A stretch of DNA of 64,000 bases, from positions 1-64,000 of IMG/VR virus record IMGVR_UViG_3300020180_000013; one strand, 5' to 3'. This document shows positions 1-64,000 of the stretch, one piece after another. Within the stretch, counting starts at the first letter, position 1. Each line of letters starts with the position of its first letter. The translations under genes were made by a program, and so were the position numbers. Source of the stretch: a virus. The notes beneath the pieces were generated by a model. That model saw only the letters and a list, made by a program, of their open reading frames with translations, was not told the DNA's origin and made no database searches.

Positions 1-2
1 AT

Positions 3-368
3 AAAATTCCTTTAGATAGTAGAATAAAAGACTATTCTGATATAATTGATGAATTAAAAATTAAAGAATTAACTATAAATGACTTTGGTTTTCTACCTGA
101 AAATCAAAGAATAAAACTTTTTGCTTCACATAAAATACGAAATATAGTAGATGTAATAAATGAAGGATGGGTTCCTAATTTTAATGATTCTACTGAAAGA
201 AAATATTATCCTTACTTTATCAAAAGGAATGGTGTCTGGGGTTTCGGCTTCTCTGATTATCGTGATAGTGCTTATTCTTACGGCATGGTTGGGCTTTACC
301 AAACTGAAGAAAAGTCTAATTTTGTAGGTAAAAAATTTTTGGATATTTATAGTGATTATTTAGATTAA
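3..368 (+). CDS. DGR target protein, 5'-truncated by the window edge; variable region near the C-terminus
   Basis: Open frame 3..368 translated by hand: ...INEGWVPNFNDSTERKYYPYFIKRNGVWGFGFSDYRDSAYSYGMVGLYQTEEKSNFVGKKFLDIYSDYLD*. It contains VR 231-299. It is absent from the ORF track because it has no start inside the window. Confidence 0.85.
   Translation, partial: KIPLDSRIKDYSDIIDELKIKELTINDFGFLPENQRIKLFASHKIRNIVDVINEGWVPNFNDSTERKYYPYFIKRNGVWGFGFSDYRDSAYSYGMVGLYQTEEKSNFVGKKFLDIYSDYLD
231..299 (+). repeat. DGR variable repeat (VR)
   Basis: 69-nt ungapped match to 391-459 with 51/69 identity; 17 of the 18 mismatches are at TR adenines. Confidence 0.92.
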
Positions 369-390
369 TAATATGGTTAAGCATTTAACT

Positions 391-459
391 AGTGTCTGGA
401 GTTTCAACAACTCTAATTATCATAATAGTGATAATTCTAACAGCCAAGTTGAGCTATAC
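391..459 (+). repeat. DGR template repeat (TR)
   Basis: Non-coding AAC/AAT-rich copy of the VR: agt gtc tgg agt ttc aac aac tct aat tat cat aat agt gat aat tct aac agc caa gtt gag cta tac. Confidence 0.92.
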
Positions 460-486
460 TTTAATAGTAAGTAATAGATACTAACC

Positions 487-501
487 TTAGCATCATGCTA
501 A
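487..501 (+). other. Hairpin in the post-TR spacer, putative DGR RNA element
   Basis: ttagca-tca-tgctaa perfect stem followed by an A-run, 27 nt after the TR. Confidence 0.5.
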
Positions 502-537
502 AAAATAGATAAGTAAAAATAAGATCTTAGTAAATAA

Positions 538-960
538 TTGAAAAGTTCTTTTAATAAAAGTAAATTAACTATTGTGGCAAAATTACCGGTAACTGTGGTG
601 TATAAAATAGATGAGGATGGAAATCTTCAACCTAATACAGAAGCAGATAGAATAATGAAAGATTTATTTAAGAAAGATTGTAAACAAGGAGAACTTGTAG
701 AGATAACTTATGAAATACAAAATAATGATCACTCATACGGTCAACTAAGTAAGGTGAAACCTATGGTAAGAGAATTAGCTGCAGAGACTGGAGTAACTTT
801 TATGGAAATGGAAAAGATAATTAAGGAGAAAGTTGGCTTAGTAAATTCTGATGGATCAGTTAAGTCATTTGGAGATTGTAGTAAACAAGAAGTAAGTTCT
901 GCTATACAGGCTTGTGAAGAGTTAATGAGTTTTATACGACCAGCAATAGATGAGCAATGA
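538..960 (+). CDS. Hypothetical protein, possibly NinB/Orf-like; true start may be GTG at 574
   Basis: ORF track; the segment HSYGQLSKVKPMVRELAAETG...SFGDCSKQEVS loosely resembles NinB-family patterns. Confidence 0.45.
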   Translation: MKSSFNKSKLTIVAKLPVTVVYKIDEDGNLQPNTEADRIMKDLFKKDCKQGELVEITYEIQNNDHSYGQLSKVKPMVRELAAETGVTFMEMEKIIKEKVGLVNSDGSVKSFGDCSKQEVSSAIQACEELMSFIRPAIDEQ

Positions 961-1249
961 TACAGATTATCCAACAGAATTAGATCTTACTCTTATTGAG
1001 AAATGGGATCTAAAAGAACAAGGAGTATTAGAGTTATTAGAATTTGTAAAAAGTAAATGGTGGATGGCTGATTGGGGATTTATACTCTCTGGTGAAGAAG
1101 AATTCACTCTCTCATTATCTACTGGAGGATGGAGTGGAAATGAGGATATTATAAGAGCTCTTAAAAAGAATTTTATATTCTGGAGTATGTATTGGCAGAT
1201 GAATAGAAGAGGAGGACATTATCAATTTAAGATTACTCTTTCAAAATAG
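950..1249 (+). CDS. Hypothetical phage protein with a TGGWSGNE motif
   Basis: ORF overlapping the upstream gene; Trp/Gly-rich motifs. Confidence 0.6.
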   Translation: MSNDTDYPTELDLTLIEKWDLKEQGVLELLEFVKSKWWMADWGFILSGEEEFTLSLSTGGWSGNEDIIRALKKNFIFWSMYWQMNRRGGHYQFKITLSK

Positions 1250-1547
1250 ATTTTGAAACTGGGTCATATACCTTTTTTGTAATCTTATTTTGAGCTTTAG
1301 CTGCATCTTCATATTGATTACATAACCAGAGTATAGTATGCATGTGATATGTTAATGGGTCTTTATCAGCTTCTCCATTATTGATTTTAGCTATCAACTC
1401 AGAAAATTGCTGTACATTTTTAATAGGAAAGAAATGAAATAACATGGCTTGTAATCTTTGATATAGAACATTATCTACTGTGATTTGTATCTCAGTTCCA
1501 TTCTCTATAATATCTACTGGTATATGAGCACTAGTGTCTTCTGCCAT
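1233..1547 (-). CDS. Hypothetical protein, lone antisense gene in the early block; likely start ATG 1547
   Basis: Fills the gap between + genes; protein-like composition; TAnnTTTG box directly upstream. Confidence 0.65.
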   Translation of the reverse strand: MAEDTSAHIPVDIIENGTEIQITVDNVLYQRLQAMLFHFFPIKNVQQFSELIAKINNGEADKDPLTYHMHTILWLCNQYEDAAKAQNKITKKVYDPVSKSILKE

Positions 1548-1562
1548 GTGGTTTAGTTTTAA

Positions 1563-1570
1563 CAAATATA
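1563..1570 (-). promoter_or_regulatory. Bacteroidota-type -7 promoter box (TATATTTG)
   Basis: Exact TAnnTTTG match on the - strand, 15 nt upstream of ATG 1547. Confidence 0.5.
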
Positions 1571-1587
1571 ATTCAAAAAAGTAAGTT

Positions 1588-2304
1588 ATGGAAAAAACTA
1601 TAGATCTAGCTGTAATAAAGCAAAAATTATATGAAAGATTAAGTCCTAGTGGATGGGGAAGTAGGCTTAAATCCTTTCTATTAAGTGAGGAAATGGATAA
1701 GATTTTAGGTAAGCTCTATGAAGAGAGTCAGGATGGAAAAAGGTTTACCCCAGTCTTAAAGCAGGTATTTAGAGCATTTGAAGAATGTCCTTATGGAGAA
1801 TTAAAGGTAGTTATGCTAGGACAAGATGCATATCCACAATTAGGAGTGGCTGATGGTATAGCATTCTCTTGTAGTAATACAGGAGTATTACAACCATCTT
1901 TAAAATATATTCTTCAGGAAGTCCATAGTACTGTATATGGAATGGATAAGTCTTATGATTATAATCCAGATTTAAAACACTGGGCCAATCAAGGAGTTTT
2001 ACTTATTAATACTGCATTTACTACTAGTACTGGTAGAGTAGGTGCTCACTATCTTATATGGAAACCTTTTTTGACATTTGTATTAGATATTATATCTTCA
2101 TATAATCCTGGGATGATCTATGTGTTCTTAGGAAAGGAATCTCAGAAGTATGCAGATTTAATTCCGGATAATACTTATAAAATAATGGTATCACATCCTG
2201 CATCAGCTGCTTATGCTAATGCTAAGACATGGGATTCAGAAGATGTATTTAATAAAATTAATAATTTATTAAGAGTCAATAATAATTTAAAAATTACATG
2301 GTAA
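1588..2304 (+). CDS. ung: Uracil-DNA glycosylase, family 1
   Basis: Motifs VVMLGQDAY (canonical GQDPY), ADGIAFS, PSL, WANQGVLLINTAFT and SHP. Confidence 0.92.
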   Translation: MEKTIDLAVIKQKLYERLSPSGWGSRLKSFLLSEEMDKILGKLYEESQDGKRFTPVLKQVFRAFEECPYGELKVVMLGQDAYPQLGVADGIAFSCSNTGVLQPSLKYILQEVHSTVYGMDKSYDYNPDLKHWANQGVLLINTAFTTSTGRVGAHYLIWKPFLTFVLDIISSYNPGMIYVFLGKESQKYADLIPDNTYKIMVSHPASAAYANAKTWDSEDVFNKINNLLRVNNNLKITW

Positions 2305-2384
2305 TGAAAACTTTATGGAATAGATTTTCAGATTGGTTTGATAAACATTTTGCATGGTTTTTTACTAATGGTAACAAAAACTAA
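2304..2384 (+). CDS. 26-aa aromatic micropeptide MKTLWNRFSDWFDKHFAWFFTNGNKN
   Basis: ATG overlaps the ung stop (TAATG); its stop lies 1 nt before the next ATG at 2386. Confidence 0.55.
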   Translation: MKTLWNRFSDWFDKHFAWFFTNGNKN

Positions 2385-2385
2385 T

Positions 2386-2607
2386 ATGACAGAAGAAGAA
2401 AAAATTAAGCTTAATAAACTTAAGCTCTTAAAAAAGACCAATGAAATGATCTTTATTCTTAGAGGAAAAAAGAGTTGGTTTTCAGATTTGGAAATTAATA
2501 ATCCAAGATTTGTGGATTTAATGGCTTCAGGAGTTAAAATGGCTTTTGATAAAACTATTGAGGCAATGAATGAGGAATTTGATAAACCTTTCAAAAGAAG
2601 AATATAA
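2386..2607 (+). CDS. Hypothetical protein; start revised to ATG 2386
   Basis: ORF track 2338..2607; the ATG at 2386 follows the micropeptide stop. Confidence 0.55.
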   Translation: MTEEEKIKLNKLKLLKKTNEMIFILRGKKSWFSDLEINNPRFVDLMASGVKMAFDKTIEAMNEEFDKPFKRRI

Positions 2608-2612
2608 TTACT

Positions 2613-2774
2613 ATGAAAAAAATTAGTAGTAAAAAACAAAAGTGGCCAGAAGAAAAATTAACCGGATATTCCAAAGAATGTTTTGAAGCTCTAGCTTATA
2701 TTGTAGGAGATAGAGAAATAGCAATGGGCTATCTTGGAGTATTTGAGGATATTCATAAGAAATATAAAAAATAA
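2613..2774 (+). CDS. Small hypothetical protein (53 aa)
   Basis: Hand translation MKKISSKKQKWPEEKLTGYSKECFEALAYIVGDREIAMGYLGVFEDIHKKYKK*; tiles the gap between neighbours. Confidence 0.55.
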   Translation: MKKISSKKQKWPEEKLTGYSKECFEALAYIVGDREIAMGYLGVFEDIHKKYKK

Positions 2775-2780
2775 TAAAAT

Positions 2781-3161
2781 ATGATTAAATATATGAAAAA
2801 TGTATCTTATGTGGCTATACCTGGTTTGACCTATACTAATGAGATCACTAAAGAAATTATGTATAGTTCTTGTCACCAAGTGGCTACTAAAATATGTAAT
2901 TTATACGGTATAACACTAGAGATACTTAGTTCTAAAAGAAGATATAGAAATGTTGTATTACCTAGACAAATCTATTGTTACATGTGTAAGAAATATGTAA
3001 TGCCCAGACCAACATTAAAACTAATTGGTAATTTTATTAATGTAAATCATGCTACTGTTATTCACTCTATTACTACAGTAGAGAATCTTATGTCCACAGA
3101 TACAGAGTTTTCATTAATTATGAAATCAATTGATAAAAAATTTAAACAAAGTAATATCTAG
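2781..3161 (+). CDS. DnaA C-terminal (domain IV)-like helix-turn-helix protein
   Basis: SKRRYRNVVLPRQIYCYMC...TLKLIGNFINVNHATVIHSITTVE matches the DnaA DNA-binding-domain pattern (PRQIAMYL...IG..F..RDHTTVLH). Confidence 0.8.
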   Translation: MIKYMKNVSYVAIPGLTYTNEITKEIMYSSCHQVATKICNLYGITLEILSSKRRYRNVVLPRQIYCYMCKKYVMPRPTLKLIGNFINVNHATVIHSITTVENLMSTDTEFSLIMKSIDKKFKQSNI

Positions 3162-3164
3162 TAT

Positions 3165-3407
3165 ATGAACAATACTGATTATCCTGTAGGTTCCGATACC
3201 TCAGATGCTCCCTGGAATGAGCAAGATTATGGAGATAAAGAATGTCCTGTATGTATGGGAGATAAATATTTATATTATGCTCCTACAGATAGTGACGGAG
3301 AATATAATAAAGAGTCCTGTCATAATTGTGATGGTAGTGGAGTTATTCCTATGAATAGGCAAGATCATTTAGATAGACTAGAATCTAAAAGAGAAGATAT
3401 GAAATAG
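3165..3407 (+). CDS. Small DnaJ-like zinc-finger protein
   Basis: CPVCMGD and CHNCDGSG motifs. Confidence 0.65.
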   Translation: MNNTDYPVGSDTSDAPWNEQDYGDKECPVCMGDKYLYYAPTDSDGEYNKESCHNCDGSGVIPMNRQDHLDRLESKREDMK

Positions 3408-3437
3408 AAAAACCGGAGTTTTTACTTCCGGTTTTCT
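3406..3437 (+). terminator. Hairpin, putative intrinsic terminator
   Basis: aaaaccgga...tccggtttt inverted repeat immediately after the stop at 3407. Confidence 0.5.
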
Positions 3438-3519
3438 ATGAGTGTTCAGCTTGACTAACTATGAACAAAGAAATATTTTTTACCCCTATTAGTTCTTTTT
3501 TGACTTCTGAAATAAAGAT

Positions 3520-4155
3520 ATGGATTTAATTTTAAAATACTATAAAAAATATATTAACATGCTCGAGATATTTAATTTATTGGCTAAATATGAGCTTTCT
3601 CCTAATCAATATTATATGTTGATTAGCATGAAAGAAGGAATTAGTTGTCCTCAGATAAATGAGGCTCAGGAGCTTAGAGCTCTTATAAGTAAAGATTTTA
3701 TATATACTGGTGAAAAGGATCTTACTCAAAAATCTTTTGATATTATAGCTGAGGTTGAAGGAATGGTTAAACTAGCTAGTAAGAAAGTTACCAAGGCTGT
3801 ATTAGGTCCGGAAGCTAGTGATAGTATAGATAAGTATAGAGAGATGTGGAATATGGGTAAACTACCTTCTGGAGTACCGGCCCGGGTTAATAAGAAAGAA
3901 CTAGAGACTAAATTTCAGAAGTTTTTTCAGAAGTATACTTATAGTTGGGAAGAGATCTTAGCAGCCACTGCTTATTATATAGATCAGTTTGAAAGAAATA
4001 GTCCTCCTTATCTGTATATGAAGAATTCAAGTTACTTTATCTCCAAGATGACTCAGGATAAATCCCAAGAATCAACATTAGCTAATTATATAGAGCTAAT
4101 GAGAAGTGGAGATGATGAATTAAAAGCTAAAACATTTAGTGAAAAAGTAGTATGA
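3520..4155 (+). CDS. Hypothetical replication-region protein, possible initiator or helicase loader
   Basis: 211-aa ORF upstream of dnaB with a winged-helix-like N-terminus; function inferred from position only. Confidence 0.45.
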   Translation: MDLILKYYKKYINMLEIFNLLAKYELSPNQYYMLISMKEGISCPQINEAQELRALISKDFIYTGEKDLTQKSFDIIAEVEGMVKLASKKVTKAVLGPEASDSIDKYREMWNMGKLPSGVPARVNKKELETKFQKFFQKYTYSWEEILAATAYYIDQFERNSPPYLYMKNSSYFISKMTQDKSQESTLANYIELMRSGDDELKAKTFSEKVV

Positions 4156-4367
4156 GTCCTTCTACTATCCTACCTACATATATTAGAGAGGACTTATATA
4201 ATATGGGATTAGATTATTACTTTGCATTTATAGGAAATAATTTTATTATTACATGCAATGATATTGATATATTCACATTTTATGTACATCCTAACTATCC
4301 TATTTGGGAAACTATGATATTAGATACTATAAAAAGGCTATTCAAAAAGAAATTGATCCATGACTAG
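4152..4367 (+). CDS. Hypothetical protein
   Basis: Short ORF coupled to neighbours by overlaps. Confidence 0.55.
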   Translation: MSPSTILPTYIREDLYNMGLDYYFAFIGNNFIITCNDIDIFTFYVHPNYPIWETMILDTIKRLFKKKLIHD

Positions 4368-4617
4368 AGAAGATGTATTTCAGAAATTTAAAGATATGGG
4401 TCTTATCATAGCAGATGATGTAGAATACCCGTGTTGGATTACTCCAAATAGATCTCATATTATTAATATCGACCATTATACAGATAGTGGGATTGGAAAT
4501 AATACCGGTGGTATACTTATCCAGAAGATGGATGAAAGTGAAATGGGAAGATGGTATGATTATGAATTAGGTATAAAGATGATACAAGGTATAATAAAGA
4601 AAGCTATAGATCCATGA
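4360..4617 (+). CDS. Hypothetical protein, paralogue of 4614..4865
   Basis: KDMGLIIADD..WITP motif shared with the next ORF. Confidence 0.6.
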   Translation: MTREDVFQKFKDMGLIIADDVEYPCWITPNRSHIINIDHYTDSGIGNNTGGILIQKMDESEMGRWYDYELGIKMIQGIIKKAIDP

Positions 4618-4865
4618 AACTTCAAAAAGAAAAGGATTTATTTATTAATAGACTTAAAGATCTTGGATTAGTAGAATATGCAGATGATTCATGGTATACT
4701 CCTGATTGTAAAATCTATGTATATGTACATTATGATTTAAGATATCAGTATCTTTTTATTAGAATATCTCCTTTGCCTATGCAATTAGATGGAGCCTGGA
4801 ATGCAGAAAATGCTATAAAAAGAATACAAGATTCTATTCAGGAAAATCTAGAATCTTGTAAATAA
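4614..4865 (+). CDS. Hypothetical protein, paralogue of 4360..4617
   Basis: KDLGLVEYADDSWYTP motif. Confidence 0.6.
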   Translation: MKLQKEKDLFINRLKDLGLVEYADDSWYTPDCKIYVYVHYDLRYQYLFIRISPLPMQLDGAWNAENAIKRIQDSIQENLESCK

Positions 4866-4999
4866 TTATTAATATTTTCTTGTTTAGTATAATAACTTTT
4901 TCTATTCTTGTAGTAGAGAATTACAATCCAAAATCTTAATAAAATGCCTCTTAAATCTAACAGATTAGGGGCATTCTTTCTCTAATAATTAACCAAAAT

Positions 5000-5983
5000 A
5001 TGACAGAAAAACCGTGGTCTAGTCAAAGAGATGGGTTCCTAAATAGTCTCCACTACATGAAAGGTAGAATGGAAGGAACTATAAAATCTCTCAAGACTCC
5101 ATGGGCTAAATTTAATGATGCTACTACTGATGGTTTAGAATGGAATTCTGTCACTATAATAGGTGGTAGACCGGCTAGTTTTAAAACAGGATTAAAAGAT
5201 CAGATAATAAGAGAATCATTTAAACTTAATCCTGGAGAAGACTTCCGGGTACTAGAATTCTCATTTGAGATGTTAGCTAGAACAACAGCTATAAGAGAAT
5301 ATAGTAGTATCCTTCAGAAGTCTTATAAATACTTATGTAGTGCAGATGGAAAATTAACTCAGGATGATCTAGACAAATGTTATGCTCATGCTAAAGAAAG
5401 AGTTAAATACCCGATAGATATAGTAGAAGAATCTACTACTGTAGATGAATTTGAGGAGATTGTTATAGAGTACATGAACAATCACTCTGAAGTAATAGAA
5501 AATAAAAAAGTATATAAGAAAACTATTGTTACAATTGATCATACTTTATTATTCAAATTATCTCCGGCTGAAAAAGGTAAGAATGATATGCTGTTTCATT
5601 TAGGTGAAGTTCTTACTAGGCTTAAGAGAAGATATCCTATTGCTTTTATTGTACTTACTCAACTCAATAGAAATGTTGATTCTCCGGAAAGGTGTGAGGA
5701 CGGTAAATATGGTAATTATATTCTTGAGTCAGATATATTTGGAGCTGATGCTATGCTTCAACATGCTGATGTTTTGATAGGTCTCAATAGACCGGGTAAG
5801 CAGAAAATTAGATTCTATGGGCCTGATAGATTTATAATAGATGATGATAAAGTAATAGTAATGCATTTTATTAAATGTAGAAATGGAGATACTAGGTTAA
5901 GTTTCTTTAGAGCAGAATTTGATAAAATGAGATTAGTAGAAATGAATACTCCAGGTCAACAAGAACGAAGATCTAAATCATAA
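5000..5983 (+). CDS. dnaB: DnaB-like SF4 replicative helicase, ATPase domain only
   Basis: GGRPASFKT (H1), FSFEM (H1a), TIDH (H2), LTQLNR (H3), ADAMLQHAD and KCRNG (H4). Confidence 0.88.
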   Translation: MTEKPWSSQRDGFLNSLHYMKGRMEGTIKSLKTPWAKFNDATTDGLEWNSVTIIGGRPASFKTGLKDQIIRESFKLNPGEDFRVLEFSFEMLARTTAIREYSSILQKSYKYLCSADGKLTQDDLDKCYAHAKERVKYPIDIVEESTTVDEFEEIVIEYMNNHSEVIENKKVYKKTIVTIDHTLLFKLSPAEKGKNDMLFHLGEVLTRLKRRYPIAFIVLTQLNRNVDSPERCEDGKYGNYILESDIFGADAMLQHADVLIGLNRPGKQKIRFYGPDRFIIDDDKVIVMHFIKCRNGDTRLSFFRAEFDKMRLVEMNTPGQQERRSKS

Positions 5984-5997
5984 TTAAAAATAATATC

Positions 5998-6549
5998 ATG
6001 AGTGAAGAAAAAATGAGTAAAGATGTAAGAGATGTTAGAACTGTAGAATTAAGAGTATGGCAGCAGCCAGTATTTGATAAATTAGGTTTACCAAATGCAT
6101 ATTATTTACCTAAGATGGCTTATCATGTTAATGGAGTATTAGTCATGGGTATGTTTGATAGTGAGATTAAACCTAATACAGATATTTATACTGAAAAAAC
6201 AAACTGGTATCATCAACCAGAATATCCGGGAGGAAAATTAATCACTGATACTAATGATAGACAGTTATTAAAATGGAATTTTAATCCTCATTGGCATGAA
6301 GAATATGGAAGGAAAGATGGCAAACCTAATGGAGCTGTTCTTATTCCTGTAGCAGAAATGATAACTATAGATAGAACTGAGGCATTACAAACAGAACTTG
6401 TAGCTGATTTTAATGATATAATGGATCCTGAAACAGATTCTCCAGTAGATCAATTAACAGGCAGAGATTGGGCAGCTATAATGTGGTCTAAACCGGTGGC
6501 TTCTAAGAAATGGCTTAATGAGCTAGTACAGAAAACATTTAAGAAGTAA
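5998..6549 (+). CDS. Hypothetical protein
   Basis: 183-aa ORF in the replication operon. Confidence 0.7.
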   Translation: MSEEKMSKDVRDVRTVELRVWQQPVFDKLGLPNAYYLPKMAYHVNGVLVMGMFDSEIKPNTDIYTEKTNWYHQPEYPGGKLITDTNDRQLLKWNFNPHWHEEYGRKDGKPNGAVLIPVAEMITIDRTEALQTELVADFNDIMDPETDSPVDQLTGRDWAAIMWSKPVASKKWLNELVQKTFKK

Positions 6550-6574
6550 TATTAATAATTCTAAAATTAAAACT

Positions 6575-7207
6575 ATGAGCAGAAGTGAAGAAACTAAAAT
6601 TAAAAATGTAGCTGAAAAATTTTTACAATGGAAGAATGGAGGATTTCAGTGGTATGATAAAGAAACTGAGACTAAGATGGAAATCAAATTACCTGTAAAA
6701 TTTCTTGTACTAGATACACTAAGTACAGTAAAAGGATACAGTGATGCAAATCAAAGTGGTTTCTGGAGTAATGAAGTAAGAGATACTAAAAAAGAAATCC
6801 TATCAGTATATACTAAAAAGGGATTAGCTGCAAAAGGACTCTATGAAGAAGTAAAAGTTCATGCTAATTGTACTGGAGCAAAATATTCTCAATCAGTATA
6901 TATAGCACTAATAGAAGGAGATACTCTTAGTTTATGCAATATTCAACTTATGGGGGCAGCTGTTAGTGCATGGATAGATTTTAGAAAAGATAATCCAGAT
7001 ATATTTACAGGAGGTATTGAGGTAGCTACTTCTATACAAGGAAAAAAAGGAGCAACTGTATATCAGATTCCTGTATTTACTAAAATAGAAGTTTCTAATG
7101 ACTTGAATGAAAAAGCAAAAGAACTTGATGTTATTTTACAACAATATTTAACTCAATATTTTAAGAAGAGTGATCCTACTATTGAAAATGATAATACTGA
7201 AAAATAA
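6575..7207 (+). CDS. Hypothetical protein, possibly ssDNA-binding
   Basis: 210-aa beta-rich, aromatic ORF; function is a guess. Confidence 0.5.
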   Translation: MSRSEETKIKNVAEKFLQWKNGGFQWYDKETETKMEIKLPVKFLVLDTLSTVKGYSDANQSGFWSNEVRDTKKEILSVYTKKGLAAKGLYEEVKVHANCTGAKYSQSVYIALIEGDTLSLCNIQLMGAAVSAWIDFRKDNPDIFTGGIEVATSIQGKKGATVYQIPVFTKIEVSNDLNEKAKELDVILQQYLTQYFKKSDPTIENDNTEK

Positions 7208-7212
7208 AAACT

Positions 7213-7929
7213 ATGGAAGAGAATAAAAAGATTAGTACAAAGAAAGCTCCTATTACAGGGAAATTAATAGAACCAGGAAATGTTATTGCTAAAATCAATA
7301 ATATAATCTTTGAAAAAGCAGTATTTAAAAAGAAAGATGAGAAGGATCCTGATTCATGGAATATAATATTTCATATAGAAGGTCCTGACCTTGGAAAAGA
7401 TTTTGAAGGATTCTTTATTGATTATGGTAATCCTGCAAAGGGGAGACACCGGGGATTAGTAGGAAAAGTAAAAGCAGATGAGTGGCCCTTTAAAGATGGA
7501 ATAACCAAAGGAGGTACTAAGATTGAAAGAGATAAATTACTATTGAGATTCCTTCATAATACTTGTGAGGCTCTTGGATTAAACTCCTGGCTTGATGAGG
7601 AAGATAATAAACATGATAGTGTAGATAGTCTTATCCAGAAATTCTGTACTGATGGTTTGTATAAAGACAAATGGCTTAGAATGTGTATTATGGGTAAAGA
7701 GTATCTTAATTCTAAAAAGTTCCTGAATTATGATATGGCATTTCCTAAGTTCTCTAAAACTAATGTTCCATTTGAACTAGAATCTGTTCCTGCTAGTCAG
7801 AGTAGAGTAATATTATTTGATCCTTCTACTCATATAAGAAAGAAGAAAGTTGAATCTGTAGAATCTTTTGGAGAAGAGGAGATTAAAGAAGAAACTCCTA
7901 AGACTGTGAATAAAGATTTTGAGTTATAA
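7213..7929 (+). CDS. Putative single-stranded DNA-binding protein
   Basis: Lies between helicase and primase; acidic tail ending in hydrophobic DFEL. Confidence 0.5.
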   Translation: MEENKKISTKKAPITGKLIEPGNVIAKINNIIFEKAVFKKKDEKDPDSWNIIFHIEGPDLGKDFEGFFIDYGNPAKGRHRGLVGKVKADEWPFKDGITKGGTKIERDKLLLRFLHNTCEALGLNSWLDEEDNKHDSVDSLIQKFCTDGLYKDKWLRMCIMGKEYLNSKKFLNYDMAFPKFSKTNVPFELESVPASQSRVILFDPSTHIRKKKVESVESFGEEEIKEETPKTVNKDFEL

Positions 7930-7946
7930 TCTAATCTATGATAGTG

Positions 7947-7974
7947 AAGAGCCGGAGAAATCTGGCTCTTTTTT
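7947..7974 (+). terminator. Intrinsic terminator
   Basis: aagagccgga-gaaa-tctggctctt followed by a T-run. Confidence 0.75.
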
Positions 7975-7995
7975 ATCTTTAATCCCTGATGTGTT

Positions 7996-8982
7996 ATGAT
8001 AAGAACTAAGAAATTGATAGCTAGTATTAATGATGTACCTCCTACCTGGGCATTTGAGTATTATTTGAAATTACCACAAAAATTATGTGGACAAGAGGTG
8101 TGTATTAGATCTATATTTAATATCAAAGATAACACTCCATCATTTACTCTCTATTGGCATAAGAAGTTGGGCCGGTATCAGTTTAAGGATTTCTCTTCAG
8201 GATATGGAGGGAGCCAAACAGATCTAATAAGTTTAATGTTTAATATTAAACCTTCTGCTGCTATGTATAAGATCATTGAGGATTATAATGAGTTTATCCT
8301 TAATAATGGAGACTGTTATGAGATAGCTGAATTCAAAGAACATAGTAAATATAAAGTTACTGAGTTTACAAAGAGACAATGGAATATATTAGATAGAGAA
8401 TACTGGATGCAGTATAGTATTGGATCCAAGATACTTGAATATTATAATGTATTTCCTCTTGAAAAATATAAGCTTACTAAAGAAGATCAAGAGCTGGTTA
8501 TAACCGGATATAATATTTATGGATTCTTCAGAAAGGATGGGAGTTTATATAAGATTTATCAACCTCATGTCCGGGATAAGAAATTTATAAAAATCAAGGA
8601 CTATATCCAGGGAACTGATCAATTAAAATATGAAGCTCCAATACTAGTTATATGCTCTTCTATGAAGGATTTAATGTGTCTTATAAATTATAAATGGAAT
8701 ATGGAAGCTGTAGCTCCTCATAGTGAGAATACACTAATACCAGAACATATTATTGAAGCTTATAAACACAAGTATAAACTGATAGTTACTCTATTAGATA
8801 ATGATGAGGCCGGGATTAAAGCTATGAAAAAATATCAAGAGAAATATGATATTCCATATGCCCATCTTGAAGGAGAAAAAGATCTATCAGATAATATAGC
8901 TAAATATAGAAAAGAAGCTATAAAGGGTAATACTTATGATTTAATTTATAATGCACTAAATACTAAACTACAAGAAGTATGA
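7996..8982 (+). CDS. DNA primase, crAss-type DnaG/TOPRIM
   Basis: N-terminal D.TPSF...FKDFSSG.GG region and TOPRIM DxD motif LLDNDEAG followed by KDLSD. Confidence 0.82.
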   Translation: MIRTKKLIASINDVPPTWAFEYYLKLPQKLCGQEVCIRSIFNIKDNTPSFTLYWHKKLGRYQFKDFSSGYGGSQTDLISLMFNIKPSAAMYKIIEDYNEFILNNGDCYEIAEFKEHSKYKVTEFTKRQWNILDREYWMQYSIGSKILEYYNVFPLEKYKLTKEDQELVITGYNIYGFFRKDGSLYKIYQPHVRDKKFIKIKDYIQGTDQLKYEAPILVICSSMKDLMCLINYKWNMEAVAPHSENTLIPEHIIEAYKHKYKLIVTLLDNDEAGIKAMKKYQEKYDIPYAHLEGEKDLSDNIAKYRKEAIKGNTYDLIYNALNTKLQEV

Positions 8983-9425
8983 ATAATTTAAAAATTCTAA
9001 GTCTCGATGTAGCAACTCATTGTGGTTGGTGCACTGAAACAGCTTCTGGAGTATGGGATTTCTCTATAAAAAGAGATGAAAGTTCTGGTATGAGGCTAAT
9101 ACGATTTAAGTCCAAGCTTAGAGAACTTGTAGATATAGAAAAAGTAAATCTAATTACTTTTGAAAGAACATCTGGCTTTCATAAGAATGCATTAATAGTC
9201 CAAGCTGAATTACATGGAGTATTAAAGATCTTTTGTGAAGAAAATAAAATTGAGTATAGAGCATTTTCTGCTAGTGAGATAAAGAAATTTGCTACAGGAA
9301 AAGGGAATGCTGGTAAACCTGCTATGGTTCAGGCAGCTCAAGAGAAATATGGATATGCTGGTTATAATGATAATGAAGCTGATGCTATTCATATATATCA
9401 ATTAACAAAATCTTTTTATACATAG
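8979..9425 (+). CDS. RuvC-like Holliday junction resolvase
   Basis: ILSLDVAT, ITFE, IKKFATGKGNAGK and DNEADA motifs. Confidence 0.85.
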   Translation: MNNLKILSLDVATHCGWCTETASGVWDFSIKRDESSGMRLIRFKSKLRELVDIEKVNLITFERTSGFHKNALIVQAELHGVLKIFCEENKIEYRAFSASEIKKFATGKGNAGKPAMVQAAQEKYGYAGYNDNEADAIHIYQLTKSFYT

Positions 9426-9429
9426 TATT

Positions 9430-9852
9430 ATGACGAAAGTAAGTAATCTACGTACATTAACAAATATAGATCCTAAAGATTCAATTACAGTAGCTCCTGC
9501 TTATAATTCCTATCATACTAGTTGTATAATATGTAATACTTATACTACTTCTAGCCGATGTAACTTTTGTCCTAATTGTTTAACTAATCTTAGAGCTATG
9601 ACTGTAGTTTATATTAATAATTACTCTAAACTTGGAATAAAAGGATATAGTAAAGTCAAGAGAACTATTGTTGAAATTTCACAAAAAATAGTTATTGACC
9701 ATATTGGTAATCTTATTTATGAGGGTATTCATCATGGTATTATAACTATTCATACTTCCTCAGGAAAATATGATATTTCTGATCATGTAACTATAGTTCA
9801 TTATAAGGATGAATCATATTCTGATAATATCTTTAATAAACTAAAAGAATAA
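9430..9852 (+). CDS. Zinc-ribbon hypothetical protein
   Basis: CIIC...CNFCPNC. Confidence 0.55.
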   Translation: MTKVSNLRTLTNIDPKDSITVAPAYNSYHTSCIICNTYTTSSRCNFCPNCLTNLRAMTVVYINNYSKLGIKGYSKVKRTIVEISQKIVIDHIGNLIYEGIHHGIITIHTSSGKYDISDHVTIVHYKDESYSDNIFNKLKE

Positions 9853-10103
9853 TGAAGACAAACTTTAATAAACATAGTAGTACTCTAAGTTATGAATGTA
9901 TAGTATGTAAAAATACGTTTAATGTATATATACAGATTAATCAACCTTATCAAACTAGTCTATGTGATAGGTGTATAGATAACTTAAAGAATATAGATAG
10001 ACATGATATTGATAAAGCAGTTAGAGTGGGATCTGAATTAGATGGTATTACTCATGAGTTGATTGAAATAACAAGATGGTATAAAAAAATGAAAAATATG
10101 TAA
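9852..10103 (+). CDS. Zinc-ribbon hypothetical protein
   Basis: CIVC...CDRC. Confidence 0.55.
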   Translation: MKTNFNKHSSTLSYECIVCKNTFNVYIQINQPYQTSLCDRCIDNLKNIDRHDIDKAVRVGSELDGITHELIEITRWYKKMKNM

Positions 10104-10104
10104 T

Positions 10105-10536
10105 ATGGAAAAAGTACAACAAGAAAAAATAACAGTAGATATAAATAATTATGAGAACTTTTGGGCTCTTCTTAATTCTCCAGATAAAGAGAATTCTGTA
10201 GTAGCTCTAACTATACTTAATAATGCAAATTTCCGGGAATCATTACCGTATATATTACTATTATTTAAATCTCAGAATGAGGCATCTAGAGCTACTTGGT
10301 TAAATAATGCCCTGGATTTAAAAAAGAAATTAGAGGGTATTGGTATTAATAGTAACTCTAATCTTAGTTACAAAGCTATTATAGATTTAGTAAAAGATAA
10401 ATGTCCAATAGAAGCTGTTCAGTTTACAATAGATAAATTTAGTTTAGTACTAAAGAAATATCTGGTAGAGTGGGGATTTGATTTTGTTAAAGATTTGGAT
10501 CTAGTTTTAAAACTTAAAGTAGAAGATGGAAAATGA
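10105..10536 (+). CDS. Hypothetical protein, short paralogue of the C-terminal domain of 14548 and 15671
   Basis: YENFWALLNSPDKENSVVALTILNNANFRESLPYILLL aligns with the EIMANC segments of those ORFs. Confidence 0.65.
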   Translation: MEKVQQEKITVDINNYENFWALLNSPDKENSVVALTILNNANFRESLPYILLLFKSQNEASRATWLNNALDLKKKLEGIGINSNSNLSYKAIIDLVKDKCPIEAVQFTIDKFSLVLKKYLVEWGFDFVKDLDLVLKLKVEDGK

Positions 10537-10732
10537 CTCTGAAGAGATAATGGATATGACTGGATTTGAAACAGTATTTCAGATACATGTTAAAATTGAT
10601 CATGATAATAAAGATGCAGAAGTAAAAATAGAACATAAGCATGATGAAATTCCTAATGAAATATTAGTTGGTATACTTGAGTCTTTTATAAACCATCTTA
10701 AGGTAAAACAAGATAGAAGAAATATAAATTAA
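10526..10732 (+). CDS. Hypothetical protein
   Basis: ORF track; overlaps the upstream stop. Confidence 0.55.
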   Translation: MENDSEEIMDMTGFETVFQIHVKIDHDNKDAEVKIEHKHDEIPNEILVGILESFINHLKVKQDRRNIN

Positions 10733-10744
10733 AATATTATAAAT

Positions 10745-12070
10745 ATGATAAATAAACATGATTCATTAGCAAAAGCATGTAAGCAGCTCTGCCTTAAAGA
10801 GCCATTTTATGGATTGTTCTTAATGATGCTTAATAAAGAATGGAACAATACTAAAGTTCCAAGTGCCGGAGTAAGTAAGAATGGTATAAATTATCAGTTA
10901 ACAGTTAATGAAAATTTCTGGAATGGTCTTACTGAATTATGGCAGTTAATGATTATGAAGCATGAACTACTTCATATATCATTCTTTCATCTGGAGAATC
11001 AAGATAGGTTCCCGGATAAAGTAGTAGCTAATATAGCTATGGATATTGAGATCAATCAGTATATTGATCCATCTTGGCTTCCTTGTTTTGATGTAACTAC
11101 TAAAGAGTTTGAGGCTAAGTATACTCCTATTGCTAAAAAGTTAGCAGAAGATGTTAAAGATGGAGTTATTACAATGGAAGAGTATACTAAACAGATTCAT
11201 GCTATTCCTCCAAGAGGTGTGTATATCCAGGATTTTCCGGAATTGAAGTTAGAGCCTAAGAAAGGAACTAAGTATTACTATGATAAGTTAATGCAAGGTA
11301 AAGAGCAAAAAGAGAAAACCGGAAGTTCAGGATCCTCAGCTCTAGATAGTCTATTAGATCAAATGGATAGTGGACAACCTACAGTATGTGATCATGGCAC
11401 TTGGAAAGAGTTTGAAGCTATGTCAGAGACTGAAAAGAAGCTATTAAGAAGCCAGACTGATTTTCATCTTAAAGAAGTAGCTGATGCTATTACTAAAAGC
11501 CGGGGAACTATTCCAAGTGAGTTAGCTGATTACATTAGTAAGATAGATCACAAAGAGCCTCCTAAATTTGACTGGAAGGGGTATCTAAGAAGATTTACCG
11601 GTGGTTCTACTAAGATCTATACTAAGAAGCTTCATAGGAAGTATAATAAGAGATTTGAAGATAATCCGGGATTAAAGATTAAGCAAAAGAGACATGTTCT
11701 AGTAGCTGTAGATACTTCAGGATCTGTAAGTAAAAATGAACTTGAAGAATTCTTTCATGAGATCTATCATATACACAAAGGAGGCACTGAAGTAACAGTA
11801 GTCCAATGTGATGCTGCTATAGCTAAAATAGAACCTTTTAAAAAGGATACTGCAGATAAGATTAAAGTTCATGGCCGGGGAGGAACTAGTTTTGATCCTC
11901 CATGTGATTATTTTAATGAGAATCCTCATAAGTATAGCTGTATGATCTATTTTACTGATGGAGAAGCTCCAGCACCTGTAAATAAGATAAGAGGGAAGAT
12001 ACTATGGGTATTATCTAGTACATCTAATCTAAATGATAAATTACCGGGATTAAAAATAAAATTGAATTAA
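10745..12070 (+). CDS. HExxH metallopeptidase-like plus VWA domain protein (DUF2201-like), MoxR partner
   Basis: KHELLH; MIDAS motif VAVDTSGS; GRGGTSFDP; YFTDG. Confidence 0.88.
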   Translation: MINKHDSLAKACKQLCLKEPFYGLFLMMLNKEWNNTKVPSAGVSKNGINYQLTVNENFWNGLTELWQLMIMKHELLHISFFHLENQDRFPDKVVANIAMDIEINQYIDPSWLPCFDVTTKEFEAKYTPIAKKLAEDVKDGVITMEEYTKQIHAIPPRGVYIQDFPELKLEPKKGTKYYYDKLMQGKEQKEKTGSSGSSALDSLLDQMDSGQPTVCDHGTWKEFEAMSETEKKLLRSQTDFHLKEVADAITKSRGTIPSELADYISKIDHKEPPKFDWKGYLRRFTGGSTKIYTKKLHRKYNKRFEDNPGLKIKQKRHVLVAVDTSGSVSKNELEEFFHEIYHIHKGGTEVTVVQCDAAIAKIEPFKKDTADKIKVHGRGGTSFDPPCDYFNENPHKYSCMIYFTDGEAPAPVNKIRGKILWVLSSTSNLNDKLPGLKIKLN

Positions 12071-12093
12071 TAAATATTTAAACTAAAAAGGAT

Positions 12094-12324
12094 ATGAGCA
12101 AAGAAAATGCACAAGTAAATTTAAACATAGATGAACTAAAAGACTTCCTAAAGCATATAATAAAGAATAATGAATATATTCAGCTATCTAATAAAAATCC
12201 GGTGGCTGTAGAAGTAATTGGAGAATCAGGAATTGGTAAGACTTCTGCAGTAGTTCAGTTGGCTGATGAATTAAAGTTAAACTTTATAAAGTTAAACTTA
12301 AGTCAAATAGAAGAGTTAGGGGAT
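12094..12324 (+). CDS. MoxR-like AAA+ ATPase, exon 1
   Basis: Walker A GESGIGKTS; ends at EELGD, the 5' splice site U12324. Confidence 0.88.
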
Positions 12325-12352
12325 TAAACATTGCTTATCTGGAAGAGTTTTG

Positions 12353-12360
12353 TAACTTTG
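12353..12360 (+). promoter_or_regulatory. Bacteroidota-type -7 box (TAACTTTG) upstream of the intron endonuclease
   Basis: Exact TAnnTTTG match with a TTG about 20 nt upstream. Confidence 0.55.
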
Positions 12361-12379
12361 TAGACAAAACTTAACTAAG

Positions 12380-13195
12380 ATGAAAAATCTCTTCTATGAA
12401 CTAAAAGTAAATGAACTCAAATCTAAGTGTGGTGTATATATGATATCGTGTAAAGATCATAAATATATAGGTAGTAGTAAGTCTTTATATTCCCGGTTAA
12501 GGGAGCATAGAGGTGATATGCTATTGAATAACCATACTAATTCTTTCCTTCAAGCTTGTTATAATAAATATAGTGCTTCTGAAATATTTTATACTATTCT
12601 GGAACTTTGTTCTCCTGAAGAGAGAATATGTAAAGAAGCCTTATATATTAAACAGCTTGAGTCGGATATGAATATGCAGAATCCTGTTACTAAAACTTTA
12701 TCGAATATAAGTAAGAAAAAAATATCAAAATCATTGATAAAAGCTTACTTAGAAGGTAGAAAAGTTACTAAGCAGCAGAGTCCGGTAGAGATGTATGATC
12801 TGAATGGAAATTTCATCAAAGAGTATAATAGTAGTGATGAAGCAGCTAAAGAGAATGGAGTAAGTCCTCATACTATACAAATAGCAGCAAGTAAATATTA
12901 TGCTGGTAGATTATGTGGATTAAGAAGATTTAGATATAAATTTTCAAAATTTCCTCCAAAGAAATTCTCTTATGTTAGACCTCAGAGTATAACATCTAGA
13001 TTTGAGTTTGTAATAGTAGAACCTAATAATAATGTGATTAAGATAAAGTCTGGAGTAAAAAATATAAATCAGGCTATTGTTGATCAATTATTAAAAGGTA
13101 ATACTGAATTTAAGATTAAAGGATATCCCAAGGTCCCCTTTAAATCGGGTGAATTGCTGGAACAGCCTGAAAAGGCCAATCAGCAGCCAAGCTAA
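12380..13195 (+). CDS. Intron-encoded GIY-YIG homing endonuclease with a NUMOD1-like domain
   Basis: GVYMI...YIGSS...RLREH...E; PVEMYDLNGNFIKEYNSSDEAAKENG. Confidence 0.9.
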   Translation: MKNLFYELKVNELKSKCGVYMISCKDHKYIGSSKSLYSRLREHRGDMLLNNHTNSFLQACYNKYSASEIFYTILELCSPEERICKEALYIKQLESDMNMQNPVTKTLSNISKKKISKSLIKAYLEGRKVTKQQSPVEMYDLNGNFIKEYNSSDEAAKENGVSPHTIQIAASKYYAGRLCGLRRFRYKFSKFPPKKFSYVRPQSITSRFEFVIVEPNNNVIKIKSGVKNINQAIVDQLLKGNTEFKIKGYPKVPFKSGELLEQPEKANQQPS

Positions 13196-13367
13196 TCAGG
13201 AATGGTTAGAAGGTTCAACGACTAGTAGCATACCACCAGAAAGGTGATGAAGCTGCCAAGAGCTCCCGACAATAGTATAGCAAAACTATTGATGATATAG
13301 TCTGAACAGTAGCTATAAATAAAACTACTGAATTACAAGATAAAGAACTTGTAAGATAACAATATTG

Positions 13368-14354
13368 TTAGTGGGATATCCTATTAGACAATTTCAGTTG
13401 TGTAAGAAAGAAACTAAAGCTGTTGGATCTTTAGGTACTGATTTAGTTAATTGTATATGGATAGATGAGCATGCTATTTCTGAGTATATAAAGCAAGGAT
13501 ATGCATTTACTGGTGACAAGAGGATGTCCTATTGTCCTCCAGAATGGATTGCAGATAAACAAGGAGGAGGTATATTATTATTGGATGACTGGAACCGGGC
13601 AGATTTGAGATTTCTTCAGGCTGTGATGGAATTGGTAGATAGACAAGAATATATATCATGGAAGCTTCCTAAGGGCTGGAATATCTTTCTAAGTGCTAAT
13701 CCGGATAATGGAGATTACTTAGTTAATACTATAGATGTGGCTCAAAAGACAAGGTTCATATCGGCTAATTTAAAGTTTGATATTACCTGCTGGGCAAGAT
13801 GGGCTGAGAAACAAGGTATAGATGGCCGGTGTATTAATTTCTTGCTCTTACATCCTGAAGTAGTAACTCAACAATGTAATTCAAGATCTATTACTAACTT
13901 CTTTAATAGTATTAGTTCATTTGAAAAGTTTGAAGACAATCTTCCTATGATTCAGCTAATTGGAGAAGGATCAGTAGGTCCTCAATTCTCAACTATGTTT
14001 ACTATTTTCATTAATAATAAACTGGATAAATTAGTTAGTCCTAAAGAGATGCTTACTAATCCAAACTGGATTCATGTTAAATCAGAACTGAAAGCTTGTG
14101 TAGGTGAAGGAAATGGTTATAGATCCGATATAGCAAGTATCTTAAGTACAAGGTTAATAAACTATAGTATAGTACATGCAGAAAAGCATACTATAACTAA
14201 AGATCTAACTGATAGATTAATTGCTATTACTACAGAGGAGATTCTTGCTAATGATCTAAAGTATTTTATAGTTAAAAGTATACTTAATGCAAATAAATCA
14301 AAATTTCAGGGAATAATGTTAAATAAAGAAGTAGTGGCAATGGCAATAAAATAA
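13368..14354 (+). CDS. MoxR-like AAA+ ATPase, exon 2 (spliced product 405 aa)
   Basis: Walker B ILLLDDWNRAD, sensor SANP and arginine finger AQKTRF. Confidence 0.88.
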   Translation, partial: LVGYPIRQFQLCKKETKAVGSLGTDLVNCIWIDEHAISEYIKQGYAFTGDKRMSYCPPEWIADKQGGGILLLDDWNRADLRFLQAVMELVDRQEYISWKLPKGWNIFLSANPDNGDYLVNTIDVAQKTRFISANLKFDITCWARWAEKQGIDGRCINFLLLHPEVVTQQCNSRSITNFFNSISSFEKFEDNLPMIQLIGEGSVGPQFSTMFTIFINNKLDKLVSPKEMLTNPNWIHVKSELKACVGEGNGYRSDIASILSTRLINYSIVHAEKHTITKDLTDRLIAITTEEILANDLKYFIVKSILNANKSKFQGIMLNKEVVAMAIK

Positions 14355-14356
14355 CA

Positions 14357-14551
14357 ATGATTAATTTTTTAAGATATAGATATGAACCCGGACTCAATGA
14401 TGAAAAAAGACTACAATTATGTATTAGTTATTTTTGTCTTATTGAGTCCGGCTATATTGATTCTGGAACAGATGATGTACATAAATTTGTAAGTCTTATG
14501 GGAAGAAATGAACAATCTATTATGTATAGAATAAATAAGAAAAGAAAATGA
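14357..14551 (+). CDS. Small hypothetical protein, HTH-like
   Basis: MGRNEQSIMYRI helix pattern. Confidence 0.45.
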   Translation: MINFLRYRYEPGLNDEKRLQLCISYFCLIESGYIDSGTDDVHKFVSLMGRNEQSIMYRINKKRK

Positions 14552-15678
14552 GTTATAATCCATTTATTAAAATAGATCAGGATAAGATTGATAAACTTCC
14601 CTGGATTCAACAGGGTTGGCAATATTATTTTGCTGATAGTAATAAAAGTATTGGTGTAGGTATTGTATATGATGTCTCAAGAGAGACCTATGGTAAACTT
14701 AATGAAAGACTTAGGGGGTCTGGAAATGACACTATTAAGCCAAAAGATAAAGTATATCTCTTACCTGGTAGTAAGATTCCCTTGTTTAAGTTAAAAGATC
14801 ATCTTAGAAAAATAGGAGCTACTCATGTTGGTGATATAAATAAAGCTACATTCTTTATAGGTAATAATAATATAGCTTTTGAAGTTGAACATGCTCAAGC
14901 AAAGATGACTAATATTATATTTACTGATAGAAGTCCTGAAATAGTTACAGATAATTATTCATGTGAGAGTCATTTTACTACTAGATATTCTACAGAGGCC
15001 AGATCTTCTGTAGAAGGTTATATTAATAGTGGTGATAGATATTCTCAGATATATTTAGCTTATCCTACTTGTAGAGGAGGTATAGACTGGGTTGAAAGTA
15101 GATTTGTTCAATATTTTGTTACTCCGGTAGCAGCTATGATTATTTATAATTCTATATCTAAGAAGATTCCAATTGTTAGTGAGGATGTAATTCTTGATCA
15201 GATGTCACCATCTACTATTATAGATCAAGAAGTATATGAAAGTATAGTAAGTATGTTTCAGAGTACAGATCGAACTAATCATGAAATAGGAATAGAAATT
15301 ATGGCTAATTGTGATATAAAGAAATCTATCTTTTATTTATGGAGATTAAATAAAGGATGGTCTTACAAAATTAATAATTCAAGAATGAAAAATATAAGAT
15401 TATTTGTTGAGAGATCTGCATGGAAGGACTTATATGGTATGGATGCAGAAGACTTTATTGAGTATATGTATACTAATGATTATTTAACTAAAGAGTTTTA
15501 TCAGGAATTAATTAAGACAGTTGCTGAGAACTATAAAGATAAGTTAGAGTCTCCTGTATTTAAAATAACATTAGCTCCATCTGAGAAATATAAAGAGTAT
15601 TCAGATGAGACTGATGTGTTTGAGTTTACTCATAAGGATGAACAAACTACAACAAGAAATATTGAAAACTATGCATAA
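14548..15678 (+). CDS. Hypothetical protein with a BRCT-like segment and an EIMANC helical domain
   Basis: IPLFKLKDHLRKIGATHVGDINKATFFI; EIMANC. Confidence 0.65.
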   Translation: MSYNPFIKIDQDKIDKLPWIQQGWQYYFADSNKSIGVGIVYDVSRETYGKLNERLRGSGNDTIKPKDKVYLLPGSKIPLFKLKDHLRKIGATHVGDINKATFFIGNNNIAFEVEHAQAKMTNIIFTDRSPEIVTDNYSCESHFTTRYSTEARSSVEGYINSGDRYSQIYLAYPTCRGGIDWVESRFVQYFVTPVAAMIIYNSISKKIPIVSEDVILDQMSPSTIIDQEVYESIVSMFQSTDRTNHEIGIEIMANCDIKKSIFYLWRLNKGWSYKINNSRMKNIRLFVERSAWKDLYGMDAEDFIEYMYTNDYLTKEFYQELIKTVAENYKDKLESPVFKITLAPSEKYKEYSDETDVFEFTHKDEQTTTRNIENYA

Positions 15679-16747
15679 TAAATTTGAGGAAACTATTGTA
15701 ATTGATAGGTTTGATGCTAGTACTAATTGTATAAAATATTCTAAAAGGTTTGTATATATTCCTGAAATAACTTCAAGAATTGTAGACTGGGTTAATTGGA
15801 GTGAGTTATATAAAGATATCTCAAAGAAAAATCTTGATATTACTAATGTAAATACTATACATTTTTATAATAAATGTACAGTTCCTAGGTTTAAATTAAA
15901 AGACTTTTGTACTGCAAATAGTATATCTTCAGTAAGAGATAGTAATAAAGCAGATATTGTAATATTAGGTCCGGAAAGTATAGATACAACTATTTATACT
16001 TCTTACTCAACAATTATAGAACCTGAAGTACTATATACTATCTTATTTACTCATAAAGATATCCTTTTAGGAGAGTTTAGTAATCTTGATCAATTTCTTT
16101 CTGATTTGAAATCCTGTACATGTAAATATATATTTAATACTCAAGACTATGCTTACTATGCTTTTAGAAAAATATTTATTAGTAAAGGATTAATTAAAAT
16201 TAGTGAACAACTTCAAGGTTTTATAGTAGCTAGGTTCTCTATTACTAATGATCCAAGTTTTGTAGATAAACTAATTGATCCTAATAATAATTTCTATGGT
16301 CAAGATAGTATCTTGAGACTTTTAAATATAGGAGCTATAATAAATAAAGAAGTAAGTGATCAAATCAGTGCTCTAATTGATAGTGAAGATAAACAGAACG
16401 TAGTAGTAGCTATGGAGATTATGGCTAATTGCAACTATGAAGAATCTATTATATACTTATGTCTATTATTTAGAAACTATTATGGAACCAAATTTAGGTC
16501 AGTAAAAGAAAATAATGCTGTAAATTTTAAATCTCTTAAAAAGTATTTGGGTCTTAATTTATATCATATTACTTTAGATAATATTGTAAATGTATGTATT
16601 AATAAAGATCTATTGACTCAATCTAATATTGATATCCTTCAGAGTATTGCATTTGCTGAAGCTCAAGAATCTGCTAATACTAAATATTTTTGGATTACTA
16701 AAGTGGATTTTGTTAAAGAAGCTATAGAAGAGGAGGTAGAAGTATGA
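15671..16747 (+). CDS. Paralogue of 14548..15678; start revised to ATG 15671
   Basis: VPRFKLKDFCTANSISSVRDSNKADIVI; EIMANC; ATGCATAA overlap with the upstream stop. Confidence 0.65.
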   Translation: MHNKFEETIVIDRFDASTNCIKYSKRFVYIPEITSRIVDWVNWSELYKDISKKNLDITNVNTIHFYNKCTVPRFKLKDFCTANSISSVRDSNKADIVILGPESIDTTIYTSYSTIIEPEVLYTILFTHKDILLGEFSNLDQFLSDLKSCTCKYIFNTQDYAYYAFRKIFISKGLIKISEQLQGFIVARFSITNDPSFVDKLIDPNNNFYGQDSILRLLNIGAIINKEVSDQISALIDSEDKQNVVVAMEIMANCNYEESIIYLCLLFRNYYGTKFRSVKENNAVNFKSLKKYLGLNLYHITLDNIVNVCINKDLLTQSNIDILQSIAFAEAQESANTKYFWITKVDFVKEAIEEEVEV

Positions 16748-17751
16748 GTAGATCGGATCCAGGTTTAGATTCACAAGTAGTCAATCTTGAAGATGAATTC
16801 TTTAATAAGAAACACTACTTTTCATATTCAGGTTTGCAGAAGTTATTATATTCTCCTAAATTATGGTATAACCATTATATTATAGGAGAAAGAGAAGATA
16901 GATTAGATCAGCATTTAATTGATGGAAAAGTGATCCATTGTTTACTATTAGACAATGGTAATTTTGAGAAACAATTTATTATACTTCCGGGGAGGCTTCC
17001 CACAGGAAATAATAGAGTAGTAATAGATAAGTTATTTAACTTAACAAGGAATACAAAATCAGAAAAAGTATTAGGAGAGTTTGATAAAGAGATTTTAGAA
17101 ATACTAAAAGAGATAGATCTTCATCAATCATTGAAGACAGATGCTCAAAGGATAGAAAAGATAGTAACAGAAGAAAGTCGGAGTTACTATAATTATTTAG
17201 CAGAAAAAGGAAATAAGGATATACTGGATGAGGAGACCTTAGCAAGATGTCAGGAATCAGTAAAAATCCTAAGAAATAATAAGAAAGTAACACAATTATT
17301 ATGTCTGGAGTGTGACAACTCTATAGATATATATAATGAACTAGAAATAAAAGTTGAAGCCGGGGATTGGCCTTTTGGGTTTAAGGGGATTATAGATAAT
17401 CTGGTTATAGATAGAACCAATAAGGTTGTTTATATTAATGACTTAAAGACAAGTGGAAAAACTCTTGCTGATTTTAAAGAGACCATAGAGTATTATAAGT
17501 ACTGGCTTCAGGCTGCTATTTATATCTTTATGGTAAAGGAGTATTATAATTTAGATACAAGCTGGAAAATTAAGTTCACATTTATTGTTATTGATAAGTA
17601 TCTACAGGTTTACCCATTTGTAATTAGTGAAGTTACAATGAGTATATGGAATGACCGATTTTTAGATGCTGTATTAGTTGCAAACTATCATTATGAAAAT
17701 AAATCTTTTGATTTACCATATGAATTTTGTACTAATTCTGTAATTTTATAA
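16744..17751 (+). CDS. PD-(D/E)xK exonuclease (RecE/ExoVIII- or Cas4-like)
   Basis: SYSGL; E...FKGIIDNL...INDLKTSG; YWLQAAIY. Confidence 0.85.
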   Translation: MSRSDPGLDSQVVNLEDEFFNKKHYFSYSGLQKLLYSPKLWYNHYIIGEREDRLDQHLIDGKVIHCLLLDNGNFEKQFIILPGRLPTGNNRVVIDKLFNLTRNTKSEKVLGEFDKEILEILKEIDLHQSLKTDAQRIEKIVTEESRSYYNYLAEKGNKDILDEETLARCQESVKILRNNKKVTQLLCLECDNSIDIYNELEIKVEAGDWPFGFKGIIDNLVIDRTNKVVYINDLKTSGKTLADFKETIEYYKYWLQAAIYIFMVKEYYNLDTSWKIKFTFIVIDKYLQVYPFVISEVTMSIWNDRFLDAVLVANYHYENKSFDLPYEFCTNSVIL

Positions 17752-17764
17752 TATAAACTTAATA

Positions 17765-18340
17765 ATGAGCATTAAATCACTATACCGTGAATACTTTCAG
17801 AAATCAAGGATATTCTTATATCCGGCTTTGGAGATTAAAAGAGGGAGTAGTGTTACTCCAATAGAGACATACATATCATGTAATGATATCATTTCTCCTA
17901 AAGATAGAAAGTTAATATGCCTGTATCATTTAAGAGATGATAAGGAGTATAAAACTTTTGAGGAACAAAAATTAGTTAATAATAAATTGTTTGATGATTT
18001 TAAGGAAGCAGGAGATAACCAAGGATTATATATATTTAATTTTAATGAATATAATAAAGACTGGGATAACTTTCTTAAAGGCCGATACTCTAAAATTTCT
18101 CCTGAACTAAAGAGAAAGATCAAAGAATTCTTCAGGACTAATAATTCTAATTCTATTTATGTAGATAGCTATGTTAATCCGGATAAATATTATGATCTTT
18201 ATGCAGAATTACTAGGAGTAAATAAAGAGGTTCTTAAAGAAGTCGGAGAACTCTGCTCTGGTCCAGATCTTGAGAAAGAATCTTTAACTATTAGTATCAA
18301 ACAATTAAATAATAAACTTAAAAACAAAACACTATTATGA
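17765..18340 (+). CDS. Hypothetical protein
   Basis: 191-aa ORF in operon. Confidence 0.7.
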   Translation: MSIKSLYREYFQKSRIFLYPALEIKRGSSVTPIETYISCNDIISPKDRKLICLYHLRDDKEYKTFEEQKLVNNKLFDDFKEAGDNQGLYIFNFNEYNKDWDNFLKGRYSKISPELKRKIKEFFRTNNSNSIYVDSYVNPDKYYDLYAELLGVNKEVLKEVGELCSGPDLEKESLTISIKQLNNKLKNKTLL

Positions 18341-18795
18341 AAGATGTAATTAAACCAACAATGTTACTTATTAATGGAGTATGGCAGAATAAACCTACAT
18401 TTAATCTTATTCCGATTACTTTAGATGCTCCTTATACTGAATGTATATTTGATGTTGATTCTAAAACATTAGCTGTGATCTCTAAGACTCCTAAACAGTC
18501 TTTTCATATGCTACCTAAGTATGATGATAATGGGGATGTGCAAATGATTAAAGTTGGTAAAAGACAGAATGGAAAGCAATATAAAGAAGAAAGAAAAGCT
18601 ATTGATACTTTTCAGGAATATTATGTTCTTAATCCAAAAGATATAGAGACTATTATTAATATGGTTGCTTTTAATGCTGATACTTTTGATTACAAAGTAT
18701 TCATGACTGCAGCTCCTGCTCCTAAGATCTCTAATATAGAGACTAGTGATAAGAGTATAGTAACTGCTCCAGCAATTGAGATAGTAGCTAGATAA
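18337..18795 (+). CDS. Hypothetical protein
   Basis: 152-aa ORF with ATGA overlap. Confidence 0.7.
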   Translation: MKDVIKPTMLLINGVWQNKPTFNLIPITLDAPYTECIFDVDSKTLAVISKTPKQSFHMLPKYDDNGDVQMIKVGKRQNGKQYKEERKAIDTFQEYYVLNPKDIETIINMVAFNADTFDYKVFMTAAPAPKISNIETSDKSIVTAPAIEIVAR

Positions 18796-18815
18796 TTAAT
18801 TAAATAACTGATAAG

Positions 18816-18844
18816 AATAGCCGGGGTAATACCTGGCTATTTTT
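18816..18844 (+). terminator. Intrinsic terminator
   Basis: aatagccggg-gtaata-cctggctatt followed by a T-run. Confidence 0.7.
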
Positions 18845-18861
18845 GTCTAATCTTTTTAGAT

Positions 18862-19317
18862 ATGCAGATAAATTGGGGTATGGATTATGAGACTTTATGC
18901 AATATGACTATGCTTTATGTAGAACATTATAAAGATCAAAATATAAATAAAACTTTTGTAATACATAAATTAAGAAATGATCACGGAAAATTAGTTGAGT
19001 TTCTTGAGCAGTGTGAGATCTATAATCAATATCATATATCCTATAATGGATTGGCTTTTGATGGTCAGATAAGTCAATATATCCTGAAGAATAAAGAACA
19101 TCATAAGTTCTTGGATGGGGAAACTATAGCCCGGGATATCTATGCTCATGCTCAAGAAGTAATCAGTGTTCAGACTATGGGAGATTGGTTTAATCCTAAT
19201 GTATTACCTGAATGGAAGCTAAGTATTAAACAAATAGATGTATTTAAACTAAATCACTTTGATAATCCTGCAAGAAGGTCTAGTTTGAAATGGTTACAGT
19301 ATTCCATGGACTGGCAT
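18862..19317 (+). CDS. polB: Family B DNA polymerase, exon 1 (3'-5' exonuclease motifs I and II)
   Basis: MDYET (ExoI), YNGLAFD (ExoII); ends at SLKWLQYSMDWH, U19317. Confidence 0.88.
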
Positions 19318-20438
19318 AAACAATGTTGTGTCACTAGTTAGAAATAACTATTTAAAAAAACCTTGAATTGCTGGAAACTCCCTCATAATATGGGACAATC
19401 AGCAGCTAAGTCAGAAGTATACTTCTGAAAAGTTCAACGACTACCTGAGCAGTTTAATCTGCTTAATAACAGGAAGTAACTATATTGTAGTAATATAGTG
19501 AAACAGCGAGGTTTATCTTAATAATTATAGTATAGTATTATAATAGGTATTTCTTGCATTACGATATGTTTTAAGTATCTTTTGTATAAACTACTAAGAT
19601 GAAAAATTATCAAAATAAGGAATACCTAATTCAAGAGTCAATAAAGAATAGTAAAACTAATGTTCAATTAGCAAAAGAAAATAATATTTCTACTTTTTGT
19701 TTAGAATATTGGATAAGAAAACATAAAGTATATAAAAATAAATGTAGATATACATTTAATAGTAAAAAAATGTCTTCTAAAGATAAATATTTTTGGTATT
19801 ATGTAGGCTTAATTGCAACAGATGGCTATATGTGTAGTAATCATACTAGAAATACAATATGTCTTAGTTTAGTAACCGGAGGAGCTGAAAAACTATTAAA
19901 TAATATTAAAAATTATTTTGAATATACTGGAAATATTACTAGATCATTGACACAAAAAAGAAAAAATAGATTTACATTATCTATTAGTTCATTAAATATA
20001 ATTAATGAAATGGAAAAATTAGGAATACCTAGATTAAATAAAACATTTAACTTAGACTTTCCTATTATATTCCCAAATGAAAATTGTAAAAGACTTTATT
20101 TTAGAGGTATATTTGATGGTGACGGTTCCATAGGACTAAACTTCAACTATACAAAGACAAAATATATAAGTTGTAATTTTACATTTGGGTGTGCTTCTAA
20201 AAATTTTTCCAATTCATTATATAATGAACTTATTAGTTTAGGTTATTCACCTAACTTTTGGATATCAAATAATTTTTATAATATAAAACTAAGTAGAAAA
20301 CAATCAATAAAGTTTTTTAATTGGATATATAAAAAAGATTTGTTATTACTTCTTGAAGATAAATATAATAAATATAAAATAATTAAAGATAATGATATAG
20401 TCTACTCCTAACAAATGATAAATGTTAGGTAGCATAAG
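19318..20438 (+). mobile_element. Group I intron (1121 nt) in polB
   Basis: Core GAATTGCTGGAAA, AATCAGCAGCTAAG, GTTCAACGACTA and GATATAGTCTA. IGS GTGTCA (19328-19333) pairs with exon TGGCAT; P10 ATGTT pairs with 3' exon AACAT. Terminal G20438. Splicing gives DWH|NMQEMP. Confidence 0.92.
19599..20411 (+). CDS. Intron-encoded two-motif LAGLIDADG homing endonuclease with N-terminal HTH
   Basis: YYVGLIATDG and YFRGIFDGDG motifs. Confidence 0.9.
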   Translation: MKNYQNKEYLIQESIKNSKTNVQLAKENNISTFCLEYWIRKHKVYKNKCRYTFNSKKMSSKDKYFWYYVGLIATDGYMCSNHTRNTICLSLVTGGAEKLLNNIKNYFEYTGNITRSLTQKRKNRFTLSISSLNIINEMEKLGIPRLNKTFNLDFPIIFPNENCKRLYFRGIFDGDGSIGLNFNYTKTKYISCNFTFGCASKNFSNSLYNELISLGYSPNFWISNNFYNIKLSRKQSIKFFNWIYKKDLLLLLEDKYNKYKIIKDNDIVYS

Positions 20439-21911
20439 AACATGCAAGAAATGCCGATTAGTCATACTAGTGAGATAACCACTATGGATGAGATTAATAC
20501 AGTGATTAGCTATTGTATTAATGATGTTAAGAGCACCCTGGAAGTATATAGAAGATCCAAGTCTTTATTAGAGGTGAGAATGCTTGTGAAGGAGAAATAT
20601 GCATTAAACTGTTATAGTTATTCTAATACTAAAATGGGTAGTGAGCTCTTACTTAAGCTTTATTGTGATAAGACCGGATATAATAAATATGATATTAAAA
20701 AGAGTAAAACTAGTAGAGATAATGGTATAAATGTAGGAGAGATTTTATTTCCATACATTCAGTTTAAGTCTATGGATTTTACCGGGTTTCATGAGATGTT
20801 AAAGAAGAAGGTAATAATTAATACAAAAGGAGACTTCAAGTATTCTGTTAAATTTATGGGATATAAATTTGACTATGGTACAGGAGGAATTCATCAGTGT
20901 ATTAAGTCTGGTATTTATACAGAAGATAATGATTATGTAATAAAAGATCTTGATGTAGCTGGTCTGTATCCTAGTATAGCATGTGCTAATGGAATGTATC
21001 CGGCCCATCTTGGAAAGGAGTTTTTTCAAGTATATAAAAGTGATATAGTAGATGTTAGATTAGATGAAAAAGCAAAAGGTAAAGAAGGAAATAAAGCCAT
21101 AATAGAGGGGTATAAAGAAGCAGCTAATGCAAGCTATGGTAATAGTAATAATAAATTTAGCTGGTTATTTGATCCTCAGTACACTATGCAGACTACAATT
21201 AATGGCCAGTTAATGCTTACCATGTTAGCTGAAGAATTATTACTCTCTTTAAGTGATTGTCAGCTTCTTCAGATAAACACAGATGGTATGACTTTTAGGT
21301 TAAAGAAAACCGATCTAGATAAGTATAATGAGATCTGTAAGAATTGGGAGATTATAACCAAATTAAAACTTGAGTTTGCTGATTACTCTTCTATGTTTAT
21401 CCGGGATGTGAATAATTATATTGCTGTATATACTAATGGTAAGTATAAATGTAAGGGGGCTTTTGAATTTGAGAACTTACCTTTGTATAAAAATAAGAGT
21501 TTTCTTATTATACCAAAAGCAGTCTTTAATTTCTTTGTAAATAATATTACTCCGGAAAACTACCTGGCATCTAATAGAAATATTTTCGATTATTGTGGTG
21601 GAGTAAAGGCTACCGGTGATTGGAAATTTCAGGAGACTTCTATAGTAGATAGAGAAATTAAAGTAAGAACTCTATCTAAAATAGTTAGGTATTATGTTAC
21701 TAATTCTGGAGGTAAGATTGTTAAACATAACTCAGTAGATGGTAGAGATATTCAAATAGAGGCCGGATCCTGGTTACAACAGGAGTTTAATCAGTATGTA
21801 GACAAACCTTGGGAGGAATATAATATTAATGAAGACTATTATCTTGAAAAGATTTATCAAGAGATAGCAAGTATTAGTCCACCGATAACTTCACAATTAA
21901 CTTTATTCTAA
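20439..21911 (+). CDS. polB: Family B DNA polymerase, exon 2 (spliced product 642 aa)
   Basis: YCINDV (ExoIII), DLDVAGLYPS (motif A), KEAANASYG (motif B), NTDG (motif C); C-terminal QLTLF. Confidence 0.92.
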   Translation, partial: NMQEMPISHTSEITTMDEINTVISYCINDVKSTLEVYRRSKSLLEVRMLVKEKYALNCYSYSNTKMGSELLLKLYCDKTGYNKYDIKKSKTSRDNGINVGEILFPYIQFKSMDFTGFHEMLKKKVIINTKGDFKYSVKFMGYKFDYGTGGIHQCIKSGIYTEDNDYVIKDLDVAGLYPSIACANGMYPAHLGKEFFQVYKSDIVDVRLDEKAKGKEGNKAIIEGYKEAANASYGNSNNKFSWLFDPQYTMQTTINGQLMLTMLAEELLLSLSDCQLLQINTDGMTFRLKKTDLDKYNEICKNWEIITKLKLEFADYSSMFIRDVNNYIAVYTNGKYKCKGAFEFENLPLYKNKSFLIIPKAVFNFFVNNITPENYLASNRNIFDYCGGVKATGDWKFQETSIVDREIKVRTLSKIVRYYVTNSGGKIVKHNSVDGRDIQIEAGSWLQQEFNQYVDKPWEEYNINEDYYLEKIYQEIASISPPITSQLTLF

Positions 21912-22045
21912 TGAATAAATGGATTCTAACTCATGTATTTCTTACATCTAATGGAAGTAAATGGACTACTATATATAATCCTATCATGGATGGTGATATT
22001 GAATATTTTATATTTCATCCTAATTGTAGAGTATTAGATCTTTAA
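21911..22045 (+). CDS. Small hypothetical protein (44 aa)
   Basis: ATG overlaps the polB stop (TAATG); frame open to TAA 22045. Confidence 0.4.
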   Translation: MNKWILTHVFLTSNGSKWTTIYNPIMDGDIEYFIFHPNCRVLDL

Positions 22046-22072
22046 TAAAAACTTTTAATAACAAATAAAATT

Positions 22073-23335
22073 ATGGCAGCAAGAGCTTCAGTAACAACAA
22101 AGGAATATTTAAGTAGTGTTCCTTTACCAACTTATCAAGGTAAATATACCGTGATTAGTCATCAACATATTATTGATACTACTAAGAAATTATTAGAAGA
22201 TCAAGGATTGGTAGTAGATAAAGAATTATATAAATGTAGTAAGGATGGAGATATTGCAATAGGTAGATATCATATTGTAGATAGTCAAGATCCTGAAATG
22301 GGAATGATGTTTGCCTGGGGTAATAGTTATAATAAACAAATGAAATTTAAGTGTGCTATAGGGGCTCACTTATTTGTTTGTGATAATGGAATGATAGCAG
22401 GAGATCTAGCTAGTTATGGCCGGAAACATATGGGAGGTGCATTACAAGAGTGTACAGATACTATTCAATATCAGATAGTAAATGCTAATAACTACTATAC
22501 TCAATTGATCAGTGACAAGAAAAACATGAAAGATGTTATTGTTCCTGAAAAAGTAAGAGCTGAACTATTAGGTAGATTATTATTTGAACATAGAGCTTTA
22601 ACTCTTAATCAAGCTGGGGAAATCTATCATGAGATAGAGAAACCTAGTTTTGATTATAATGCAGATAAAGATAGTCTATGGACAATGTATAATCATATTA
22701 CACTAAGTCTTAAGAAATCTCATCCTAAATTCTGGATGGATCAACAAAGACAAATTCACTGGTTCTTATGTAGTGAGTTTGGTATAGGTACTTATGCTGT
22801 ATCTAATATGGCTAGACCAACACCTAGTCCTGTAACTCCTAGTATTATGATTAATCCAGTTCCTGTAAAGGATGCCTTTGATCCAAATCAAATAACTATT
22901 GATCAAGTAATTCGGGAAGTTGAATTAGAGGAGGTTCCTACTCATGAGGATGTAGTAGAACTACAAGATCTAAATAATGCTATAGCATCTATGGTAGTAC
23001 AAGATGAATTTTCTGAAGAAGTTAATAAAGAACTTGAAGAAATGTCTCATCACTCTATGCTCAATTCTCCAGATCTATTTAATAAAATAGAGGACACCTC
23101 TGAAGAAAATGATCTAACTCTTGAACAAATAGAGGAAATGGAAAAAGATCCGGAACCAATAGTTAGAAAATCTAGTATACTAAGTCCTGAAGAACAAGAA
23201 GCAGAAAGAATATCACAAGAAGAGAGTGGACTTAGCCAGGAACAACTTGATCAGATAGAAGCTAATATCAAAGCTGCTAGAGCAGAAAAAGATGGTAATA
23301 CCTCATTAGAATCAAAAATAGATTTTAACTTGTAA
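22073..23335 (+). CDS. DUF932-like protein with a long acidic C-terminal extension
   Basis: NSYNKQM...GAHLFVCDNGMI...RKH...SLWTMYNHIT; Glu-rich tail of about 170 aa. Confidence 0.75.
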   Translation: MAARASVTTKEYLSSVPLPTYQGKYTVISHQHIIDTTKKLLEDQGLVVDKELYKCSKDGDIAIGRYHIVDSQDPEMGMMFAWGNSYNKQMKFKCAIGAHLFVCDNGMIAGDLASYGRKHMGGALQECTDTIQYQIVNANNYYTQLISDKKNMKDVIVPEKVRAELLGRLLFEHRALTLNQAGEIYHEIEKPSFDYNADKDSLWTMYNHITLSLKKSHPKFWMDQQRQIHWFLCSEFGIGTYAVSNMARPTPSPVTPSIMINPVPVKDAFDPNQITIDQVIREVELEEVPTHEDVVELQDLNNAIASMVVQDEFSEEVNKELEEMSHHSMLNSPDLFNKIEDTSEENDLTLEQIEEMEKDPEPIVRKSSILSPEEQEAERISQEESGLSQEQLDQIEANIKAARAEKDGNTSLESKIDFNL

Positions 23336-23363
23336 ACTTGTCCTGCAATTAATTGGATAGAAG

Positions 23364-23570
23364 ATGACACTAATGGCAAACCAAAGATCACATACACCAC
23401 TTGTGACAAATAGAGATAAATGTATAGGCTATAAGCTTATAGTAAGATATCCTAATTGTAATTATAAAGTAGGAGATTTTGTACCATATACAACTGGAGC
23501 ATTTTCAGAATATCCTGGAGTATGGAAAGCACTTTATGAGAAAGATATAGTTGATGCAGATTCTATTTAA
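23364..23570 (+). CDS. Hypothetical protein
   Basis: Last + strand ORF before the terminator. Confidence 0.5.
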   Translation: MTLMANQRSHTPLVTNRDKCIGYKLIVRYPNCNYKVGDFVPYTTGAFSEYPGVWKALYEKDIVDADSI

Positions 23571-23573
23571 GTT

Positions 23574-23614
23574 AAAGGGCTATGGAGGATTTATTCCCCT
23601 ATAGCCCTTTTTTT
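23574..23614. terminator. Probably bidirectional terminator at the convergence of the early and virion blocks
   Basis: aaagggctatg...tatagcccttt stem with a T-run on + and a short T-run on -. Confidence 0.8.
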
Positions 23615-23637
23615 ACTTTCCTCGTTAAGTATATTAA

Positions 23638-26600
23638 CTATTTTCTAGTCTGTATAGATTGGAAGTTCTTGATTGCCATCACTGGATCCATGGTAGTTCC
23701 TGTTATACCTACAGTTTTGGCTAAGTGATTCCAGAACTTAGCTGATTCTTCTTTCTGCCATTGATAAGGACCTACATCTCTTTTGTAATAAGCTGCTTCA
23801 TTACCTACAGCTGCATTAGTTAAATCCTGAGCCATATTAGTATAAGCTGCTATAGTAGGACCTAGCATTACTGATTTCCAGTCTAGTGCTTGAACATAGT
23901 CTTTTAAACCCAAACCTGGTATTGGTAACCATTGTTGGTTCTCAGCTCTTATCTGCATTAATAGATTAAGTGATTGATTAGATAGAAATCCAGATACTTC
24001 AAAAGGATGATTGGGATCTTCTACTCCCGGAAAAGGGAGTGCCCCTGATTTAGCCCTGAGTTTCTCATATCTGTCTTTATCATCTGAATCCCAATCAAAG
24101 AATAGATTAGCTATTAATGTCATACCTATTAGCTGACCTACTTCTACAAACATTCTAGTTACTGCTCTCTTCTCTCTTGGTGATAACCACTGAGCTCCTT
24201 TTCCTGCAGTAGAAAGAGTCTTCCAAAAAGCAGATAAAGCATCTAAATAGAATCCCCGGGTATTTTCTCCTAGACCCACATTAACTCTCTCTGGTGCCCA
24301 TCTATTAGCTGCCATAGCAGGAAGATATCTTCTCATGAAAGCAATCATTCTATAGACTAGAAATCTAGAAGCTAATGGTGAATCAAATTTAGAAAATGCA
24401 CCATTTAGATTGTTGTTTACTGTCTGAACTAGTGTTCTGAAGTCTGTATATTGTTTACCTCCTATATTCCAAGATGGATCTATCCCGGGCTTTACAGTTA
24501 ACTGACCATCTACTAATTGCCATGCATCTATATATGATATCTCTTTAGTAGAGCCATCTGGTTGAGTTTGATTGATCTTCTGATGATACATCATTCCTCC
24601 AAAAAGACCCAGAGTTGCATTTAACTCTGTCCACTTTCTTGGAGAATATAACCAGCTCATATTAACTGTATCTTTAAATAAAGATCTAGATATAGACTGG
24701 CCATATGTTTCTTGAAACCTAGTAGATGATGGATCAAATATTTCAACTAACTGAATATCTAGACTCTTAGGAGCATGCTTATATATTTCAAATGATATCT
24801 GTGAAGATACTTTTCCAGACCATGCTATACCTTGATGATAGGTAATAGGATTAAGATATCTTCCTGCAGATGCTTCTATCATATTCTGAACCATAGCTGA
24901 GAAAGAGTTCTTCAGTGCTGATGGTATATTCATAGCAAAGAATCCAAAGGCTGCTGACTTAAATAAAGTTCCAGTAGCTGCTTCTAATCCTTTGGCATCT
25001 TTAAACCAGCCGGCATTAGTCTGGCCATGGAATTCTCTTTCTATAAGAGCAGTAGCTACTTGTTCTCTAACTGATCTGCCTTTTCTTGTAATATATGTTC
25101 TAACACCTCTTTGAAGGAGATTATCTTTATTAACTTTGGTCATGTCTTTAACTCCTTGTTCAGTAAGTATAGACTGAAGGGCCTTAGCCATGGGATTCAT
25201 TTCAATCAACTTCTTTTGTCTTTCACCGGATAACATGTACCTCATCATAGATTGGGTAACATCTAATGATACCTGATCTAGATCTAGTTTATATAAACCG
25301 GCAATTGGAATACTTGATAGTTCATTATCAAACATATCAGCTTTAACCAGAGTAAACTTATCCTGCCAGTTTTGACCTTCTTCAAAGTCATCTTCAGAGT
25401 GCTTGAAATAACTTTTAACCTTATCCCACCAACTAGTAATAGCACTTCTTGCCCCATCAGGTCTTTGAAGTATCTCTAAGTTATGTAGTCTAAATCTAGG
25501 TATATCATAATATAATCTGCTACTAGATACTTTATCTGATTGAGTGACTATATGAAATTCTTTGATCTTCTCCATAGCTTTGAACAGCTTTGGATTTTCT
25601 TTCTCAAGATCAAAATAGTCTTGATTGATATATCTATTATCCGGTGCTCCTTGAGATTTAGATTTTGGTAAGAAGTTTCCTCTCTTGCCTAAGTTATCCA
25701 CAGTTTTTCCTACTATTCTAGCTGTCTTCCATTCATCCTTTACTGCTCTTGTGAAATACTTCAAAGTGGGTACTCCCTTTATTCTTTCTATAGTATTGCC
25801 GACATCATCTTTTAGATCCGTAGTCTCAATAAATCTGGTATCATTAGGTTTAACCACATTCCATATATGAAGTCTCTCCCAGGTAGGTTCTGATTCCTGA
25901 GTCTGAGGATTGTATTTGTTCTTTCTGATGTGATTTTTTTCAAACCAGGTTTTAAAATCTTCACTTTGAGAAAGTAGAGTATTGATAATATGATCTGATA
26001 TAGTTGCATCTGCAGACTTCTTATCTATGATCCTGGAACCAGTTTCTAAAAATAGAGTATTGGTATCTAATTTAGTAAGATAATTATTAAATATATCTAC
26101 ATAATAATCTGTTGCTTCTTTGTGTTGTAACTCTGCTAATTCTGCAAAGAGGGCATTTAGTTCAGCTTTCTCAAACTTATTAAGGCCCAGTCTATCTTTC
26201 TTAGATAGTAACTCATTCATTAGTTCTCTATCTTCTGGAGATAGTTTTTCACCAGTCTTAATCTTTTCAAAGAACTGACCTAGTTCATTCATCTCTAATG
26301 TAGTGAGACCACTAAATCCTGCAAAGACTTCTCTTGCTTTATTGATTTGTTCTTGTCTTTCTTTAACCAGAGCTATTCTGCCTTCTGACATAGATGATCC
26401 TTGTGGCTGACCATCCTGATCTCTAAATCCGGAGATAGCTTCATTGATATCATTCCATGCCTGAGTTATATCTACTTGGTTTTTTATATTAGAAGGAAGT
26501 TTAGCCATGATAGGCTGTATCTTATCAAAGATCTCCTTTCTTAATAAATAAAAATCTGGTTTAATAATAGTTCTGGTATTTTTATCTATCCAGTCTTGTC

Positions 26601-29361
26601 TGGTATTCTGAAACTGTAAGCTGTCTCTTGGAGTGCCTTTGTCTACTAGTTGTTGCTCAAAGTTGGCCAGTGCATTCTGAAATACCCCGGGTCTTTCTTT
26701 CCACTCATAGAAATCCCATGAGACCTCTCTGTGTTGTTTTAATATATTAACTTTCTCAAGTTCTCTACCTGATTTCTTATTTCCATTAAGATCTATTGAA
26801 GAATATAATTGTCTGTATTCTCTCCAGAGTTGGTCTAACTGTTCTGTTGCATTATACTCATCTAATTCATCATTAACAGTCTCATTTACTTCTCTGACTT
26901 TGTTTAGTAATTCTGCTCTCTCTTGTGCTGCTTCTGCTCCAATAGGACTCTCAAACAAAATCTCTCTATCATAAAATTCTTCTTTATATTCCTGATGAAA
27001 GAATTGTCTTAGATGTTTTTTGTAAGCTATTCTTAGTTCAGATAGTTTAGAATAATCTTTAGTCTTGTTAGCACTAGCTTGTTCTTTATCTATCTCATCT
27101 ACTAGTTTAGCCAACTCATACCGGTAATCTTTAAATGGATTAAGAAAAGTATAAACTTGTTTCTGAGTAAAGTTTCCTTGATCATCCTGACCACCTATGT
27201 TATCAATAAATGTAATAGACTTTCCTAGTTCAGCAACATTACTTGGATTATATCCTGCTTCTTTTAGTAAAGGCCCTACTTCTTTAACAAAGTTATTATA
27301 CTTGATCTGGGCTTTATTCTCAACCTCAGTCATATTATTTTTAACAAATAATGAAAAGCCGGCTATAATAGGATCTTTACTATAGATAGGTCCTTCAAGG
27401 AATCCATTGAATGCTGCAGCATCTCCTAATTCTCCATTTAGTAATTGCTCTAGTTTTTCTGGAGTGATCTTTACTTCCTCATATCTTTTTTTGTGACCAT
27501 CTATTACTATTTTAGATGCTCCCTTCTTTTCAAGATGAGATATCAACTCTGTATAGTTCTCATCTATCTTAGCTGCAGTATCTTTAACAGTGGTCCATAG
27601 AATATCCCTAACCCCCTTTTTATTTACGTCTTTAACTATTTTATCTCCTACATTTAGTTGAGCTTGTATAGATGTTAGTAATTTATATAATGGATTATTA
27701 ACTTCTATTCCACTTTGATTAAGTTCATTAATACCTTCAGCTGTGTATTTTTTCCAGTAGTCTATAAATTTATTATAGTAATTGATCTTATGTAAGTTGT
27801 CTACGCTATCCAAGTTCTTAGATACATTCTCAAGTTCAGTAATCATATTCTTAGCAATAAACTCTAGTCTGAATAAACTAGATGTCATATTACTCATATG
27901 AGAGTTTACATAATTGAAATCATCTTTAAGCTTTTCTATATCCTTAATTAGGGTAGTTTTATAAGTAGATAAGTTACTCTTGATTTCAGCTAACTGATTT
28001 CTACCAAACTGATCCTTCAGGATGTCTAGCATTCCCTTGTAATCTTTATTAGATATAAGACTATCTAATTGTTGAGATACTCCGGCTGATAATTTATCAG
28101 TAAGACTTTGAAGTGTTGTATCCTCTAGTTTCTTTAGAGTATCTATAAATTCTTTTTGATCTCTGGCATAAGCTGCTACATCATTTTGGTTAATAAGCTC
28201 AGTATCTATTTGGAAACTGTCGTTTACTAACATCTTTCCTAACTGATCTAGACTAGTATTAACATCTAGATTTTCTACTTTTACTTTACCAAATACTTTT
28301 CTTAGCATTTGTTTAATAGAGTAAAGAATATTCTTAATAGTATCTATAAATCCTTTTGATTCGGGAATAGAGTTTAACTGATTTTTAGCAGATAACTGAA
28401 GTGATCTTACTATAACTTCTTCTTTATATAAATCATCAGTTTTAGCTAACTCAGGATATAGATCATTTACAGTAGCTATAATAGTAGCCCCTTCTGAAGT
28501 AGTTAATACTTTATTATATAAGTTATTAAATAGTTCTGGATTTTGTTTAGATATAGCTCTAACTAAAGGATGGCCGAATTCATGGAGTACTATATCTGTA
28601 GTTAATCTATTATCAATAAAATAAACTTTAGCTCCTATATAAAATGCCGGTTCTCCATTCCAAGGAGTTCTAGCATCTTTAGTAAGCATTTCTGCTTCTT
28701 GCTCAGATATGATATGATAGTCTACACCTAACAGTGTAGCTAATCTTTGAGCTATTTTATTAGCTATTTCTACTGCCCAGGCATTGTTAACCTCTGTAGG
28801 ATCTAGTTCAATAGGATCCTTTGGAATCATAGGATCATTTTCTTCATACTCTATGGGATCACTTGAAGTAACAGGTTCCCTATAAAACATAGAAGCTTGA
28901 GTTCCTGTATTAGGTCTTTGACTTGGTACAGGTTCGGCTACTCTTTCATTTAGAACTACCTTATAGATTCTTCTTCCACCTGCTCCTGTTTTCTGTTCTG
29001 TTATTGGTTTTATCTCAGCTATCTTATAGCCATACTCTCTATAAAGTTGGTTAACTACTTTTTGAGCAGCTGCATAACCATGTTGTTTCACAAATAATAT
29101 TCCATTCTTTTTAGATATTCCTCCAGAGTCTACTAATCTTTTCTCTAGAACATTCTCTTGTTTTTGTAATACTGGCCTTGGAATAGATATACTATTGACA
29201 ACTGTAGTTCCTGTAATAGGATCTCTTTTAGCTAATACTTCTTCTGGAGTTCTGATCTCTCCATTATACTCCATAAAGTCTCTATAGGCTTCATGTTCAC
29301 CTACAACATTTACAAGATCTTTCCACTCCTTTAAATTTTTGTTAGGGCAAATTAAACTCAT
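23638..29361 (-). CDS. Giant virion cargo/ejection protein (1907 aa) with a zincin-like domain
   Basis: HEFGH with downstream EE; coiled-coil middle; hydrophobic C-terminal helices; follows the vRNAP gene as in crAss-like phages. Confidence 0.75.
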   Translation of the reverse strand: MSLICPNKNLKEWKDLVNVVGEHEAYRDFMEYNGEIRTPEEVLAKRDPITGTTVVNSISIPRPVLQKQENVLEKRLVDSGGISKKNGILFVKQHGYAAAQKVVNQLYREYGYKIAEIKPITEQKTGAGGRRIYKVVLNERVAEPVPSQRPNTGTQASMFYREPVTSSDPIEYEENDPMIPKDPIELDPTEVNNAWAVEIANKIAQRLATLLGVDYHIISEQEAEMLTKDARTPWNGEPAFYIGAKVYFIDNRLTTDIVLHEFGHPLVRAISKQNPELFNNLYNKVLTTSEGATIIATVNDLYPELAKTDDLYKEEVIVRSLQLSAKNQLNSIPESKGFIDTIKNILYSIKQMLRKVFGKVKVENLDVNTSLDQLGKMLVNDSFQIDTELINQNDVAAYARDQKEFIDTLKKLEDTTLQSLTDKLSAGVSQQLDSLISNKDYKGMLDILKDQFGRNQLAEIKSNLSTYKTTLIKDIEKLKDDFNYVNSHMSNMTSSLFRLEFIAKNMITELENVSKNLDSVDNLHKINYYNKFIDYWKKYTAEGINELNQSGIEVNNPLYKLLTSIQAQLNVGDKIVKDVNKKGVRDILWTTVKDTAAKIDENYTELISHLEKKGASKIVIDGHKKRYEEVKITPEKLEQLLNGELGDAAAFNGFLEGPIYSKDPIIAGFSLFVKNNMTEVENKAQIKYNNFVKEVGPLLKEAGYNPSNVAELGKSITFIDNIGGQDDQGNFTQKQVYTFLNPFKDYRYELAKLVDEIDKEQASANKTKDYSKLSELRIAYKKHLRQFFHQEYKEEFYDREILFESPIGAEAAQERAELLNKVREVNETVNDELDEYNATEQLDQLWREYRQLYSSIDLNGNKKSGRELEKVNILKQHREVSWDFYEWKERPGVFQNALANFEQQLVDKGTPRDSLQFQNTRQDWIDKNTRTIIKPDFYLLRKEIFDKIQPIMAKLPSNIKNQVDITQAWNDINEAISGFRDQDGQPQGSSMSEGRIALVKERQEQINKAREVFAGFSGLTTLEMNELGQFFEKIKTGEKLSPEDRELMNELLSKKDRLGLNKFEKAELNALFAELAELQHKEATDYYVDIFNNYLTKLDTNTLFLETGSRIIDKKSADATISDHIINTLLSQSEDFKTWFEKNHIRKNKYNPQTQESEPTWERLHIWNVVKPNDTRFIETTDLKDDVGNTIERIKGVPTLKYFTRAVKDEWKTARIVGKTVDNLGKRGNFLPKSKSQGAPDNRYINQDYFDLEKENPKLFKAMEKIKEFHIVTQSDKVSSSRLYYDIPRFRLHNLEILQRPDGARSAITSWWDKVKSYFKHSEDDFEEGQNWQDKFTLVKADMFDNELSSIPIAGLYKLDLDQVSLDVTQSMMRYMLSGERQKKLIEMNPMAKALQSILTEQGVKDMTKVNKDNLLQRGVRTYITRKGRSVREQVATALIEREFHGQTNAGWFKDAKGLEAATGTLFKSAAFGFFAMNIPSALKNSFSAMVQNMIEASAGRYLNPITYHQGIAWSGKVSSQISFEIYKHAPKSLDIQLVEIFDPSSTRFQETYGQSISRSLFKDTVNMSWLYSPRKWTELNATLGLFGGMMYHQKINQTQPDGSTKEISYIDAWQLVDGQLTVKPGIDPSWNIGGKQYTDFRTLVQTVNNNLNGAFSKFDSPLASRFLVYRMIAFMRRYLPAMAANRWAPERVNVGLGENTRGFYLDALSAFWKTLSTAGKGAQWLSPREKRAVTRMFVEVGQLIGMTLIANLFFDWDSDDKDRYEKLRAKSGALPFPGVEDPNHPFEVSGFLSNQSLNLLMQIRAENQQWLPIPGLGLKDYVQALDWKSVMLGPTIAAYTNMAQDLTNAAVGNEAAYYKRDVGPYQWQKEESAKFWNHLAKTVGITGTTMDPVMAIKNFQSIQTRK

Positions 29362-29364
29362 AGA

Positions 29365-29505
29365 TTAGAAATTTAAACAATATGTGCAATTAGGATTTAC
29401 TATATTTTTATTAATATGCCACCTTTTATGACATGATAGTCCACCTATTCTAGAATTTTTTTTCTTTATTTCTGGTCTTAAAGCTATTATACAATAAATT
29501 ATCAT
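29365..29505 (-). pseudogene. 46-aa zinc-finger ORF, probable internally deleted homing endonuclease remnant
   Basis: Hand translation MIIYCIIALRPEIKKKNSRIGGLSCHKRWHINKNIVNPNCTYCLNF*. Confidence 0.5.
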
Positions 29506-29515
29506 ATTATTAAAT

Positions 29516-32500
29516 TTAAAAACCAATACATCGAGACATAAACTCTGTTACTTCCTCATCAGTAACTGGTTGATCTCTTTGTACAAGTTGTCTTCCTTTC
29601 GGATTCAAAAGAAAGTTATTATTTATATATCTAAACTTCTCATATAACTGTTCTGACAAATATAAGAAAGTTTGTTGACCTGGCTTAGGTACAACCTTAC
29701 CTGGAATCTCTATTAGTGTTCCTCTTCCTGATCTTCCTATCATTCCCTGACCATATCCATTTTTATCAAATACAATATCTCTTCCTTGACTCTTAAAGTC
29801 TAATAATTGCTGAATAGCAACATCTATTAGTTTTTTATTTTCTTCAAGAGTTTGATCAGTTAATGCATTTAATACACTTGTTAAAGGAGTTTTCTCTTTA
29901 CTCTCAGCATAAGATGTTTTAGTTGGTATACCTAGAGTGAACCCTACTTGAGCCTTCTGCATAATGCCATTAGTGGTCTCAGAACTTTTCTTAGTAGCAT
30001 CAAGAGTTCTTCCATATACAAATACTGCCTCGGGATTAGAAGCTATCATATTGATCATAGATTTCTCTGAATAGTCTAATGAATGAAATTCTTTAATTCC
30101 TTCTACTCCAGTTTCTGTAATTGGTACAGTAGGAATAGTTTCCTGAGCTGATCTAACTTTAGCTTCACCTACTGTTTGACCCAGAGTTTGTTGAACAACA
30201 TAGTTCTTATGTCTAAAGCTATTTTTAGAGGTATTAAGAAGTATAAACTTTTTATAAAATAGATCTAGTAATACATTATTCATATTCTCTGAATACACCT
30301 TAACTGGTTCCTCCATTATTCTAGTAAACATATCTACCGGTACAAATGAAGTAAGAGCATATTTACCTTTAGCTGATAAGCCTGATTGCATAAAAGCATA
30401 TACTGGGAATCTCTTGAAGAAATTGCTTATCCTTTCATTCTCTACTGGATCAGTAGACTTTATAACAGATACATTAGATAGGTTTAATATATTCTCATGA
30501 AGAGTATTTAATTTATCTCCATCTAGATTTGAGTCTAAACTATAAAGATTTCTTATTCCTTGTTTAGCTATTGAAGTAGCAAGAACTCTGAAAAGTAAAT
30601 ACTCATTTTTTAAATCAGGATGTGTATCTATAATACTATTATACTCATCAGCATAGCTAGTATCACTATAGAACATCTTCCAGGAATTGAACGTATTATC
30701 TAAAGCCTGATTTCTTAAGAATTGCTCATATGATATTTTCTTTAATCTCTTCTCAAATTCTTCGTGAGTTTCATCTATAAGCTTAGTTATCTTTTTATCA
30801 GTAATATTAGTAGATAATAGTTTTATATAATCTGCATTGGTCTTTACTTTATCTGAAGTATACATACTTCTTAAGTATTCTCTTTCAAATACAAAAGACT
30901 GGTATTCTTTAGATGTAGAGAATGCATTAACATTAACTACAGCTAATCCTGTTTTAGGATCATACTCTGTTATATGATCTTTGAGATTTGAAATACCGGA
31001 CCAAGCTTTAGTAGAGAAGTCTTTTTGAAGCTGGGCTTTATCTACATAGATAACATTATTTTTAACAAAGACTCCGTTCTTAAGACTCTTTACAGATTCA
31101 ACTGGGATACTAGTATCAACATTAAATCCTTTGTATTCTTTAATATTATTAAGATTAAATGCTTTTACACTATTCTGGAATATAAAACTAACTAAGTCAT
31201 TTTTGAATTCAGATACAAATTTCTCAGGATCATCAAATGTATTCTCTACATCATCTGATATACCTTCTCTAAACTTATTAACAATAAAGTTTTCTACTAC
31301 TTTATTATTTCTAAGATTAAATAAAGGATTCCATAGATTGATCATGAACTCCTGTATATTGAAAGAACCTATTGGAGAATTAGTAAGAATATTATTTACT
31401 ATAGAAGTAGGTATCTTACCATCTGCTTTTAGTTGCTCTACTTGTAATTGTCTATTATGGGCCTCAAAAAGTGTAGTTGATCTCTTAGTATCAAAGTTCA
31501 TTCTAAGCTTAATATCTCTAATAGATCTTGACATATCTTCTAGTTCTAGATAATGTAAGAATGCTGCTTGTTCTTCTTCTGTTACAATATGATCAGCTCC
31601 TATTTTAGTCTGTGCTGAATAGGCTCCTATATTATTCTTCAGAGTGTTGAAATCAAAAGCTGAATCTTTATATTTAGATGTCATCTCCCGGGTCAAGTTA
31701 TAAATATTCTGATCCATTGCTTTTCCTCTCAACATAGATTGAGTGAGATTAAAATCAAATCTTGGATCAAGTAATACTGTCTCTTTAGCTTTTCTCCTAT
31801 AAAAATTAGGATGGAAAGGGGCCTTATCTAATGGATCTGCAAAAGTAGATTTAGCTAATCTTTGTTGAGTAACATATTCTCTAACCAATGGCTGGGATAC
31901 AAAGTATACTGCATGCTCAAAAGGAACACCGGCCTGGATTAAAAATAAAAGAACTGGTGCTACTTCTTTATTACCTTGGATATTAAATATCCATGCATCT
32001 TTAGCCACATCTACCCAGCCATTAATCAACTGAGATATAACATCTGATATTCTATATTGACCATTTGAGTCTAATATATTACCTAATGATATAGCAGGTT
32101 TTCCGGAAACATCAATAGTGTTATGAGGAAGGTATATATTAAGTGGTCTCTCTTGTAATTTACCATTAGGCATTTTCTTTTCATAGCTAGGGTTAAGATG
32201 AGCTCCTATTCTATTAAACACAACATTATAAGAGTTATCAACTGCTCCTAAACCTAATGTCTGTTTACCTACGTTATTAGACTGATGTTTATAAAGATTG
32301 TATTCTTGTTCTAGTACTCTAGTTCCAGATACCTGAGACTCATTACCTGGGTGTACTCTGGATTTAGGATTATAATCTTGTACCTGATCTTGTAATATAT
32401 CAGCAACTGGTTTTACTATATCAGTATTATTTGGCCTGACTAGATTAGTAAAGTTCTGTGGCAGTTCTAAGATCTCTCTCATATTCTGAAGAAGATCATT

Positions 32501-35500
32501 TTCTACAGCTTTAGATCCATTAAGAGTTTCATAGAAGTCTTCAAAAGTATGAAGATTATAAGGTTTTAATATTTCTTCTAGTTCTTCATGAGTATAGTCC
32601 CTACTCCATAGATCACCAAATACATCAGTAAGAAACTTATCTACTATAGCATCATTGGTCCATATAATATTTCCCTTATCATCTTTTAATTCTTCAAGAG
32701 CTATTCTTTTGGCTTTAACTTTTTCATAAATAGTTCTTGCTTGTTTTTGAGAATACTGAGTAGTTAAAGTAATTTTACCATCTTCATTTTTTCTGAAGTT
32801 AGGCATCATTACTGTTAACTTATCTATATCAAAATCAGATCCTGATTTAGCTACTATCTCATCTGGAGGAACTATAATATTTCCGGCCTCTTTTGGTAGA
32901 AACTCATATATTTCCATAAACTCCATAGAGTTAAGACCTTGTACTGGTATCCTAACTCCAATCATAGTGATCATCTGTCTGTTAGTTCCTGTATTAAGCC
33001 ATGGCTCATCTTTAAGTAATTCATTAAGAGCTTCTGTAGTAGATATAGATTTACTATAAGCTCTATCTCTTACTTCATCAAGTTGTAGAAGTTTCTCAAA
33101 CTGGCCCTGCATAGCTATCTTAACTTTCATAGCCCGGGTCTTACCATCTGGTCCTTGATGATATGTGGGAAGATCATTACTACCCCATTTTTTGAGATCA
33201 CCTTCTGTAGGATTGGTTAGATTCCTATTAGTATCAAAAGCAGATAGATTTTCAAAGCCGGCACCTGAGACCTGGATAAGAGCTTCTCCATTTACTTTTT
33301 GTCTAATTAGTCTTTTATTTACTATAGCAGTAAGTAGTCTCTCTATTTTATCTGCAGATAGAGATATAGATAAATCATGCTTAATCTGATTAGTATTGCC
33401 TTTAATATCTATAAAGTCTATTTGATGATCAGCTAGATCTTGTCTGGTAAGTTCTTTTCTAACAAACTTAAGCAGTGGCTTAAGATCTCCTTTAGGATTA
33501 CCATTCTTATCTAAAATCCATCCAGCTTCTCTTAATAGTTCTTTCTTTTTTACCTCAGTTAGTTTCCTGATATTATCTTCATAATTCTTAACTAGTTTTT
33601 CTACTTTATCATTAACCGGTTTCCCATTTTCATATAATCCATCCTCTATTAGTTTTCTTAACTGAGTTGGGAATATACTACTTTCTTTAAATGTACTAGC
33701 AGTTTCTAATTGATTTTTAAGATACTCTATAAAGATTGGGTTCTTAGTTAATTTCTCTTGAGAAATAACTTTAGCTTGTTCATTAGAATAGAAAGGATCT
33801 GTAACTCCTTGTTTGGTTATAGTAGATACTTTTGATCCTGACTTAAATAAAGCATAGTGCACATTCTCAGTGACTAACTTATCATGAAGCTTCTCAAGAT
33901 TAGTTCCTTTTATAACCGAAGGAATAAGAGGAAATACTGAAAACTTATGAAAACCTATTGTTGGCAATCCTTCAGTATGTAATGGACCAAAATATTGTAA
34001 CTTTTGAACCGGAAAAAATCTGGATACTTCAGAAGGTCTGGTGGATTCTCCTTTGATTATTTTCTGATATAACTCCTCTTGTTTTGGAGTCCAGCTATTA
34101 TCCAGGGTCTTTACAGCTCTATAACTATCAAATGTAATCCAACCTTGAGCATCACCAGTATTCATCTCAGTGTAAGGTTTTAAAGCTGACTCAATAGCTT
34201 TAGATATTTCTTTATCTAGATCTTCTTTTGAAATCTTTCCGGATATGAAATCTTTCCTTTTGGAGTATCTATCTTTTATCTCTGACTCAATAGCTTTTTT
34301 ATATTGATCGTGATATACCGATAAAGTATGAGTATCTTCTAATACTGCAGAATTTAGAATAGATTGAAAGGGATCCTGAGCTATACCTTTAGAGTTAGCA
34401 TATCCAAATCCTATTACTTCATTTAAATATCTTAGAGCAGATTCATCTGATCTATAAATAGTTCCTGTTGAAATGGCCCCGGCATTTCTCTTATGAAACT
34501 CCTCTTTACCCATATTATATAATGCAATATCTCCATATAGAAAATTCATAGTTTCTACGTTGTGGATCCATTGATTAATTACAAATGAAGTCAGAGCTCC
34601 CTGAACTATATCAGCAGAAGATGCCTTAAGAACTTGAGCTTTATAGTTAGTATTATTAGCTTCTTCTTTTATAGAAGTAATAAGATTGTTTGCAACAAAT
34701 TTAGTTTTAGTATATCTGTCATTTGTTGACTTAACTAGACTATTAAAATATTTAGTAATATCAGTCTCAAGATCTTTTCTTAGTTCTATAGCTCTTGGAG
34801 TATTATTCTTTAAATAAGTATCAAGAGGAAGATCTAATTTCTTTAATTTAGATTTAGTCTCTGAACTAAGAACATCATCAAATAATACAAACTCTTTTCC
34901 TCTATTATAGTAATCAGAAACATTTCTAATAGGATTTAATTCTGATGCATTCTCCATTGTGTTAATTCTGGATAGCTCTGATCCAACATAGTTAATAACT
35001 ATATTAGTAAGATTCTGTATAGCCTTGGTCTTATTAGCTATGATCTCTTCTGTATCAATATATAATTTACCGGATTTGTTTCCTGGAGCAAGAAGCTTAT
35101 TTAAATTAATCATTAAAGAAGTGCCTTTATCAGCAGCCCTCATTAACTCCGGAGTCCCTCTCATGATCATCATGTGAAAATCCATAAGAAACTTAGTGAA
35201 CTCATCTGCAGAAGCAGAAGCTATACCAGTACCTTCTTCATTGTCTATAGTAAGTTGAACACCTGATAAATTCTCTAGGTTTAATTTAGCATCTTTTCTT
35301 TTAGGTCTTCCTGGAGAATTCATATCAAATAAAGAAGTTATCCATATAGAAGATTTAGTATATGGATTTCTTTCAGTATCTAAATGATTCATATGAGGAA
35401 GAGCTATGAGCTCATCAAATGACTTAACTGAATTAATAGTGTTGATCATTTGAGTAAGAGTTGAATTAAGACTATGCTCAAATTGAGCATTACCTTCAGC

Positions 35501-38500
35501 ATTAGTTACTGAGAAATTAGAGTACTGGTCTGAGTATCTAGTCTCTAATTCCATTAGTCTTTTCCAATTACCGGCCTCTCCTCTAAGTTCTTGAATATTG
35601 CCCATAGCTGGCTGCTGTAGTTTAAATACATCAGATACTTTGGTTATAGTAAGTCCTCTACTTTGAATGTTAGCAAGAACTGCTCTTATAATATTAGCTT
35701 TACCTATATCATTAGCTATTCCTTGTTTAATCTCTTTCTTGTCAGATAACTGTACTCCTATTGCTTTAAAGAACTTGAATGCATTTTCTTTAATAGTATT
35801 AGCTGGGAAGTCCTTCAAGATGGTTGGAATATCCAGGTAGTTTATATTATTAGTGTCTTTCTTTATATATGGATTAGCATATGTAATTTGAAATAAATTA
35901 TCCCATGCCTGGCCGGCTTTTTTGTAATCAGTAGAGGACTGGCCTATTTTTGAAATATAAGTAGAAGTCCCATCTTCATTTGTGACTTTATCAAGAGTCA
36001 TCTGAATTAAAGGAATCCTGGTTTTGTTAAATGCATTCCAGAAGTCAGTCCACATTTTAAACTCAGGCCCAGATATAGTATCAGATGATCCTAGTTTAGA
36101 TAATAGTTGTTTGAATACAGGAAAAGTCTCAGCTTCAGATTTGAGTCTTTTCTCCATCACTTCTGGAGAAGAGCTTCCTTCTAAAACTTTAGCTAATCTA
36201 TTCCATACTACATCAAACTCAGCTAATTGATTAACTCCTAGTTTATTCTTTTTAGTATTACCAGAGTTATCTATAGCATTAAGAGATCTAATTAAATATA
36301 ATACTTGGTTAGAAGCTAGATCAGTAAGAGAAGTTTCATTACCGTTCTTGTTATAACCTTCTCGTCCCTTAGATGCATCTTCATTTTCTTCTGGAGCTAC
36401 ATCTTCAAACTTATCTTCAAGAGATAAGTATTTTGATTTAAGATTATGATAGTTTATTAATCCTTTTCCATTTTCTACTCCTATTGGTTTTTCAGGATCT
36501 CCAAAGTTTCTAATAGCATAATCTAAAAGATTAATATTCTTCTGGATTTGTTCTTTAAGGAACTGATCAGTAGTTTGATCAAGACTAGATTGAAGATCAT
36601 TTCTTATATGAGCTAGCCTGGTTCTGGAGTATTTATAAGCTGTAGATCTATTATTACTACTAGTTACAATAGTAGAAGTAAATCTATTAGTTAAGTCTTT
36701 AGTATTTTTAAGATCTATTAGTTCTGAAAAAAGAGAATCTATAGTATCTACTAGTAGTCTAGAATCTTCATATGATAAAGACTGAAGAGGCTCTTCAGAA
36801 GAAATAGCTTCTAATCCTTTATTAAGGATATTAAAATTTATATTATCTCCGGAGAAAGTGAATTTATGAAGATCTCCTATTCTTAATTTTTCATATAGAT
36901 CATTTATAGTAGAAATAGCATTTTGATTTATAGCTAACTGAGCTACTGTACTATTTCCAAAAAGTGCTTTAAGAAAGTTTAATATCTTTCTAAATAGAGT
37001 ATTTCTTACTGGAGTAGTTAATTTCTTTCCATCAGATAACATATAGTTTCTGAAGTCTTCAGCTAAGTATTCTTCTAGCTCTATATTAGAAGCTGATTTG
37101 AAAGAAATATTTTTTCCTTGATAAGTAGTAAATTTTCCGGACTTATTTCTTAGCTCATTATATACTTCTTGTTTTTGGTCTTTAGTTAAAAAGCCTTGAG
37201 TGAATGCATGCCATGCCTCATGATAAAGATCACTATAGTCTGCTCCTTTGTATAAAGTGATTCCATTTACTGTCCAGGTAGCTACTGCATTAGGATTGGC
37301 AGCATTAATCATATTAAACATTACTTCAAAAGGGAAGTGTTTAGATAATGGAGAAGAGTTATACCAAGATCTGGCCTCAGTTATTTGTTCTTCTGTGGCT
37401 TTTTTATTGATCTCTTTTTGACCGGTAGTTTTCTCAAGAGTAGCTAATAAATCATCTATATCTTTCTGTCTTTGATCTGCAACTGATGATTCTACTATTT
37501 TAGCTGGAGTAACTTCTGGTTTTACTTCTATAGTCTCTTTAGGATTAAGTTTTTCTATTTCACTATCAAGAGGAGAATAATTAAAGTATCCATTAAGAGT
37601 TACTATTTTTCCTTGTTCATTTATAGGAATATTAATTACTGTATGCTCTCCTAAAAAGTCTTTATAGTTTTTATCTGTTGGAATAAGCCGGGTATTTTCC
37701 CCTTCTATAGAAAGAGTAAAGTCCTGGAAGTCTTCCATCCTGGATAAGAATTTTCTATTAATATTTATCTGAGCCCCTACCCATTTAGTATAGATGTCTT
37801 TACCATTAGTATCTACTGTCTTTACTATAGCTCCTTGATATAATTCTTTCTCCCACTCAGGTTGAGTTCCGTCAATGATCTTTCCTGTAGGTCTGGTGAC
37901 TATTTCACTAGGAGATATTCTAGTTAAGTAATCTATTATAGTTTTATTAGCAAGATCTTTATCAGATAGATCCAATGGCACTCCTTTTATAGTTATCTCA
38001 AGATTCTGTCCATCTTCAGATACCTGAATATTCATTCCTTTGTCAGTTGTCTGAATATAGTTTTTAGCATAGTTTAATTTCTCATATGGAGAAAGTGATA
38101 CATCTTCTCCAGAAGGAGCTTTTGCTGTAATATCATTTACTAATAATGATGATACTTTAGTAGCTAGTTCTGCAGTAAACTGTCTTCTCTGTAAATGAAT
38201 AGGAGTTTCTATCCCGGGATAATAAAAGTACACAGCCGTCTTATAAAAGGGCCCTGTATTATCTTCCTGGAATATAGGTTGAAAAGGATGTTCTATTTCA
38301 AATAGTAACTTAGAGAATGCTTGAGGAGCTTTTCTATTCTCCTGAACTAGTCCTTTACTTCCTCCTGTTATAGTACTTCTGATAGTATTATTCTCAGGAT
38401 CTTTCTTTATATACTCTCTGATTTTATGTATTTGTTCTGTTTGATCATCCTGAATCTTCTTAGCTTCAGTAGCAGTTACTTCTCTATTTAGTATTTTAGA

Positions 38501-39451
38501 AAGTGATTTAGCTGCCTGCTCTGGAGTCTGAATACTTTTAGGATCAGTAAGTGTTCCTTTATCATCAGTTGCCCTCATCATATAATATGATGGTTTTGCT
38601 GATTGATCATAAGAAACTTCTCCGACCTCATTAAAACTAATAGGATTGCCTTCTATATCAGTAAGGGTTAATACTACACCTAGTTTATTATGTTTGTGAA
38701 GTCTAGTTTGTTTTTCTTCTTCGGAGATCCCTGGTTCATTTAACCAAGCTTTTGTTTCTTCATATACTTGATCTATAGGAATTTTACTAGCTGACATTGC
38801 AGTTAGATATACTCCACCTTGTCTTGTTCCTGGAATATCTAATTTAGAACTATCACCATTAACTAGTGGAGTATATAATTTATCCAGAATAGATCTTAGA
38901 GTATTATAATATAATTTCTTAGTTGGATCAGGAGTACTGGTCCATGTTTTAACACCGGTCTCAGAATCTATAGTTATGATAGCCTCTTGGCCAGTAGTAG
39001 TTAACGGCTGATTAGGTTTAGCCTTTTCTCTTTGTTGTTCTAGAGACTTATCTTTTATTTCTTTAGGAATAATAGTATCTGGAGTCTTATTTGCAATCTC
39101 TTGAATACTTTTGATTTGATCTATAATATCTTTATTTAGATCTAAGTATTCAATAGTTTTATCGAAGTTTTTAAAGGTATCTTCAAGATCAACTATCTCA
39201 GGATATGCATTCTTAATCAGAGTTCTTATTTCTTTACTTCTACTTTGAGCTTCTATTATAGAAATAGGAATCATCTGTACATAGTTAATAGCAAGACTAT
39301 GACTTTTAGTTTGGTTATATACAACAGAATAAATTCCTTTTGAATAACTTTTAATATCAAAAGGAATATTCTTATTAGCCTGGTTTAATAAATCTGAAGT
39401 TACTTTCTTATAAAGTTTTTCTATTTGCTCTTTTCTTAAAGGACATGCCAT
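29516..39451 (-). CDS. Virion-packaged single-chain double-psi-barrel RNA polymerase polyprotein (3311 aa)
   Basis: Catalytic loop GSDFDIDKL (about 32820-32843), RIPVQG, TGDAQGW, VDVAKD; N-terminal zincin HEAWH...EEYLAE. Confidence 0.92.
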   Translation of the reverse strand: MACPLRKEQIEKLYKKVTSDLLNQANKNIPFDIKSYSKGIYSVVYNQTKSHSLAINYVQMIPISIIEAQSRSKEIRTLIKNAYPEIVDLEDTFKNFDKTIEYLDLNKDIIDQIKSIQEIANKTPDTIIPKEIKDKSLEQQREKAKPNQPLTTTGQEAIITIDSETGVKTWTSTPDPTKKLYYNTLRSILDKLYTPLVNGDSSKLDIPGTRQGGVYLTAMSASKIPIDQVYEETKAWLNEPGISEEEKQTRLHKHNKLGVVLTLTDIEGNPISFNEVGEVSYDQSAKPSYYMMRATDDKGTLTDPKSIQTPEQAAKSLSKILNREVTATEAKKIQDDQTEQIHKIREYIKKDPENNTIRSTITGGSKGLVQENRKAPQAFSKLLFEIEHPFQPIFQEDNTGPFYKTAVYFYYPGIETPIHLQRRQFTAELATKVSSLLVNDITAKAPSGEDVSLSPYEKLNYAKNYIQTTDKGMNIQVSEDGQNLEITIKGVPLDLSDKDLANKTIIDYLTRISPSEIVTRPTGKIIDGTQPEWEKELYQGAIVKTVDTNGKDIYTKWVGAQININRKFLSRMEDFQDFTLSIEGENTRLIPTDKNYKDFLGEHTVINIPINEQGKIVTLNGYFNYSPLDSEIEKLNPKETIEVKPEVTPAKIVESSVADQRQKDIDDLLATLEKTTGQKEINKKATEEQITEARSWYNSSPLSKHFPFEVMFNMINAANPNAVATWTVNGITLYKGADYSDLYHEAWHAFTQGFLTKDQKQEVYNELRNKSGKFTTYQGKNISFKSASNIELEEYLAEDFRNYMLSDGKKLTTPVRNTLFRKILNFLKALFGNSTVAQLAINQNAISTINDLYEKLRIGDLHKFTFSGDNINFNILNKGLEAISSEEPLQSLSYEDSRLLVDTIDSLFSELIDLKNTKDLTNRFTSTIVTSSNNRSTAYKYSRTRLAHIRNDLQSSLDQTTDQFLKEQIQKNINLLDYAIRNFGDPEKPIGVENGKGLINYHNLKSKYLSLEDKFEDVAPEENEDASKGREGYNKNGNETSLTDLASNQVLYLIRSLNAIDNSGNTKKNKLGVNQLAEFDVVWNRLAKVLEGSSSPEVMEKRLKSEAETFPVFKQLLSKLGSSDTISGPEFKMWTDFWNAFNKTRIPLIQMTLDKVTNEDGTSTYISKIGQSSTDYKKAGQAWDNLFQITYANPYIKKDTNNINYLDIPTILKDFPANTIKENAFKFFKAIGVQLSDKKEIKQGIANDIGKANIIRAVLANIQSRGLTITKVSDVFKLQQPAMGNIQELRGEAGNWKRLMELETRYSDQYSNFSVTNAEGNAQFEHSLNSTLTQMINTINSVKSFDELIALPHMNHLDTERNPYTKSSIWITSLFDMNSPGRPKRKDAKLNLENLSGVQLTIDNEEGTGIASASADEFTKFLMDFHMMIMRGTPELMRAADKGTSLMINLNKLLAPGNKSGKLYIDTEEIIANKTKAIQNLTNIVINYVGSELSRINTMENASELNPIRNVSDYYNRGKEFVLFDDVLSSETKSKLKKLDLPLDTYLKNNTPRAIELRKDLETDITKYFNSLVKSTNDRYTKTKFVANNLITSIKEEANNTNYKAQVLKASSADIVQGALTSFVINQWIHNVETMNFLYGDIALYNMGKEEFHKRNAGAISTGTIYRSDESALRYLNEVIGFGYANSKGIAQDPFQSILNSAVLEDTHTLSVYHDQYKKAIESEIKDRYSKRKDFISGKISKEDLDKEISKAIESALKPYTEMNTGDAQGWITFDSYRAVKTLDNSWTPKQEELYQKIIKGESTRPSEVSRFFPVQKLQYFGPLHTEGLPTIGFHKFSVFPLIPSVIKGTNLEKLHDKLVTENVHYALFKSGSKVSTITKQGVTDPFYSNEQAKVISQEKLTKNPIFIEYLKNQLETASTFKESSIFPTQLRKLIEDGLYENGKPVNDKVEKLVKNYEDNIRKLTEVKKKELLREAGWILDKNGNPKGDLKPLLKFVRKELTRQDLADHQIDFIDIKGNTNQIKHDLSISLSADKIERLLTAIVNKRLIRQKVNGEALIQVSGAGFENLSAFDTNRNLTNPTEGDLKKWGSNDLPTYHQGPDGKTRAMKVKIAMQGQFEKLLQLDEVRDRAYSKSISTTEALNELLKDEPWLNTGTNRQMITMIGVRIPVQGLNSMEFMEIYEFLPKEAGNIIVPPDEIVAKSGSDFDIDKLTVMMPNFRKNEDGKITLTTQYSQKQARTIYEKVKAKRIALEELKDDKGNIIWTNDAIVDKFLTDVFGDLWSRDYTHEELEEILKPYNLHTFEDFYETLNGSKAVENDLLQNMREILELPQNFTNLVRPNNTDIVKPVADILQDQVQDYNPKSRVHPGNESQVSGTRVLEQEYNLYKHQSNNVGKQTLGLGAVDNSYNVVFNRIGAHLNPSYEKKMPNGKLQERPLNIYLPHNTIDVSGKPAISLGNILDSNGQYRISDVISQLINGWVDVAKDAWIFNIQGNKEVAPVLLFLIQAGVPFEHAVYFVSQPLVREYVTQQRLAKSTFADPLDKAPFHPNFYRRKAKETVLLDPRFDFNLTQSMLRGKAMDQNIYNLTREMTSKYKDSAFDFNTLKNNIGAYSAQTKIGADHIVTEEEQAAFLHYLELEDMSRSIRDIKLRMNFDTKRSTTLFEAHNRQLQVEQLKADGKIPTSIVNNILTNSPIGSFNIQEFMINLWNPLFNLRNNKVVENFIVNKFREGISDDVENTFDDPEKFVSEFKNDLVSFIFQNSVKAFNLNNIKEYKGFNVDTSIPVESVKSLKNGVFVKNNVIYVDKAQLQKDFSTKAWSGISNLKDHITEYDPKTGLAVVNVNAFSTSKEYQSFVFEREYLRSMYTSDKVKTNADYIKLLSTNITDKKITKLIDETHEEFEKRLKKISYEQFLRNQALDNTFNSWKMFYSDTSYADEYNSIIDTHPDLKNEYLLFRVLATSIAKQGIRNLYSLDSNLDGDKLNTLHENILNLSNVSVIKSTDPVENERISNFFKRFPVYAFMQSGLSAKGKYALTSFVPVDMFTRIMEEPVKVYSENMNNVLLDLFYKKFILLNTSKNSFRHKNYVVQQTLGQTVGEAKVRSAQETIPTVPITETGVEGIKEFHSLDYSEKSMINMIASNPEAVFVYGRTLDATKKSSETTNGIMQKAQVGFTLGIPTKTSYAESKEKTPLTSVLNALTDQTLEENKKLIDVAIQQLLDFKSQGRDIVFDKNGYGQGMIGRSGRGTLIEIPGKVVPKPGQQTFLYLSEQLYEKFRYINNNFLLNPKGRQLVQRDQPVTDEEVTEFMSRCIGF

Positions 39452-39468
39452 AGGATAATATTTATTAA

Positions 39469-42400
39469 TTATTCACCACAACCAAGATCTGATAAAAACT
39501 CTTCATCATTTTCTTCTTTAGATTTTTTAGTAGCCTCATCATGGAGTCTATCTACTTCAGATTTATCTTTAAGTAAATCTTCTTCAGCTTTTACATTACT
39601 CTTCATCTGAGTTTTATCTTCAGTAGTAAGATCCGGTGTTAAATCTGCTTCTTCCATTCCTTCATTATATTTAAACTCTATTTCTGATATGGGCTCATAA
39701 TATACTGTGGCCCCATTTTCTCCATATCTTACTACTTTAATAGTGTCTTTAGTCTTTCCTACTACTTCACCCAGACCAGTTTTTCCATATCTGGATTTGT
39801 CTTTCATGACTAGGATTTCTCCATCTTTTATATCATCAAAATTAATAGATAAAGCTAACTCTTTCTTTTTATCTTCTATCATTTGGTTAATAAGTTCCCC
39901 TGATAAATTCTGAGCTTTTCTAATAGCCGGAGTAGATAGATCTTCTATTAATTCTCCTTCTAATAATTCTAATTGCTCCATAGTAGTTACATCTTTAAAC
40001 CTAGCTTCTAGTGATCTAGTTGGTACAGGAGCAGCTACTATAACTTCTAGTTCAGGCTCTATAATTGGAATAGCTGCTTCTTTAGGTTTAAGCTCTGCTG
40101 CTATTTTATCTATTTCAGCAAACTTAGATTTATAGATTGCATTTTCTCCTTCAGAGAGTTTCTCATTATTGTTTATTTTCTGAGCTATACTATTCATCCT
40201 CTCTGGGGTGACTATTACTTTCTCCTGGAAGTCTAATATTTCTTCATCTCCAACTACTTCAGGAACTGCTTGTATAACCTGAGTAGGTTTTACCGGTTCT
40301 TCTAGAGTAACTACTTCTTCTGGAACTCTACCTGTTCTAGTATTGAACTCATCTAATATCTTATGTGCAGAAGGAAATCCTATGATCCAGTTTTTAAATC
40401 TTAAACTCTTTGCTATTTGATCATCTGATAAAGTAGCTAGATTTTCTTGTTCTTCTGGTACTAACTTACTATTCTGATCTCTATAAGTGGATATAAGAGT
40501 AGCTCTTAGATCTTCTGGTAGTTGATTAATTGGGGTGGCTATAGTAATACTTGCTGGTCCAGTAGTTATAGTCTCTCCTCCAGGAGTAACAGTAACGTTA
40601 GTAGTATCTATTTTAGTAGTAATAAGACTAATTACCTGATCTAGTAATGTACTATCTGTAGATACTTTAAATAATCTTTGAAAGAATTTTTTTACTGAAT
40701 TTAGATAATCAGTCCAGGTTGATTTCTGAGTAACTTCATGAGGAATTTCTTTTAGGAAACTCTGGAAAGTATCATTACTTATAGCTTCAGCTGCAAATTC
40801 TTTTTCACTTGAAAGACCATTTAAAGGAGCTTCTCCATATTTGGATTTAGCTTCTTCTGTAGTAGAATACTGCCTTGCTCTTTCTAGAAGAGAAGTAATA
40901 TCACTCTTAAATTGAGGATCAGTATCTATTCCTTCTGTAGTATATTTATGAATTAGTTGATGTAAGATAACATGCTCTATAGGATTGTTACCTGATTTAT
41001 AATCTACTGAACTATATCTGGCATCTATAACTATTCCTGTTTCAGGATTATAACTACCAGGAGAAACTGAGTCTTTCCTAAAGAGGATAACTTCTTCTGG
41101 TTTAGTAATAGATAATAATCTTCTAGCTAAAGCTTTCTCTCTAAGAGTTGAGTATTTACCGGTGATTATATTTCTGAGTACTCTTGTTGATATAACTTTT
41201 GATTCAGTATCTGCTGAGTTAAACCCATATTCTTTGGCATAATCTTCATAGGTTCTCTGGTCTCCTTTAAATTTTCTTCTAGCAAATGATTCATATCCTG
41301 GAGTAGTATCCTGTGTTTCCGGTATTGGTTTCTCCGTATATTGCTTTCCAGTTGCTTTTTCAAACTGTTCAATAAGATTAAGGATCTGCTTACCTTTTTC
41401 TGAATTAAGTGGAATTTCTCCATGAGGGCTTGTAACACTATAGAATTTAGTTGGAAGTTTATTTGTATCAGTTAGTGATTCTATTTCTTTAGAATCAAAG
41501 AATGCTCCTAGTTTATATAGTTCATTTAAGAACTCATTGTACTCAGATTTCTTAATAAATTCTTCAAGACCTTCTCTTAAATAGTTTATTCTATTATTGC
41601 TAGCTACTGTAGCAGCTTCAACTGCTCTTGAGTGAGCTTCTCTAAATGTCTCCGGATTAGTTAAGAAGTTTACTGCACTGGCTAATCGTACAGAATCTTC
41701 ATTGAGTTCATAGAAATCTTTAAGCTTTCTGAAAGCGTTATTTACATCTTCATCTAATATATGATCATCAGATAGATTAGCTATTGTTTTTATGTATTTA
41801 GAATAAGAGTCATAAAGTAATTTAGCATGTTCTGCAGAAGCTAGGTCTTCTTCTTGCTCTGGGGTAGCACTAGTTGATCTTGCTTTAATAGCAGCTTGGA
41901 ATCCTATTATATCAAGTTTAAGGGCTATAAGAGATTCTAGTATAGCTTCTTTCTTTTTGGCTATTGCTTTATCTCCGGCAGTAGTTGATTGTGTATAAGT
42001 GGGGATCTCAAGTTTAAGTGAATCAATCTCATCTTGAATCTGAGTAGGATCAAATAAAAGAGTAAACGCAGATGAAGAGGCTTTAGCTAAAAGCTTACTC
42101 TTTACTGCATCTTGAGTAATATCAGTCATTCTATCTAGAGTTCTATCAAAACTATATCTAGAAAACAAAGCCATTTTCTTAAGCTCATCAAAAGCTTCTC
42201 TAGCATGATACTCTTGTATCTTAGCTGTAGGATCTTTTACTTTAGATGGATCAAATGAATTAACCATTTTCTTTTCTATGACATCAAATCTATTTCTAAG
42301 ATAATCTACTTTATCAGTAAAACTATCTAGTTTTTGTGCATAAGATGTATCATTTGTCCCTGGCTTTTCTCCAAAGGCTTCTGATAACTCTGCAGGAGAC

Positions 42401-44382
42401 ATCTCTTTTAAAGACTTAATCTGATCAGTCAGAGAATTGGTTTGTCCGGATTTAAGAAGAGTGTATATATGAATAAATACACTTTCATCTATAGAGTTTT
42501 CAAAAGCTTTCTGATCATTATCTTCTATAGCCTGGTCAACATGAGCATTAGATTTCTTTTGAAGAACAAAGTTCTTATCTATTAAGCTAATAGCTTTAAC
42601 ATATTTAGCAGGATCTTTCATTGTGTCAATGATAGCCTCAGTAACAGAATTTATATATTCTTGTTTGGCCTTACTATAACTAGCATATCCTTTAGGATCA
42701 AATATCTTTTTAGTAAGTGTTGGTATTCCCTCAAACATTGCTTTCTGTGGGCCTTGGAGAATCCCTCCCATTAAAAATCCAGATAAGAAAGTATTTAGTC
42801 CTTGTCCTGATAACTGAGTATCCAGACTTGCAGAAAAAGAGCTCTTTAAACTAGCTAGGTCCGGATCTTTATAATCTTGCTCATAGTAACTTTTAAATGC
42901 TTGGGATATAACATCCTGAGATGTTTCTTGCAACCCTTCTGTTAAGTTAGCTACAGTATATCTTAGTGATCCTTTAAGTAAGTTACCTGGTCTAAATACA
43001 TTTTTTATTCCCGGTAAAGAGTACTTATCAACAAACCTGGCTGTTTTAGATAGAGGATCTTTTACTAGAATCTTACCAGCTAGGGCTCCTTCAGCTTCTT
43101 CTACAAGAAATCTTTGAACTGGTTTGAATCCTCTAAGAGCATTCTTAAATACTATCTTGTTAGAGAAATATATAAGTGGGATATTAGCTAGTGTTGTAGC
43201 AAATCCTGCAGCTTTAGATTGTTCATATATTTTGTTTGCTTCATCTCCTTCAGGAAGTCTGCCATCATTCTGCTCATAAAAATCATTTACTAATTTCTCA
43301 TTTAGATCTATCTGTGCTGATCCTCCTTCTAGTTTCGACTCTGAAGTAACTGCATTGATCTCCCGGATATCTCTATACAGAGATCCTACTCCTTTACTCA
43401 TTTTAGCAAAGTTGGATAGGTTCTTTAATTCACTGAGACTTCCAACAAATTCTGCAGTTCTGCTTAATGGATTAGCCCACTTGGCTACACCTAAAGCTGT
43501 CTGACCAGCATTAGCCCAACTAAATAATTGTCTGGCTTTATTTACTGAATCAATAGAAGATAGAGCTTTCCTAATATTATTCATTGCAGTAAAACCTTCA
43601 CTTAATCTTCTTGGAAGAGAAGTTATATTAGACACTAATCTACCTCCTGTAAGAGGAGCTGCTCCACTGTCTGTAGCTACTGTAATAGCTAGTAGACCTA
43701 ATTCTTCTAAAGCTATTTCACCAATTATACCTGCACTGTAAGCTGTAGTAGCTCCAAAATTTGTGATCCATCCTGCTGCTCCTTCTCTAGAAGATGACAT
43801 ATTAGCCATCCTCTTATTCATATCTTCGGAGTGAACCAAATCAGAGTCTAATCCATTGTCATACCACTCACTAAACGTATCTTTAACTCCTAGACCTGCC
43901 ATTCCTAACCAACCTGAAGCCATCCTACCAAAATCTGCAAATCCTGAAGTATTCTCATTGTATACTTTTTCATTATCTCTAAAGGGAGAGAAGCCTAATT
44001 TCTTGAATCCTGAGTGAGAATAGTATCTATCAAAATTCATATTTCTATAACCTGCTCCATAAGAGAAGGTCTTACCATAACCATATTTGTCATTGGCCCA
44101 TGAATCTGCTTGCTTGAGATACTGAGCTGCATTTTTAGCAAAGTCTACTGCAGGTGAGGTCTTAACAGAGGGTGCGGGTCCTGTATTGAAGTCTCCAATA
44201 ATACTGGAGTTAATATCAGTATTTATAGGATAGGCTGTCTGGTGGGCTCTATTAAAATTGGCTTGCTGATCTTTGGCTTGTCTTGCTTCTAGTTCTCTTT
44301 CTCCTGAAGTTTTACCAAAAACTTTCTGACCCTCTGTGAGTTCCTCACCAGGTTGAGTAGGGAGTGTTTGTTCTTCTGCCAT
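39469..44382 (-). CDS. Giant virion cargo protein (1637 aa) with amphipathic N-terminal helices and a degenerate zincin
   Basis: TEGLQETSQ motif, Gly/Ala-rich helices, HQLIH...EFAAEA. Confidence 0.75.
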   Translation of the reverse strand: MAEEQTLPTQPGEELTEGQKVFGKTSGERELEARQAKDQQANFNRAHQTAYPINTDINSSIIGDFNTGPAPSVKTSPAVDFAKNAAQYLKQADSWANDKYGYGKTFSYGAGYRNMNFDRYYSHSGFKKLGFSPFRDNEKVYNENTSGFADFGRMASGWLGMAGLGVKDTFSEWYDNGLDSDLVHSEDMNKRMANMSSSREGAAGWITNFGATTAYSAGIIGEIALEELGLLAITVATDSGAAPLTGGRLVSNITSLPRRLSEGFTAMNNIRKALSSIDSVNKARQLFSWANAGQTALGVAKWANPLSRTAEFVGSLSELKNLSNFAKMSKGVGSLYRDIREINAVTSESKLEGGSAQIDLNEKLVNDFYEQNDGRLPEGDEANKIYEQSKAAGFATTLANIPLIYFSNKIVFKNALRGFKPVQRFLVEEAEGALAGKILVKDPLSKTARFVDKYSLPGIKNVFRPGNLLKGSLRYTVANLTEGLQETSQDVISQAFKSYYEQDYKDPDLASLKSSFSASLDTQLSGQGLNTFLSGFLMGGILQGPQKAMFEGIPTLTKKIFDPKGYASYSKAKQEYINSVTEAIIDTMKDPAKYVKAISLIDKNFVLQKKSNAHVDQAIEDNDQKAFENSIDESVFIHIYTLLKSGQTNSLTDQIKSLKEMSPAELSEAFGEKPGTNDTSYAQKLDSFTDKVDYLRNRFDVIEKKMVNSFDPSKVKDPTAKIQEYHAREAFDELKKMALFSRYSFDRTLDRMTDITQDAVKSKLLAKASSSAFTLLFDPTQIQDEIDSLKLEIPTYTQSTTAGDKAIAKKKEAILESLIALKLDIIGFQAAIKARSTSATPEQEEDLASAEHAKLLYDSYSKYIKTIANLSDDHILDEDVNNAFRKLKDFYELNEDSVRLASAVNFLTNPETFREAHSRAVEAATVASNNRINYLREGLEEFIKKSEYNEFLNELYKLGAFFDSKEIESLTDTNKLPTKFYSVTSPHGEIPLNSEKGKQILNLIEQFEKATGKQYTEKPIPETQDTTPGYESFARRKFKGDQRTYEDYAKEYGFNSADTESKVISTRVLRNIITGKYSTLREKALARRLLSITKPEEVILFRKDSVSPGSYNPETGIVIDARYSSVDYKSGNNPIEHVILHQLIHKYTTEGIDTDPQFKSDITSLLERARQYSTTEEAKSKYGEAPLNGLSSEKEFAAEAISNDTFQSFLKEIPHEVTQKSTWTDYLNSVKKFFQRLFKVSTDSTLLDQVISLITTKIDTTNVTVTPGGETITTGPASITIATPINQLPEDLRATLISTYRDQNSKLVPEEQENLATLSDDQIAKSLRFKNWIIGFPSAHKILDEFNTRTGRVPEEVVTLEEPVKPTQVIQAVPEVVGDEEILDFQEKVIVTPERMNSIAQKINNNEKLSEGENAIYKSKFAEIDKIAAELKPKEAAIPIIEPELEVIVAAPVPTRSLEARFKDVTTMEQLELLEGELIEDLSTPAIRKAQNLSGELINQMIEDKKKELALSINFDDIKDGEILVMKDKSRYGKTGLGEVVGKTKDTIKVVRYGENGATVYYEPISEIEFKYNEGMEEADLTPDLTTEDKTQMKSNVKAEEDLLKDKSEVDRLHDEATKKSKEENDEEFLSDLGCGE

Positions 44383-47297
44383 TATCTTTGTTGCTGAAGT
44401 TGATTAATATTAGTTATTGGCTTAGATGTTGTATTTAAAGATCTGGCTTCTTCATTTGCCTGATGCTGTAGCTTCTGAATATATTTAATTTGTTGAACAT
44501 ATATATCAGCACTAGTAAAGCTATTAATACCAAAATTAGGAGCATTAACTTTTATATACTTTTCTCCATCCCATGCTTGCATGTATCCTGACTGAGTAAT
44601 AGTTCCTTGAGGTGTCTTAGTTATTGTAATAGATCCGGCATCTGGATAATCATTAATAGTAATAGGTTTTGTATTGATCACTATATCATAAGGTCCTCTC
44701 TGAAACTTATTCATAAATTCAGGGGGAACTTTATCCCTGTCCATATATACAGTAATACCTTCTCTGTATTTTTTATCTCCTGTGATACCTGGAGTTTTTG
44801 GTGTTCCTTTATATTTAGTCTGCTCTGCCCAGTTACCTTCAGGTGCAATATGAAAAGCTACTTTACTAGGATCTCCTAATGCTATACCACTAAATGTAAG
44901 ATCTCCTATTGGTCTTTTAAGATCACTATCTTTATAATTACCATTAGTGATATCAGCCATAAATCTATCAAGTACTTCTACAGCTTCTGGATCATTCTCT
45001 GGTAACTCTGAAGAACCATAACCATAACTTACAGCTAGAGCTCCCTTCTTTTTATAACCTTGAAATAATCTAATACCATCCATCATACTTTCATCTTCTG
45101 AAGCACCATCCATATGAGAAGTGACTGCATTGGTTCCTTTACCTCCTGTAAATGTATTAGCTATACCACCTAACTGAACTGATGGATCCCATGTTTGGAT
45201 AACCGGTTTTCCTCCTACAGAAGGGTTTCCCCGGTAGAGCTTGGCATGTAGATCTAATAGATCATCATAATCTGAAACTGCTGCTTTATAAACATTAGTG
45301 TATTCTTTGGGATCACTAAAGAAAGTCCCTGGTCCACCTGCTGTGAGTGGTTGATCTAATGTTACTGATTTTGGTGTGGCATGTTTATTAGCCCAGTTTG
45401 TTGCAAACTGTTCTCTACTAAGAACTTCTCCTTTATCTGTAATAAGAGTTTGGAACATCTCTCTTTTGTTCTCAGGAACATCAGCTGAAGATTGAGCATA
45501 TGTTCTTAATCTCTGAAGATTGCCTTTCTTAATCTTATCATAAGTTAACCATAGATCAGTATCTAACTTAACTTTATCTTCTGTTGGTTTTAGTTCTCCA
45601 TATAAGCCAGTATATAATTGTTGAGTTACTGGGAGATTTACATAGTCTTTTGCATAAGTATAAATCTTGCCTCTATTAGCAGCATAGTTTTTTCCATCTG
45701 CAATATCTTCAGTTCTGAACTTGTTAGTATTTCTATCATAATCAGAACCAAATATTTTATATAAATCATTAGCTGCACTTTTACCTTCAGCACTATTAGG
45801 ATCATTATCTACCAATGATTGTAAGTTATTAGCTATCTTTTTTAAATAAATATCTTGTGCACTATTTACCTTTCCATATTGCTCCATAAATTTATCTTGA
45901 AGCTCAGTCTCAGTATCTATGATATCTGCAGTAGCAGATGCTCCTTGGAATTTATCCGGAGCTGGTTGCCATATATTATTATTTAGAGCTCCTGTTCTGG
46001 TCTTACCTAATTCTTTTTTAGCTGCTTCATAGGTAAGTCTTTGACTCCAGTTTAATTTCTGGAGTTCTATAGCATTAAGATGAGACTCATGCATCTCTTG
46101 TAATCTAAGAGCATGATCATAAGAACTCTTTGCATATGGATCTGCTTCTATTTTAGTTTCACTGGTTAGATCAGCATAATTTTTAGCAGCATGAAGAAGG
46201 TCATTAGTTAAGAGAGAATTAGATACTGCCTTATCTATTCTCCATCTAAGAGCTTTTTTATCAGCACCTATTAATACATTTTTATCGAGATAGTTTAAAG
46301 TCTCTTTATGAAACTCCTCTGCAGTATTTAATACATCTGATTGTGCATTAAAAGATAAATACTGAGTGATAAGAGGATCATCTTGATCTAGTCCTCCACT
46401 ATTATTTATTTTGTTAGCAATGATTTCTCTTTTTGCACTAATATCAGATTTAGAATCAGATACTCTTTTTGTATTTATATTAGCAGATCTTTCAGCTGTA
46501 CTTAATGCATTATTTAAATAGAAATTTTCTGCAGCATCTTCACTTCCATATACTCCAACATTAGACTTCATGAAATCTTTTCTAGTAAGATATGCCTGAA
46601 TATCAGACACCTCTCTTGCTACTGGATCACTTCCAAATACTCCTAGAAAATACTCAGAGAGAGGAGTATACATAGCTGCACCATTTTTTTGAGTAACTAT
46701 ATACCGGCCATCAGGAGACCATGAGATAGACTTAATATCAAATCCCATATCCTTTGCATTCTTAATAGCTTTCTCTTGTATACTTATATATGGAGTATAT
46801 CTTGGATCCTCCATAGAAGATGCATTATGATTATCAGCTGCTTTTGCAAAATCTTCAGCTTGATAATTAAGAGCTCTTACTCCACCTTCCCACCATTTTG
46901 CTCCACAATCAACACAATTTCTAAATCCTTCTGCTCTTGTTAATTGGTTCTGGTATTTTTTAGTCCAGGCCATGTTTTTCATAATGTTCTTATCATCTAT
47001 CAATGGCTGGAATACTTGGTAAGCAGCATCTGTATTTTGCTCTTGTGAAAGATCAAGTGTTGATACTTTTTGAATACTTGATTCTATATCTTTGAAAAAT
47101 TTATCCCGGGTTTCATTATCTACACTTCCTAACATAGGAGAATTAAGAAGAGATCCATAAATTCCACTGATCTTGTTATATCCTTGGTTATACTGTGCCT
47201 CTTTTCTCTCAAGCCCTGCTTGATAAAAATTTAGATCCGGCTGAAAAGGTTGGATATGTGGTATGTAATCGGTAATACCTGGTATATAACTAGCCAT
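44382..47297 (-). CDS. Virion cargo protein (971 aa)
   Basis: Position in the cargo cluster; helical and Gln-rich; single CVDC pair. Confidence 0.65.
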   Translation of the reverse strand: MASYIPGITDYIPHIQPFQPDLNFYQAGLERKEAQYNQGYNKISGIYGSLLNSPMLGSVDNETRDKFFKDIESSIQKVSTLDLSQEQNTDAAYQVFQPLIDDKNIMKNMAWTKKYQNQLTRAEGFRNCVDCGAKWWEGGVRALNYQAEDFAKAADNHNASSMEDPRYTPYISIQEKAIKNAKDMGFDIKSISWSPDGRYIVTQKNGAAMYTPLSEYFLGVFGSDPVAREVSDIQAYLTRKDFMKSNVGVYGSEDAAENFYLNNALSTAERSANINTKRVSDSKSDISAKREIIANKINNSGGLDQDDPLITQYLSFNAQSDVLNTAEEFHKETLNYLDKNVLIGADKKALRWRIDKAVSNSLLTNDLLHAAKNYADLTSETKIEADPYAKSSYDHALRLQEMHESHLNAIELQKLNWSQRLTYEAAKKELGKTRTGALNNNIWQPAPDKFQGASATADIIDTETELQDKFMEQYGKVNSAQDIYLKKIANNLQSLVDNDPNSAEGKSAANDLYKIFGSDYDRNTNKFRTEDIADGKNYAANRGKIYTYAKDYVNLPVTQQLYTGLYGELKPTEDKVKLDTDLWLTYDKIKKGNLQRLRTYAQSSADVPENKREMFQTLITDKGEVLSREQFATNWANKHATPKSVTLDQPLTAGGPGTFFSDPKEYTNVYKAAVSDYDDLLDLHAKLYRGNPSVGGKPVIQTWDPSVQLGGIANTFTGGKGTNAVTSHMDGASEDESMMDGIRLFQGYKKKGALAVSYGYGSSELPENDPEAVEVLDRFMADITNGNYKDSDLKRPIGDLTFSGIALGDPSKVAFHIAPEGNWAEQTKYKGTPKTPGITGDKKYREGITVYMDRDKVPPEFMNKFQRGPYDIVINTKPITINDYPDAGSITITKTPQGTITQSGYMQAWDGEKYIKVNAPNFGINSFTSADIYVQQIKYIQKLQHQANEEARSLNTTSKPITNINQLQQQR

Positions 47298-47390
47298 AGA
47301 TTATGTATGTGGGATAAAAATAGTACAATTTTATTACAAGTTTAAATTAAATTTAATATAAATCTTTAAGTTTAAACCTGTGATAATAAG

Positions 47391-49625
47391 TTATTCATTA
47401 TTCATATAATTTGTAATAGGAGTTGCTTGTCTATTGGCATATCCTCTTTGTAAATTATCCTCAGGAGAAGGATCGAAATCCTGTCCTGTTTTTACATCAA
47501 GTCCCATGATCTTAGCTAACTGATTCGGAGGAACATTTGGATACTTATTAATAGCATCTGAAAGAGCTTGAGCTTGTGCATGGTATTCACTTCCTGAAGG
47601 ACCTGGTTTCATTTTAGATCCTTTATAGAACCCTTGCATACCACCAGTGTTGGGGTCATTTTGATTATGTAGATACTGAGTATTGAGTACTTGGGCATTA
47701 GCTCTATTAGTTACTGCATCTATATAAGATGATCTTAGCTCTTGCCGGGCCATGTTTTTGGCATTATCAAACTGTTGATTAGCTATAGTAGTTTTATCAT
47801 ATAGATCTCTGGCTATATTAACATTAGCTTCATTAGATTTATTCATGATATCAGCCTTCATACCGGCAAATTTATCAGCCTCTCCAACATTAAGATTATT
47901 ATACTTCCCTAGGATATCAGCTGCATTCCTTGCTCCTTGTCCTTGTATACCAGAAAAGGTTGCTGCATATTGCTGAGGATTTCCAAAAGCTGTAGCTCCT
48001 TGAGTACCTATCTGCATCTGTTCTGCATTAGATGCTAGTTCTCTTGTAGGATCATAAAATGTAGGTTCAGGTACAAAAGGAGATATAGAAGGAGACCATG
48101 GAAGATATTTCTTTACTCTTAAGAAATCTCCTGCAGCTCCTGCTGTTTTAATTTTATCCTGTAACCACCATGGAGCTTTAACTCTTTGTTGAGTAAGTTG
48201 TAAATCCTTAGGTATAATATTAGATGCCTCTCCTTGTTGCTCCTGAGCTCCTCTCATTTCAGCTGGGGCCGGTGTTTGTTTAGGTAACATAGCCTGGCCT
48301 ACTGTAGTGTTTCCAAACCATCCATCTACTGGACTAATAGGTTTAGCTCCTTTACCATAAGTTTGATCAGCTACTCCTACAGGAGATAAATTAAAATTCT
48401 CCAAGATGGGTTTAAATTCCGGAGAATCTGAAAGATCTGAGATTACTCTATAAGCACTTTGAAAGCTCTTGATCTCATCCTCACTCATAGGATCTAATCC
48501 AAGTTTCTTAGCTTCTTTAGTATATGTCTCATTCTTCTTAGTTCCTCTATCCCATGATCTGGTCTTTAAAGCTTCTTTACTAGTAGCAGAAGGGTGAGCT
48601 TTCTGAATAGTGAATATTTGTTTTTGGGCCTTTAGAAAGTTATTGATTACATCTTCTTTAGAATCTGTTTTTCCTTTATTCTCAGGTTTGTTTTTCCACT
48701 CCTCATATATCTTATCTCTTAATGGTTCATTTCCAGGACTGGTTAAAGTAGTCTGAAGAAGATTATAAGCCTGAGTATAATAATCTGCTTTCTCTACAGG
48801 TTGTACATTACCTCCTTCGTGCATTAATGCATTGCCTTTATTTGCCCAATCTTGGGGGCCAGCATGAAATGGTCCACCACTATTGTATGGTTTCTTAGAT
48901 ATCTTTACTTTAGATACCTGCATTCCATATTTTGCTGTTGGTTGTTCTGGGCCTGGAGCAGAAGCTATCTCAGCTGCCTTTTGTACTGGAGCTTTTAATG
49001 GTAAGATCTGATCTGGTTCAATACCGGTAACTGCAAGATAAGGTAAAGCTATACTAGGAATTCCCTGAGGAAATCCTTTTTTGGCTTCTTGTACAAGAGC
49101 TAGTTTACCCAACTTGATATTATAAGATGCTATCATATTTTCTGCATCCTGGATTCTTACTTTATCAGATTGATTATCTGGATCAGCTAATATCTTTCTT
49201 TGTTCATTTATATTATACTGTTTAGCTAATTCAGCTGGGGTATAACTACCTTTTGATTTTCCAAAGAACTTAAGGATATCAGGATCTTTAATCTTTAACT
49301 TTTTAGTGTCTGAGAAAATGAAAGAATCATCTGGTAAATTTAAAGGAGTTCCTCCTTCAGAATGTTTCTTTCCTCCTATTTTATAATGAGCAGCTAGGCC
49401 AGCTACATTTGGTATGTATGCTGTCTCACCTTTTTCAGCTTCTAGATTGGAGTCCTCTTCCGGAACTGGTTGTAAAGTTTGTTGAACAGATTCTTTAGGT
49501 TCAGCCCAGTCATTAGGTTTATAAATAGGATAAATTAGATTGCCCTGATCTATTGATCTGAATCCTGTAGAACCTCCTCCTTTATAAGGAGATGCTTTCT
49601 TTTTAATTTTTACTTTTCTCATCAA
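47391..49625 (-). CDS. Virion internal/cargo protein (744 aa)
   Basis: LEAEKGE...GKKHSEGGTP...FIFSD motif of the kind seen in crAss-like structural-block proteins; Gln/Asn/Ala-rich C-terminus. Confidence 0.65.
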   Translation of the reverse strand: MMRKVKIKKKASPYKGGGSTGFRSIDQGNLIYPIYKPNDWAEPKESVQQTLQPVPEEDSNLEAEKGETAYIPNVAGLAAHYKIGGKKHSEGGTPLNLPDDSFIFSDTKKLKIKDPDILKFFGKSKGSYTPAELAKQYNINEQRKILADPDNQSDKVRIQDAENMIASYNIKLGKLALVQEAKKGFPQGIPSIALPYLAVTGIEPDQILPLKAPVQKAAEIASAPGPEQPTAKYGMQVSKVKISKKPYNSGGPFHAGPQDWANKGNALMHEGGNVQPVEKADYYTQAYNLLQTTLTSPGNEPLRDKIYEEWKNKPENKGKTDSKEDVINNFLKAQKQIFTIQKAHPSATSKEALKTRSWDRGTKKNETYTKEAKKLGLDPMSEDEIKSFQSAYRVISDLSDSPEFKPILENFNLSPVGVADQTYGKGAKPISPVDGWFGNTTVGQAMLPKQTPAPAEMRGAQEQQGEASNIIPKDLQLTQQRVKAPWWLQDKIKTAGAAGDFLRVKKYLPWSPSISPFVPEPTFYDPTRELASNAEQMQIGTQGATAFGNPQQYAATFSGIQGQGARNAADILGKYNNLNVGEADKFAGMKADIMNKSNEANVNIARDLYDKTTIANQQFDNAKNMARQELRSSYIDAVTNRANAQVLNTQYLHNQNDPNTGGMQGFYKGSKMKPGPSGSEYHAQAQALSDAINKYPNVPPNQLAKIMGLDVKTGQDFDPSPEDNLQRGYANRQATPITNYMNNE

Positions 49626-49627
49626 TA

Positions 49628-51616
49628 TTAGTCTAAGTATTCAACATCATATCCCTGATTTTTCAGGTCTTGTATTTCAGTATCTGATAAGTAATATTCT
49701 CCTCCTTGATCATAAGATCCTCCATATTTTCTATACTGGCCGGCAGCTCCTGTAAATTGGGTTGGTATCATTTGATCAGCTCTGAAGTATCCTTGATTAA
49801 TATCATAATTTCCTCTTGATCCTGCATTACCCGGGGTACTTGTGAATACTTGATCAGCATGAGTTTTATCTCTTAATTGCTTCTCCCTAGTTTTTCTGTC
49901 TCTCGTATTAAAGATATTAGTCAATGCTTCCATGCCGAGTATACCCATATTGGCTTGATCTTCTCCTGACATTGTTCCTTGATTAAATTTAAAAGTAGAT
50001 GATGGAGGTGTTGAAGTTGTATTTGGTCCATACATATCTCCTGCTGCAGATTGTTGATTAAACTGAGCAGCTTGAACTGCTATAGCATTACTTTGTCCTT
50101 GTATGAGATCACTCTGATATCCTTGAAGTTGTTGATTGGTAGCATTAAGATCAGACTGAGTTCCCATATATGTAGTACTTGCATAAGGGTTCATTTCTGC
50201 TATAGGTGCCATATTGTTGGCATTAAGTAGTCTTGGATCATAACAAATAGAGAATGGATTATGCATATCTTCCTCACTACATACCGGTTTGTCATTCATT
50301 TCTCTACCAGTAACCTGAGTTCCGTCTTGTGCATATTGAGGAATAAATTTTCTTATATTATTTCCATCATTTTCTGGAGTAAAGAACTGATCATTTATAC
50401 CACCATCTTGTTTTTTATGAAATCCATGATGTTTTTTAAACGTCTTAGCTAAATTATATTGAGGAGATCCCGGAGGACATCCTGGTTTACCTAAAGGAGT
50501 ACATCTTCCTTTTTTAAGATTTTTAGGAATCCAATTTCCTCCCTTTTTCATATATCCCATATCTTCCATTCCACTAGTCATCTCAGCATCTGACATTATA
50601 GAACCATCTGGCATATGATGAAATGTAGCATGAGGAATCATCTCTTCATGTACAGCATCTAATGAGGTATTTTTTAACCAATCCATGAAATCATTTTTCT
50701 TTTCATCAAGCATATTACTTGAATTGAAATCTGTAGATCCTCCCTCTTGCATAGCTCCTCCACATTCTTTACAGGGAACTCCTCCCATGTTAAACATAAC
50801 AGGAGGAATGTTAAGATTATTAGTAGATCCTCCATAGTTGAATCCATATTTATTAGCTCCTGGTTTATGTATATTAATTCCAAGATTTTGTACACCTCTT
50901 CTTTGAGATTTAGGAACCGTAGGAGGATTAGTATATGGCTTTATCTGACCTATGTATGAATCAGAAGTAATATCAGAAGGATTATTATTAAGATTATTCA
51001 TTACCGGTTCTACAGGAAATGTAGCAGGAGGTTGTGTTGGAGGAGGTGTAGTTCTCTTAGCTTTAGGAGCAGACACATCAGGAGTATAATATGGATTATT
51101 AGGATTATTCCATTCTGGAGTACCTTGTGGAATTGTTTTATATGCTCTATAATCTCCTGAAGGAGTTAAGAATTGGGATGATCCAGCATCTTTGGTATAG
51201 CCTAATGCATATAACTGATCTGTTGATAAAGGTTGTTGACCAGATGGTAAATATTGACTTAATAAAGTAGGATCAAATCCTTTAGGATAACTTGTATTAG
51301 TTCCTCCTGTTTGGTAGTTTCCTTTTAATCGTTTCATATTATCTGATATTAAATTAGGACTGCCTCCTTGTTTTAGCTTTTTATACTGATTCATGATTTG
51401 TTTAGTTGCAGGAATTTCTAATACATGTGAATGATCTGGAAAATGATACTCTTCTCCTGGTTTAGCTAGTACTGGATCACCAGTACCATTCTCTCCCATT
51501 GGAATAAGAAGTAGTTTTTTATCTACTCCTTTCATAGTTATTCTATTAGAGTTTATAACATTAAATGGGTTATTAACATCCGGAGAATTTTTTTTATATC
51601 CTAAGTTAGAAAACAT
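49628..51616 (-). CDS. Low-complexity virion internal protein (662 aa) with repeated xxxGG motifs
   Basis: ITMKGV...PGEEYHFP...VLEIP N-terminal domain and many xxxGG motifs. Confidence 0.65.
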   Translation of the reverse strand: MFSNLGYKKNSPDVNNPFNVINSNRITMKGVDKKLLLIPMGENGTGDPVLAKPGEEYHFPDHSHVLEIPATKQIMNQYKKLKQGGSPNLISDNMKRLKGNYQTGGTNTSYPKGFDPTLLSQYLPSGQQPLSTDQLYALGYTKDAGSSQFLTPSGDYRAYKTIPQGTPEWNNPNNPYYTPDVSAPKAKRTTPPPTQPPATFPVEPVMNNLNNNPSDITSDSYIGQIKPYTNPPTVPKSQRRGVQNLGINIHKPGANKYGFNYGGSTNNLNIPPVMFNMGGVPCKECGGAMQEGGSTDFNSSNMLDEKKNDFMDWLKNTSLDAVHEEMIPHATFHHMPDGSIMSDAEMTSGMEDMGYMKKGGNWIPKNLKKGRCTPLGKPGCPPGSPQYNLAKTFKKHHGFHKKQDGGINDQFFTPENDGNNIRKFIPQYAQDGTQVTGREMNDKPVCSEEDMHNPFSICYDPRLLNANNMAPIAEMNPYASTTYMGTQSDLNATNQQLQGYQSDLIQGQSNAIAVQAAQFNQQSAAGDMYGPNTTSTPPSSTFKFNQGTMSGEDQANMGILGMEALTNIFNTRDRKTREKQLRDKTHADQVFTSTPGNAGSRGNYDINQGYFRADQMIPTQFTGAAGQYRKYGGSYDQGGEYYLSDTEIQDLKNQGYDVEYLD

Positions 51617-51618
51617 TA

Positions 51619-52266
51619 TTATAAAGATATACTATTTAGTCTCAATTTTCTTCTAGTTTCTATTTGTTTTTCTATAGATTCTCTAGTTCTAGGAATTCCT
51701 TTTAACTTATAATTGGATATTCCAGTCTTAGTTTTTATAATTTTTTCTATAGTTTCCTGAGAGTGACTTCTTCCTCTAAGTTTATCTCCTATTTTTTTTC
51801 TAGATTCTATAGATCTGGGAGTAGATGGACTCTTCCTTTTTATTCCCTCTAATTTTCTTCTTTTAACAGCTTCAGCTTTTCTTTTTAAGGTTTCTTCCGA
51901 TGGTTTATATCCTTTTTTAAATCCTCCTTTATTTTTAACTACATGGTTTCCTCTCCAGATACCTGATTTAAGTTGCATATTATATTCTGGATATAAATTA
52001 TCTAAATAATATTGTTCTCTAAAATATATTTCTTCTTTTTTACATAATTCTATAATAGAAAATTCAAAATTATCAGCTCCATATTTTTCATATGAATATT
52101 GTAAATGTTTATTATGATGTTTTTTTAAATTTAGCTTAGATAGATGTTGATTATATCTAGTTCTAAATGATATAGCACTTCCAATATAAAATTTTCCATT
52201 GATAATATTAGTTATTTTATATATTCCTGTACTATTAAAATTTATATAATCTCCTTGATAAATCAT
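51619..52266 (-). CDS. Free-standing GIY-YIG homing endonuclease with NUMOD3-like repeats
   Basis: TGIYKITNIINGKFYIGSA...R..QH...REQYYLD; repeats PSEETLKR, RSIESRKKIG, HSQETIEKI. Confidence 0.92.
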   Translation of the reverse strand: MIYQGDYINFNSTGIYKITNIINGKFYIGSAISFRTRYNQHLSKLNLKKHHNKHLQYSYEKYGADNFEFSIIELCKKEEIYFREQYYLDNLYPEYNMQLKSGIWRGNHVVKNKGGFKKGYKPSEETLKRKAEAVKRRKLEGIKRKSPSTPRSIESRKKIGDKLRGRSHSQETIEKIIKTKTGISNYKLKGIPRTRESIEKQIETRRKLRLNSISL

Positions 52267-55200
52267 CGTTTAGATTCTAGTAATTTGGTTATTGCAATTT
52301 TTACAATCATTTTTACGTCACCTGATATTTTCCTTTGTAGGGACACGTAATTCAAATAGTGACGGAATTTTTTTCTTTCAAATGAATTCTTTTGATAATT
52401 AAGATTTAAAGGATTTAAGGTTCTTGTATATCCATTAGCATCATTAAGCCAGATTACTCTTTGGGCAGCTGAAAATTCTCCTCTATCATCTGTAATATCC
52501 CAGAAAGTATTAAATCTATATTTCTGTTCTACTTTACTATATAGTATATCAATATCTGTAGGATTAATTATAGGATAAAGTAGTCCCTTTATTGGATTGT
52601 TCTTTGGAGTAAGATTTAATTTTAATACTCCAGAGGTCTGCTCTGTGTTAGATATAATAGCCTGGTCAAAGTTAAAATCTAGTAATTGATATTTATTGAT
52701 TCCCGATAGATCATATTTATAACACTCCAGATAATACTCTAATGATCTTACTGTATTTACTATAGTCCCGGTAGAAGTTACATACTCTAATTCAAAAGGA
52801 TAATCTGTACCATAATAATTGCAGAAGCTATCTGTTCTATTATTGTGTCTCCATACCTCACCTTTCTTGGTGATAGGATTAGTAATAATAGACATAAAGT
52901 TATTCTTGCTTGGAATATATAGTTCCGGGTGCCAATCATGATGAGATACCCAACCACCATCTCCATTATTTGCTTTAGGACTGTAACTTACTGTCCAGGA
53001 AGCATCTTCAAAATATTGAGTATCTGTTAACTGAATTGGTGTGAATACTATATCCTGAGTATCATTTCCACTAATTAGTACTAAAGAACTACTTACTTCA
53101 TTATAAATGATCTGTCCTTTATATTGATCTCTAACTTTATAATCCTTCTTGCAGAAGTATATAGTCTCTAGTTGATTATCATAAATAGATTGACATCCTA
53201 TACCAATAACTGGGTTATCGGTGTGTGGATAATTAGGAATATCCTGAGTTAAGAAATAAGGTAAATACTTTTTAAACCAGAACTTTAATCCTGAAAATGT
53301 TATATCTTTTAATCCCTGAGTTAACCTGAATACTTTACCTTGGTTCTCACTAATATAATATAATCCAAATGGTGTATTTAATATACTAAGTCTATTTTGA
53401 CATGATCCATACTCCAAGGAGTCATCTGCATTACTAACTGATTGTAATGGCTGGGAAAATAATCCTCCATCCCCAATTGTTATCTTGGTTCCTAATGAAG
53501 TTTGAAGAGTATCTACTCCTTGAAACTCTATAGGAGAAGCTGTGTCAAAAAGAATAAGGGCCCCAGATTTATTTATGGGTTTAATAGCTGTGATCTTGCT
53601 TTTGAAATCTTTATAATTATTAGCTAGGAATACTCTCCAGTAATCTTTCTTGTTCTCTAGATTCTGAGGTAGTGAATATATAGCCCTAAATGGAAAATAA
53701 GAAAAACACTTTTCTGCTATGATAGGATCATAATCTCTTGGTTGTTGATTACCCCATGAAATAAAGTTTATAAATAATCTGGATATAGATAGAGATATAT
53801 CATACTTGAAGAAGTTCCCGGCCTTAATAATCTTTGGAGCAAATAAAGCTGCAGTATCAGTATATCTATATGGATCATAATGTCTTTCTGAATCTTCATT
53901 ACCCCAGTCTCTGAGTTCTGTATTAATCTCTGATTCTACAAAGAAGTCTCTTACTCCTGATTGAAATAAATAAAAATATGCATCTTTTAATCCAAATCTT
54001 AATGCTCCAAAAATATTACTTAATACAGAACTTCCATTACTGATTCTATCTAGATTAGCCCTACCTGAAGGAAGACCTTCAGTTAAAGAATTTATACTTA
54101 AAAAACCTGGACCAGGAGTAATAAAATTTAAAAATCCTGTAAGAAATTCTCCTGTTTCATACTTGGTGAAATCAGCCCAGTATCTAGGAAAGTTAACCAT
54201 GTATTTTAATCTATAATTAAACTCTGTTCCATCTGGTTGACCTAATAACCAATCATAGAAATAGAAAAAGGTATTCTTCTCTGTATATCTGGTGATATAA
54301 GTATCTCCTCCAAAGATCGGAGGAGTGGCTTGATCAGTTAATAATTGTTCTTCTGTAACCGGATCTATAGAGTCAAATACACAAGTAATAGGAATCTCCT
54401 GGATAGAAGTCATCTGTCCATATTGATTCTCTATTCTTACTTTCAGAGCTGCATAATAGGTTGTAGTTACTGTGGTAAATTCTTTATCTGGATCTTTTAA
54501 AGTTATTGCACCAGTACCTAGTAGTGCTGCAGTGCTTATACTCTGTACTGTATTATCAGATCCTAGAGGATATGAGATAGCCTTTGTAGGATCAATCTCA
54601 ATAGCTACTGCTCTTCCTCTATAAAGATTATTTATTCTATAATTACTCCCAAAATCTTGAAACTGATTATCAAGATAATTAGCTGATGTAATTAATCTCC
54701 TTGTGTTTCCAGGTACTGCATTTCCTGCAGAGAAGTTGTCATAAAATCCATGAGATCTATATCTATATGCATATTGTCTATATGGAACTAATGATTCTAT
54801 TAATCTTAAAGCAGTGTCTGTACCTAATGTCCAATAGTATCCAAGAGTTACTAAACCGGTTAATGCTTTAGTAATAGGTCCTAAATAATCAGATGTGGCT
54901 AATTCCACACTCTCTGTGGTAGTTCCTGCAGTTAATCCTGGAAGAGCTCCTGCAGTATATCCGGCTGCTATTAAAGCTGTATCAGTATTAGGTAGCCCTA
55001 CTGCATCTGCAAGTACATTAAGTAATGTCATTGATGTAGGAGTAATAACTAACTGAGTAAGACTTGAATAAGCACCTAAAGCTATAGGTGCAGTTATTAA
55101 TCCTGGATCAAATCCTCCTATTACAGGAGCTATGAAACTAGTAGTAGAAGATTGAGGAGCCTGGTAAGTACGTGTTCTTTGTCCTCTGACAGCAAGTGCT

Positions 55201-57305
55201 GCAGAAGCCAAGCCTAATATAGCAGCAAGTAGAAAGGATAAGTCTCCTAAAAGTTTTTCTTTAGGATGCTCTGGTACTTCTTCAAAGTTTCCTAATACTA
55301 TTCCATTAATTTCTCCATAGAGTTTTATTTCTTTTGCTGAAAGAAATGGATTTTTAAACTGAGTGTCCGGAGAATGGAATGTATAAGCTGATCTACTTGC
55401 ATTACCAAAGTATAATAGAGGAGTTTTTAATGCTCCTAATCCTCCGTTATCAGATTGATCTTGTGGAGATAGAGTAGGATCTGGATTACTTACAGTTGCA
55501 TTTATTGGATTATAAGGATAATTAGGATATAATCCTTGTTTTGTAGAAGGAGATAAAGAGTATGTTTTCATATTATTGATCATACCCTTTGCAATAATAG
55601 TCTTATTTCCCTCTCTGGATCCTCTTAATATTTCATAACCTACTATCCCGGGAATAAGATTTCCATGATTATCTCTAGGTGCTCTGATCTTATCAAACTG
55701 TACTCCTAGAACTCTAATCTCAATATTACCAGTTGCATCTTTCTTAAAGTGTTCTGTTACATTAGGTACTGATAAATTATCAGGCATCTTGTGATGTCTA
55801 ATAGGTTTACCACAAAGATTTACCGGCATGTCTCCAGGAAGTAAACTCCATGATATTCCACTTGAATCAACATGGCTTGTATCTGGGCCTGCAGGAGGAT
55901 TACTCTGATTCCAGATATCTGGTTTATTATCCGGATATATTTCAGTTGACTCCCAATAACTCATAAGACCTTCTCCTATAATAACTCCTCCATCTGGTAG
56001 TATTATATTGGGGATTGTATTACCTGTTGCTGTATTATATATTTTCCATCTTACATCTTCATCAGGAAATAGTTTATCATTACCTGCAGTAGCTGGTAGT
56101 AAATCAGTAGCTGTAGCTTCTCTACCAGGTATATGATAAGAAGAAGACTTGTCCCCTGTATTATACACCCATCTTATGAAGAACGGATATACTTCATCTC
56201 TTAAATAAGAAGTAACATTACCACCTTTTCTATAGTAGTCTGCAGGATATTTTACAGAAATCCATTTAGTTGTAATCCTATTGGCTAGTGGCTGATAGTT
56301 AAAATCAAACTTTGTGGTGGGGGCTACCCTAAGCATATAAGTCCCTGTTTCAAATACTGCTTCTGATTTATCATAAACAGGAGATCTGAAAGGAATTAGT
56401 TCAATAGGAATGCTGGGAAGACTTTCTGCTATCTGATCTAGAAATATCTGATTTGTTCTAGTAGAATATATTCCTATTCTTTTAGCTGATGTCTGTTGAT
56501 TTATAGTTCTTACTACTACTAATTCAAACTCATCAAAATGTTCTGTATCAATTGAGTTAATAGTAATGTTAAGTGAACCTGATAAATTCTCATGTTCAAA
56601 AATAGATTGAATATTAGATGGAGTAGAATAGTCAGTTACTCTCTGATCATTGATAGTATATCCTATTACTACAAAGTAGGATCCATTAGGAAGATTTCCT
56701 CCATTATGTCCTCTTGTAATACTTATACAAGGATTCTTTACAAATCTTGCTAATCTTAATTCTTCACAATCTAGATCAGTAGTAGGAGTACAGGTAATGC
56801 AATTATTAATAGTATTACAATTTTCAAGAAATGCCGGACTATTTATGTTAATAGTTCTTGTAGGAGCATTTCCATCATCCCAATAAGTCTGATAACTACA
56901 ATCAAAGTTTTGTTTGGATACTCCTTTAATAAGATATTTTCTATTGAATCCTAAACAGTTGGATGGATTCATTACTTGTCCAAGTGAGTTCTTAATAGGT
57001 GTATAACTACACTCACTATCATCAAATATTCCTATCTCTGAGTTAGTATCATCAGTTAGATACACTGCCCAGACATCACCATATAGATGAATAGTTCCTA
57101 TACAAGGATAAGGGAAAGTAACACATAATAAATTAGAAGGTTCATTAGATCTGGTATTAAGATCTCCTGTAACTGTGTACTCAGTTGCATTCCTAGCTCT
57201 TGTGTATGCTCCCTCTGGAATAGAGGACTCATTCACATCCATTATCAACCCTCTATTGAAAGATGCTCCTTTTTGACTACTTGTATTCTGAGGATCCTGA
57301 GCCAT
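52263..57305 (-). CDS. Muzzle / tail-stabilisation protein (P22 gp10-like), 1680 aa
   Basis: FNRGLIMD N-terminus, SYLRDEVYPFFIRW, GGDTYI, SWTVSY...WVSHHDWHP; lies next to ring genes. Confidence 0.82.
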   Translation of the reverse strand: MAQDPQNTSSQKGASFNRGLIMDVNESSIPEGAYTRARNATEYTVTGDLNTRSNEPSNLLCVTFPYPCIGTIHLYGDVWAVYLTDDTNSEIGIFDDSECSYTPIKNSLGQVMNPSNCLGFNRKYLIKGVSKQNFDCSYQTYWDDGNAPTRTININSPAFLENCNTINNCITCTPTTDLDCEELRLARFVKNPCISITRGHNGGNLPNGSYFVVIGYTINDQRVTDYSTPSNIQSIFEHENLSGSLNITINSIDTEHFDEFELVVVRTINQQTSAKRIGIYSTRTNQIFLDQIAESLPSIPIELIPFRSPVYDKSEAVFETGTYMLRVAPTTKFDFNYQPLANRITTKWISVKYPADYYRKGGNVTSYLRDEVYPFFIRWVYNTGDKSSSYHIPGREATATDLLPATAGNDKLFPDEDVRWKIYNTATGNTIPNIILPDGGVIIGEGLMSYWESTEIYPDNKPDIWNQSNPPAGPDTSHVDSSGISWSLLPGDMPVNLCGKPIRHHKMPDNLSVPNVTEHFKKDATGNIEIRVLGVQFDKIRAPRDNHGNLIPGIVGYEILRGSREGNKTIIAKGMINNMKTYSLSPSTKQGLYPNYPYNPINATVSNPDPTLSPQDQSDNGGLGALKTPLLYFGNASRSAYTFHSPDTQFKNPFLSAKEIKLYGEINGIVLGNFEEVPEHPKEKLLGDLSFLLAAILGLASAALAVRGQRTRTYQAPQSSTTSFIAPVIGGFDPGLITAPIALGAYSSLTQLVITPTSMTLLNVLADAVGLPNTDTALIAAGYTAGALPGLTAGTTTESVELATSDYLGPITKALTGLVTLGYYWTLGTDTALRLIESLVPYRQYAYRYRSHGFYDNFSAGNAVPGNTRRLITSANYLDNQFQDFGSNYRINNLYRGRAVAIEIDPTKAISYPLGSDNTVQSISTAALLGTGAITLKDPDKEFTTVTTTYYAALKVRIENQYGQMTSIQEIPITCVFDSIDPVTEEQLLTDQATPPIFGGDTYITRYTEKNTFFYFYDWLLGQPDGTEFNYRLKYMVNFPRYWADFTKYETGEFLTGFLNFITPGPGFLSINSLTEGLPSGRANLDRISNGSSVLSNIFGALRFGLKDAYFYLFQSGVRDFFVESEINTELRDWGNEDSERHYDPYRYTDTAALFAPKIIKAGNFFKYDISLSISRLFINFISWGNQQPRDYDPIIAEKCFSYFPFRAIYSLPQNLENKKDYWRVFLANNYKDFKSKITAIKPINKSGALILFDTASPIEFQGVDTLQTSLGTKITIGDGGLFSQPLQSVSNADDSLEYGSCQNRLSILNTPFGLYYISENQGKVFRLTQGLKDITFSGLKFWFKKYLPYFLTQDIPNYPHTDNPVIGIGCQSIYDNQLETIYFCKKDYKVRDQYKGQIIYNEVSSSLVLISGNDTQDIVFTPIQLTDTQYFEDASWTVSYSPKANNGDGGWVSHHDWHPELYIPSKNNFMSIITNPITKKGEVWRHNNRTDSFCNYYGTDYPFELEYVTSTGTIVNTVRSLEYYLECYKYDLSGINKYQLLDFNFDQAIISNTEQTSGVLKLNLTPKNNPIKGLLYPIINPTDIDILYSKVEQKYRFNTFWDITDDRGEFSAAQRVIWLNDANGYTRTLNPLNLNYQKNSFERKKFRHYLNYVSLQRKISGDVKMIVKIAITKLLESKR

Positions 57306-57307
57306 AC

Positions 57308-58333
57308 TTATACTGCATTATTATGTAAAAATCTTGGACTTGAACCTGGTGAATAACTAGAAAACATATCATAGTATTTAGAGTACATAGCTTTTCTATT
57401 GGTTTCCCACATCTTAGCCATTTCAGAGAAGTTAGGAGTATTGACAACTGTGAGAGCATTATTTCTTGCTCCTCTAAGTTTTTGTTGAACTAGTCCTAAT
57501 GCCTTTTCTACAGACTCATCTTCCATTAATAGATTTTCTAGTATCCTTTCTTTCAGAGCATATTCATAATATTCATTCATATATGGATGATCCGGAACTA
57601 ATATATTACCTGATTCATCTTCTAGTGCTCCTTCATAGTTGATATATACTTTTCCACACATCTCATTTCTAGTAGAGTGACTATTAGAATGATTTAGATT
57701 ATGATTTAGGCCATCATTAAACCATATGAATCCATTTTTTATAAATGCTTCATCTCTACACATCCAGTTAAGATTAGGACACTCACAATTTATATCATGT
57801 GAATTCTTAAATCTTATTGGATACATCATATTATAGCTCCTTGAAATAGTATTTATTACTTGAACTAATTGAAAGCCGGTAGTATTTTTACCACAGCTAT
57901 CTGTACATCTTGTAAGACAAATAGGAATGGTGGTATTAGGAGTTAATGTTGGTGTACATGCATCAATAACTACATCAGTACATGGATTAGGTTCTATTGG
58001 ATCTTGGTAAGTGGGAATAATATTTTTAATAGGAACTTCTTGTATGTTAGTTCCCTGGCCTGGTATAAAAGTCTCTGTAAAACTACCACATAATAGAGCA
58101 AAGTTCATGACCCTGAAATCCTCTGGAAGTCTTGCTTTTCCATTTACTATATCAAGAACTGTGTTCTTAACCATGTTAATCCTAAGACCAAGATCATAGT
58201 TACATCTAAGAGCAACTTTAATCAACTGCTGAGGTTCTATTTTTCCTTCTAGAGAATATGTTTTCATATCAACTCTAACACTCTCAAAGAGAGAATCAAA
58301 TGTCTGATACTTTAATGTGTAGTTGAAGTTCAT
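57308..58333 (-). CDS. Tail ring / tubular protein
   Basis: IVNGKARLPEDF...VYINYEG...DESGNILVPD...EYYEY pattern; position in the tail block. Confidence 0.72.
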   Translation of the reverse strand: MNFNYTLKYQTFDSLFESVRVDMKTYSLEGKIEPQQLIKVALRCNYDLGLRINMVKNTVLDIVNGKARLPEDFRVMNFALLCGSFTETFIPGQGTNIQEVPIKNIIPTYQDPIEPNPCTDVVIDACTPTLTPNTTIPICLTRCTDSCGKNTTGFQLVQVINTISRSYNMMYPIRFKNSHDINCECPNLNWMCRDEAFIKNGFIWFNDGLNHNLNHSNSHSTRNEMCGKVYINYEGALEDESGNILVPDHPYMNEYYEYALKERILENLLMEDESVEKALGLVQQKLRGARNNALTVVNTPNFSEMAKMWETNRKAMYSKYYDMFSSYSPGSSPRFLHNNAV

Positions 58334-58337
58334 AGTC

Positions 58338-59027
58338 TTATGTTCTTATAGTACCTTGTTTATCATCTGTATTAGGTTCAGAAGGTATTTGCATTACTCC
58401 AAATAGATCTTTTATTACAGCCTGCTCTATTTCTGCAAAGAGGAAATCCGGAATTGGAGTGACCTGATCTTGTCTTTGAGTACATGCTGAATCTCCTGAT
58501 CCATCAGCACATGTGAAAGTTACTAGATCATTTTCAAATATACCATCTACCATTACCGACTCCCAGTCTAAATTTGGAAAATATAAATACTCATTTATAT
58601 ACCAATAGTATTGTCTCTTGTTATACTTAAAGGTCGATGTCTTAGTCATTGAAGTATAAGTAGAAGGAGCTGTAGGAAATACTTCTTCCGATCCATCTAT
58701 AGAACTGATTGTTCTAAATAGTGGCCCAAATCTAGCTTCCATTATTCCTGGAACTTTCTCTTTACTTCTCTTAAATAAACAATCAGATGTCACTCCTCCA
58801 CAACAAGCTTCTATTCTATCTATTTCTATTAATTCCATACATGGAATAGTCCTGAATAGAGTACTGAATTTTATGAGTTGGTTCCTGCCTTCTTCTCTTT
58901 TAATATATAATTTAGCCCATTTAATTATAAGACTATATATAAATCTATCTGTAAGAAAGGAATCTTCTTTTACAGCCTTAACTGAGTTTCTTACCCGGGA
59001 TGTAGTAGCTCCTATTGTTGTTGCCAT
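58338..59027 (-). CDS. Tail ring protein
   Basis: LTDRFIYS...IPCMEL...YYWYINEYLY...GIFE...PIPD; position in the tail block. Confidence 0.7.
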   Translation of the reverse strand: MATTIGATTSRVRNSVKAVKEDSFLTDRFIYSLIIKWAKLYIKREEGRNQLIKFSTLFRTIPCMELIEIDRIEACCGGVTSDCLFKRSKEKVPGIMEARFGPLFRTISSIDGSEEVFPTAPSTYTSMTKTSTFKYNKRQYYWYINEYLYFPNLDWESVMVDGIFENDLVTFTCADGSGDSACTQRQDQVTPIPDFLFAEIEQAVIKDLFGVMQIPSEPNTDDKQGTIRT

Positions 59028-59618
59028 TTAATCAAAATTAAATTCATCATAATTAGTAAGATCAATTTCCTTAACTGGAATTACAAAATCTATATAAGGC
59101 TTGTTAGAAAAAAGTCTGGATGCTTTAACTCCACTTGCAAGATGAACAAATTTCTTGTAGTCTTTTCTAAACTCTTTTGAGCCTGCTCTCTTGAACTGTC
59201 TTACTGCAAAGAAGGACCAGAGTTCTCTATTTCTAAATTTGTATTTGGTTCCATAATTAGTATATATAATTTTTGCTAAATGATTATCACACTCCCAGTT
59301 CTTATGAAGAACTTTATGGCCGGCTTCTTCTGATCTTTTATAATCAATAACTTCTCTCTTGCTTGGATTACATCCTACTATAATAATATTTCCTAATCCT
59401 TCTCTTAATTTTACTCCATCTCTTAGTTCAACTATACTTTTCCAAATATTTTCATTATCCTTTTTTATAACTTTATTAAATATTTTATAATCTACATCTA
59501 TATACTGAGGATACTTTTCAGTAAATTGTTTAAATAACTCTTTAGATAATGAGTAGATATGTTTGTCTCTGAATCTGGGACCTTTAATATTTGGTTTTTT
59601 AACTACTGTAGAAGTCAT
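59028..59618 (-). CDS. IHF/HU-like DNA-binding protein
   Basis: Basic protein with IWKSIVELRDGVKLREGLGNIIIV; an IHF-like gene precedes the tail genes in crAss-like phages. Confidence 0.6.
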   Translation of the reverse strand: MTSTVVKKPNIKGPRFRDKHIYSLSKELFKQFTEKYPQYIDVDYKIFNKVIKKDNENIWKSIVELRDGVKLREGLGNIIIVGCNPSKREVIDYKRSEEAGHKVLHKNWECDNHLAKIIYTNYGTKYKFRNRELWSFFAVRQFKRAGSKEFRKDYKKFVHLASGVKASRLFSNKPYIDFVIPVKEIDLTNYDEFNFD

Positions 59619-59683
59619 GGATAGTTATAATTTACGAAAATTATCTGATATTAAAAAGTTTTACTAAGTTAATAAATAATATG

Positions 59684-59720
59684 AAAGAGAAAACCCCGAT
59701 TTTCACCGGGGTCTCTCTTT
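59684..59720. terminator. Intrinsic terminator, mainly for the - strand
   Basis: aaagagaaaaccccg-attttcac-cggggtctctcttt inverted repeat. Confidence 0.65.
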
Positions 59721-59757
59721 GAAAAAGCTACTGACTAAACCAACAAGTAGCAACTTT

Positions 59758-60282
59758 TTAAGCCAATGTCTCAACTAATAATGTCACTGAATAACAATTA
59801 CCTACAGTACATGTAGCATTAACTCTTATATGATATTCTTCATTTGGTATAAGTCCGGTAATAGTATCTGTGGTAGCTGTTGGACCAAGTAAAGGTCTTA
59901 ATATCCATACACCACTAGATGCTAGTTTGTACTCAACTTGATAGGTTAATACATCTGTTACTAAAGCCCACCCTGGAGTAATGCTAGTATTTGTGATAGA
60001 TATAATAGAAAGGGTATTCACAGAAGCACATGTTCCACCTGTAACACATCCCGGGTTAGTAGCCAATAGTATAAGTTTTTGAATAATAGAATTGAGTCTG
60101 TCTCCGGTATTAATAGGAACATCTACAATACTAGGGCCTGAGTATATGACACAATTAGCATCAAAGAATTCAGAACAAGGTTCAGGATTAGGACAGCTTG
60201 CATCTCCTGGACAAGGAAATGTAGGAACTGTAGTAAAAGCCTGATCTTTACAGCCACATGGGGCTTTATGTCCACAATTCAT
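59758..60282 (-). CDS. Cys-rich structural protein with a C-terminal fibronectin type III domain
   Basis: CVIYSGP module; ITNTSITPGW...YQVEYK...ITGLIPNEEYHIRV. Confidence 0.75.
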   Translation of the reverse strand: MNCGHKAPCGCKDQAFTTVPTFPCPGDASCPNPEPCSEFFDANCVIYSGPSIVDVPINTGDRLNSIIQKLILLATNPGCVTGGTCASVNTLSIISITNTSITPGWALVTDVLTYQVEYKLASSGVWILRPLLGPTATTDTITGLIPNEEYHIRVNATCTVGNCYSVTLLVETLA

Positions 60283-60309
60283 AGTTATATATTTTAATAT
60301 TAATTTTTA

Positions 60310-60510
60310 TTATATAGATATGTCTTTTGTATACAAAGTTTCTATATCTACATTGACAATTATTCCAGTTAATACATCTAATAAAGCTAATTCATTTTCT
60401 ACTCCCTCAATTGATGTTGCAAAATATGGAGTATCATAGTCTACTAATTCCTCGTTTTGTTTCTTCCATATTTTATCAAGAATATCCTGATTTTGTTTAG
60501 TATAAGTCAT
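60310..60510 (-). CDS. Hypothetical protein, possibly the -1 frame continuation of 60525..60713
   Basis: Its frame is open upstream through the T TTA AAT heptamer of the preceding ORF. Confidence 0.5.
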   Translation of the reverse strand: MTYTKQNQDILDKIWKKQNEELVDYDTPYFATSIEGVENELALLDVLTGIIVNVDIETLYTKDISI

Positions 60511-60524
60511 TACTCCTTTATCTG

Positions 60525-60713
60525 TTAATTTAAAGAAACTCTTGCTACTGCATCAGTAAAAACTTTATTACCTGGAGTTGATACAAAATTTGCTATATCC
60601 TGTAAAGTAGATCGTTTAGCTGTAGTTGTCCCAAAAGGGACTATAGGAAAAATATCTCCTCCTGAAAGAGGAGGAGCTGGATCAAATTGATCTACTCTTT
60701 TATTTATTGCCAT
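60525..60713 (-). CDS. Fibre anchor-module-only protein (62 aa)
   Basis: MAINKRVDQF...DIFPIV...TLQDI, shared with the two upstream genes. Confidence 0.65.
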   Translation of the reverse strand: MAINKRVDQFDPAPPLSGGDIFPIVPFGTTTAKRSTLQDIANFVSTPGNKVFTDAVARVSLN

Positions 60714-60715
60714 GA

Positions 60716-61258
60716 TTATACAGGAATTATTTTATATTTTAAATAAATTAATATATCACTATTTCCTGCTGTAGGATTTCCAGTAAAGACATATGCTTGA
60801 ACTTTTTTATTTTCTTCAAGCTGTGCTGGATTAGAATGAGCTGCAGCCATACTAACACCAAAAGATGGTATCCAGATACAAGTTCCTGCATTTGCTAATC
60901 TCTCAGTAAATCCATTTATTACAGTTAAACTAGTATCATATACTAATCCTAAAGTTGTATTTGTTGCGTATGGAGTTCCTCCATAAGTTCTTATCTTAAA
61001 GATAGCTACTGTAACTAAATTAGCAAAACCAATTCCAGGACTTGGAATTAAGTCTATAGGAGTTGAATTTAAAGTAAGAACATCTGCAGAAAGGATAGTA
61101 GTCTCTACTGTAAACTCATCATTTACTGCATCTTTGATGTCTTGTAAAGTAGTTTGTAAAGCAGCAGTTCCAGCTCCTTGAACTATAGGAAGAATATCTG
61201 TTAGAGCAAGTGGTGTGGTTGCTAATCCAAATTGGTCTACTCTTTTGTCTACTGCCAT
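60716..61258 (-). CDS. Fibre-associated protein: anchor module plus a beta-rich domain
   Basis: MAVDKRVDQF N-terminus. Confidence 0.7.
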   Translation of the reverse strand: MAVDKRVDQFGLATTPLALTDILPIVQGAGTAALQTTLQDIKDAVNDEFTVETTILSADVLTLNSTPIDLIPSPGIGFANLVTVAIFKIRTYGGTPYATNTTLGLVYDTSLTVINGFTERLANAGTCIWIPSFGVSMAAAHSNPAQLEENKKVQAYVFTGNPTAGNSDILIYLKYKIIPV

Positions 61259-61325
61259 GATTGATTTAGTTTTATAATTATGATTGATTTAGTTTTATAA
61301 TTATGATTGATTTAGTTTTATAATT
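61257..61325. repeat. Three exact tandem copies of a 23-bp unit
   Basis: atgattgatttagttttataatt at 61257, 61280 and 61303. Confidence 0.95.
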
Positions 61326-62688
61326 ATACTACTGCTGCATCTACTACAAGAGTTCCTACTAATATAGTAGTATTTCCATTGATAGCCAAGTTAGCTACAG
61401 ATGTTCCATATACATGGACATTTTCAGCTGTAACACTATTTATAGAATTAGCTCCTGCTCCTGCAATAAGAGTGGTAGAGTTTAATATTAAAGTTGAAGC
61501 AAAATCTTTTCTAATTGCTTCTGTTGCTGCAGCTGGTGTTATAACTCTACAAGAGTTTAGTATTAGTACTCCACTACCAAAATTAATAACTGGTACAAAT
61601 AGTGTACTTGTTATAGTTCCTCCATTGACAATTATTTGTCCTCCTACAGCTGCTCCACTATTATTTACAGCAACTGCTCCTGCAGCACTACTACTTATAT
61701 CTCCATTAAATACACATCTTCCTGTAGATCCTAATTGATAACCATGTGCTGAAGCATTTGATCCTGATGTAGTATTTCCATTAACTGTAAGATTTCCGTA
61801 ACCTGTTGTAGTACCACATATACCAAGTGTATTTGTACTATTTCCATTAAGAATGGTTGATCCTGCAGAGATCACTATATTGGCAGCATTACTAGATGCA
61901 TTGATATTACCATTCATAGTTATAGTTCCTCCGGTATTGGTAATTGCTTGACCTGCTGAATTTGTGATATTTCCATTTAAAGTAGCAGTTCCTGCAGATA
62001 TTAAAATACCTCCACTAGTACTAACTATATTTCCATTGGAAACTAGTATACCTGCTTGTACTTGTATAGGTGTTCCATTAGTAGTATTTACAGTACCGTA
62101 AGTTGTTAGTGTACCGTTAGTAAGAAGAATAGTATTAAGAAGGTTGGAATTAAAATTATTAGCATATACTGTAACTACACTTCCTGCATTCTGAAGTCTA
62201 ATAGCATGGCCATTTGTTCCTGCTGTAGTTCTTTGTATAGTGTGGGCATTATATATAACACTATTACAAGCTATATTATTATCATCAATAGCAGCTAGTA
62301 CTCCTGCTGCCAGATCTATAGATCCTCCATTGAGGTCCCAATCAATAAAATTACCTAGAACTATGCCTTCTGCAGAATTAAAGTTTTTTACACTAATACT
62401 TATCCTTTTGGTAGCACTAGGAGTTAATGCTGCTGCTGCAATTGAAGCTGCTGCTTTGGTTAAAAAAGGCAAATCTGCCCTTTCAGCCAGACCAGTACTA
62501 TCTGATCCAAAACTTTCATCTACAAATACAGTATTTGAAACAGGTAATTGTAATGCTCCATCTCTTATATCTGCAAGAGTACATTGTAAAGCAGCAGTAC
62601 CTGGTCCTTGAACTACAGGGAAAATATCTGTTAAAGCTAGTGGTACTACAGCTAAGTTAAATTGATCGACTCTTTTATCTACTGCCAT
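61324..62688 (-). CDS. Tail fibre/spike with anchor module and right-handed beta-helix-like body
   Basis: VFVDESFGSDSTG...PFLTKAAA cap motif; repeated TLNGNI-type Gly/Asn/Thr rungs. Confidence 0.72.
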   Translation of the reverse strand: MAVDKRVDQFNLAVVPLALTDIFPVVQGPGTAALQCTLADIRDGALQLPVSNTVFVDESFGSDSTGLAERADLPFLTKAAASIAAAALTPSATKRISISVKNFNSAEGIVLGNFIDWDLNGGSIDLAAGVLAAIDDNNIACNSVIYNAHTIQRTTAGTNGHAIRLQNAGSVVTVYANNFNSNLLNTILLTNGTLTTYGTVNTTNGTPIQVQAGILVSNGNIVSTSGGILISAGTATLNGNITNSAGQAITNTGGTITMNGNINASSNAANIVISAGSTILNGNSTNTLGICGTTTGYGNLTVNGNTTSGSNASAHGYQLGSTGRCVFNGDISSSAAGAVAVNNSGAAVGGQIIVNGGTITSTLFVPVINFGSGVLILNSCRVITPAAATEAIRKDFASTLILNSTTLIAGAGANSINSVTAENVHVYGTSVANLAINGNTTILVGTLVVDAAVV

Positions 62689-62708
62689 TTTATTTAGTTT
62701 TTAAATTA

Positions 62709-63998
62709 TTATCCTAAAAGCCATTTTGATCCATCAAGTTGTAAGAAGTATCCTCTGGCCGGGTCTCCTGCTGTACCTGTCCATAACCAGAATGATCCCG
62801 GTAATGTAGATACTGTTCCAAAAGGACAGAAGATATCAACTCCATCTACAGTCACTACTGCTCTTATTTTATATGTAGTTCCTGAAGTCACACCTGCACC
62901 ACTAAATGTTCCACCTACTGGGCCTATTGCAGGATTAATGAAGTTCATAGAAGTTACCAAAGTAACTCCTGCTGCATCATACAACTGAATAGTATATGTT
63001 ATAGGTGTTCCTACTATATTATTAAATGTGAATGGAATGGTTGTCTCAGTAGGAGTAGTAGTTATAGTAGGACAAGCTGTAGTATTAACTATAGTATAAT
63101 TAATCTCTCTCTCACAGGTTGTATTAGTTGAAGGATTAGTCCAGCATCCAAATAGCTCAAGATTGAAATTACAAGCAAGGCTTAAAGGTGTTGCAGAAAT
63201 ATCTATTGAGTATCCTGGTATGTTATTAACATATGTTAATACCGGTATATTAGTAATTAACTGTGTTCCAAAACAATCTGTAATTATTAACTCATTTCCT
63301 GCAGAGAAGCAATCTATAAATCCTGCAGGTACTGAGCCGGTAAAGAATAGTGTAATTATTGTACCTGAGAAAGTAGCTGTCATATTAATTACTAAAGCCT
63401 CACATCCTGTAGGACAACATGTTTCTTGAATATTTTTAACTGCAGCTCTTAAATCACATATAGTGATCCACATGTTATTGATTGAGTCTGCTAGATCATT
63501 ATAATTTACTTGAGTGATCCATCCTGAGAGACTACCCATATTTACTCCAGGAAGTCCTAGTGACTGCTCTAGATCTAGACCGGCACATTGTTTCTGTATA
63601 GATAGAAATATATCATTAGGTGTTCCTGTTGCCGATCTGAGCTCGCAGAACTGTTGTTCTAAAGCTGCAACTATTGTAGATATTGGTACTGGATCAGAAG
63701 GTGGTGGAGTGATTACACAAACCGGAAACATTGTTACTTCTGGTTGTGGAACATCACTGCAGCAGTTTAATTCGATATAAGTTAACCTTGCTTCATGATT
63801 AGCAAGAGTCTGTTGTATAGTAGTAATAGTCTGTAGTATAGTGCAGATCTTATTTCCAATTGCAGTAACATAGTCTGTTAACTGCATTGTAGTGATCTGG
63901 TCTCCTAATTGATTTATAAAATAGAAACAAGGAGCAATATTAACTACACAATCAGGACATCCTGTAGGTGTAGGAGGAGCTTCTCCATTACAGCACTG
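62709..63998 (-). CDS. Cys-rich structural protein with coiled-coil and FN3/Ig-like domains; 5' end lies beyond the window
   Basis: The frame is open from 63998 (QCCNGEAPPTPTGCPDCVVNIAPCFYF...) through the ATG at 63887; C-terminal TTYKIRA FN3-like strand. Confidence 0.7.
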   Translation of the reverse strand, partial: QCCNGEAPPTPTGCPDCVVNIAPCFYFINQLGDQITTMQLTDYVTAIGNKICTILQTITTIQQTLANHEARLTYIELNCCSDVPQPEVTMFPVCVITPPPSDPVPISTIVAALEQQFCELRSATGTPNDIFLSIQKQCAGLDLEQSLGLPGVNMGSLSGWITQVNYNDLADSINNMWITICDLRAAVKNIQETCCPTGCEALVINMTATFSGTIITLFFTGSVPAGFIDCFSAGNELIITDCFGTQLITNIPVLTYVNNIPGYSIDISATPLSLACNFNLELFGCWTNPSTNTTCEREINYTIVNTTACPTITTTPTETTIPFTFNNIVGTPITYTIQLYDAAGVTLVTSMNFINPAIGPVGGTFSGAGVTSGTTYKIRAVVTVDGVDIFCPFGTVSTLPGSFWLWTGTAGDPARGYFLQLDGSKWLLG

Positions 63999-64000
63999 TT

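Follow-up and report, generated by a model that had tools for sequence, protein, structure and literature searches.

A diversity-generating retroelement cassette cut by the start of a crAss-like phage contig, with its reverse transcriptase gene probably lying just upstream of the sequenced end

The window, namely, the whole 64,000-nucleotide stretch of DNA analyzed here, corresponds to bases 1-64000 of a linear 96,195-nt IMG/VR record, with base 1 of the window also being base 1 of that record. CheckV places the completeness of the contig at ~81%, and no terminal overlap between its two ends was found, such that circular closure was rejected. At its very start, the window contains a plus-strand ORF (positions 3-368) that is open at the 5' end. 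Alignment to the closest relatives of its product, P0001-P0007 (161-163 aa), revealed this ORF to comprise the last 121 codons and the stop codon of a diversity-generating retroelement (DGR) target gene (TG). In close relatives, this gene encodes 162 aa; the contig start falls inside it, with the first 41 codons missing. The target family profile A3 matched positions 3-365 with an E-value of 1.3e-52, this being the sole copy in the 96 kb, and neither a second target copy nor a second spacer was found on the contig.

Codons 118-140 of the 162-codon target correspond to a variable repeat (VR; positions 231-299, plus strand). A non-coding template repeat (TR; positions 391-459, plus strand) begins 22 nt past the target stop codon. 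Aligned without any gap, the two repeats are offset by 160 nt, with 17 of the 24 TR adenines being changed in the VR (10 to G, 6 to T, and 1 to C), as opposed to a single one of the 45 non-A positions (C445 in the TR versus A285 in the VR). The alignment and counts given in the initial annotation were thus reproduced exactly, and the adenine bias corresponds to a Fisher exact p of 9e-10. When read in the frame of the target, the TR contains six AAY codons, with 22 of its 24 adenines being found at codon positions 1-2. Together, the AAY codons and the A-specific differences correspond to the layout classically seen in DGR templates. Apart from the VR and the TR themselves, no match to the A-degenerate pattern of the TR, and hence no second VR, was found in the 96 kb.

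The alternative that these repeats do not belong to a DGR at all but rather arose by ordinary duplication and divergence, or by chance, was considered. Whereas the lack of a reverse transcriptase (RT) gene on the contig is the one point in its favor, such an origin would not account for the adenine bias and the TR-typical AAY codon usage described above, nor for a spacer RNA of a DGR family, homologous targets found beside DGR RT genes, and allelic variation confined to the VR, as described below. Tests of substitutions, codons, spacer, neighbors, and alleles have thus already refuted this explanation, which we regard as virtually untenable. The assignment of the locus as a DGR is instead borne out by the A-specific VR/TR pattern, the AAY codons, the location of the VR in the 3' part of the target, the structured DGR-family RNA flanking the TR, and alleles that vary only within the VR.

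A spacer of ~115 nt follows the TRs of one DGR family. Covariance model R1 was prepared from 26 TR modules of other phages using MAFFT and RNAalifold, with the window being excluded. In the 96 kb, this model yielded a single match, which was full length, at plus-strand positions 449-578 of the window (55.5 bits; E 3e-8), a region spanning the 3' end of the TR and the conserved spacer RNA (Sp). Helix 1 of the spacer (487-492/496-501) corresponds to the previously noted hairpin TTAGCA/TCA/TGCTAA at positions 487-501, which is indeed present and which relatives keep with compensatory changes. An A run (500-505) comes after helix 1, followed by helix 2 (about 521-528/543-550), which encloses AGTAAATAATTGA, and then by an A-rich leader to the start of the next gene. 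The family consensus reads similarly, opening with a stem-loop of 4-6 bp and an A run. A second helix then surrounds a UKGUA...GAA loop, sometimes with a further hairpin inside, and the A-rich leader stops at the next start codon. For the two helices predicted by RNAalifold, compensatory changes were seen in 10 of 10 pairs across the 26 modules. The share of paired cells was 93.8%, as compared to 34-56% when partners were slid, and the covariation score was 0.744, as compared to at most 0.20, with no shuffle matching the observed values. Support for this structure comes from comparative data only, given how a single-sequence fold of positions 380-575 was no better than shuffles (z -0.63). The model gave no significant match in the fetched regions of DGR-less relatives, and the spacer RNA had no match in Rfam. 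The model covers a very large clade of phage DGRs and finds TR modules even where the RT gene is gone.

The presence of an RT gene was sought across the whole 96,195-nt contig. No match to PF00078 was obtained in six frames with stops read through, a six-frame scan for the motif GxxxS[QP]...YxDD returned nothing, and a profile of RTs from the relevant DGR clade gave nothing at E <= 10 in the 96 kb. The same clade profile did detect RT stumps of 35 aa in other records. The earlier statement that no RT occurs in the remaining 63 kb of the window therefore holds and can be extended to 96 kb.

The first gene after the cassette (positions 574-960, plus strand) had been described as encoding a 140-aa non-RT protein. 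The protein is indeed not an RT, although the N-termini of its homologues favor a start at GTG 574 over that at TTG 538, such that a length of 128 aa is most likely. It presented no Pfam or Avd match, and its homologues lie directly upstream of the same uracil-DNA-glycosylase (UDG)-like gene in the DGR-less relatives G001-G004. On the basis of the lack of a Pfam match and this conserved neighborhood, the idea that the ORF behind the TR encodes Avd was rejected. More broadly, no Avd was found next to the TR, with the two small ORFs after the TR having no Pfam match, and no ORF of Avd size was found inside the cassettes of relatives. Judging from its homologues, the 128-aa gene is situated outside the DGR and marks the 3' boundary of the cassette, or insertion.

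The phage from which the contig derives is, as judged by its portal protein, a distant crAss-like virus. This protein shares 27-32% identity with the portals of crAssE-Sib and Leptolyngbya phage Lbo-JY46, and it also matched cr108_1 (an uncultured crAss-like phage) as well as Cellulophaga and Bacteroides intestinalis phages. Relatives sharing 65-73% portal identity are 110-120 kb genomes bearing terminal repeats. A gene-by-gene comparison with one complete relative, G002, revealed full synteny from window position 538 onward and placed the two ends of the contig ~21 kb apart, this being the missing part. Among 35 records of family-level relatives, three of which are complete, neither an RT nor the target was found in any. 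As such, the DGR is a lineage-specific insertion, and synteny within the phage family offers no direct guide to the position of the RT gene.

Related DGRs were instead considered. Scanning viral contigs with an alignment built from the nearest members of the target family yielded 79 loci, and an RT co-occurs with a target homologue in 28 of the first 50 viral records. In addition, three members of the target family were paired with RTs of the clade by equal size of the encoding contig (P0015/P0175, P0016/P0265, and P0018/P0163). When viral, metagenome, and genome contigs were searched with the protein or with a 41-mer of the TR, no close relative was recovered, and the sole metagenome match to the target (L002, 27% identity) had no TR. 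The full order of the cassette in relatives is TG1-TR1-Sp1-RT-TG2-TR2-Sp2, where TG1, a paralogue of the target with a TR of its own, is usually present. In the closest relatives (39-44% identity; L102/103, L104/105, L108/109, L110, L112, and L118), the RT gene is found on the same strand, directly upstream of the target. Where a single ORF encodes the RT, its 3' end shares 10-26 nt with the target ORF, such that the RT stop overlaps the TG2 start codon, as in L104 (RT, 4323-5282; TG, 5269-5775), L108 (RT, 3319-4269; TG, 4259-4744), and L109 (RT, 5037-5987; TG, 5977-6462). These RTs are about 316-329 aa long, match PF00078, carry IGNYLSQ and YCDD, and belong to a clade of at least 8000 clusters at 90% identity. 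In these relatives, a TR with A-specific mismatches lies just past the target stop codon, at a VR-to-TR offset of 155-169 nt, compared to 160 nt in the window, and TR2 is followed by genes that have no relation to DGRs, just as the TR is in the window. A different order was noted at L107:6001-7984, where TGa-TRa-Sp and TGb-TRb-Sp precede the RT, with both TR modules thus being upstream of that gene.

Terminal TR-Sp modules that precede non-DGR genes, as in the window, offer the most direct comparison. In each of eight distinct cassettes of this type, an RT gene or an RT stump lies directly upstream. The RT is present in six (L102, L104, L108/109, L110, L112, and L127), being uninterrupted in four (L104, L108/109, L112, and L127) and interrupted in two (L102/103 and L110). 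In the remaining two (L134 and L139, of genomes G068 and G073), only a stump corresponding to the last 33-59 codons is seen. As for the interrupted genes, the RT at L102:5032-5986 and in L103 is split into two overlapping ORFs (212 and 143 aa), and an in-frame TGA separates RT halves of 185 and 137 aa at L110:4971-5942; these interruptions could reflect decay, programmed frameshifting, or stop-codon recoding. As for the stumps, the RT-deleted relic at L213:1510-2312 lies in the complete, DTR-bearing 96.9-kb genome G073, where the target is also split in two, and a second such relic (L212) lies in the 96%-complete 91.7-kb genome G068. The TG-TR-Sp modules of both relics keep A-biased mismatches.

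With no RT being encoded in the 96 kb, with the contig being cut inside the target, and with relatives placing the RT directly upstream of that gene, it is probable that the window holds part of an ordinary DGR severed by the contig end, the RT of which lies just upstream of the target, off the contig. Given that an RT or stump is found directly upstream of the terminal target in related cassettes, the RT gene would be expected to lie roughly 125 nt outside the contig. Against this explanation stand the two of eight comparable cassettes that have lost the RT and the two more in which the RT is interrupted. The proposal in the initial annotation that the element is a non-autonomous, RT-less DGR is not supported, considering that the contig is truncated inside the target and that comparable cassettes have an RT or stump immediately upstream. 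Of the three locations that had been offered for the RT, i.e., upstream of the window, deleted, or supplied in trans, the first is best supported, deletion represents a minority possibility in light of the two relics, and nothing positive was found in favor of supply in trans.

An RT that does not adjoin the cassette would act in trans on the TR-Sp RNA, whether encoded elsewhere in the ~21 kb absent from the contig, by a co-infecting phage, or by the host. There are precedents for such arrangements: avd-TR-brt of BPP-1 function in trans when supplied on a plasmid (Wu et al., 2018; PMC5758913), TR and RT can lie on different strands, and a phage target ~20 kb from its RT is known (PMC5758913). 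Moreover, the recent VR diversity described below requires some RT. Still, an RT or stump adjoins the module in all eight comparable cassettes, no TR-Sp module lacking an adjacent RT or stump was seen among the 79 loci, and the spacer RNA is family-specific, such that a foreign RT would need to come from the same clade. A remote or trans-acting RT is hence considered improbable.

Whether the cassette has been active was addressed by comparing eight near-identical target proteins, namely, that of the window and P0001-P0007, with P0001, P0003, P0004, and P0005 being encoded on contigs of 115-121 kb. These eight proteins carry five VR alleles. When P0003, P0006, and P0007 were compared, none of the 139 residues outside the VR differed, as opposed to 9-10 of the 23-24 VR residues. 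Such differences, confined to the VR, indicate recent retrohoming in the lineage. Nearly all of the variant VR residues can be reached from the TR of the window via adenine changes alone. The exceptions, namely, D at the fourth VR codon of P0003 and M at codon 19 in the allele of the window (P0007 has I at the matching position), suggest small differences between the TRs of strains or rare non-A errors. It was also noted that the VR alleles of P0004 and P0007 (proteins of 161 and 163 aa) are shorter and longer by one codon, respectively, with the length change falling within the AAT-rich central part of the repeat, which suggests that TR length may differ between strains. At the same time, the window, P0001, P0005, and P0006 have one VR allele in common yet differ at 1-4 other residues, such that no VR turnover is seen in the sub-lineage of the window itself. 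VR turnover may accordingly be episodic, or the allele of the window may be under selection.

These observations bear on the possibility that the RT has been deleted or broken, leaving TG-TR-Sp as a frozen remnant in which the VR differences date from earlier activity. The invariant VR allele of these four strain variants would be in line with such a history, as would the single non-A mismatch between the VR and the TR. Relics of the same family exist in G073 (DTR; 100% complete) and G068 (96% complete), where only the last RT codons persist, and fragmented or RT-deleted cassettes have been reported in crAss-like phages (PMC11054128; PMC12386605). Yet the five VR alleles found among otherwise identical proteins show that homing postdates nearly all other substitutions in the gene. 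Likewise, only one of 45 non-A positions differs and the TR has kept its six AAY codons, the spacer score of 55.5 bits falls inside the 53.5-79 bit range of terminal modules that lie beside RT genes, and the target ORF is intact here and in all seven relatives, as opposed to that of G073, which is itself broken. We therefore consider a relic unlikely, although less so than an RT acting from afar.

In the preferred reading, that of an ordinary DGR cut by the contig end, the window would contain the 3' terminal module (TG2 minus 41 codons, TR2, and Sp2) of an Avd-less phage DGR in which the RT gene immediately precedes the target, with the contig start having severed the RT. The cDNA would replace the VR at positions 231-299, thereby recoding up to 16 target codons, corresponding to about 1.5e13 possible peptides. 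That an intact RT gene lies immediately outside the contig, as well as the chemistry of priming, is what we infer. By analogy with BPP-1, the RT would need the spacer RNA; the resemblance of this spacer to the BPP-1 RNA offers a possible lead as to mechanism and is not put forward as tested homology.

Comparison with BPP-1 (mtd-avd-TR-brt) revealed several similarities, namely, a VR at the 3' end of the target, a nearby non-coding TR, A-specific changes in AAY codons, and structured RNA downstream of the TR, in this case, helix 1 followed by an A run. By contrast, Avd is absent from the window and from the cassettes of relatives, the RT of relatives lies upstream of TG2 rather than downstream of the TR, relatives have a second TR-Sp module, and the 162-aa target has no C-type lectin match and is encoded among early/replication genes instead of being a tail fiber. 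The cassette also recalls Architecture A, the class lacking accessory genes and organized around a TR-RT or RT-TR core (Wu et al., 2018; PMC5758913), in that avd, HRDC, MSL, and CH1 are all absent, all parts are on one strand, and the positions of targets around the core vary. It differs in that the single RT of relatives is flanked by a pair of TR-spacer modules, each of which adjoins a small target of its own; no mention of two TRs per RT was found in the text of that survey. DGRs have also been described in crAss-like phages, including crAssphage LMMB, the zeta phage 'Lera', and the epsilon phage crAssE-Sib, to which the source phage is akin as a distant crAss-like virus. In crAss-like groups, complete, fragmented, and RT-deleted cassettes coexist (PMC11054128; PMC12386605), and multi-TR cassettes have been reported for Lera and ct1yV3. 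The published targets are, however, tail-fiber or receptor-binding proteins with C-type lectin domains encoded in the structural block, unlike the small, uncharacterized target considered here, which is encoded upstream of replication genes.

A full HMMER scan identified 1086 target-related clusters at E <= 1e-3, with most members being 120-190 aa long. P0008, P0022, P0047, and P0155 are instead 250-350 aa long, with two or three separate segments of each matching the query, and are tandem fusions of the small target domain. AlphaFold (AF2) models of the target presented a pLDDT of 95.7 over its full length and of 92.3 over the C-terminal 115 residues. In the predicted order of elements, an N-terminal helical repeat precedes a long helix, after which come a conserved NEGWxPxW...KYYPYF loop and a beta hairpin, with a loop and two helices at the end. 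In the model, the VR corresponds to one strand of the hairpin, namely, the second, together with the loop that follows. The DGR variable proteins Mtd, TvpA, and TaqVP display the VR on a C-type lectin fold; the models of the target show helices and a single beta hairpin. No known fold or family was assigned to the target by Pfam, PDB sequences, Foldseek, or VIA-align. Specifically, Foldseek against the PDB returned nothing at E <= 1e-3, and VIA-align of the VR domain against 48,161 chains gave a best Z of 4.4, with no C-type lectin in the top 50. The N-terminal helical repeat showed weak ARM/HEAT-like matches (Z 5-6), and a search of BFVD returned only uncharacterized proteins of crAss-like and other phages. 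These negative searches do not amount to proof of a new fold.

We tentatively raise the possibility that the 162-aa protein provides a non-C-type-lectin DGR scaffold that, with its gene lying in the early region of this crAss-like phage, may serve as an intracellular binder, for instance of a variable host defense or takeover target, rather than in receptor binding, with one RT serving two TR-spacer modules. As annotated DGR variable regions were systematically of the C-type lectin type in a large survey (Roux et al., 2021), this small and confidently modeled target family lacking a C-type lectin match is worthy of structural and functional study.

The DGR in the window is thus ordinary in kind. 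The less ordinary traits are those of its family, in which each RT comes with two TR-spacer modules, Avd is absent, and the target is a small early-gene product that does not match lectins. The enzyme-less appearance of the cassette is most likely mainly an assembly artifact. As a contig break best explains why this DGR looks RT-less, the cassette ought not to be listed among non-autonomous elements. The presence of one TR-spacer module on either side of a single RT is a recurrent architecture, which also explains why a TR can be followed by unrelated genes.

Several additional features of the phage genomes were noted. Right after the 128-aa gene, positions 1588-2304 of the window encode a 238-aa protein that matches phrog_12143 (E 1e-43), has no Pfam match, and is 42-55% identical to its counterparts in DGR-less relatives; its motifs look uracil-DNA-glycosylase-like. 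In the strand-switch region of the complete relative G002, a GC-rich stretch at 90.5-92 kb (L100, about 15500-17000) is devoid of a long clean ORF and may represent either an RNA gene or a mobile insertion. Finally, the last ORF before the other end of the contig (95542-96162, minus strand; L007:11542-12162) has a GIY-YIG-like N-terminus (GVYLIRN...YVGSS) and, on this motif reading alone, probably encodes a homing endonuclease.

Follow-up and report, generated by a model that had tools for sequence, protein, structure and literature searches.

An uncultured crAss-like phage from a microbial-mat metagenome (record IMGVR_UViG_3300020180_000013, hereafter the mat phage) has lost about five-sixths of its CG dinucleotides, and the palindrome CCGG is exempt from the loss. 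The best reading, to which we give a probability of about 40%, is that a putative factor reads CG strand by strand and that CCGG is masked from it by a host methylase of the HpaII/MspI type. The window, which is the whole stretch of DNA that was analysed, comprises positions 1-64,000 of a 96,195-bp record that is 81% complete. The signature and a gene that illustrates it are as follows:

1 to 64000, no strand assigned: genome-wide CG/CCGG compositional signature, from tetramer counts
10745 to 12070, plus strand: VWA/DUF2201 gene (DUF2201/VWA-like) with 9 CG, at positions 10866 to 12044, all in CCGG

The 64-kb window contains 275 CG, with an observed/expected ratio (o/e) of 0.17, and 150 of them are inside CCGG, which has an o/e of 3.57 by base composition. 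Outside CCGG the CG o/e is 0.09. GCGC, CCGC and CGCG do not occur in the window and the remaining NCGN tetramers have o/e values of 0.01-0.28. A sequence-only reading of this DNA had claimed that CG is purged except in CCGG, and the tetramer counts bear this out. That reading had noticed no GCGC or CGCG, and its count for the VWA gene was reproduced exactly, with no CG outside CCGG. The palindromes that it had described as abundant also proved to be so (o/e of 1.84 for GATC, 2.02 for AGCT, 1.33 for GGCC and 1.17 for CTAG). The density of CCGG is even along the window, at 13-17 per 6 kb, and the signature persists in the record beyond it. The full record has 418 CG and 205 CCGG, and CCGG is its most over-represented tetramer. 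All C-Y-R-G words are enriched about 2.3-fold.

The bias is found at the level of DNA rather than codons. When synonymous codons were shuffled within genes, a control that had been proposed beforehand, 84 +/- 7 CCGG were expected and 200 were observed (z=+16), and each of the 15 other NCGN tetramers was below its own shuffle mean. CCGG is present in all three codon frames (84/80/36), and it depends on bases across codon boundaries, with 84 of 102 CCG codons followed by G and 36 of 39 CGG codons preceded by C. The occurrence in three frames together with this cross-codon dependence places the bias in the DNA. Before G, CCG makes up 19% of Pro codons, compared with about 5% for G-ending codons in other four-fold families, and after C, CGG makes up 21-22% of Arg codons. 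These two codon comparators suggest that CCGG is 2-4x above simple neutrality, which is more than exemption alone can fully account for. At the inner position of CYGG the C:T ratio is 0.67, compared with 0.55 outside CG contexts, and it is 0.00-0.10 for every other XYGZ. By this measure CCGG is neutral in the mat phage. Several candidate causes were rejected. No 8-mer context of CCGG is present in more than 5 copies and the contexts are varied, which rules out a repeat element that carries the site. Avoidance of CCWGG at Pro-Gly pairs does not hold, as 75 of 96 such pairs are CCWGG and the genome has 147 CCWGG. A cyanobacterial methylome signature was also rejected: CGATCG and HIP1 are absent, and RCCGGY (54) is not favoured over YCCGGR (74; mixed flanks, 77).

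The CG depletion is common to more than 590 relatives, which are IMG/VR contigs from lakes and mats. Most of 90 relatives have a CG o/e of 0.08-0.4, and distant crAss-like phages of similar G+C have values of 0.34-0.38. The CG o/e increases with G+C across the relatives (rho 0.46), as it does in bacteria generally (Forni et al. 2024, PMC11282364), so part of the depletion may have a generic cause. It could be argued that the whole pattern is a physical CpG deficit of AT-rich genomes, linked to DNA mechanics or packaging, and that CCGG is forced by Pro and Gly codons. The dependence on G+C, the values for distant crAss-like phages and the enrichment of all C-Y-R-G words are in keeping with this. 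However, weights for the bases flanking CG (see below) differ several-fold between close lineages, relatives of equal G+C can have a CCGG o/e as low as 0.01 or as high as 3.2, and the shuffle, which preserves Pro/Gly content, still leaves a large CCGG excess. We consider this explanation improbable. In AT-rich bacteria and their phages CpG is low, and the deficit is not ascribed to methylation (PMC11282364). The mat phage is similar in its low CG with no surplus of TG/CA and in the correlation with G+C, but it is far more extreme, it follows lineage-specific flank rules with an exempt palindrome, and its relatives show selection against CG gains. Under-representation of CpG in AT-rich bacteria and phages is also said to be part of Karlin's genome signatures.

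The role of the flanking bases was described with a multiplicative model in which each strand contributes a weight for the base 5' of CG (5'-NCG). The model was fitted without CCGG and then used to predict the CCGG count. In six genomes the weights for the sense 5' flank and the complementary sense 3' flank are equal, which again points to an effect at the level of DNA. For three large relatives (G003, G004 and G002) the predictions of 184, 210 and 48 CCGG are close to the observed 175, 198 and 50. In these phages the CCG half-site is already cost-free and there is no palindrome effect. For the mat phage 34-35 CCGG are predicted from the half-sites and 205 are observed, a 6-fold excess. Its CCG half-site is not cost-free; only the complete palindrome is. 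All 10 hexamer flank classes are enriched. The effect thus takes the 4-bp palindrome as a unit, whatever bases surround it, as a masking model would have it. A 6-fold excess is also found in a second lineage, L050/L053, the sister of which, G005, has 1 CCGG in 118 kb. In G005 and another relative, G001, the model predicts 7 and 17 CCGG and 1 and 2 are observed, which looks like restriction avoidance. For L075, a sister of L050/L053, the CCGG o/e is 0, compared with 2.6-2.8 for L050/L053 themselves. The status of the site therefore differs between closely related phages, a feature of restriction avoidance. Restriction pressure exists in the clade, as G005 shows in its avoidance of three further words, GATATC (3 observed, 37 expected), GCATGC and GCGC. 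The weights vary between close lineages, from 0.08 to 0.84 for a 5' G and from 0.3 to 1.5 for a 5' C.

It has to be considered whether CCGG is under positive selection because the mat phage makes use of it, for instance in nicking, priming, packaging or a beneficial modification. Its rank as the most over-represented tetramer, the excess of CCCGGG (18 observed, 7.8 expected) and a spacing marginally more regular than chance would give (gap CV 0.89 vs 0.99 +/- 0.07) could be read in this way. The even spacing is not significant, however (p=0.06), and the C:T ratio at CCGG is just 1.2-1.45x the neutral baseline. Only 2 of 17 CCGG positions are shared with the sister L003, below the 33% average for tetramers, and close relatives that share the replication and packaging genes have no CCGG. 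A functional role is very unlikely on these grounds. The nearest relatives of the mat phage in this set are only about 70-73% identical to it.

Whether CG is lost by mutation or by selection was examined through C/T exchange among relatives that are 80-99.6% identical; the mat phage itself is not among them. Pairs at 80-86% identity are saturated, so that rates cannot be separated from equilibria, and tests of flux per site were therefore used in place of comparisons of dinucleotide survival. A TG site undergoes C/T exchange at 0.20 of the rate of a TH site, meaning that CG gain is suppressed 5-fold, and CG loss per site is only 1.5x that of other C. Broken down by tetramer, the suppression varies between 0.01 and 0.76, and both flanks have an influence on it. 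For CTGG sites, however, exchange with CCGG proceeds at 1.08 and 0.90 times the non-CG baseline. In the window of the mat phage neither TG (o/e 1.01) nor CA (0.90) is in excess, and the surplus is in CT and AG (1.39 and 1.34). The suppressed gain, the modest loss, the neutral behaviour of CTGG/CCGG and the lack of a TG/CA excess together argue for selection rather than 5mC deamination or Vsr repair. Apparently, then, CG is lost by selection against it and not by mutation. This pressure was measured in the relatives and we infer it for the mat phage. In contigs of four microbial-mat runs, 1 of the 40 SNPs listed for positions 40001-60000 creates a CG and none is in CCGG, a sample too small to have statistical power.

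The sequence-only reading had proposed that CG is lost through 5mC deamination, and the exchange data speak against it. A fuller version has all CpG C5-methylated by an SssI-like enzyme of the host or the phage and then deaminated to TG/CA, with CCGG kept safe, perhaps by N4-methylation. Vertebrates and some Mollicutes classically lose CpG in this way, as it erodes under CG-specific C5 methylation, in the latter by M.SssI and M.MpeI. The mat phage shares with them a strong genome-wide CG deficit, and TG/CA substitutes for CG in about half of the differences between relatives. However, CG changes to CT/AG about as often as to TG/CA, CG is not hypermutable in the relatives, and no C5 methylase was found in the record or the complete relatives. 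Mutational loss of this kind is already disfavoured, and we regard it as highly improbable.

Regeneration of CCGG, which the same reading had suggested as a Vsr-type process, did not hold up either. A Vsr-type repair tied to a host CCGG 5mC methylase would restore CCGG from T:G mismatches in CTGG/CCAG. This could explain why CCGG is above the synonymous-shuffle expectation in every frame and why G-ending CCG before G and C-ending NCC before GG are 1.7-3.7x over some neutral comparators. Very-short-patch repair reportedly acts on phage DNA and skews oligonucleotide frequencies in E. coli, in work attributed to Lieb and, in 1992, to Bhagwat and McClelland. The E. coli Vsr footprint is said to consist of over-represented CCWGG and rare CTAG (Bhagwat and McClelland and also Merkl et al. 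are named for this, both in 1992). The mat phage is similar in that the target palindrome of a methylase would be commoner than expected, but depletion of the precursor words and a raised T-to-C rate were tested and not found. CTGG/CCAG has an o/e of 2.26 (Markov 1.02), the highest of six genomes, and T-to-C exchange at CTGG is at baseline in the relatives. The increase in Arg CGG after C has to come from A-to-C transversions, which are beyond T:G repair, and Vsr (PF03852) is absent from the mat-phage record. Such repair is therefore quite unlikely.

The sequence-only reading had also offered avoidance of CG-targeting defences combined with methylation of CCGG. The exclusion of CG at the DNA level and the exemption of CCGG stand, and the mechanism that we propose for them has two layers. 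In the first layer a selection-like pressure, seen in the relatives and probably shared by the mat phage, acts against CG in double-stranded DNA across the whole environmental crAss-like lineage. The cost of a CG is multiplicative in the 5' neighbour of C on each strand, with T the worst and with lineage-specific weights. Such a pressure could come from a putative evolving protein that recognises N-C-G on each strand by itself, for instance a nuclease or sensor of host defence with a very short recognition site. In the second layer a CG within the full CCGG palindrome is free of cost in the mat phage. As the exemption requires both flanks together, its unit is the 4-bp palindrome rather than the half-site. 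Methylation of CCGG on both strands by a putative host Type II methyltransferase like HpaII or MspI would be the simplest cause, and it would hide the CG from the reader. The sisters that are nearly without CCGG may be phages that face the matching restriction enzyme unmodified. A more specific version, in which the reader is a hitherto undescribed DNA-targeting factor, either a host defence or a phage-borne nuclease, and Type II CCGG methylation gives the palindrome its immunity, is tentative. If methylated CCGG is immune to the reader, the phage genome would record both the specificity of the reader and the methylome of the host.

One observation is odd under masking: the palindrome-level excess is almost only for CCGG, and is absent for GCGC and ACGT in other lineages, whereas arbitrary host methylases might be expected to mask CG in other palindromes. 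The mat phage can also be described as a G003-type pattern in which the mixed classes ACGG, CCGA and CCGC are each about 2x below the model. It may be that no methylation is involved and that the reader has a cooperative specificity that needs at least one flank other than C/G, so that CCGG is simply not recognised. The cost-free CCG half-site in G003, G004 and G002, the fact that the mat phage departs from their pattern only in the mixed classes, the restriction of the excess to CCGG and the lack of a methyltransferase in the phages searched are all compatible with this. However, a one-strand reader, as indicated by the multiplicative fits, should not give synergy between the two flanks, and the 6-fold excess turns up again in an unrelated lineage with a sister that lacks CCGG altogether. 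This recurrence fits host-strain-specific restriction-modification better than the specificity of a reader, and we consider an intrinsic specificity rather unlikely.

The protection of CCGG had been attributed to a system not encoded in the window, and the searches indicate that the phage as a whole does not encode it. The 96-kb record and relatives of 97-100% completeness yielded neither a methyltransferase (C5, N4/N6 or Dam-type) nor Vsr. PF00145 is missing both from the record and from five relatives, three of which are 97-100% complete. Base-modification genes of the ThyA-like and TGT/DpdA-like types were not found in the record or the complete relatives. A metagenome scan with the right-end gene, done to extend the record, found no relative. 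Phage contigs have been binned into MAGs of at least 6 phyla, with the labels Micavibrio, Clostridium, Rickettsiales, Campylobacteraceae, Patescibacteria, Bacilli and Chitinophagaceae. Two Chitinophagaceae MAGs have a CG o/e of 0.55-0.9 and a flank order unlike that of the phage.

Motif avoidance in phages is a classic footprint of restriction, and known systems read 4-8 bp. The phages studied here depart from this on three counts: the word against which selection acts is a dinucleotide, the flanks are graded, strand-wise and lineage-specific, and the same palindrome is neutral in one lineage and forbidden in its sisters. Restriction-site avoidance has been described for non-temperate phages (Rusinov et al. 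2018, PMC6286503), where selection removes short words in a host- or lineage-specific manner and most strongly at palindromic Type II sites. A textbook instance is given by G005 and G001, in which CCGG, GCGC and GATATC are nearly absent, and only for these sites is the depletion confined to specific palindromes. The mat phage differs in that the purge is equally strong for non-palindromic and palindromic NCGN (15 of 15 non-CCGG NCGN are depleted) and one palindrome is exempt. The combined features point to a hitherto undescribed principle of defence or self/non-self discrimination with very low specificity, and also suggest that host methylomes can be read from the genomes of uncultured phages. 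The palindrome-level exemption of CCGG, with the opposite condition in sister lineages, is a new observation. If the proposal is correct, an N-C-G-reading factor selects on a whole, globally distributed environmental crAss-like lineage, and the abundance of this lineage in lakes and mats implies that the factor would be ecologically widespread.

Local exceptions to the purge are found in the DGR and in three homing-endonuclease regions:

231 to 299, plus strand: DGR variable repeat (VR) with 3 non-CCGG CG, at 245, 261 and 281
391 to 459, plus strand: DGR template repeat (TR) with no CG
12328 to 13364, plus strand: GIY-YIG + NUMOD1 homing-endonuclease region (ORF 12380-13195) with 6 non-CCGG CG in 1 kb
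19342 to 20441, plus strand: LAGLIDADG homing-endonuclease region (ORF 19599-20411) with 4 non-CCGG CG
51617 to 52400, minus strand: GIY-YIG homing-endonuclease region (ORF 51619-52266) with 5 non-CCGG CG

It had been claimed that non-CCGG CG concentrate in introns and the VR. This is right as to density, as the DGR and homing-endonuclease regions have 5.5 non-CCGG CG per kb compared with 1.75 per kb (p=8e-5), but they contain just 19 of the 125 in the window. An Rfam search for group I introns gave no matches at the gathering score. The GIY-YIG + NUMOD1 region is a local exception to the CG purge. In the VR/TR alignment the changes TCAA to TCGG, TCAT to TCGT and ACAG to ACGG show that all three VR CG come from TR adenines; adenine mutagenesis created each of them from a template CA.

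CG dinucleotides are scarce in this phage, but the purge spares CCGG. The window holds 275 CG (observed/expected, o/e, 0.17), of which 150 lie in CCGG. This tetramer has an o/e of 3.57 and ranks first in over-representation among all tetramers genome-wide. GCGC, CGCG and CCGC are absent from the window and the remaining NCGN tetramers have o/e values of 0.01–0.28. The sequence-only reading had described this pattern and had counted nine CG in the VWA gene, all nine in CCGG; the count is exact and the pattern stands. CCGG occurs in all three codon frames (84/80/36). The proline codon CCG is used at 19% before G vs 1–4% elsewhere, the arginine codon CGG at 22% after C vs at most 0.5% elsewhere, and NCC codons at 8–28% before GGN vs 1% before other G-initial codons. 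When synonymous codons are shuffled within each gene, 84 ± 7 CCGG are expected, whereas 200 are present, and the counts of all other NCGN lie under their shuffled means. Because of these codon-context and shuffle results, the CCGG excess holds after codon correction.

At the inner sites of CYGG (Y is C or T) the C:T ratio in this phage is 0.67, compared with 0.55 outside CG contexts and 0.00–0.10 in all other XYGZ. Thus, the CG within CCGG appears to carry no weight. The sites show no further flank preference and turn over freely, with 2 of 17 positions common to this phage and its sister L003. Inspection of the sequence contexts of the sites ruled out that CCGG is part of a repeat. Over the whole record, AG/CT are strongly enriched (o/e 1.34/1.39) and AC/GT depleted (0.73/0.83), CTGCAG occurs 68 times and AGATCT 96 times, and at codon boundaries T is disfavoured before G relative to A.

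The loss of CG had been ascribed to deamination of 5-methylcytosine or to avoidance of a defence. A CpG deficit lacking a TG/CA excess has long been known in AT-rich bacteria, where its cause is unexplained (PMC11282364), and this phage, too, shows no excess of TG or CA. Its best relatives in the collections are only 70–73% identical and its population SNPs are too few for a spectrum, so flux tests were done on pairs of relatives (88–99.6% identity, 57 C/T differences before G). A hypermutable CpG is expected to give a C/T exchange per TG site of ~1 relative to TH sites and per CG site of at least 5 relative to CH sites; selection against CG is expected to give ~0.2–0.4 and 2–3. The values found were 0.20 and only 1.5. 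With gains this suppressed, losses this modest and no TG/CA excess, deamination is not supported as the cause of CG loss. The suppression of exchange varies by tetramer from 0.01 (TYGT) to 0.76, and both flanks matter. Exchange between CTGG and CCGG is neutral in the relatives, with values of 1.08 for close pairs and 0.90 for those at 80–86% identity.

IMG/VR contains more than 590 relatives of the major capsid protein, at ~85% amino-acid identity, and the closest cultured relatives (Leptolyngbya phage Lbo-JY46, Cellulophaga phages and crAss cr124_1) are 22–28% identical. CG depletion is nearly universal in the family (o/e 0.08–0.4) and correlates weakly with G+C; the o/e is 0.34–0.38 in distant cultured relatives of similar G+C and 0.75 in one gut crAss phage. 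A multiplicative model with four parameters, one weight per 5' neighbour of C and both strands alike, was fitted with CCGG left out. In G003, G004 and G002, which are large relatives, it accounts for all ten NCGN classes, and observed/predicted CCGG counts are 175/184, 198/210 and 50/48, within 10%. A flanking T is always worst, and the other weights differ several-fold between lineages. Sense 5' flanks and the complementary sense 3' flanks have the same weights, and the effect is therefore on duplex DNA and not on mRNA.

For this phage the model fails for the CCGG class only, with 205 observed vs 34–35 predicted. CCGG is likewise sixfold in excess in the unrelated lineage L050/L053. The opposite state is seen in G005, a sister of L050/L053, with one CCGG in 118 kb, and in G001, with two in 67 kb. 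Phage avoidance of Type II sites is well documented (PMC6286503), and G005 offers a clear case of ordinary Type II restriction avoidance, as GATATC (3 vs ~37 expected), GCATGC and GCGC are nearly absent from its 118 kb. In Cellulophaga phage phi17:2 (40001–90000), a cultured distant relative, the CG o/e is 0.34 and the 50 kb contain no CCGG; phi17:2 might serve to model both the CG purge and the CCGG switch in the laboratory. Family contigs (L110–L124) have also been deposited in MAGs labelled Micavibrio, Clostridium, Rickettsiales (120-kb contig_1), Campylobacteraceae, Pseudomonadales, Patescibacteria, Bacilli and Chitinophagaceae. Contamination during binning is the probable reason, and taxonomy-based host calls for these contigs are therefore unreliable.

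What exempts CCGG? Regeneration by Vsr-type repair of T:G mismatches, as had been proposed, is disfavoured. CTGG/CCAG are not depleted, T-to-C change at CTGG runs at the baseline rate in the relatives, and the enrichment of CGG after C requires transversions. Since both flanks are needed at once, recognition of a 4-bp palindrome is the simplest cause. The phage itself does not protect CCGG: searches of this record and of relatives 97–100% complete found neither a C5, N4/N6 or Dam-class methyltransferase nor a Vsr, ThyA-like or TGT/DpdA-like enzyme, in agreement with the earlier suggestion of a modification system not encoded in the window. A host enzyme of the HpaII/MspI type may methylate CCGG and so exempt it. 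Such methylation would also account for the total avoidance in sister lineages, which would flip to that state on meeting the restriction partner unmodified. Avoidance plus protection is thus the part of the original interpretation that survives, and we give avoidance of CG with masking of CCGG a tentative probability of about 0.4. Against masking, CCGG is almost the only palindrome in excess, and by some codon comparators it is 2–4-fold above neutrality. An alternative description of the data is a twofold deficit of the three mixed classes, ACGG, CCGA and CCGC, relative to a G003-type model.

The literature searched describes no selected, strand-wise, flank-graded CG purge from which a whole palindrome is exempt. 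The departure of CCGG from the strand-wise rule, the recurrence of its excess in a second lineage with the opposite state in sister lineages, and the flux tests that tell selection apart from both mutation and Vsr repair are new.

CG outside CCGG had been said to concentrate in introns and the DGR variable repeat (VR). It is indeed threefold denser in the DGR region and three homing-endonuclease regions, but these together hold only 19 of the 125. The features are:

231–299 and 391–459, DGR variable/template repeat (VR/TR) pair
12380–13195, + strand, GIY-YIG+NUMOD1 homing endonuclease, surroundings rich in non-CCGG CG
19599–20411, + strand, LAGLIDADG homing endonuclease, surroundings rich in non-CCGG CG
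51619–52266, − strand, GIY-YIG homing endonuclease, surroundings rich in non-CCGG CG

All three CG in the VR derive from TR adenines (CA to CG) through DGR adenine mutagenesis, and the DGR therefore keeps creating a dinucleotide that is excluded from the rest of the genome. A Pfam sweep of the early region showed no reverse transcriptase. The homing-endonuclease regions gave no Rfam group I intron match at the gathering score; these elements are plausibly recent arrivals or constrained RNA.

The record (96,195 bp, the window being its first 64 kb) is 81% complete by CheckV, and the window has a crAss-like gene layout:

1–23.5 kb, + strand, replication block with DnaB-like helicase, Toprim primase, PolA, exonuclease and MoxR/VWA
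− strand, giant virion proteins and structural genes

The large terminase (record 81370–84606, L002:1370–4606, − strand) is unusually long at 1078 aa. It matches terminase in two separate stretches and also has a weak primase-like match, a pattern that points to an insertion, perhaps an intein or an extra domain. DNA near-identical to this phage is present in at least ten 'microbial mat metagenome' runs. Differences between mat samples cluster densely in a hypervariable patch (43440–43900) within a 1637-aa gene (39469–44382, − strand). The changes in the patch, which include several tri-allelic positions, are not specific to adenines, and the flanking 20 kb is >99% identical between samples. 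At 45318–45384 a 17-nt sequence stands in place of 65 bp in three other samples, and two samples have a 9-nt insertion, TCTTTTTTC, after position 46907.

Follow-up and report, generated by a model that had tools for sequence, protein, structure and literature searches.

Crassviruses are the most abundant human gut phages. In the crAss001 virion, gp47, gp49 and gp50 were identified by mass spectrometry, the cargo was not resolved in the map, and intersubunit disulfides were present, with the structural proteins using many of them (PMC10172136). The masses of gp47, gp50 and gp49 are 262.5, 276.9 and 154.5 kDa, respectively, about 694 kDa in sum. The delivery of about 0.7-0.8 MDa of protein including an RNA polymerase via a narrow tail is treated as an open question in both the crAss001 atlas and the 2026 N4 paper. 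The N4-like phages (Schitoviridae) also eject a giant polymerase, and its Cys suppression has been explained by the exit from the capsid and the crossing of the envelope (PMC11445570). In the pre-ejectosome of cyanopodophage A4 (A-4L), a disulfide between Cys1715 of gp27 and Cys5 of gp26 was seen by cryo-EM, and its described role is to stabilize the five-fold pre-ejectosome, with neither a general rule nor a multi-protein chain proposed (PNAS 2025, PMC12002296). Our results showed that gp27 and gp26 contain no Cys other than these two residues, which lie at positions -3 and +5, respectively, and that Pf-WMP3 keeps this gp27-gp26 pattern at 23% identity.

The window analyzed here is a stretch of 64,000 nucleotides (positions 1 to 64,000) of the uncultured IMG/VR record IMGVR_UViG_3300020180_000013, which is 96 kb long and about 81% complete. 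Three giant proteins of 1637, 3311 and 1907 aa, referred to below as A, B and C, are encoded in it together with the following features:

47391..49625, minus strand: Cys-free 744-aa protein, a further cargo protein by position
44382..47297, minus strand: Cys-poor 971-aa protein just upstream of A, whose only Cys are the close pair C128 and C131
39469..44382, minus strand: cargo protein A, 1637 aa, 182.5 kDa, orthologue of crAss001 gp47, sole Cys at 1635
29516..39451, minus strand: protein B, virion RNA polymerase (vRNAP), 3311 aa, 376.7 kDa, orthologous to gp66 of phi14:2 and gp50 of crAss001, no Cys other than Cys3 and Cys3308
37202..37228, minus strand: HExxH (zincin-like) in the N-terminal part of B, LYHEAWHAF, residues 742-750, from the alignment
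32819..32842, minus strand: GSDFDIDK, the catalytic DFDxD motif of two-barrel RNA polymerases, B residues 2204-2211, from the alignment
23638..29361, minus strand: cargo protein C, 1907 aa, 218.5 kDa, orthologue of crAss001 gp49 and phi14:2 gp65, sole Cys at 5
28564..28590, minus strand: HExxH (zincin-like) in C, VLHEFGHPL, residues 258-266 (HExxH at 260-264), from the alignment

Pfam and PHROGs returned almost nothing for A, B and C, and the orthology is carried by more sensitive comparisons. The A-family profile HMM matched crAss001 gp47 (E 2.8e-12), B matched phi14:2 g066 (E 3e-31 by tblastn and 5.1e-41 by HMM), and the HMM of C matched crAss001 gp49 (E 4.8e-31) and phi14:2 g065 (E 8e-26). 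Residues D2206, F2207, D2208 and D2210 of B are invariant in a 20-sequence alignment, as are H744, E745 and H748 in the alignment of its HExxH. The DFDID motif and the homology to phi14:2 gp66 bear out the identification of B as the vRNAP in an earlier note on this DNA. The minus-strand ORFs upstream of the block match virion structural PHROGs, on the same strand and in the same order, so that A-B-C forms the end of the virion structural module. A scan of the 154-nt spacer between B and C for promoters and terminators found nothing above chance. Judged from these matches and the position, A, B and C make up the cargo block around the RNA polymerase in a crAss-like phage, which most likely packs and injects these proteins.

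The 6855 residues of A, B and C contain four Cys, namely A-1635, B-3, B-3308 and C-5, each of which lies within a few residues of a terminus that faces a neighboring protein:

39478..39480, minus strand: TGT codon of A Cys1635, third from the C-terminus (LGCGE)
39443..39445, minus strand: TGT codon of B Cys3 (MACP)
29528..29530, minus strand: TGT codon of B Cys3308, fourth from the C-terminus (RCIGF)
29347..29349, minus strand: TGC codon of C Cys5 (MSLICP)

The rest of the ORFs in the window contain 0.5-6.3% Cys. Were four Cys scattered at random over the 6855 positions, the probability of finding one in the junction-facing five residues at all four ends would be about 7e-12. The start codons of A, B and C are nearly forced, because in-frame stops lie 8, 8 and 2 codons upstream of the respective ATGs with no start codon in the gap. 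Translation and a codon check reproduced exactly the count and positions of Cys given in the earlier note, and the translations of the three ORFs held none of the additional internal Cys that the note had feared to have missed. Its statement that the pattern follows gene order exactly has to be corrected, since the pattern follows the identity of the partners: gp47 of crAss001 lies on the opposite strand to gp50-gp49 and still keeps its C-terminal Cys.

The terminal Cys were conserved across the order, in 75 related IMG/VR loci as well as in cultured crassviruses, which answers the concern that orthologues might lack them. Among the loci, the C-terminus of A carried its Cys in 51/51 and the N-terminus carried one in 0/51; for B the counts were 57/58 at the N-terminus and 58/58 at the C-terminus, and for C they were 62/62 at the N-terminus and 0/62 at the C-terminus. 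Internal Cys numbered 2 in 101,332 residues of A, 8 in 219,884 of B and 6 in 123,963 of C, a rate of 0.002-0.005% against a background of 1.15%. In the protein database, each of the 23 A homologues had one Cys and no more, located in the last 1-11 residues; the best 120 homologues of B carried the N-terminal Cys in 113 cases and the C-terminal Cys in 119; and 41 of 43 C homologues had a Cys at position 2-9. Both C3 and C3308 of B are invariant in the 20-sequence alignment, and C5 of C is invariant in its own. Over the first 120 aa of 53 proteins at the C position, this Cys is the sole invariant residue besides Met1. Apart from the terminal Cys, the flanks are unconserved, and a His often stands just before the B C-terminal Cys in relatives (e.g. 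HCF). The pattern was kept at about 23% identity in phi14:2 g067/g066/g065, crAss001 gp47/gp50/gp49, crAss002 and Fpv1, and the rule holds in p-crAssphage too. Exceptions to the internal purge were p-crAssphage gp44, with 7 internal Cys, and IAS virus gp056, with about 9; the IAS virus was left out as evidence because ambiguous bases near the gp055/gp056 junction make the gene calls unreliable.

Fusions and splits of the cargo genes changed the Cys in pairs. The A-B fusions of one IMG/VR locus (L062, 4665 aa) and of Fpv1 (gp33, 4401 aa) have a single Cys, at -5 and -2, respectively, and in the further A-B fusions cr118_1 gp14 and cr4_1 gp26 both junction Cys are gone as well. Where A and B are fused, only the B C-terminal and C N-terminal Cys are retained; where B and C are fused, only the A C-terminal and B N-terminal Cys are retained, as in p-crAssphage gp44, in which Cys3 is present and the C-terminal Cys absent. 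Extra middle genes in five loci (L018, L037, L038, L067 and L073) encode proteins with exactly two Cys each, one per end. Four of these five proteins gave end-anchored alignments (E 7e-117, 5e-92, 4e-127 and 1e-22) to a section of B or C from a different locus in which the gene is not split, and the unsplit protein is Cys-free at that point; the L067 protein matched internal stretches only, and Pfam gave no match for any of the five. The number of terminal Cys per chain can be 2, 4 or 6. The terminal Cys, which the earlier note wished to see compared with fusions and fissions, thus tracked both, with the two junction Cys lost on fusion and a new pair appearing on splitting. This gain and loss of Cys pairs in the relatives suggests that disulfides tie the proteins end to end.

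The tails themselves pointed to the same partners at one junction. The net charges of the A tail and the B N-terminal tail were anticorrelated (Spearman -0.5 to -0.6, 39-45 clusters, no phylogeny correction), and non-adjacent ends showed no correlation, again without phylogeny correction. At the B-C junction, the complementarity in charge was weak and fell short of significance. The distance between the Cys codons across the junctions ranged from 8 to 1335 nt, and both TGT and TGC were used. A DNA-level junction motif was ruled out by this variable spacing, by the mixed codons and by crAss001 gp47 being on the other strand.

We propose that head-to-tail disulfides, A to B and B to C, probably join the cargo into one threadable chain. 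Each partner-facing end, i.e. the C-terminus of A, both ends of B and the N-terminus of C, bears a single Cys on a tail that is short and flexible, and in the virion these thiols would most likely oxidize to form two intermolecular disulfides. The linked A-B-C would be an unbranched chain of ~778 kDa (777.6 kDa as the summed mass computed from the translations), the topological equivalent of the fused polypeptide of some relatives. During unfolded passage through the narrow tail channel, only end-to-end links and very short loops would fit; this would account for the purge of internal Cys and for the placement of the linking Cys only a few residues from the termini. Once inside the host, the chain would come apart as the reducing cytoplasm breaks the links. 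That the cargo is towed out in a single thread and freed by reduction is more speculative, and sequence alone cannot separate a towing chain from a stabilizing staple in the packed cargo. The 971-aa protein, a further cargo protein by position, is outside the chain because it is without a terminal Cys; its relatives have a C128/C134 pair or zero Cys.

Of the disulfide-chain idea put forward in the earlier note, the head-to-tail pairing of A with B and of B with C is strongly supported by the comparative evidence, namely the conservation, the fusion and split behavior and the A4 precedent. We infer the disulfide chemistry itself from phage A4 and from the disulfides of the crAss001 virion. What counts against disulfides is that the cytoplasm in which virions assemble is reducing and that gut hosts grow under anoxic conditions; some oxidant would have to act after release. 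A search of the 96-kb record (about 81% complete) for thioredoxin found none, and a search for the Erv1/ALR family matched no control genome.

Disulfides with another topology are very unlikely. The partners are not fixed by sequence alone, and the A4 precedent concerns two proteins only, so it would fit equally a bond between the A C-terminus and the C N-terminus, with Cys3 and Cys3308 of B closing on each other, and same-terminus homodimers can be drawn as well. However, the Cys that survive in fusions (the B-C ends in A-B fusions and the A-B ends in B-C fusions) would then need a swap of partners each time, and the charge anticorrelation holds for the A tail with the B head, not for the A tail with the C head or the B head with the B tail. 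In addition, a self-closed B would be a 3311-residue loop that threads poorly, and homodimers leave unexplained why the first protein has no N-terminal Cys and the last no C-terminal Cys.

There is likewise little likelihood that the terminal thiolates are bridged by a metal ion (Zn, Fe or Cu), either pairwise or in one four-end cluster. Cys is a common metal ligand, and the His that often precedes the B C-terminal Cys would suit this role, but each end offers a single Cys in otherwise unconserved flanks, the gp66 crystal shows disordered termini, and the sole solved case with this signature, A4, is a disulfide. A single site for all four Cys, the shared-metal form of the earlier note's idea, does not fit chains with 2 or 6 terminal Cys and was ruled out by them.

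It is also highly improbable that the cargo is unlinked and that each terminal Cys instead docks onto another component, be it the DNA end or a protein of the portal, the tail or the capsid interior, or is covalently modified. The many disulfides in the crAss001 structural proteins mean that the shell could offer free partner Cys; however, splits and fusions always change Cys in twos, one per side of the junction, every split would need a new docking site, and the lack of Cys at the N-terminus of the first protein and the C-terminus of the last would be unexplained. That the Cys have no linking function, being survivors of a purge at tolerant ends or the product of a junction nucleotide signal, is hardly credible: the ejected proteins of Schitoviridae are known to be suppressed in Cys (PMC11445570), but tolerance predicts scattered and variable survivors, whereas invariant Cys were found at four ends across families at ~23% identity and none at the outer ends. 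N4-like proteins have essentially no Cys, the DNA motif fails on codon spacing, mixed codons and the opposite-strand gp47, and the conservation and the fusion and split data contradict this reading.

With the end-to-end disulfides as the preferred reading, a covalent tether would set the order and stoichiometry of ejection, would account for the near-total internal Cys purge, and would provide a redox switch by which the cargo is released or activated once in the host. It would also connect the split three-gene layout with the fused polyproteins of relatives and the single-chain polymerase of N4. The Cys rule serves as a practical annotation aid as well, flagging true starts (e.g. crAss002 gp33) and chain members among proteins with no assigned function. 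More tentatively, terminal Cys could be a general coupling device across Crassvirales, convergent in cyanopodophages, by which any module tipped with Cys at both ends can be coupled into a train held together by disulfides, which would enter the host in a single thread and come apart in its reducing cytoplasm; we would not yet favor this broader view. If it were true, gene splits, fusions and new cargo insertions would be nearly neutral, and the extreme turnover of modules in these giant proteins would have an explanation.

We found no published description of terminal-Cys chaining in Crassvirales, and terminal Cys are not mentioned in the crAss001 atlas or the phi14:2 preprint. The novelty claimed in the earlier note therefore stands for Crassvirales within the literature searched, but A4 is a published precedent with one bond. 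Like the predicted cargo proteins of the window, the two ejection proteins of A4 are consecutive, the upstream one with a Cys near its C-terminus and the downstream one with a Cys near its N-terminus; A4 differs from the window, for which two bonds are proposed, in having one bond and no RNA polymerase. The HMMs of A, B and C gave no match to A-4L gp25-gp29 at E up to 1, and the resemblance is one of analogy, not of membership. The single 3500-aa chain of N4-like phages corresponds in function to a linked A-B-C, and, being one polypeptide, it needs no linker. It differs from the window in having 0.00075% Cys and a T7-like rather than two-barrel polymerase, and assignment to the Cys-free N4 gp50 type was rejected on the four conserved terminal Cys, the DFDxD two-barrel motif and the three separate polypeptides. 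The closest systems are the cultured crassviruses. At about 23% identity to phi14:2 and crAss001, the window differs from them in a B that is about 1000 aa longer and carries HExxH in its N-terminal part; the cargo of the two cultured phages was detected in the virion by mass spectrometry. By profile HMM, phi14:2 gp67-gp66-gp65 and crAss001 gp47-gp50-gp49 are the same trio as A-B-C, with DFDxD in B and the same terminal-Cys pattern.

Three consecutive giant ORFs on the minus strand of the window, A, B (the vRNAP), and C, contained only four Cys in 6855 translated residues:

A: 39469-44382, minus strand, 1637 aa; only Cys at 1635 (LGCGE)
B: 29516-39451, minus strand, 3311 aa; Cys only at 3 (MACP) and 3308 (RCIGF)
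C: 23638-29361, minus strand, 1907 aa; only Cys at 5 (MSLICP)

The earlier note had claimed this pattern from the sequence, and translation confirmed it, with the Cys codon of A at 39478-39480 and the other Cys codons also correctly placed. The starts were nearly forced: in-frame stops preceded A, B, and C by 8, 8, and 2 codons without another possible start in that interval, and the following in-frame ATG was 30-115 residues downstream. The other ORFs of the window contained 0.5-6.3% Cys. The chance that the four surviving Cys, assumed to be randomly placed, would occupy all four junction-facing 5-residue windows, one apiece, was ~7e-12. The 971-aa protein just upstream of the block was also Cys-poor, with the pair C128/C131 as its sole Cys, and a 744-aa upstream protein contained none. 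The run of five adjacent Cys-poor proteins equals in number the five cargo proteins of crAss001 virions (PMC10172136).

Family libraries gave next to no information on A, B, and C. Residues ~1740-2550 of B matched the crAss001 polymerase as well as the catalytic subunit of the RNA polymerase from Cellulophaga phage phi14:2, and the invariant DFDID motif was present in B. Orthology was tested with profile HMMs made from database homologues of the three proteins:

A: crAss001 gp47, E 2.8e-12
B: crAss001 gp50, E 4e-29; phi14:2 g066, E 5.1e-41
C: crAss001 gp49, E 4.8e-31; phi14:2 g065, E 8e-26

Orthologues of A, B, and C were found by mass spectrometry in virions of crAss001 and phi14:2 (crAss001: PMC10172136). 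The IMG/VR viral contig from which the window comes is 96,195 bases long, with an estimated completeness of 81%, and virion structural genes were located upstream of the block. Because of the HMM orthology, the DFDID motif, the upstream structural genes, and the viral record, A, B, and C are, as judged from sequence, the RNA polymerase cargo block of a divergent crAss-like phage.

Invariant HExxH zincin-like motifs were observed at residues 744-748 of B (37202-37228, minus strand) and 260-264 of C (28564-28590, minus strand). The zincin domain was assigned in published work to the gp65/C family only, and the motif in the N-terminal part of B of this clade may represent a second protease-like module. 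The B-C spacer (29362-29515) was 154 nt long, compared with a family median of ~2 nt, and a promoter and terminator scan of it gave no signal above chance; B-C gaps of 350-1300 nt at other loci may contain small inserted genes. Between a 1680-aa muzzle-like structural gene and the structural gene that follows it, the tail module contains a 215-aa GIY-YIG/HNH-type homing endonuclease (51619-52266, minus strand; PHROG 314, E 3.6e-28), probably as a mobile insertion.

The terminal Cys were conserved among relatives. In the best 120 B homologues (31-57% identity), an N-terminal Cys at position 3-9 was present in 113 and a Cys in the last 7 residues in 119, while 84 had no further Cys; when 20 diverse B sequences were aligned, C3 and C3308 were invariant, as were the catalytic residues. 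All 23 A homologues contained exactly one Cys, in the last 1-11 residues, and 41 of 43 C homologues contained Cys at position 2-9, the sole Cys in 33 of those. The conservation in orthologues on which the earlier note's claim depended was also borne out by complete ORFs from 75 IMG/VR loci with 10-kb flanks, whose unrelated ORFs gave a Cys background of 1.15%.

Cys of the cargo proteins in the 75-locus survey
A: N-terminal 0/51; C-terminal 51/51; internal 2 in 101,332 residues
B: N-terminal 57/58; C-terminal 58/58; internal 8 in 219,884 residues
C: N-terminal 62/62; C-terminal 0/62; internal 6 in 123,963 residues

The B-family ORF of one related locus (L035, 7386-26531) encoded a single protein of 6381 aa whose only Cys were residue 5 and the last residue; its additional length was made up of modules encoded at other loci by genes of their own or within C. 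Across 53 C-position proteins, the first 120 residues had a mean column identity of 12%, with only Met1 and the Cys invariant; therefore, the Cys was retained even where the surrounding domain had been replaced. The named phages showed the same layout (negative positions are counted from the C-terminus). In phi14:2, the only Cys of g067 (A) was the last residue, g066 (B) had Cys3 and -2 only, and g065 (C) had Cys3 only. In crAss001, gp47 (A) had Cys -3 only, gp50 (B) had Cys5, Cys -9, and one internal Cys, and gp49 (C) had Cys5 only. Several internal Cys were tolerated in some gut lineages of crassviruses.

Fusions and splits of these genes changed the Cys in pairs. In the A-B fusions (L062, 4665 aa, one Cys at -5; cr118_1 gp14, 4946 aa; cr4_1 gp26; cr108_1 gp054 plus gp053; Fpv1 gp33, only Cys at -2), the C-terminal Cys of A and the N-terminal Cys of B were both absent and the C-terminal Cys alone remained, while the next protein retained its N-terminal Cys (in Fpv1, gp34 (C) with Cys3 and one internal Cys). 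The B-C fusion of p-crAssphage (gp44, 4070 aa) retained Cys3 and had no C-terminal Cys, and the A protein beside it (gp45) retained Cys at -2. In crAss002, gp32 (A) had Cys -2 only, and the B-C fusion gp33 contained Met33-Ser-Cys35. Its annotated start (L085, 12785-12890) lies 32 codons 5' of this Met-Ser-Cys, and since the latter fits the canonical N-terminus of the family, the true start is probably Met33, with the deposited one too far upstream. Two p-crAssphage (L002) proteins outside the trio, gp47 (857 aa, single Cys at -2) and gp48 (264 aa, Cys at -6), carried terminal Cys without an obvious N-terminal partner. In cr108_1 (L079, 18509-18800), the polymerase gene was annotated as two CDS broken exactly within the catalytic SDFDIDK by a ~290-nt gap, resembling an intron or another kind of insertion within the codons of the active site.

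Five loci contained an extra gene between B and C, whose product had exactly two Cys, one per end (L018, 583 aa; L037, 655 aa; L038, 396 aa; L067, 506 aa; L073, 468 aa). Four of these proteins gave end-anchored alignments to part of an unsplit neighbour elsewhere: that of L018 to the L054 C protein (residues 1-563, 41% identity, E 7e-117), that of L038 to the L064 C protein (residues 1-349, 48%, E 5e-92), that of L037 to the L010 B protein (residues 3401-3851, 48%, E 4e-127) and to the very C-terminal end of other B proteins, and that of L073 to the very C-terminal end of several long B proteins. The L067 protein was not end-anchored, since it matched only internally (L041 B protein, E 9e-22; L043 C protein, E 8e-9). 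The corresponding point in the unsplit homologues contained no Cys. Making or removing a junction thus shifted the terminal Cys count by exactly two, one per side, and the outer ends, the N-terminus of the first protein and the C-terminus of the last, never carried Cys, as predicted by mutual head-to-tail pairing.

Anchoring of the terminal Cys to a third party would leave both the paired gain and loss and the bare outer ends unexplained. If B were instead cyclised and A paired with C, a partner switch would be needed at every fusion. Softer evidence against that topology came from the net charges of the A tail and B head, which were anticorrelated (Spearman -0.5 to -0.6 in 39-45 sequence clusters, -0.37 to -0.49 over 24 clusters); the correlation was absent between A tail and C head, B head and B tail, and other non-adjacent pairs, and the B-C junction showed a weak, non-significant trend, all in statistics that ignore phylogeny. 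One metal site binding all four Cys is at odds with the existence of chains that have 2 or 6 terminal Cys. A junction signal in the DNA is ruled out because the paired codons were 8 to 1335 nt apart (22-30 distinct values), TGT and TGC were both used, and crAss001 gp47 is on the strand opposite to gp50-gp49. The head-to-tail pairing topology is strongly supported by comparative sequence evidence, whereas the disulfide chemistry that the earlier note attached to it is supported by analogy; we consider it fairly likely that head-to-tail disulfides join A, B, and C.

In the most economical model, A, B, and C would be docked end to end, and two disulfides would lock them once the particle is outside the reducing cytoplasm, giving a chain equivalent to the fused polyprotein of relatives. 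The tail channel of crAss001 has constrictions of <50 Å (PMC10172136), and since crosslinks must traverse the channel, only end-to-end links and very short loops would be allowed. The survival of non-terminal Cys of cargo proteins as close pairs fits this constraint: C128/C131 in the 971-aa protein, C390/C398 in crAss001 gp45, C369/C378 in phi14:2 g069, and C1036/C1039 in gp28 of the cyanopodophage A4. Upstream of A, the ~1000-aa protein with the N-terminus MA[ST]Y[IL].G had either no Cys or one close pair, C128/C131 in the window (46899-46922, minus strand) and C128/C134 in relatives (L006, L008, L027, and others). This pair may form a short disulfide loop or bind metal in a small site, in either case compatible with threading. 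Reduction in the host cytoplasm would then release the subunits. Formation of the disulfides would need an oxidant, a demand that weighs most on gut phages of anaerobes. No thioredoxin was found in the partial 96,195-base record (estimated to be 81% complete). The bonds may tow the next protein or merely staple the packed cargo, roles that the sequence does not separate.

Several intersubunit disulfides were reported in the tail and at the portal vertex of crAss001 virions (PMC10172136); crassvirus particles therefore do form disulfides. The phi14:2 gp66 crystal, obtained in the presence of DTT and TCEP, showed disorder in only a few residues, at the two termini, and the enzyme was active in DTT, which implies that the Cys-bearing ends are flexible tails outside the fold and the active site. 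In N4-like phages, the polymerase is one 3500-aa chain and the ejection proteins are essentially free of Cys (PMC11445570), which fits the idea that linker Cys would be needed only where the cargo is split. Full-text literature searches found no paper mentioning Cys of crassvirus cargo proteins, in line with the earlier note, and these Cys are undiscussed in the crAss001 atlas (PMC10172136) and the phi14:2 preprint. The terminal-Cys signature has been validated once by structure, in A4, where cryo-EM showed a disulfide between gp27 Cys1715 and gp26 Cys5, given as a structural detail (PMC12002296). In the A-4L genome, the sole Cys of gp27 (1717 aa) is at -3 and that of gp26 (1114 aa) at 5, and the adjoining gp28 has only a close CxxC pair; the relative Pf-WMP3 (23% identity) has an identical layout. 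No homology was detectable between A, B, or C and the A4 proteins, and the signature is therefore convergent. Compared with this already known single bond, what is new here is the predicted multi-protein chain that includes the polymerase, its order-wide conservation, and its behaviour at splits and fusions.
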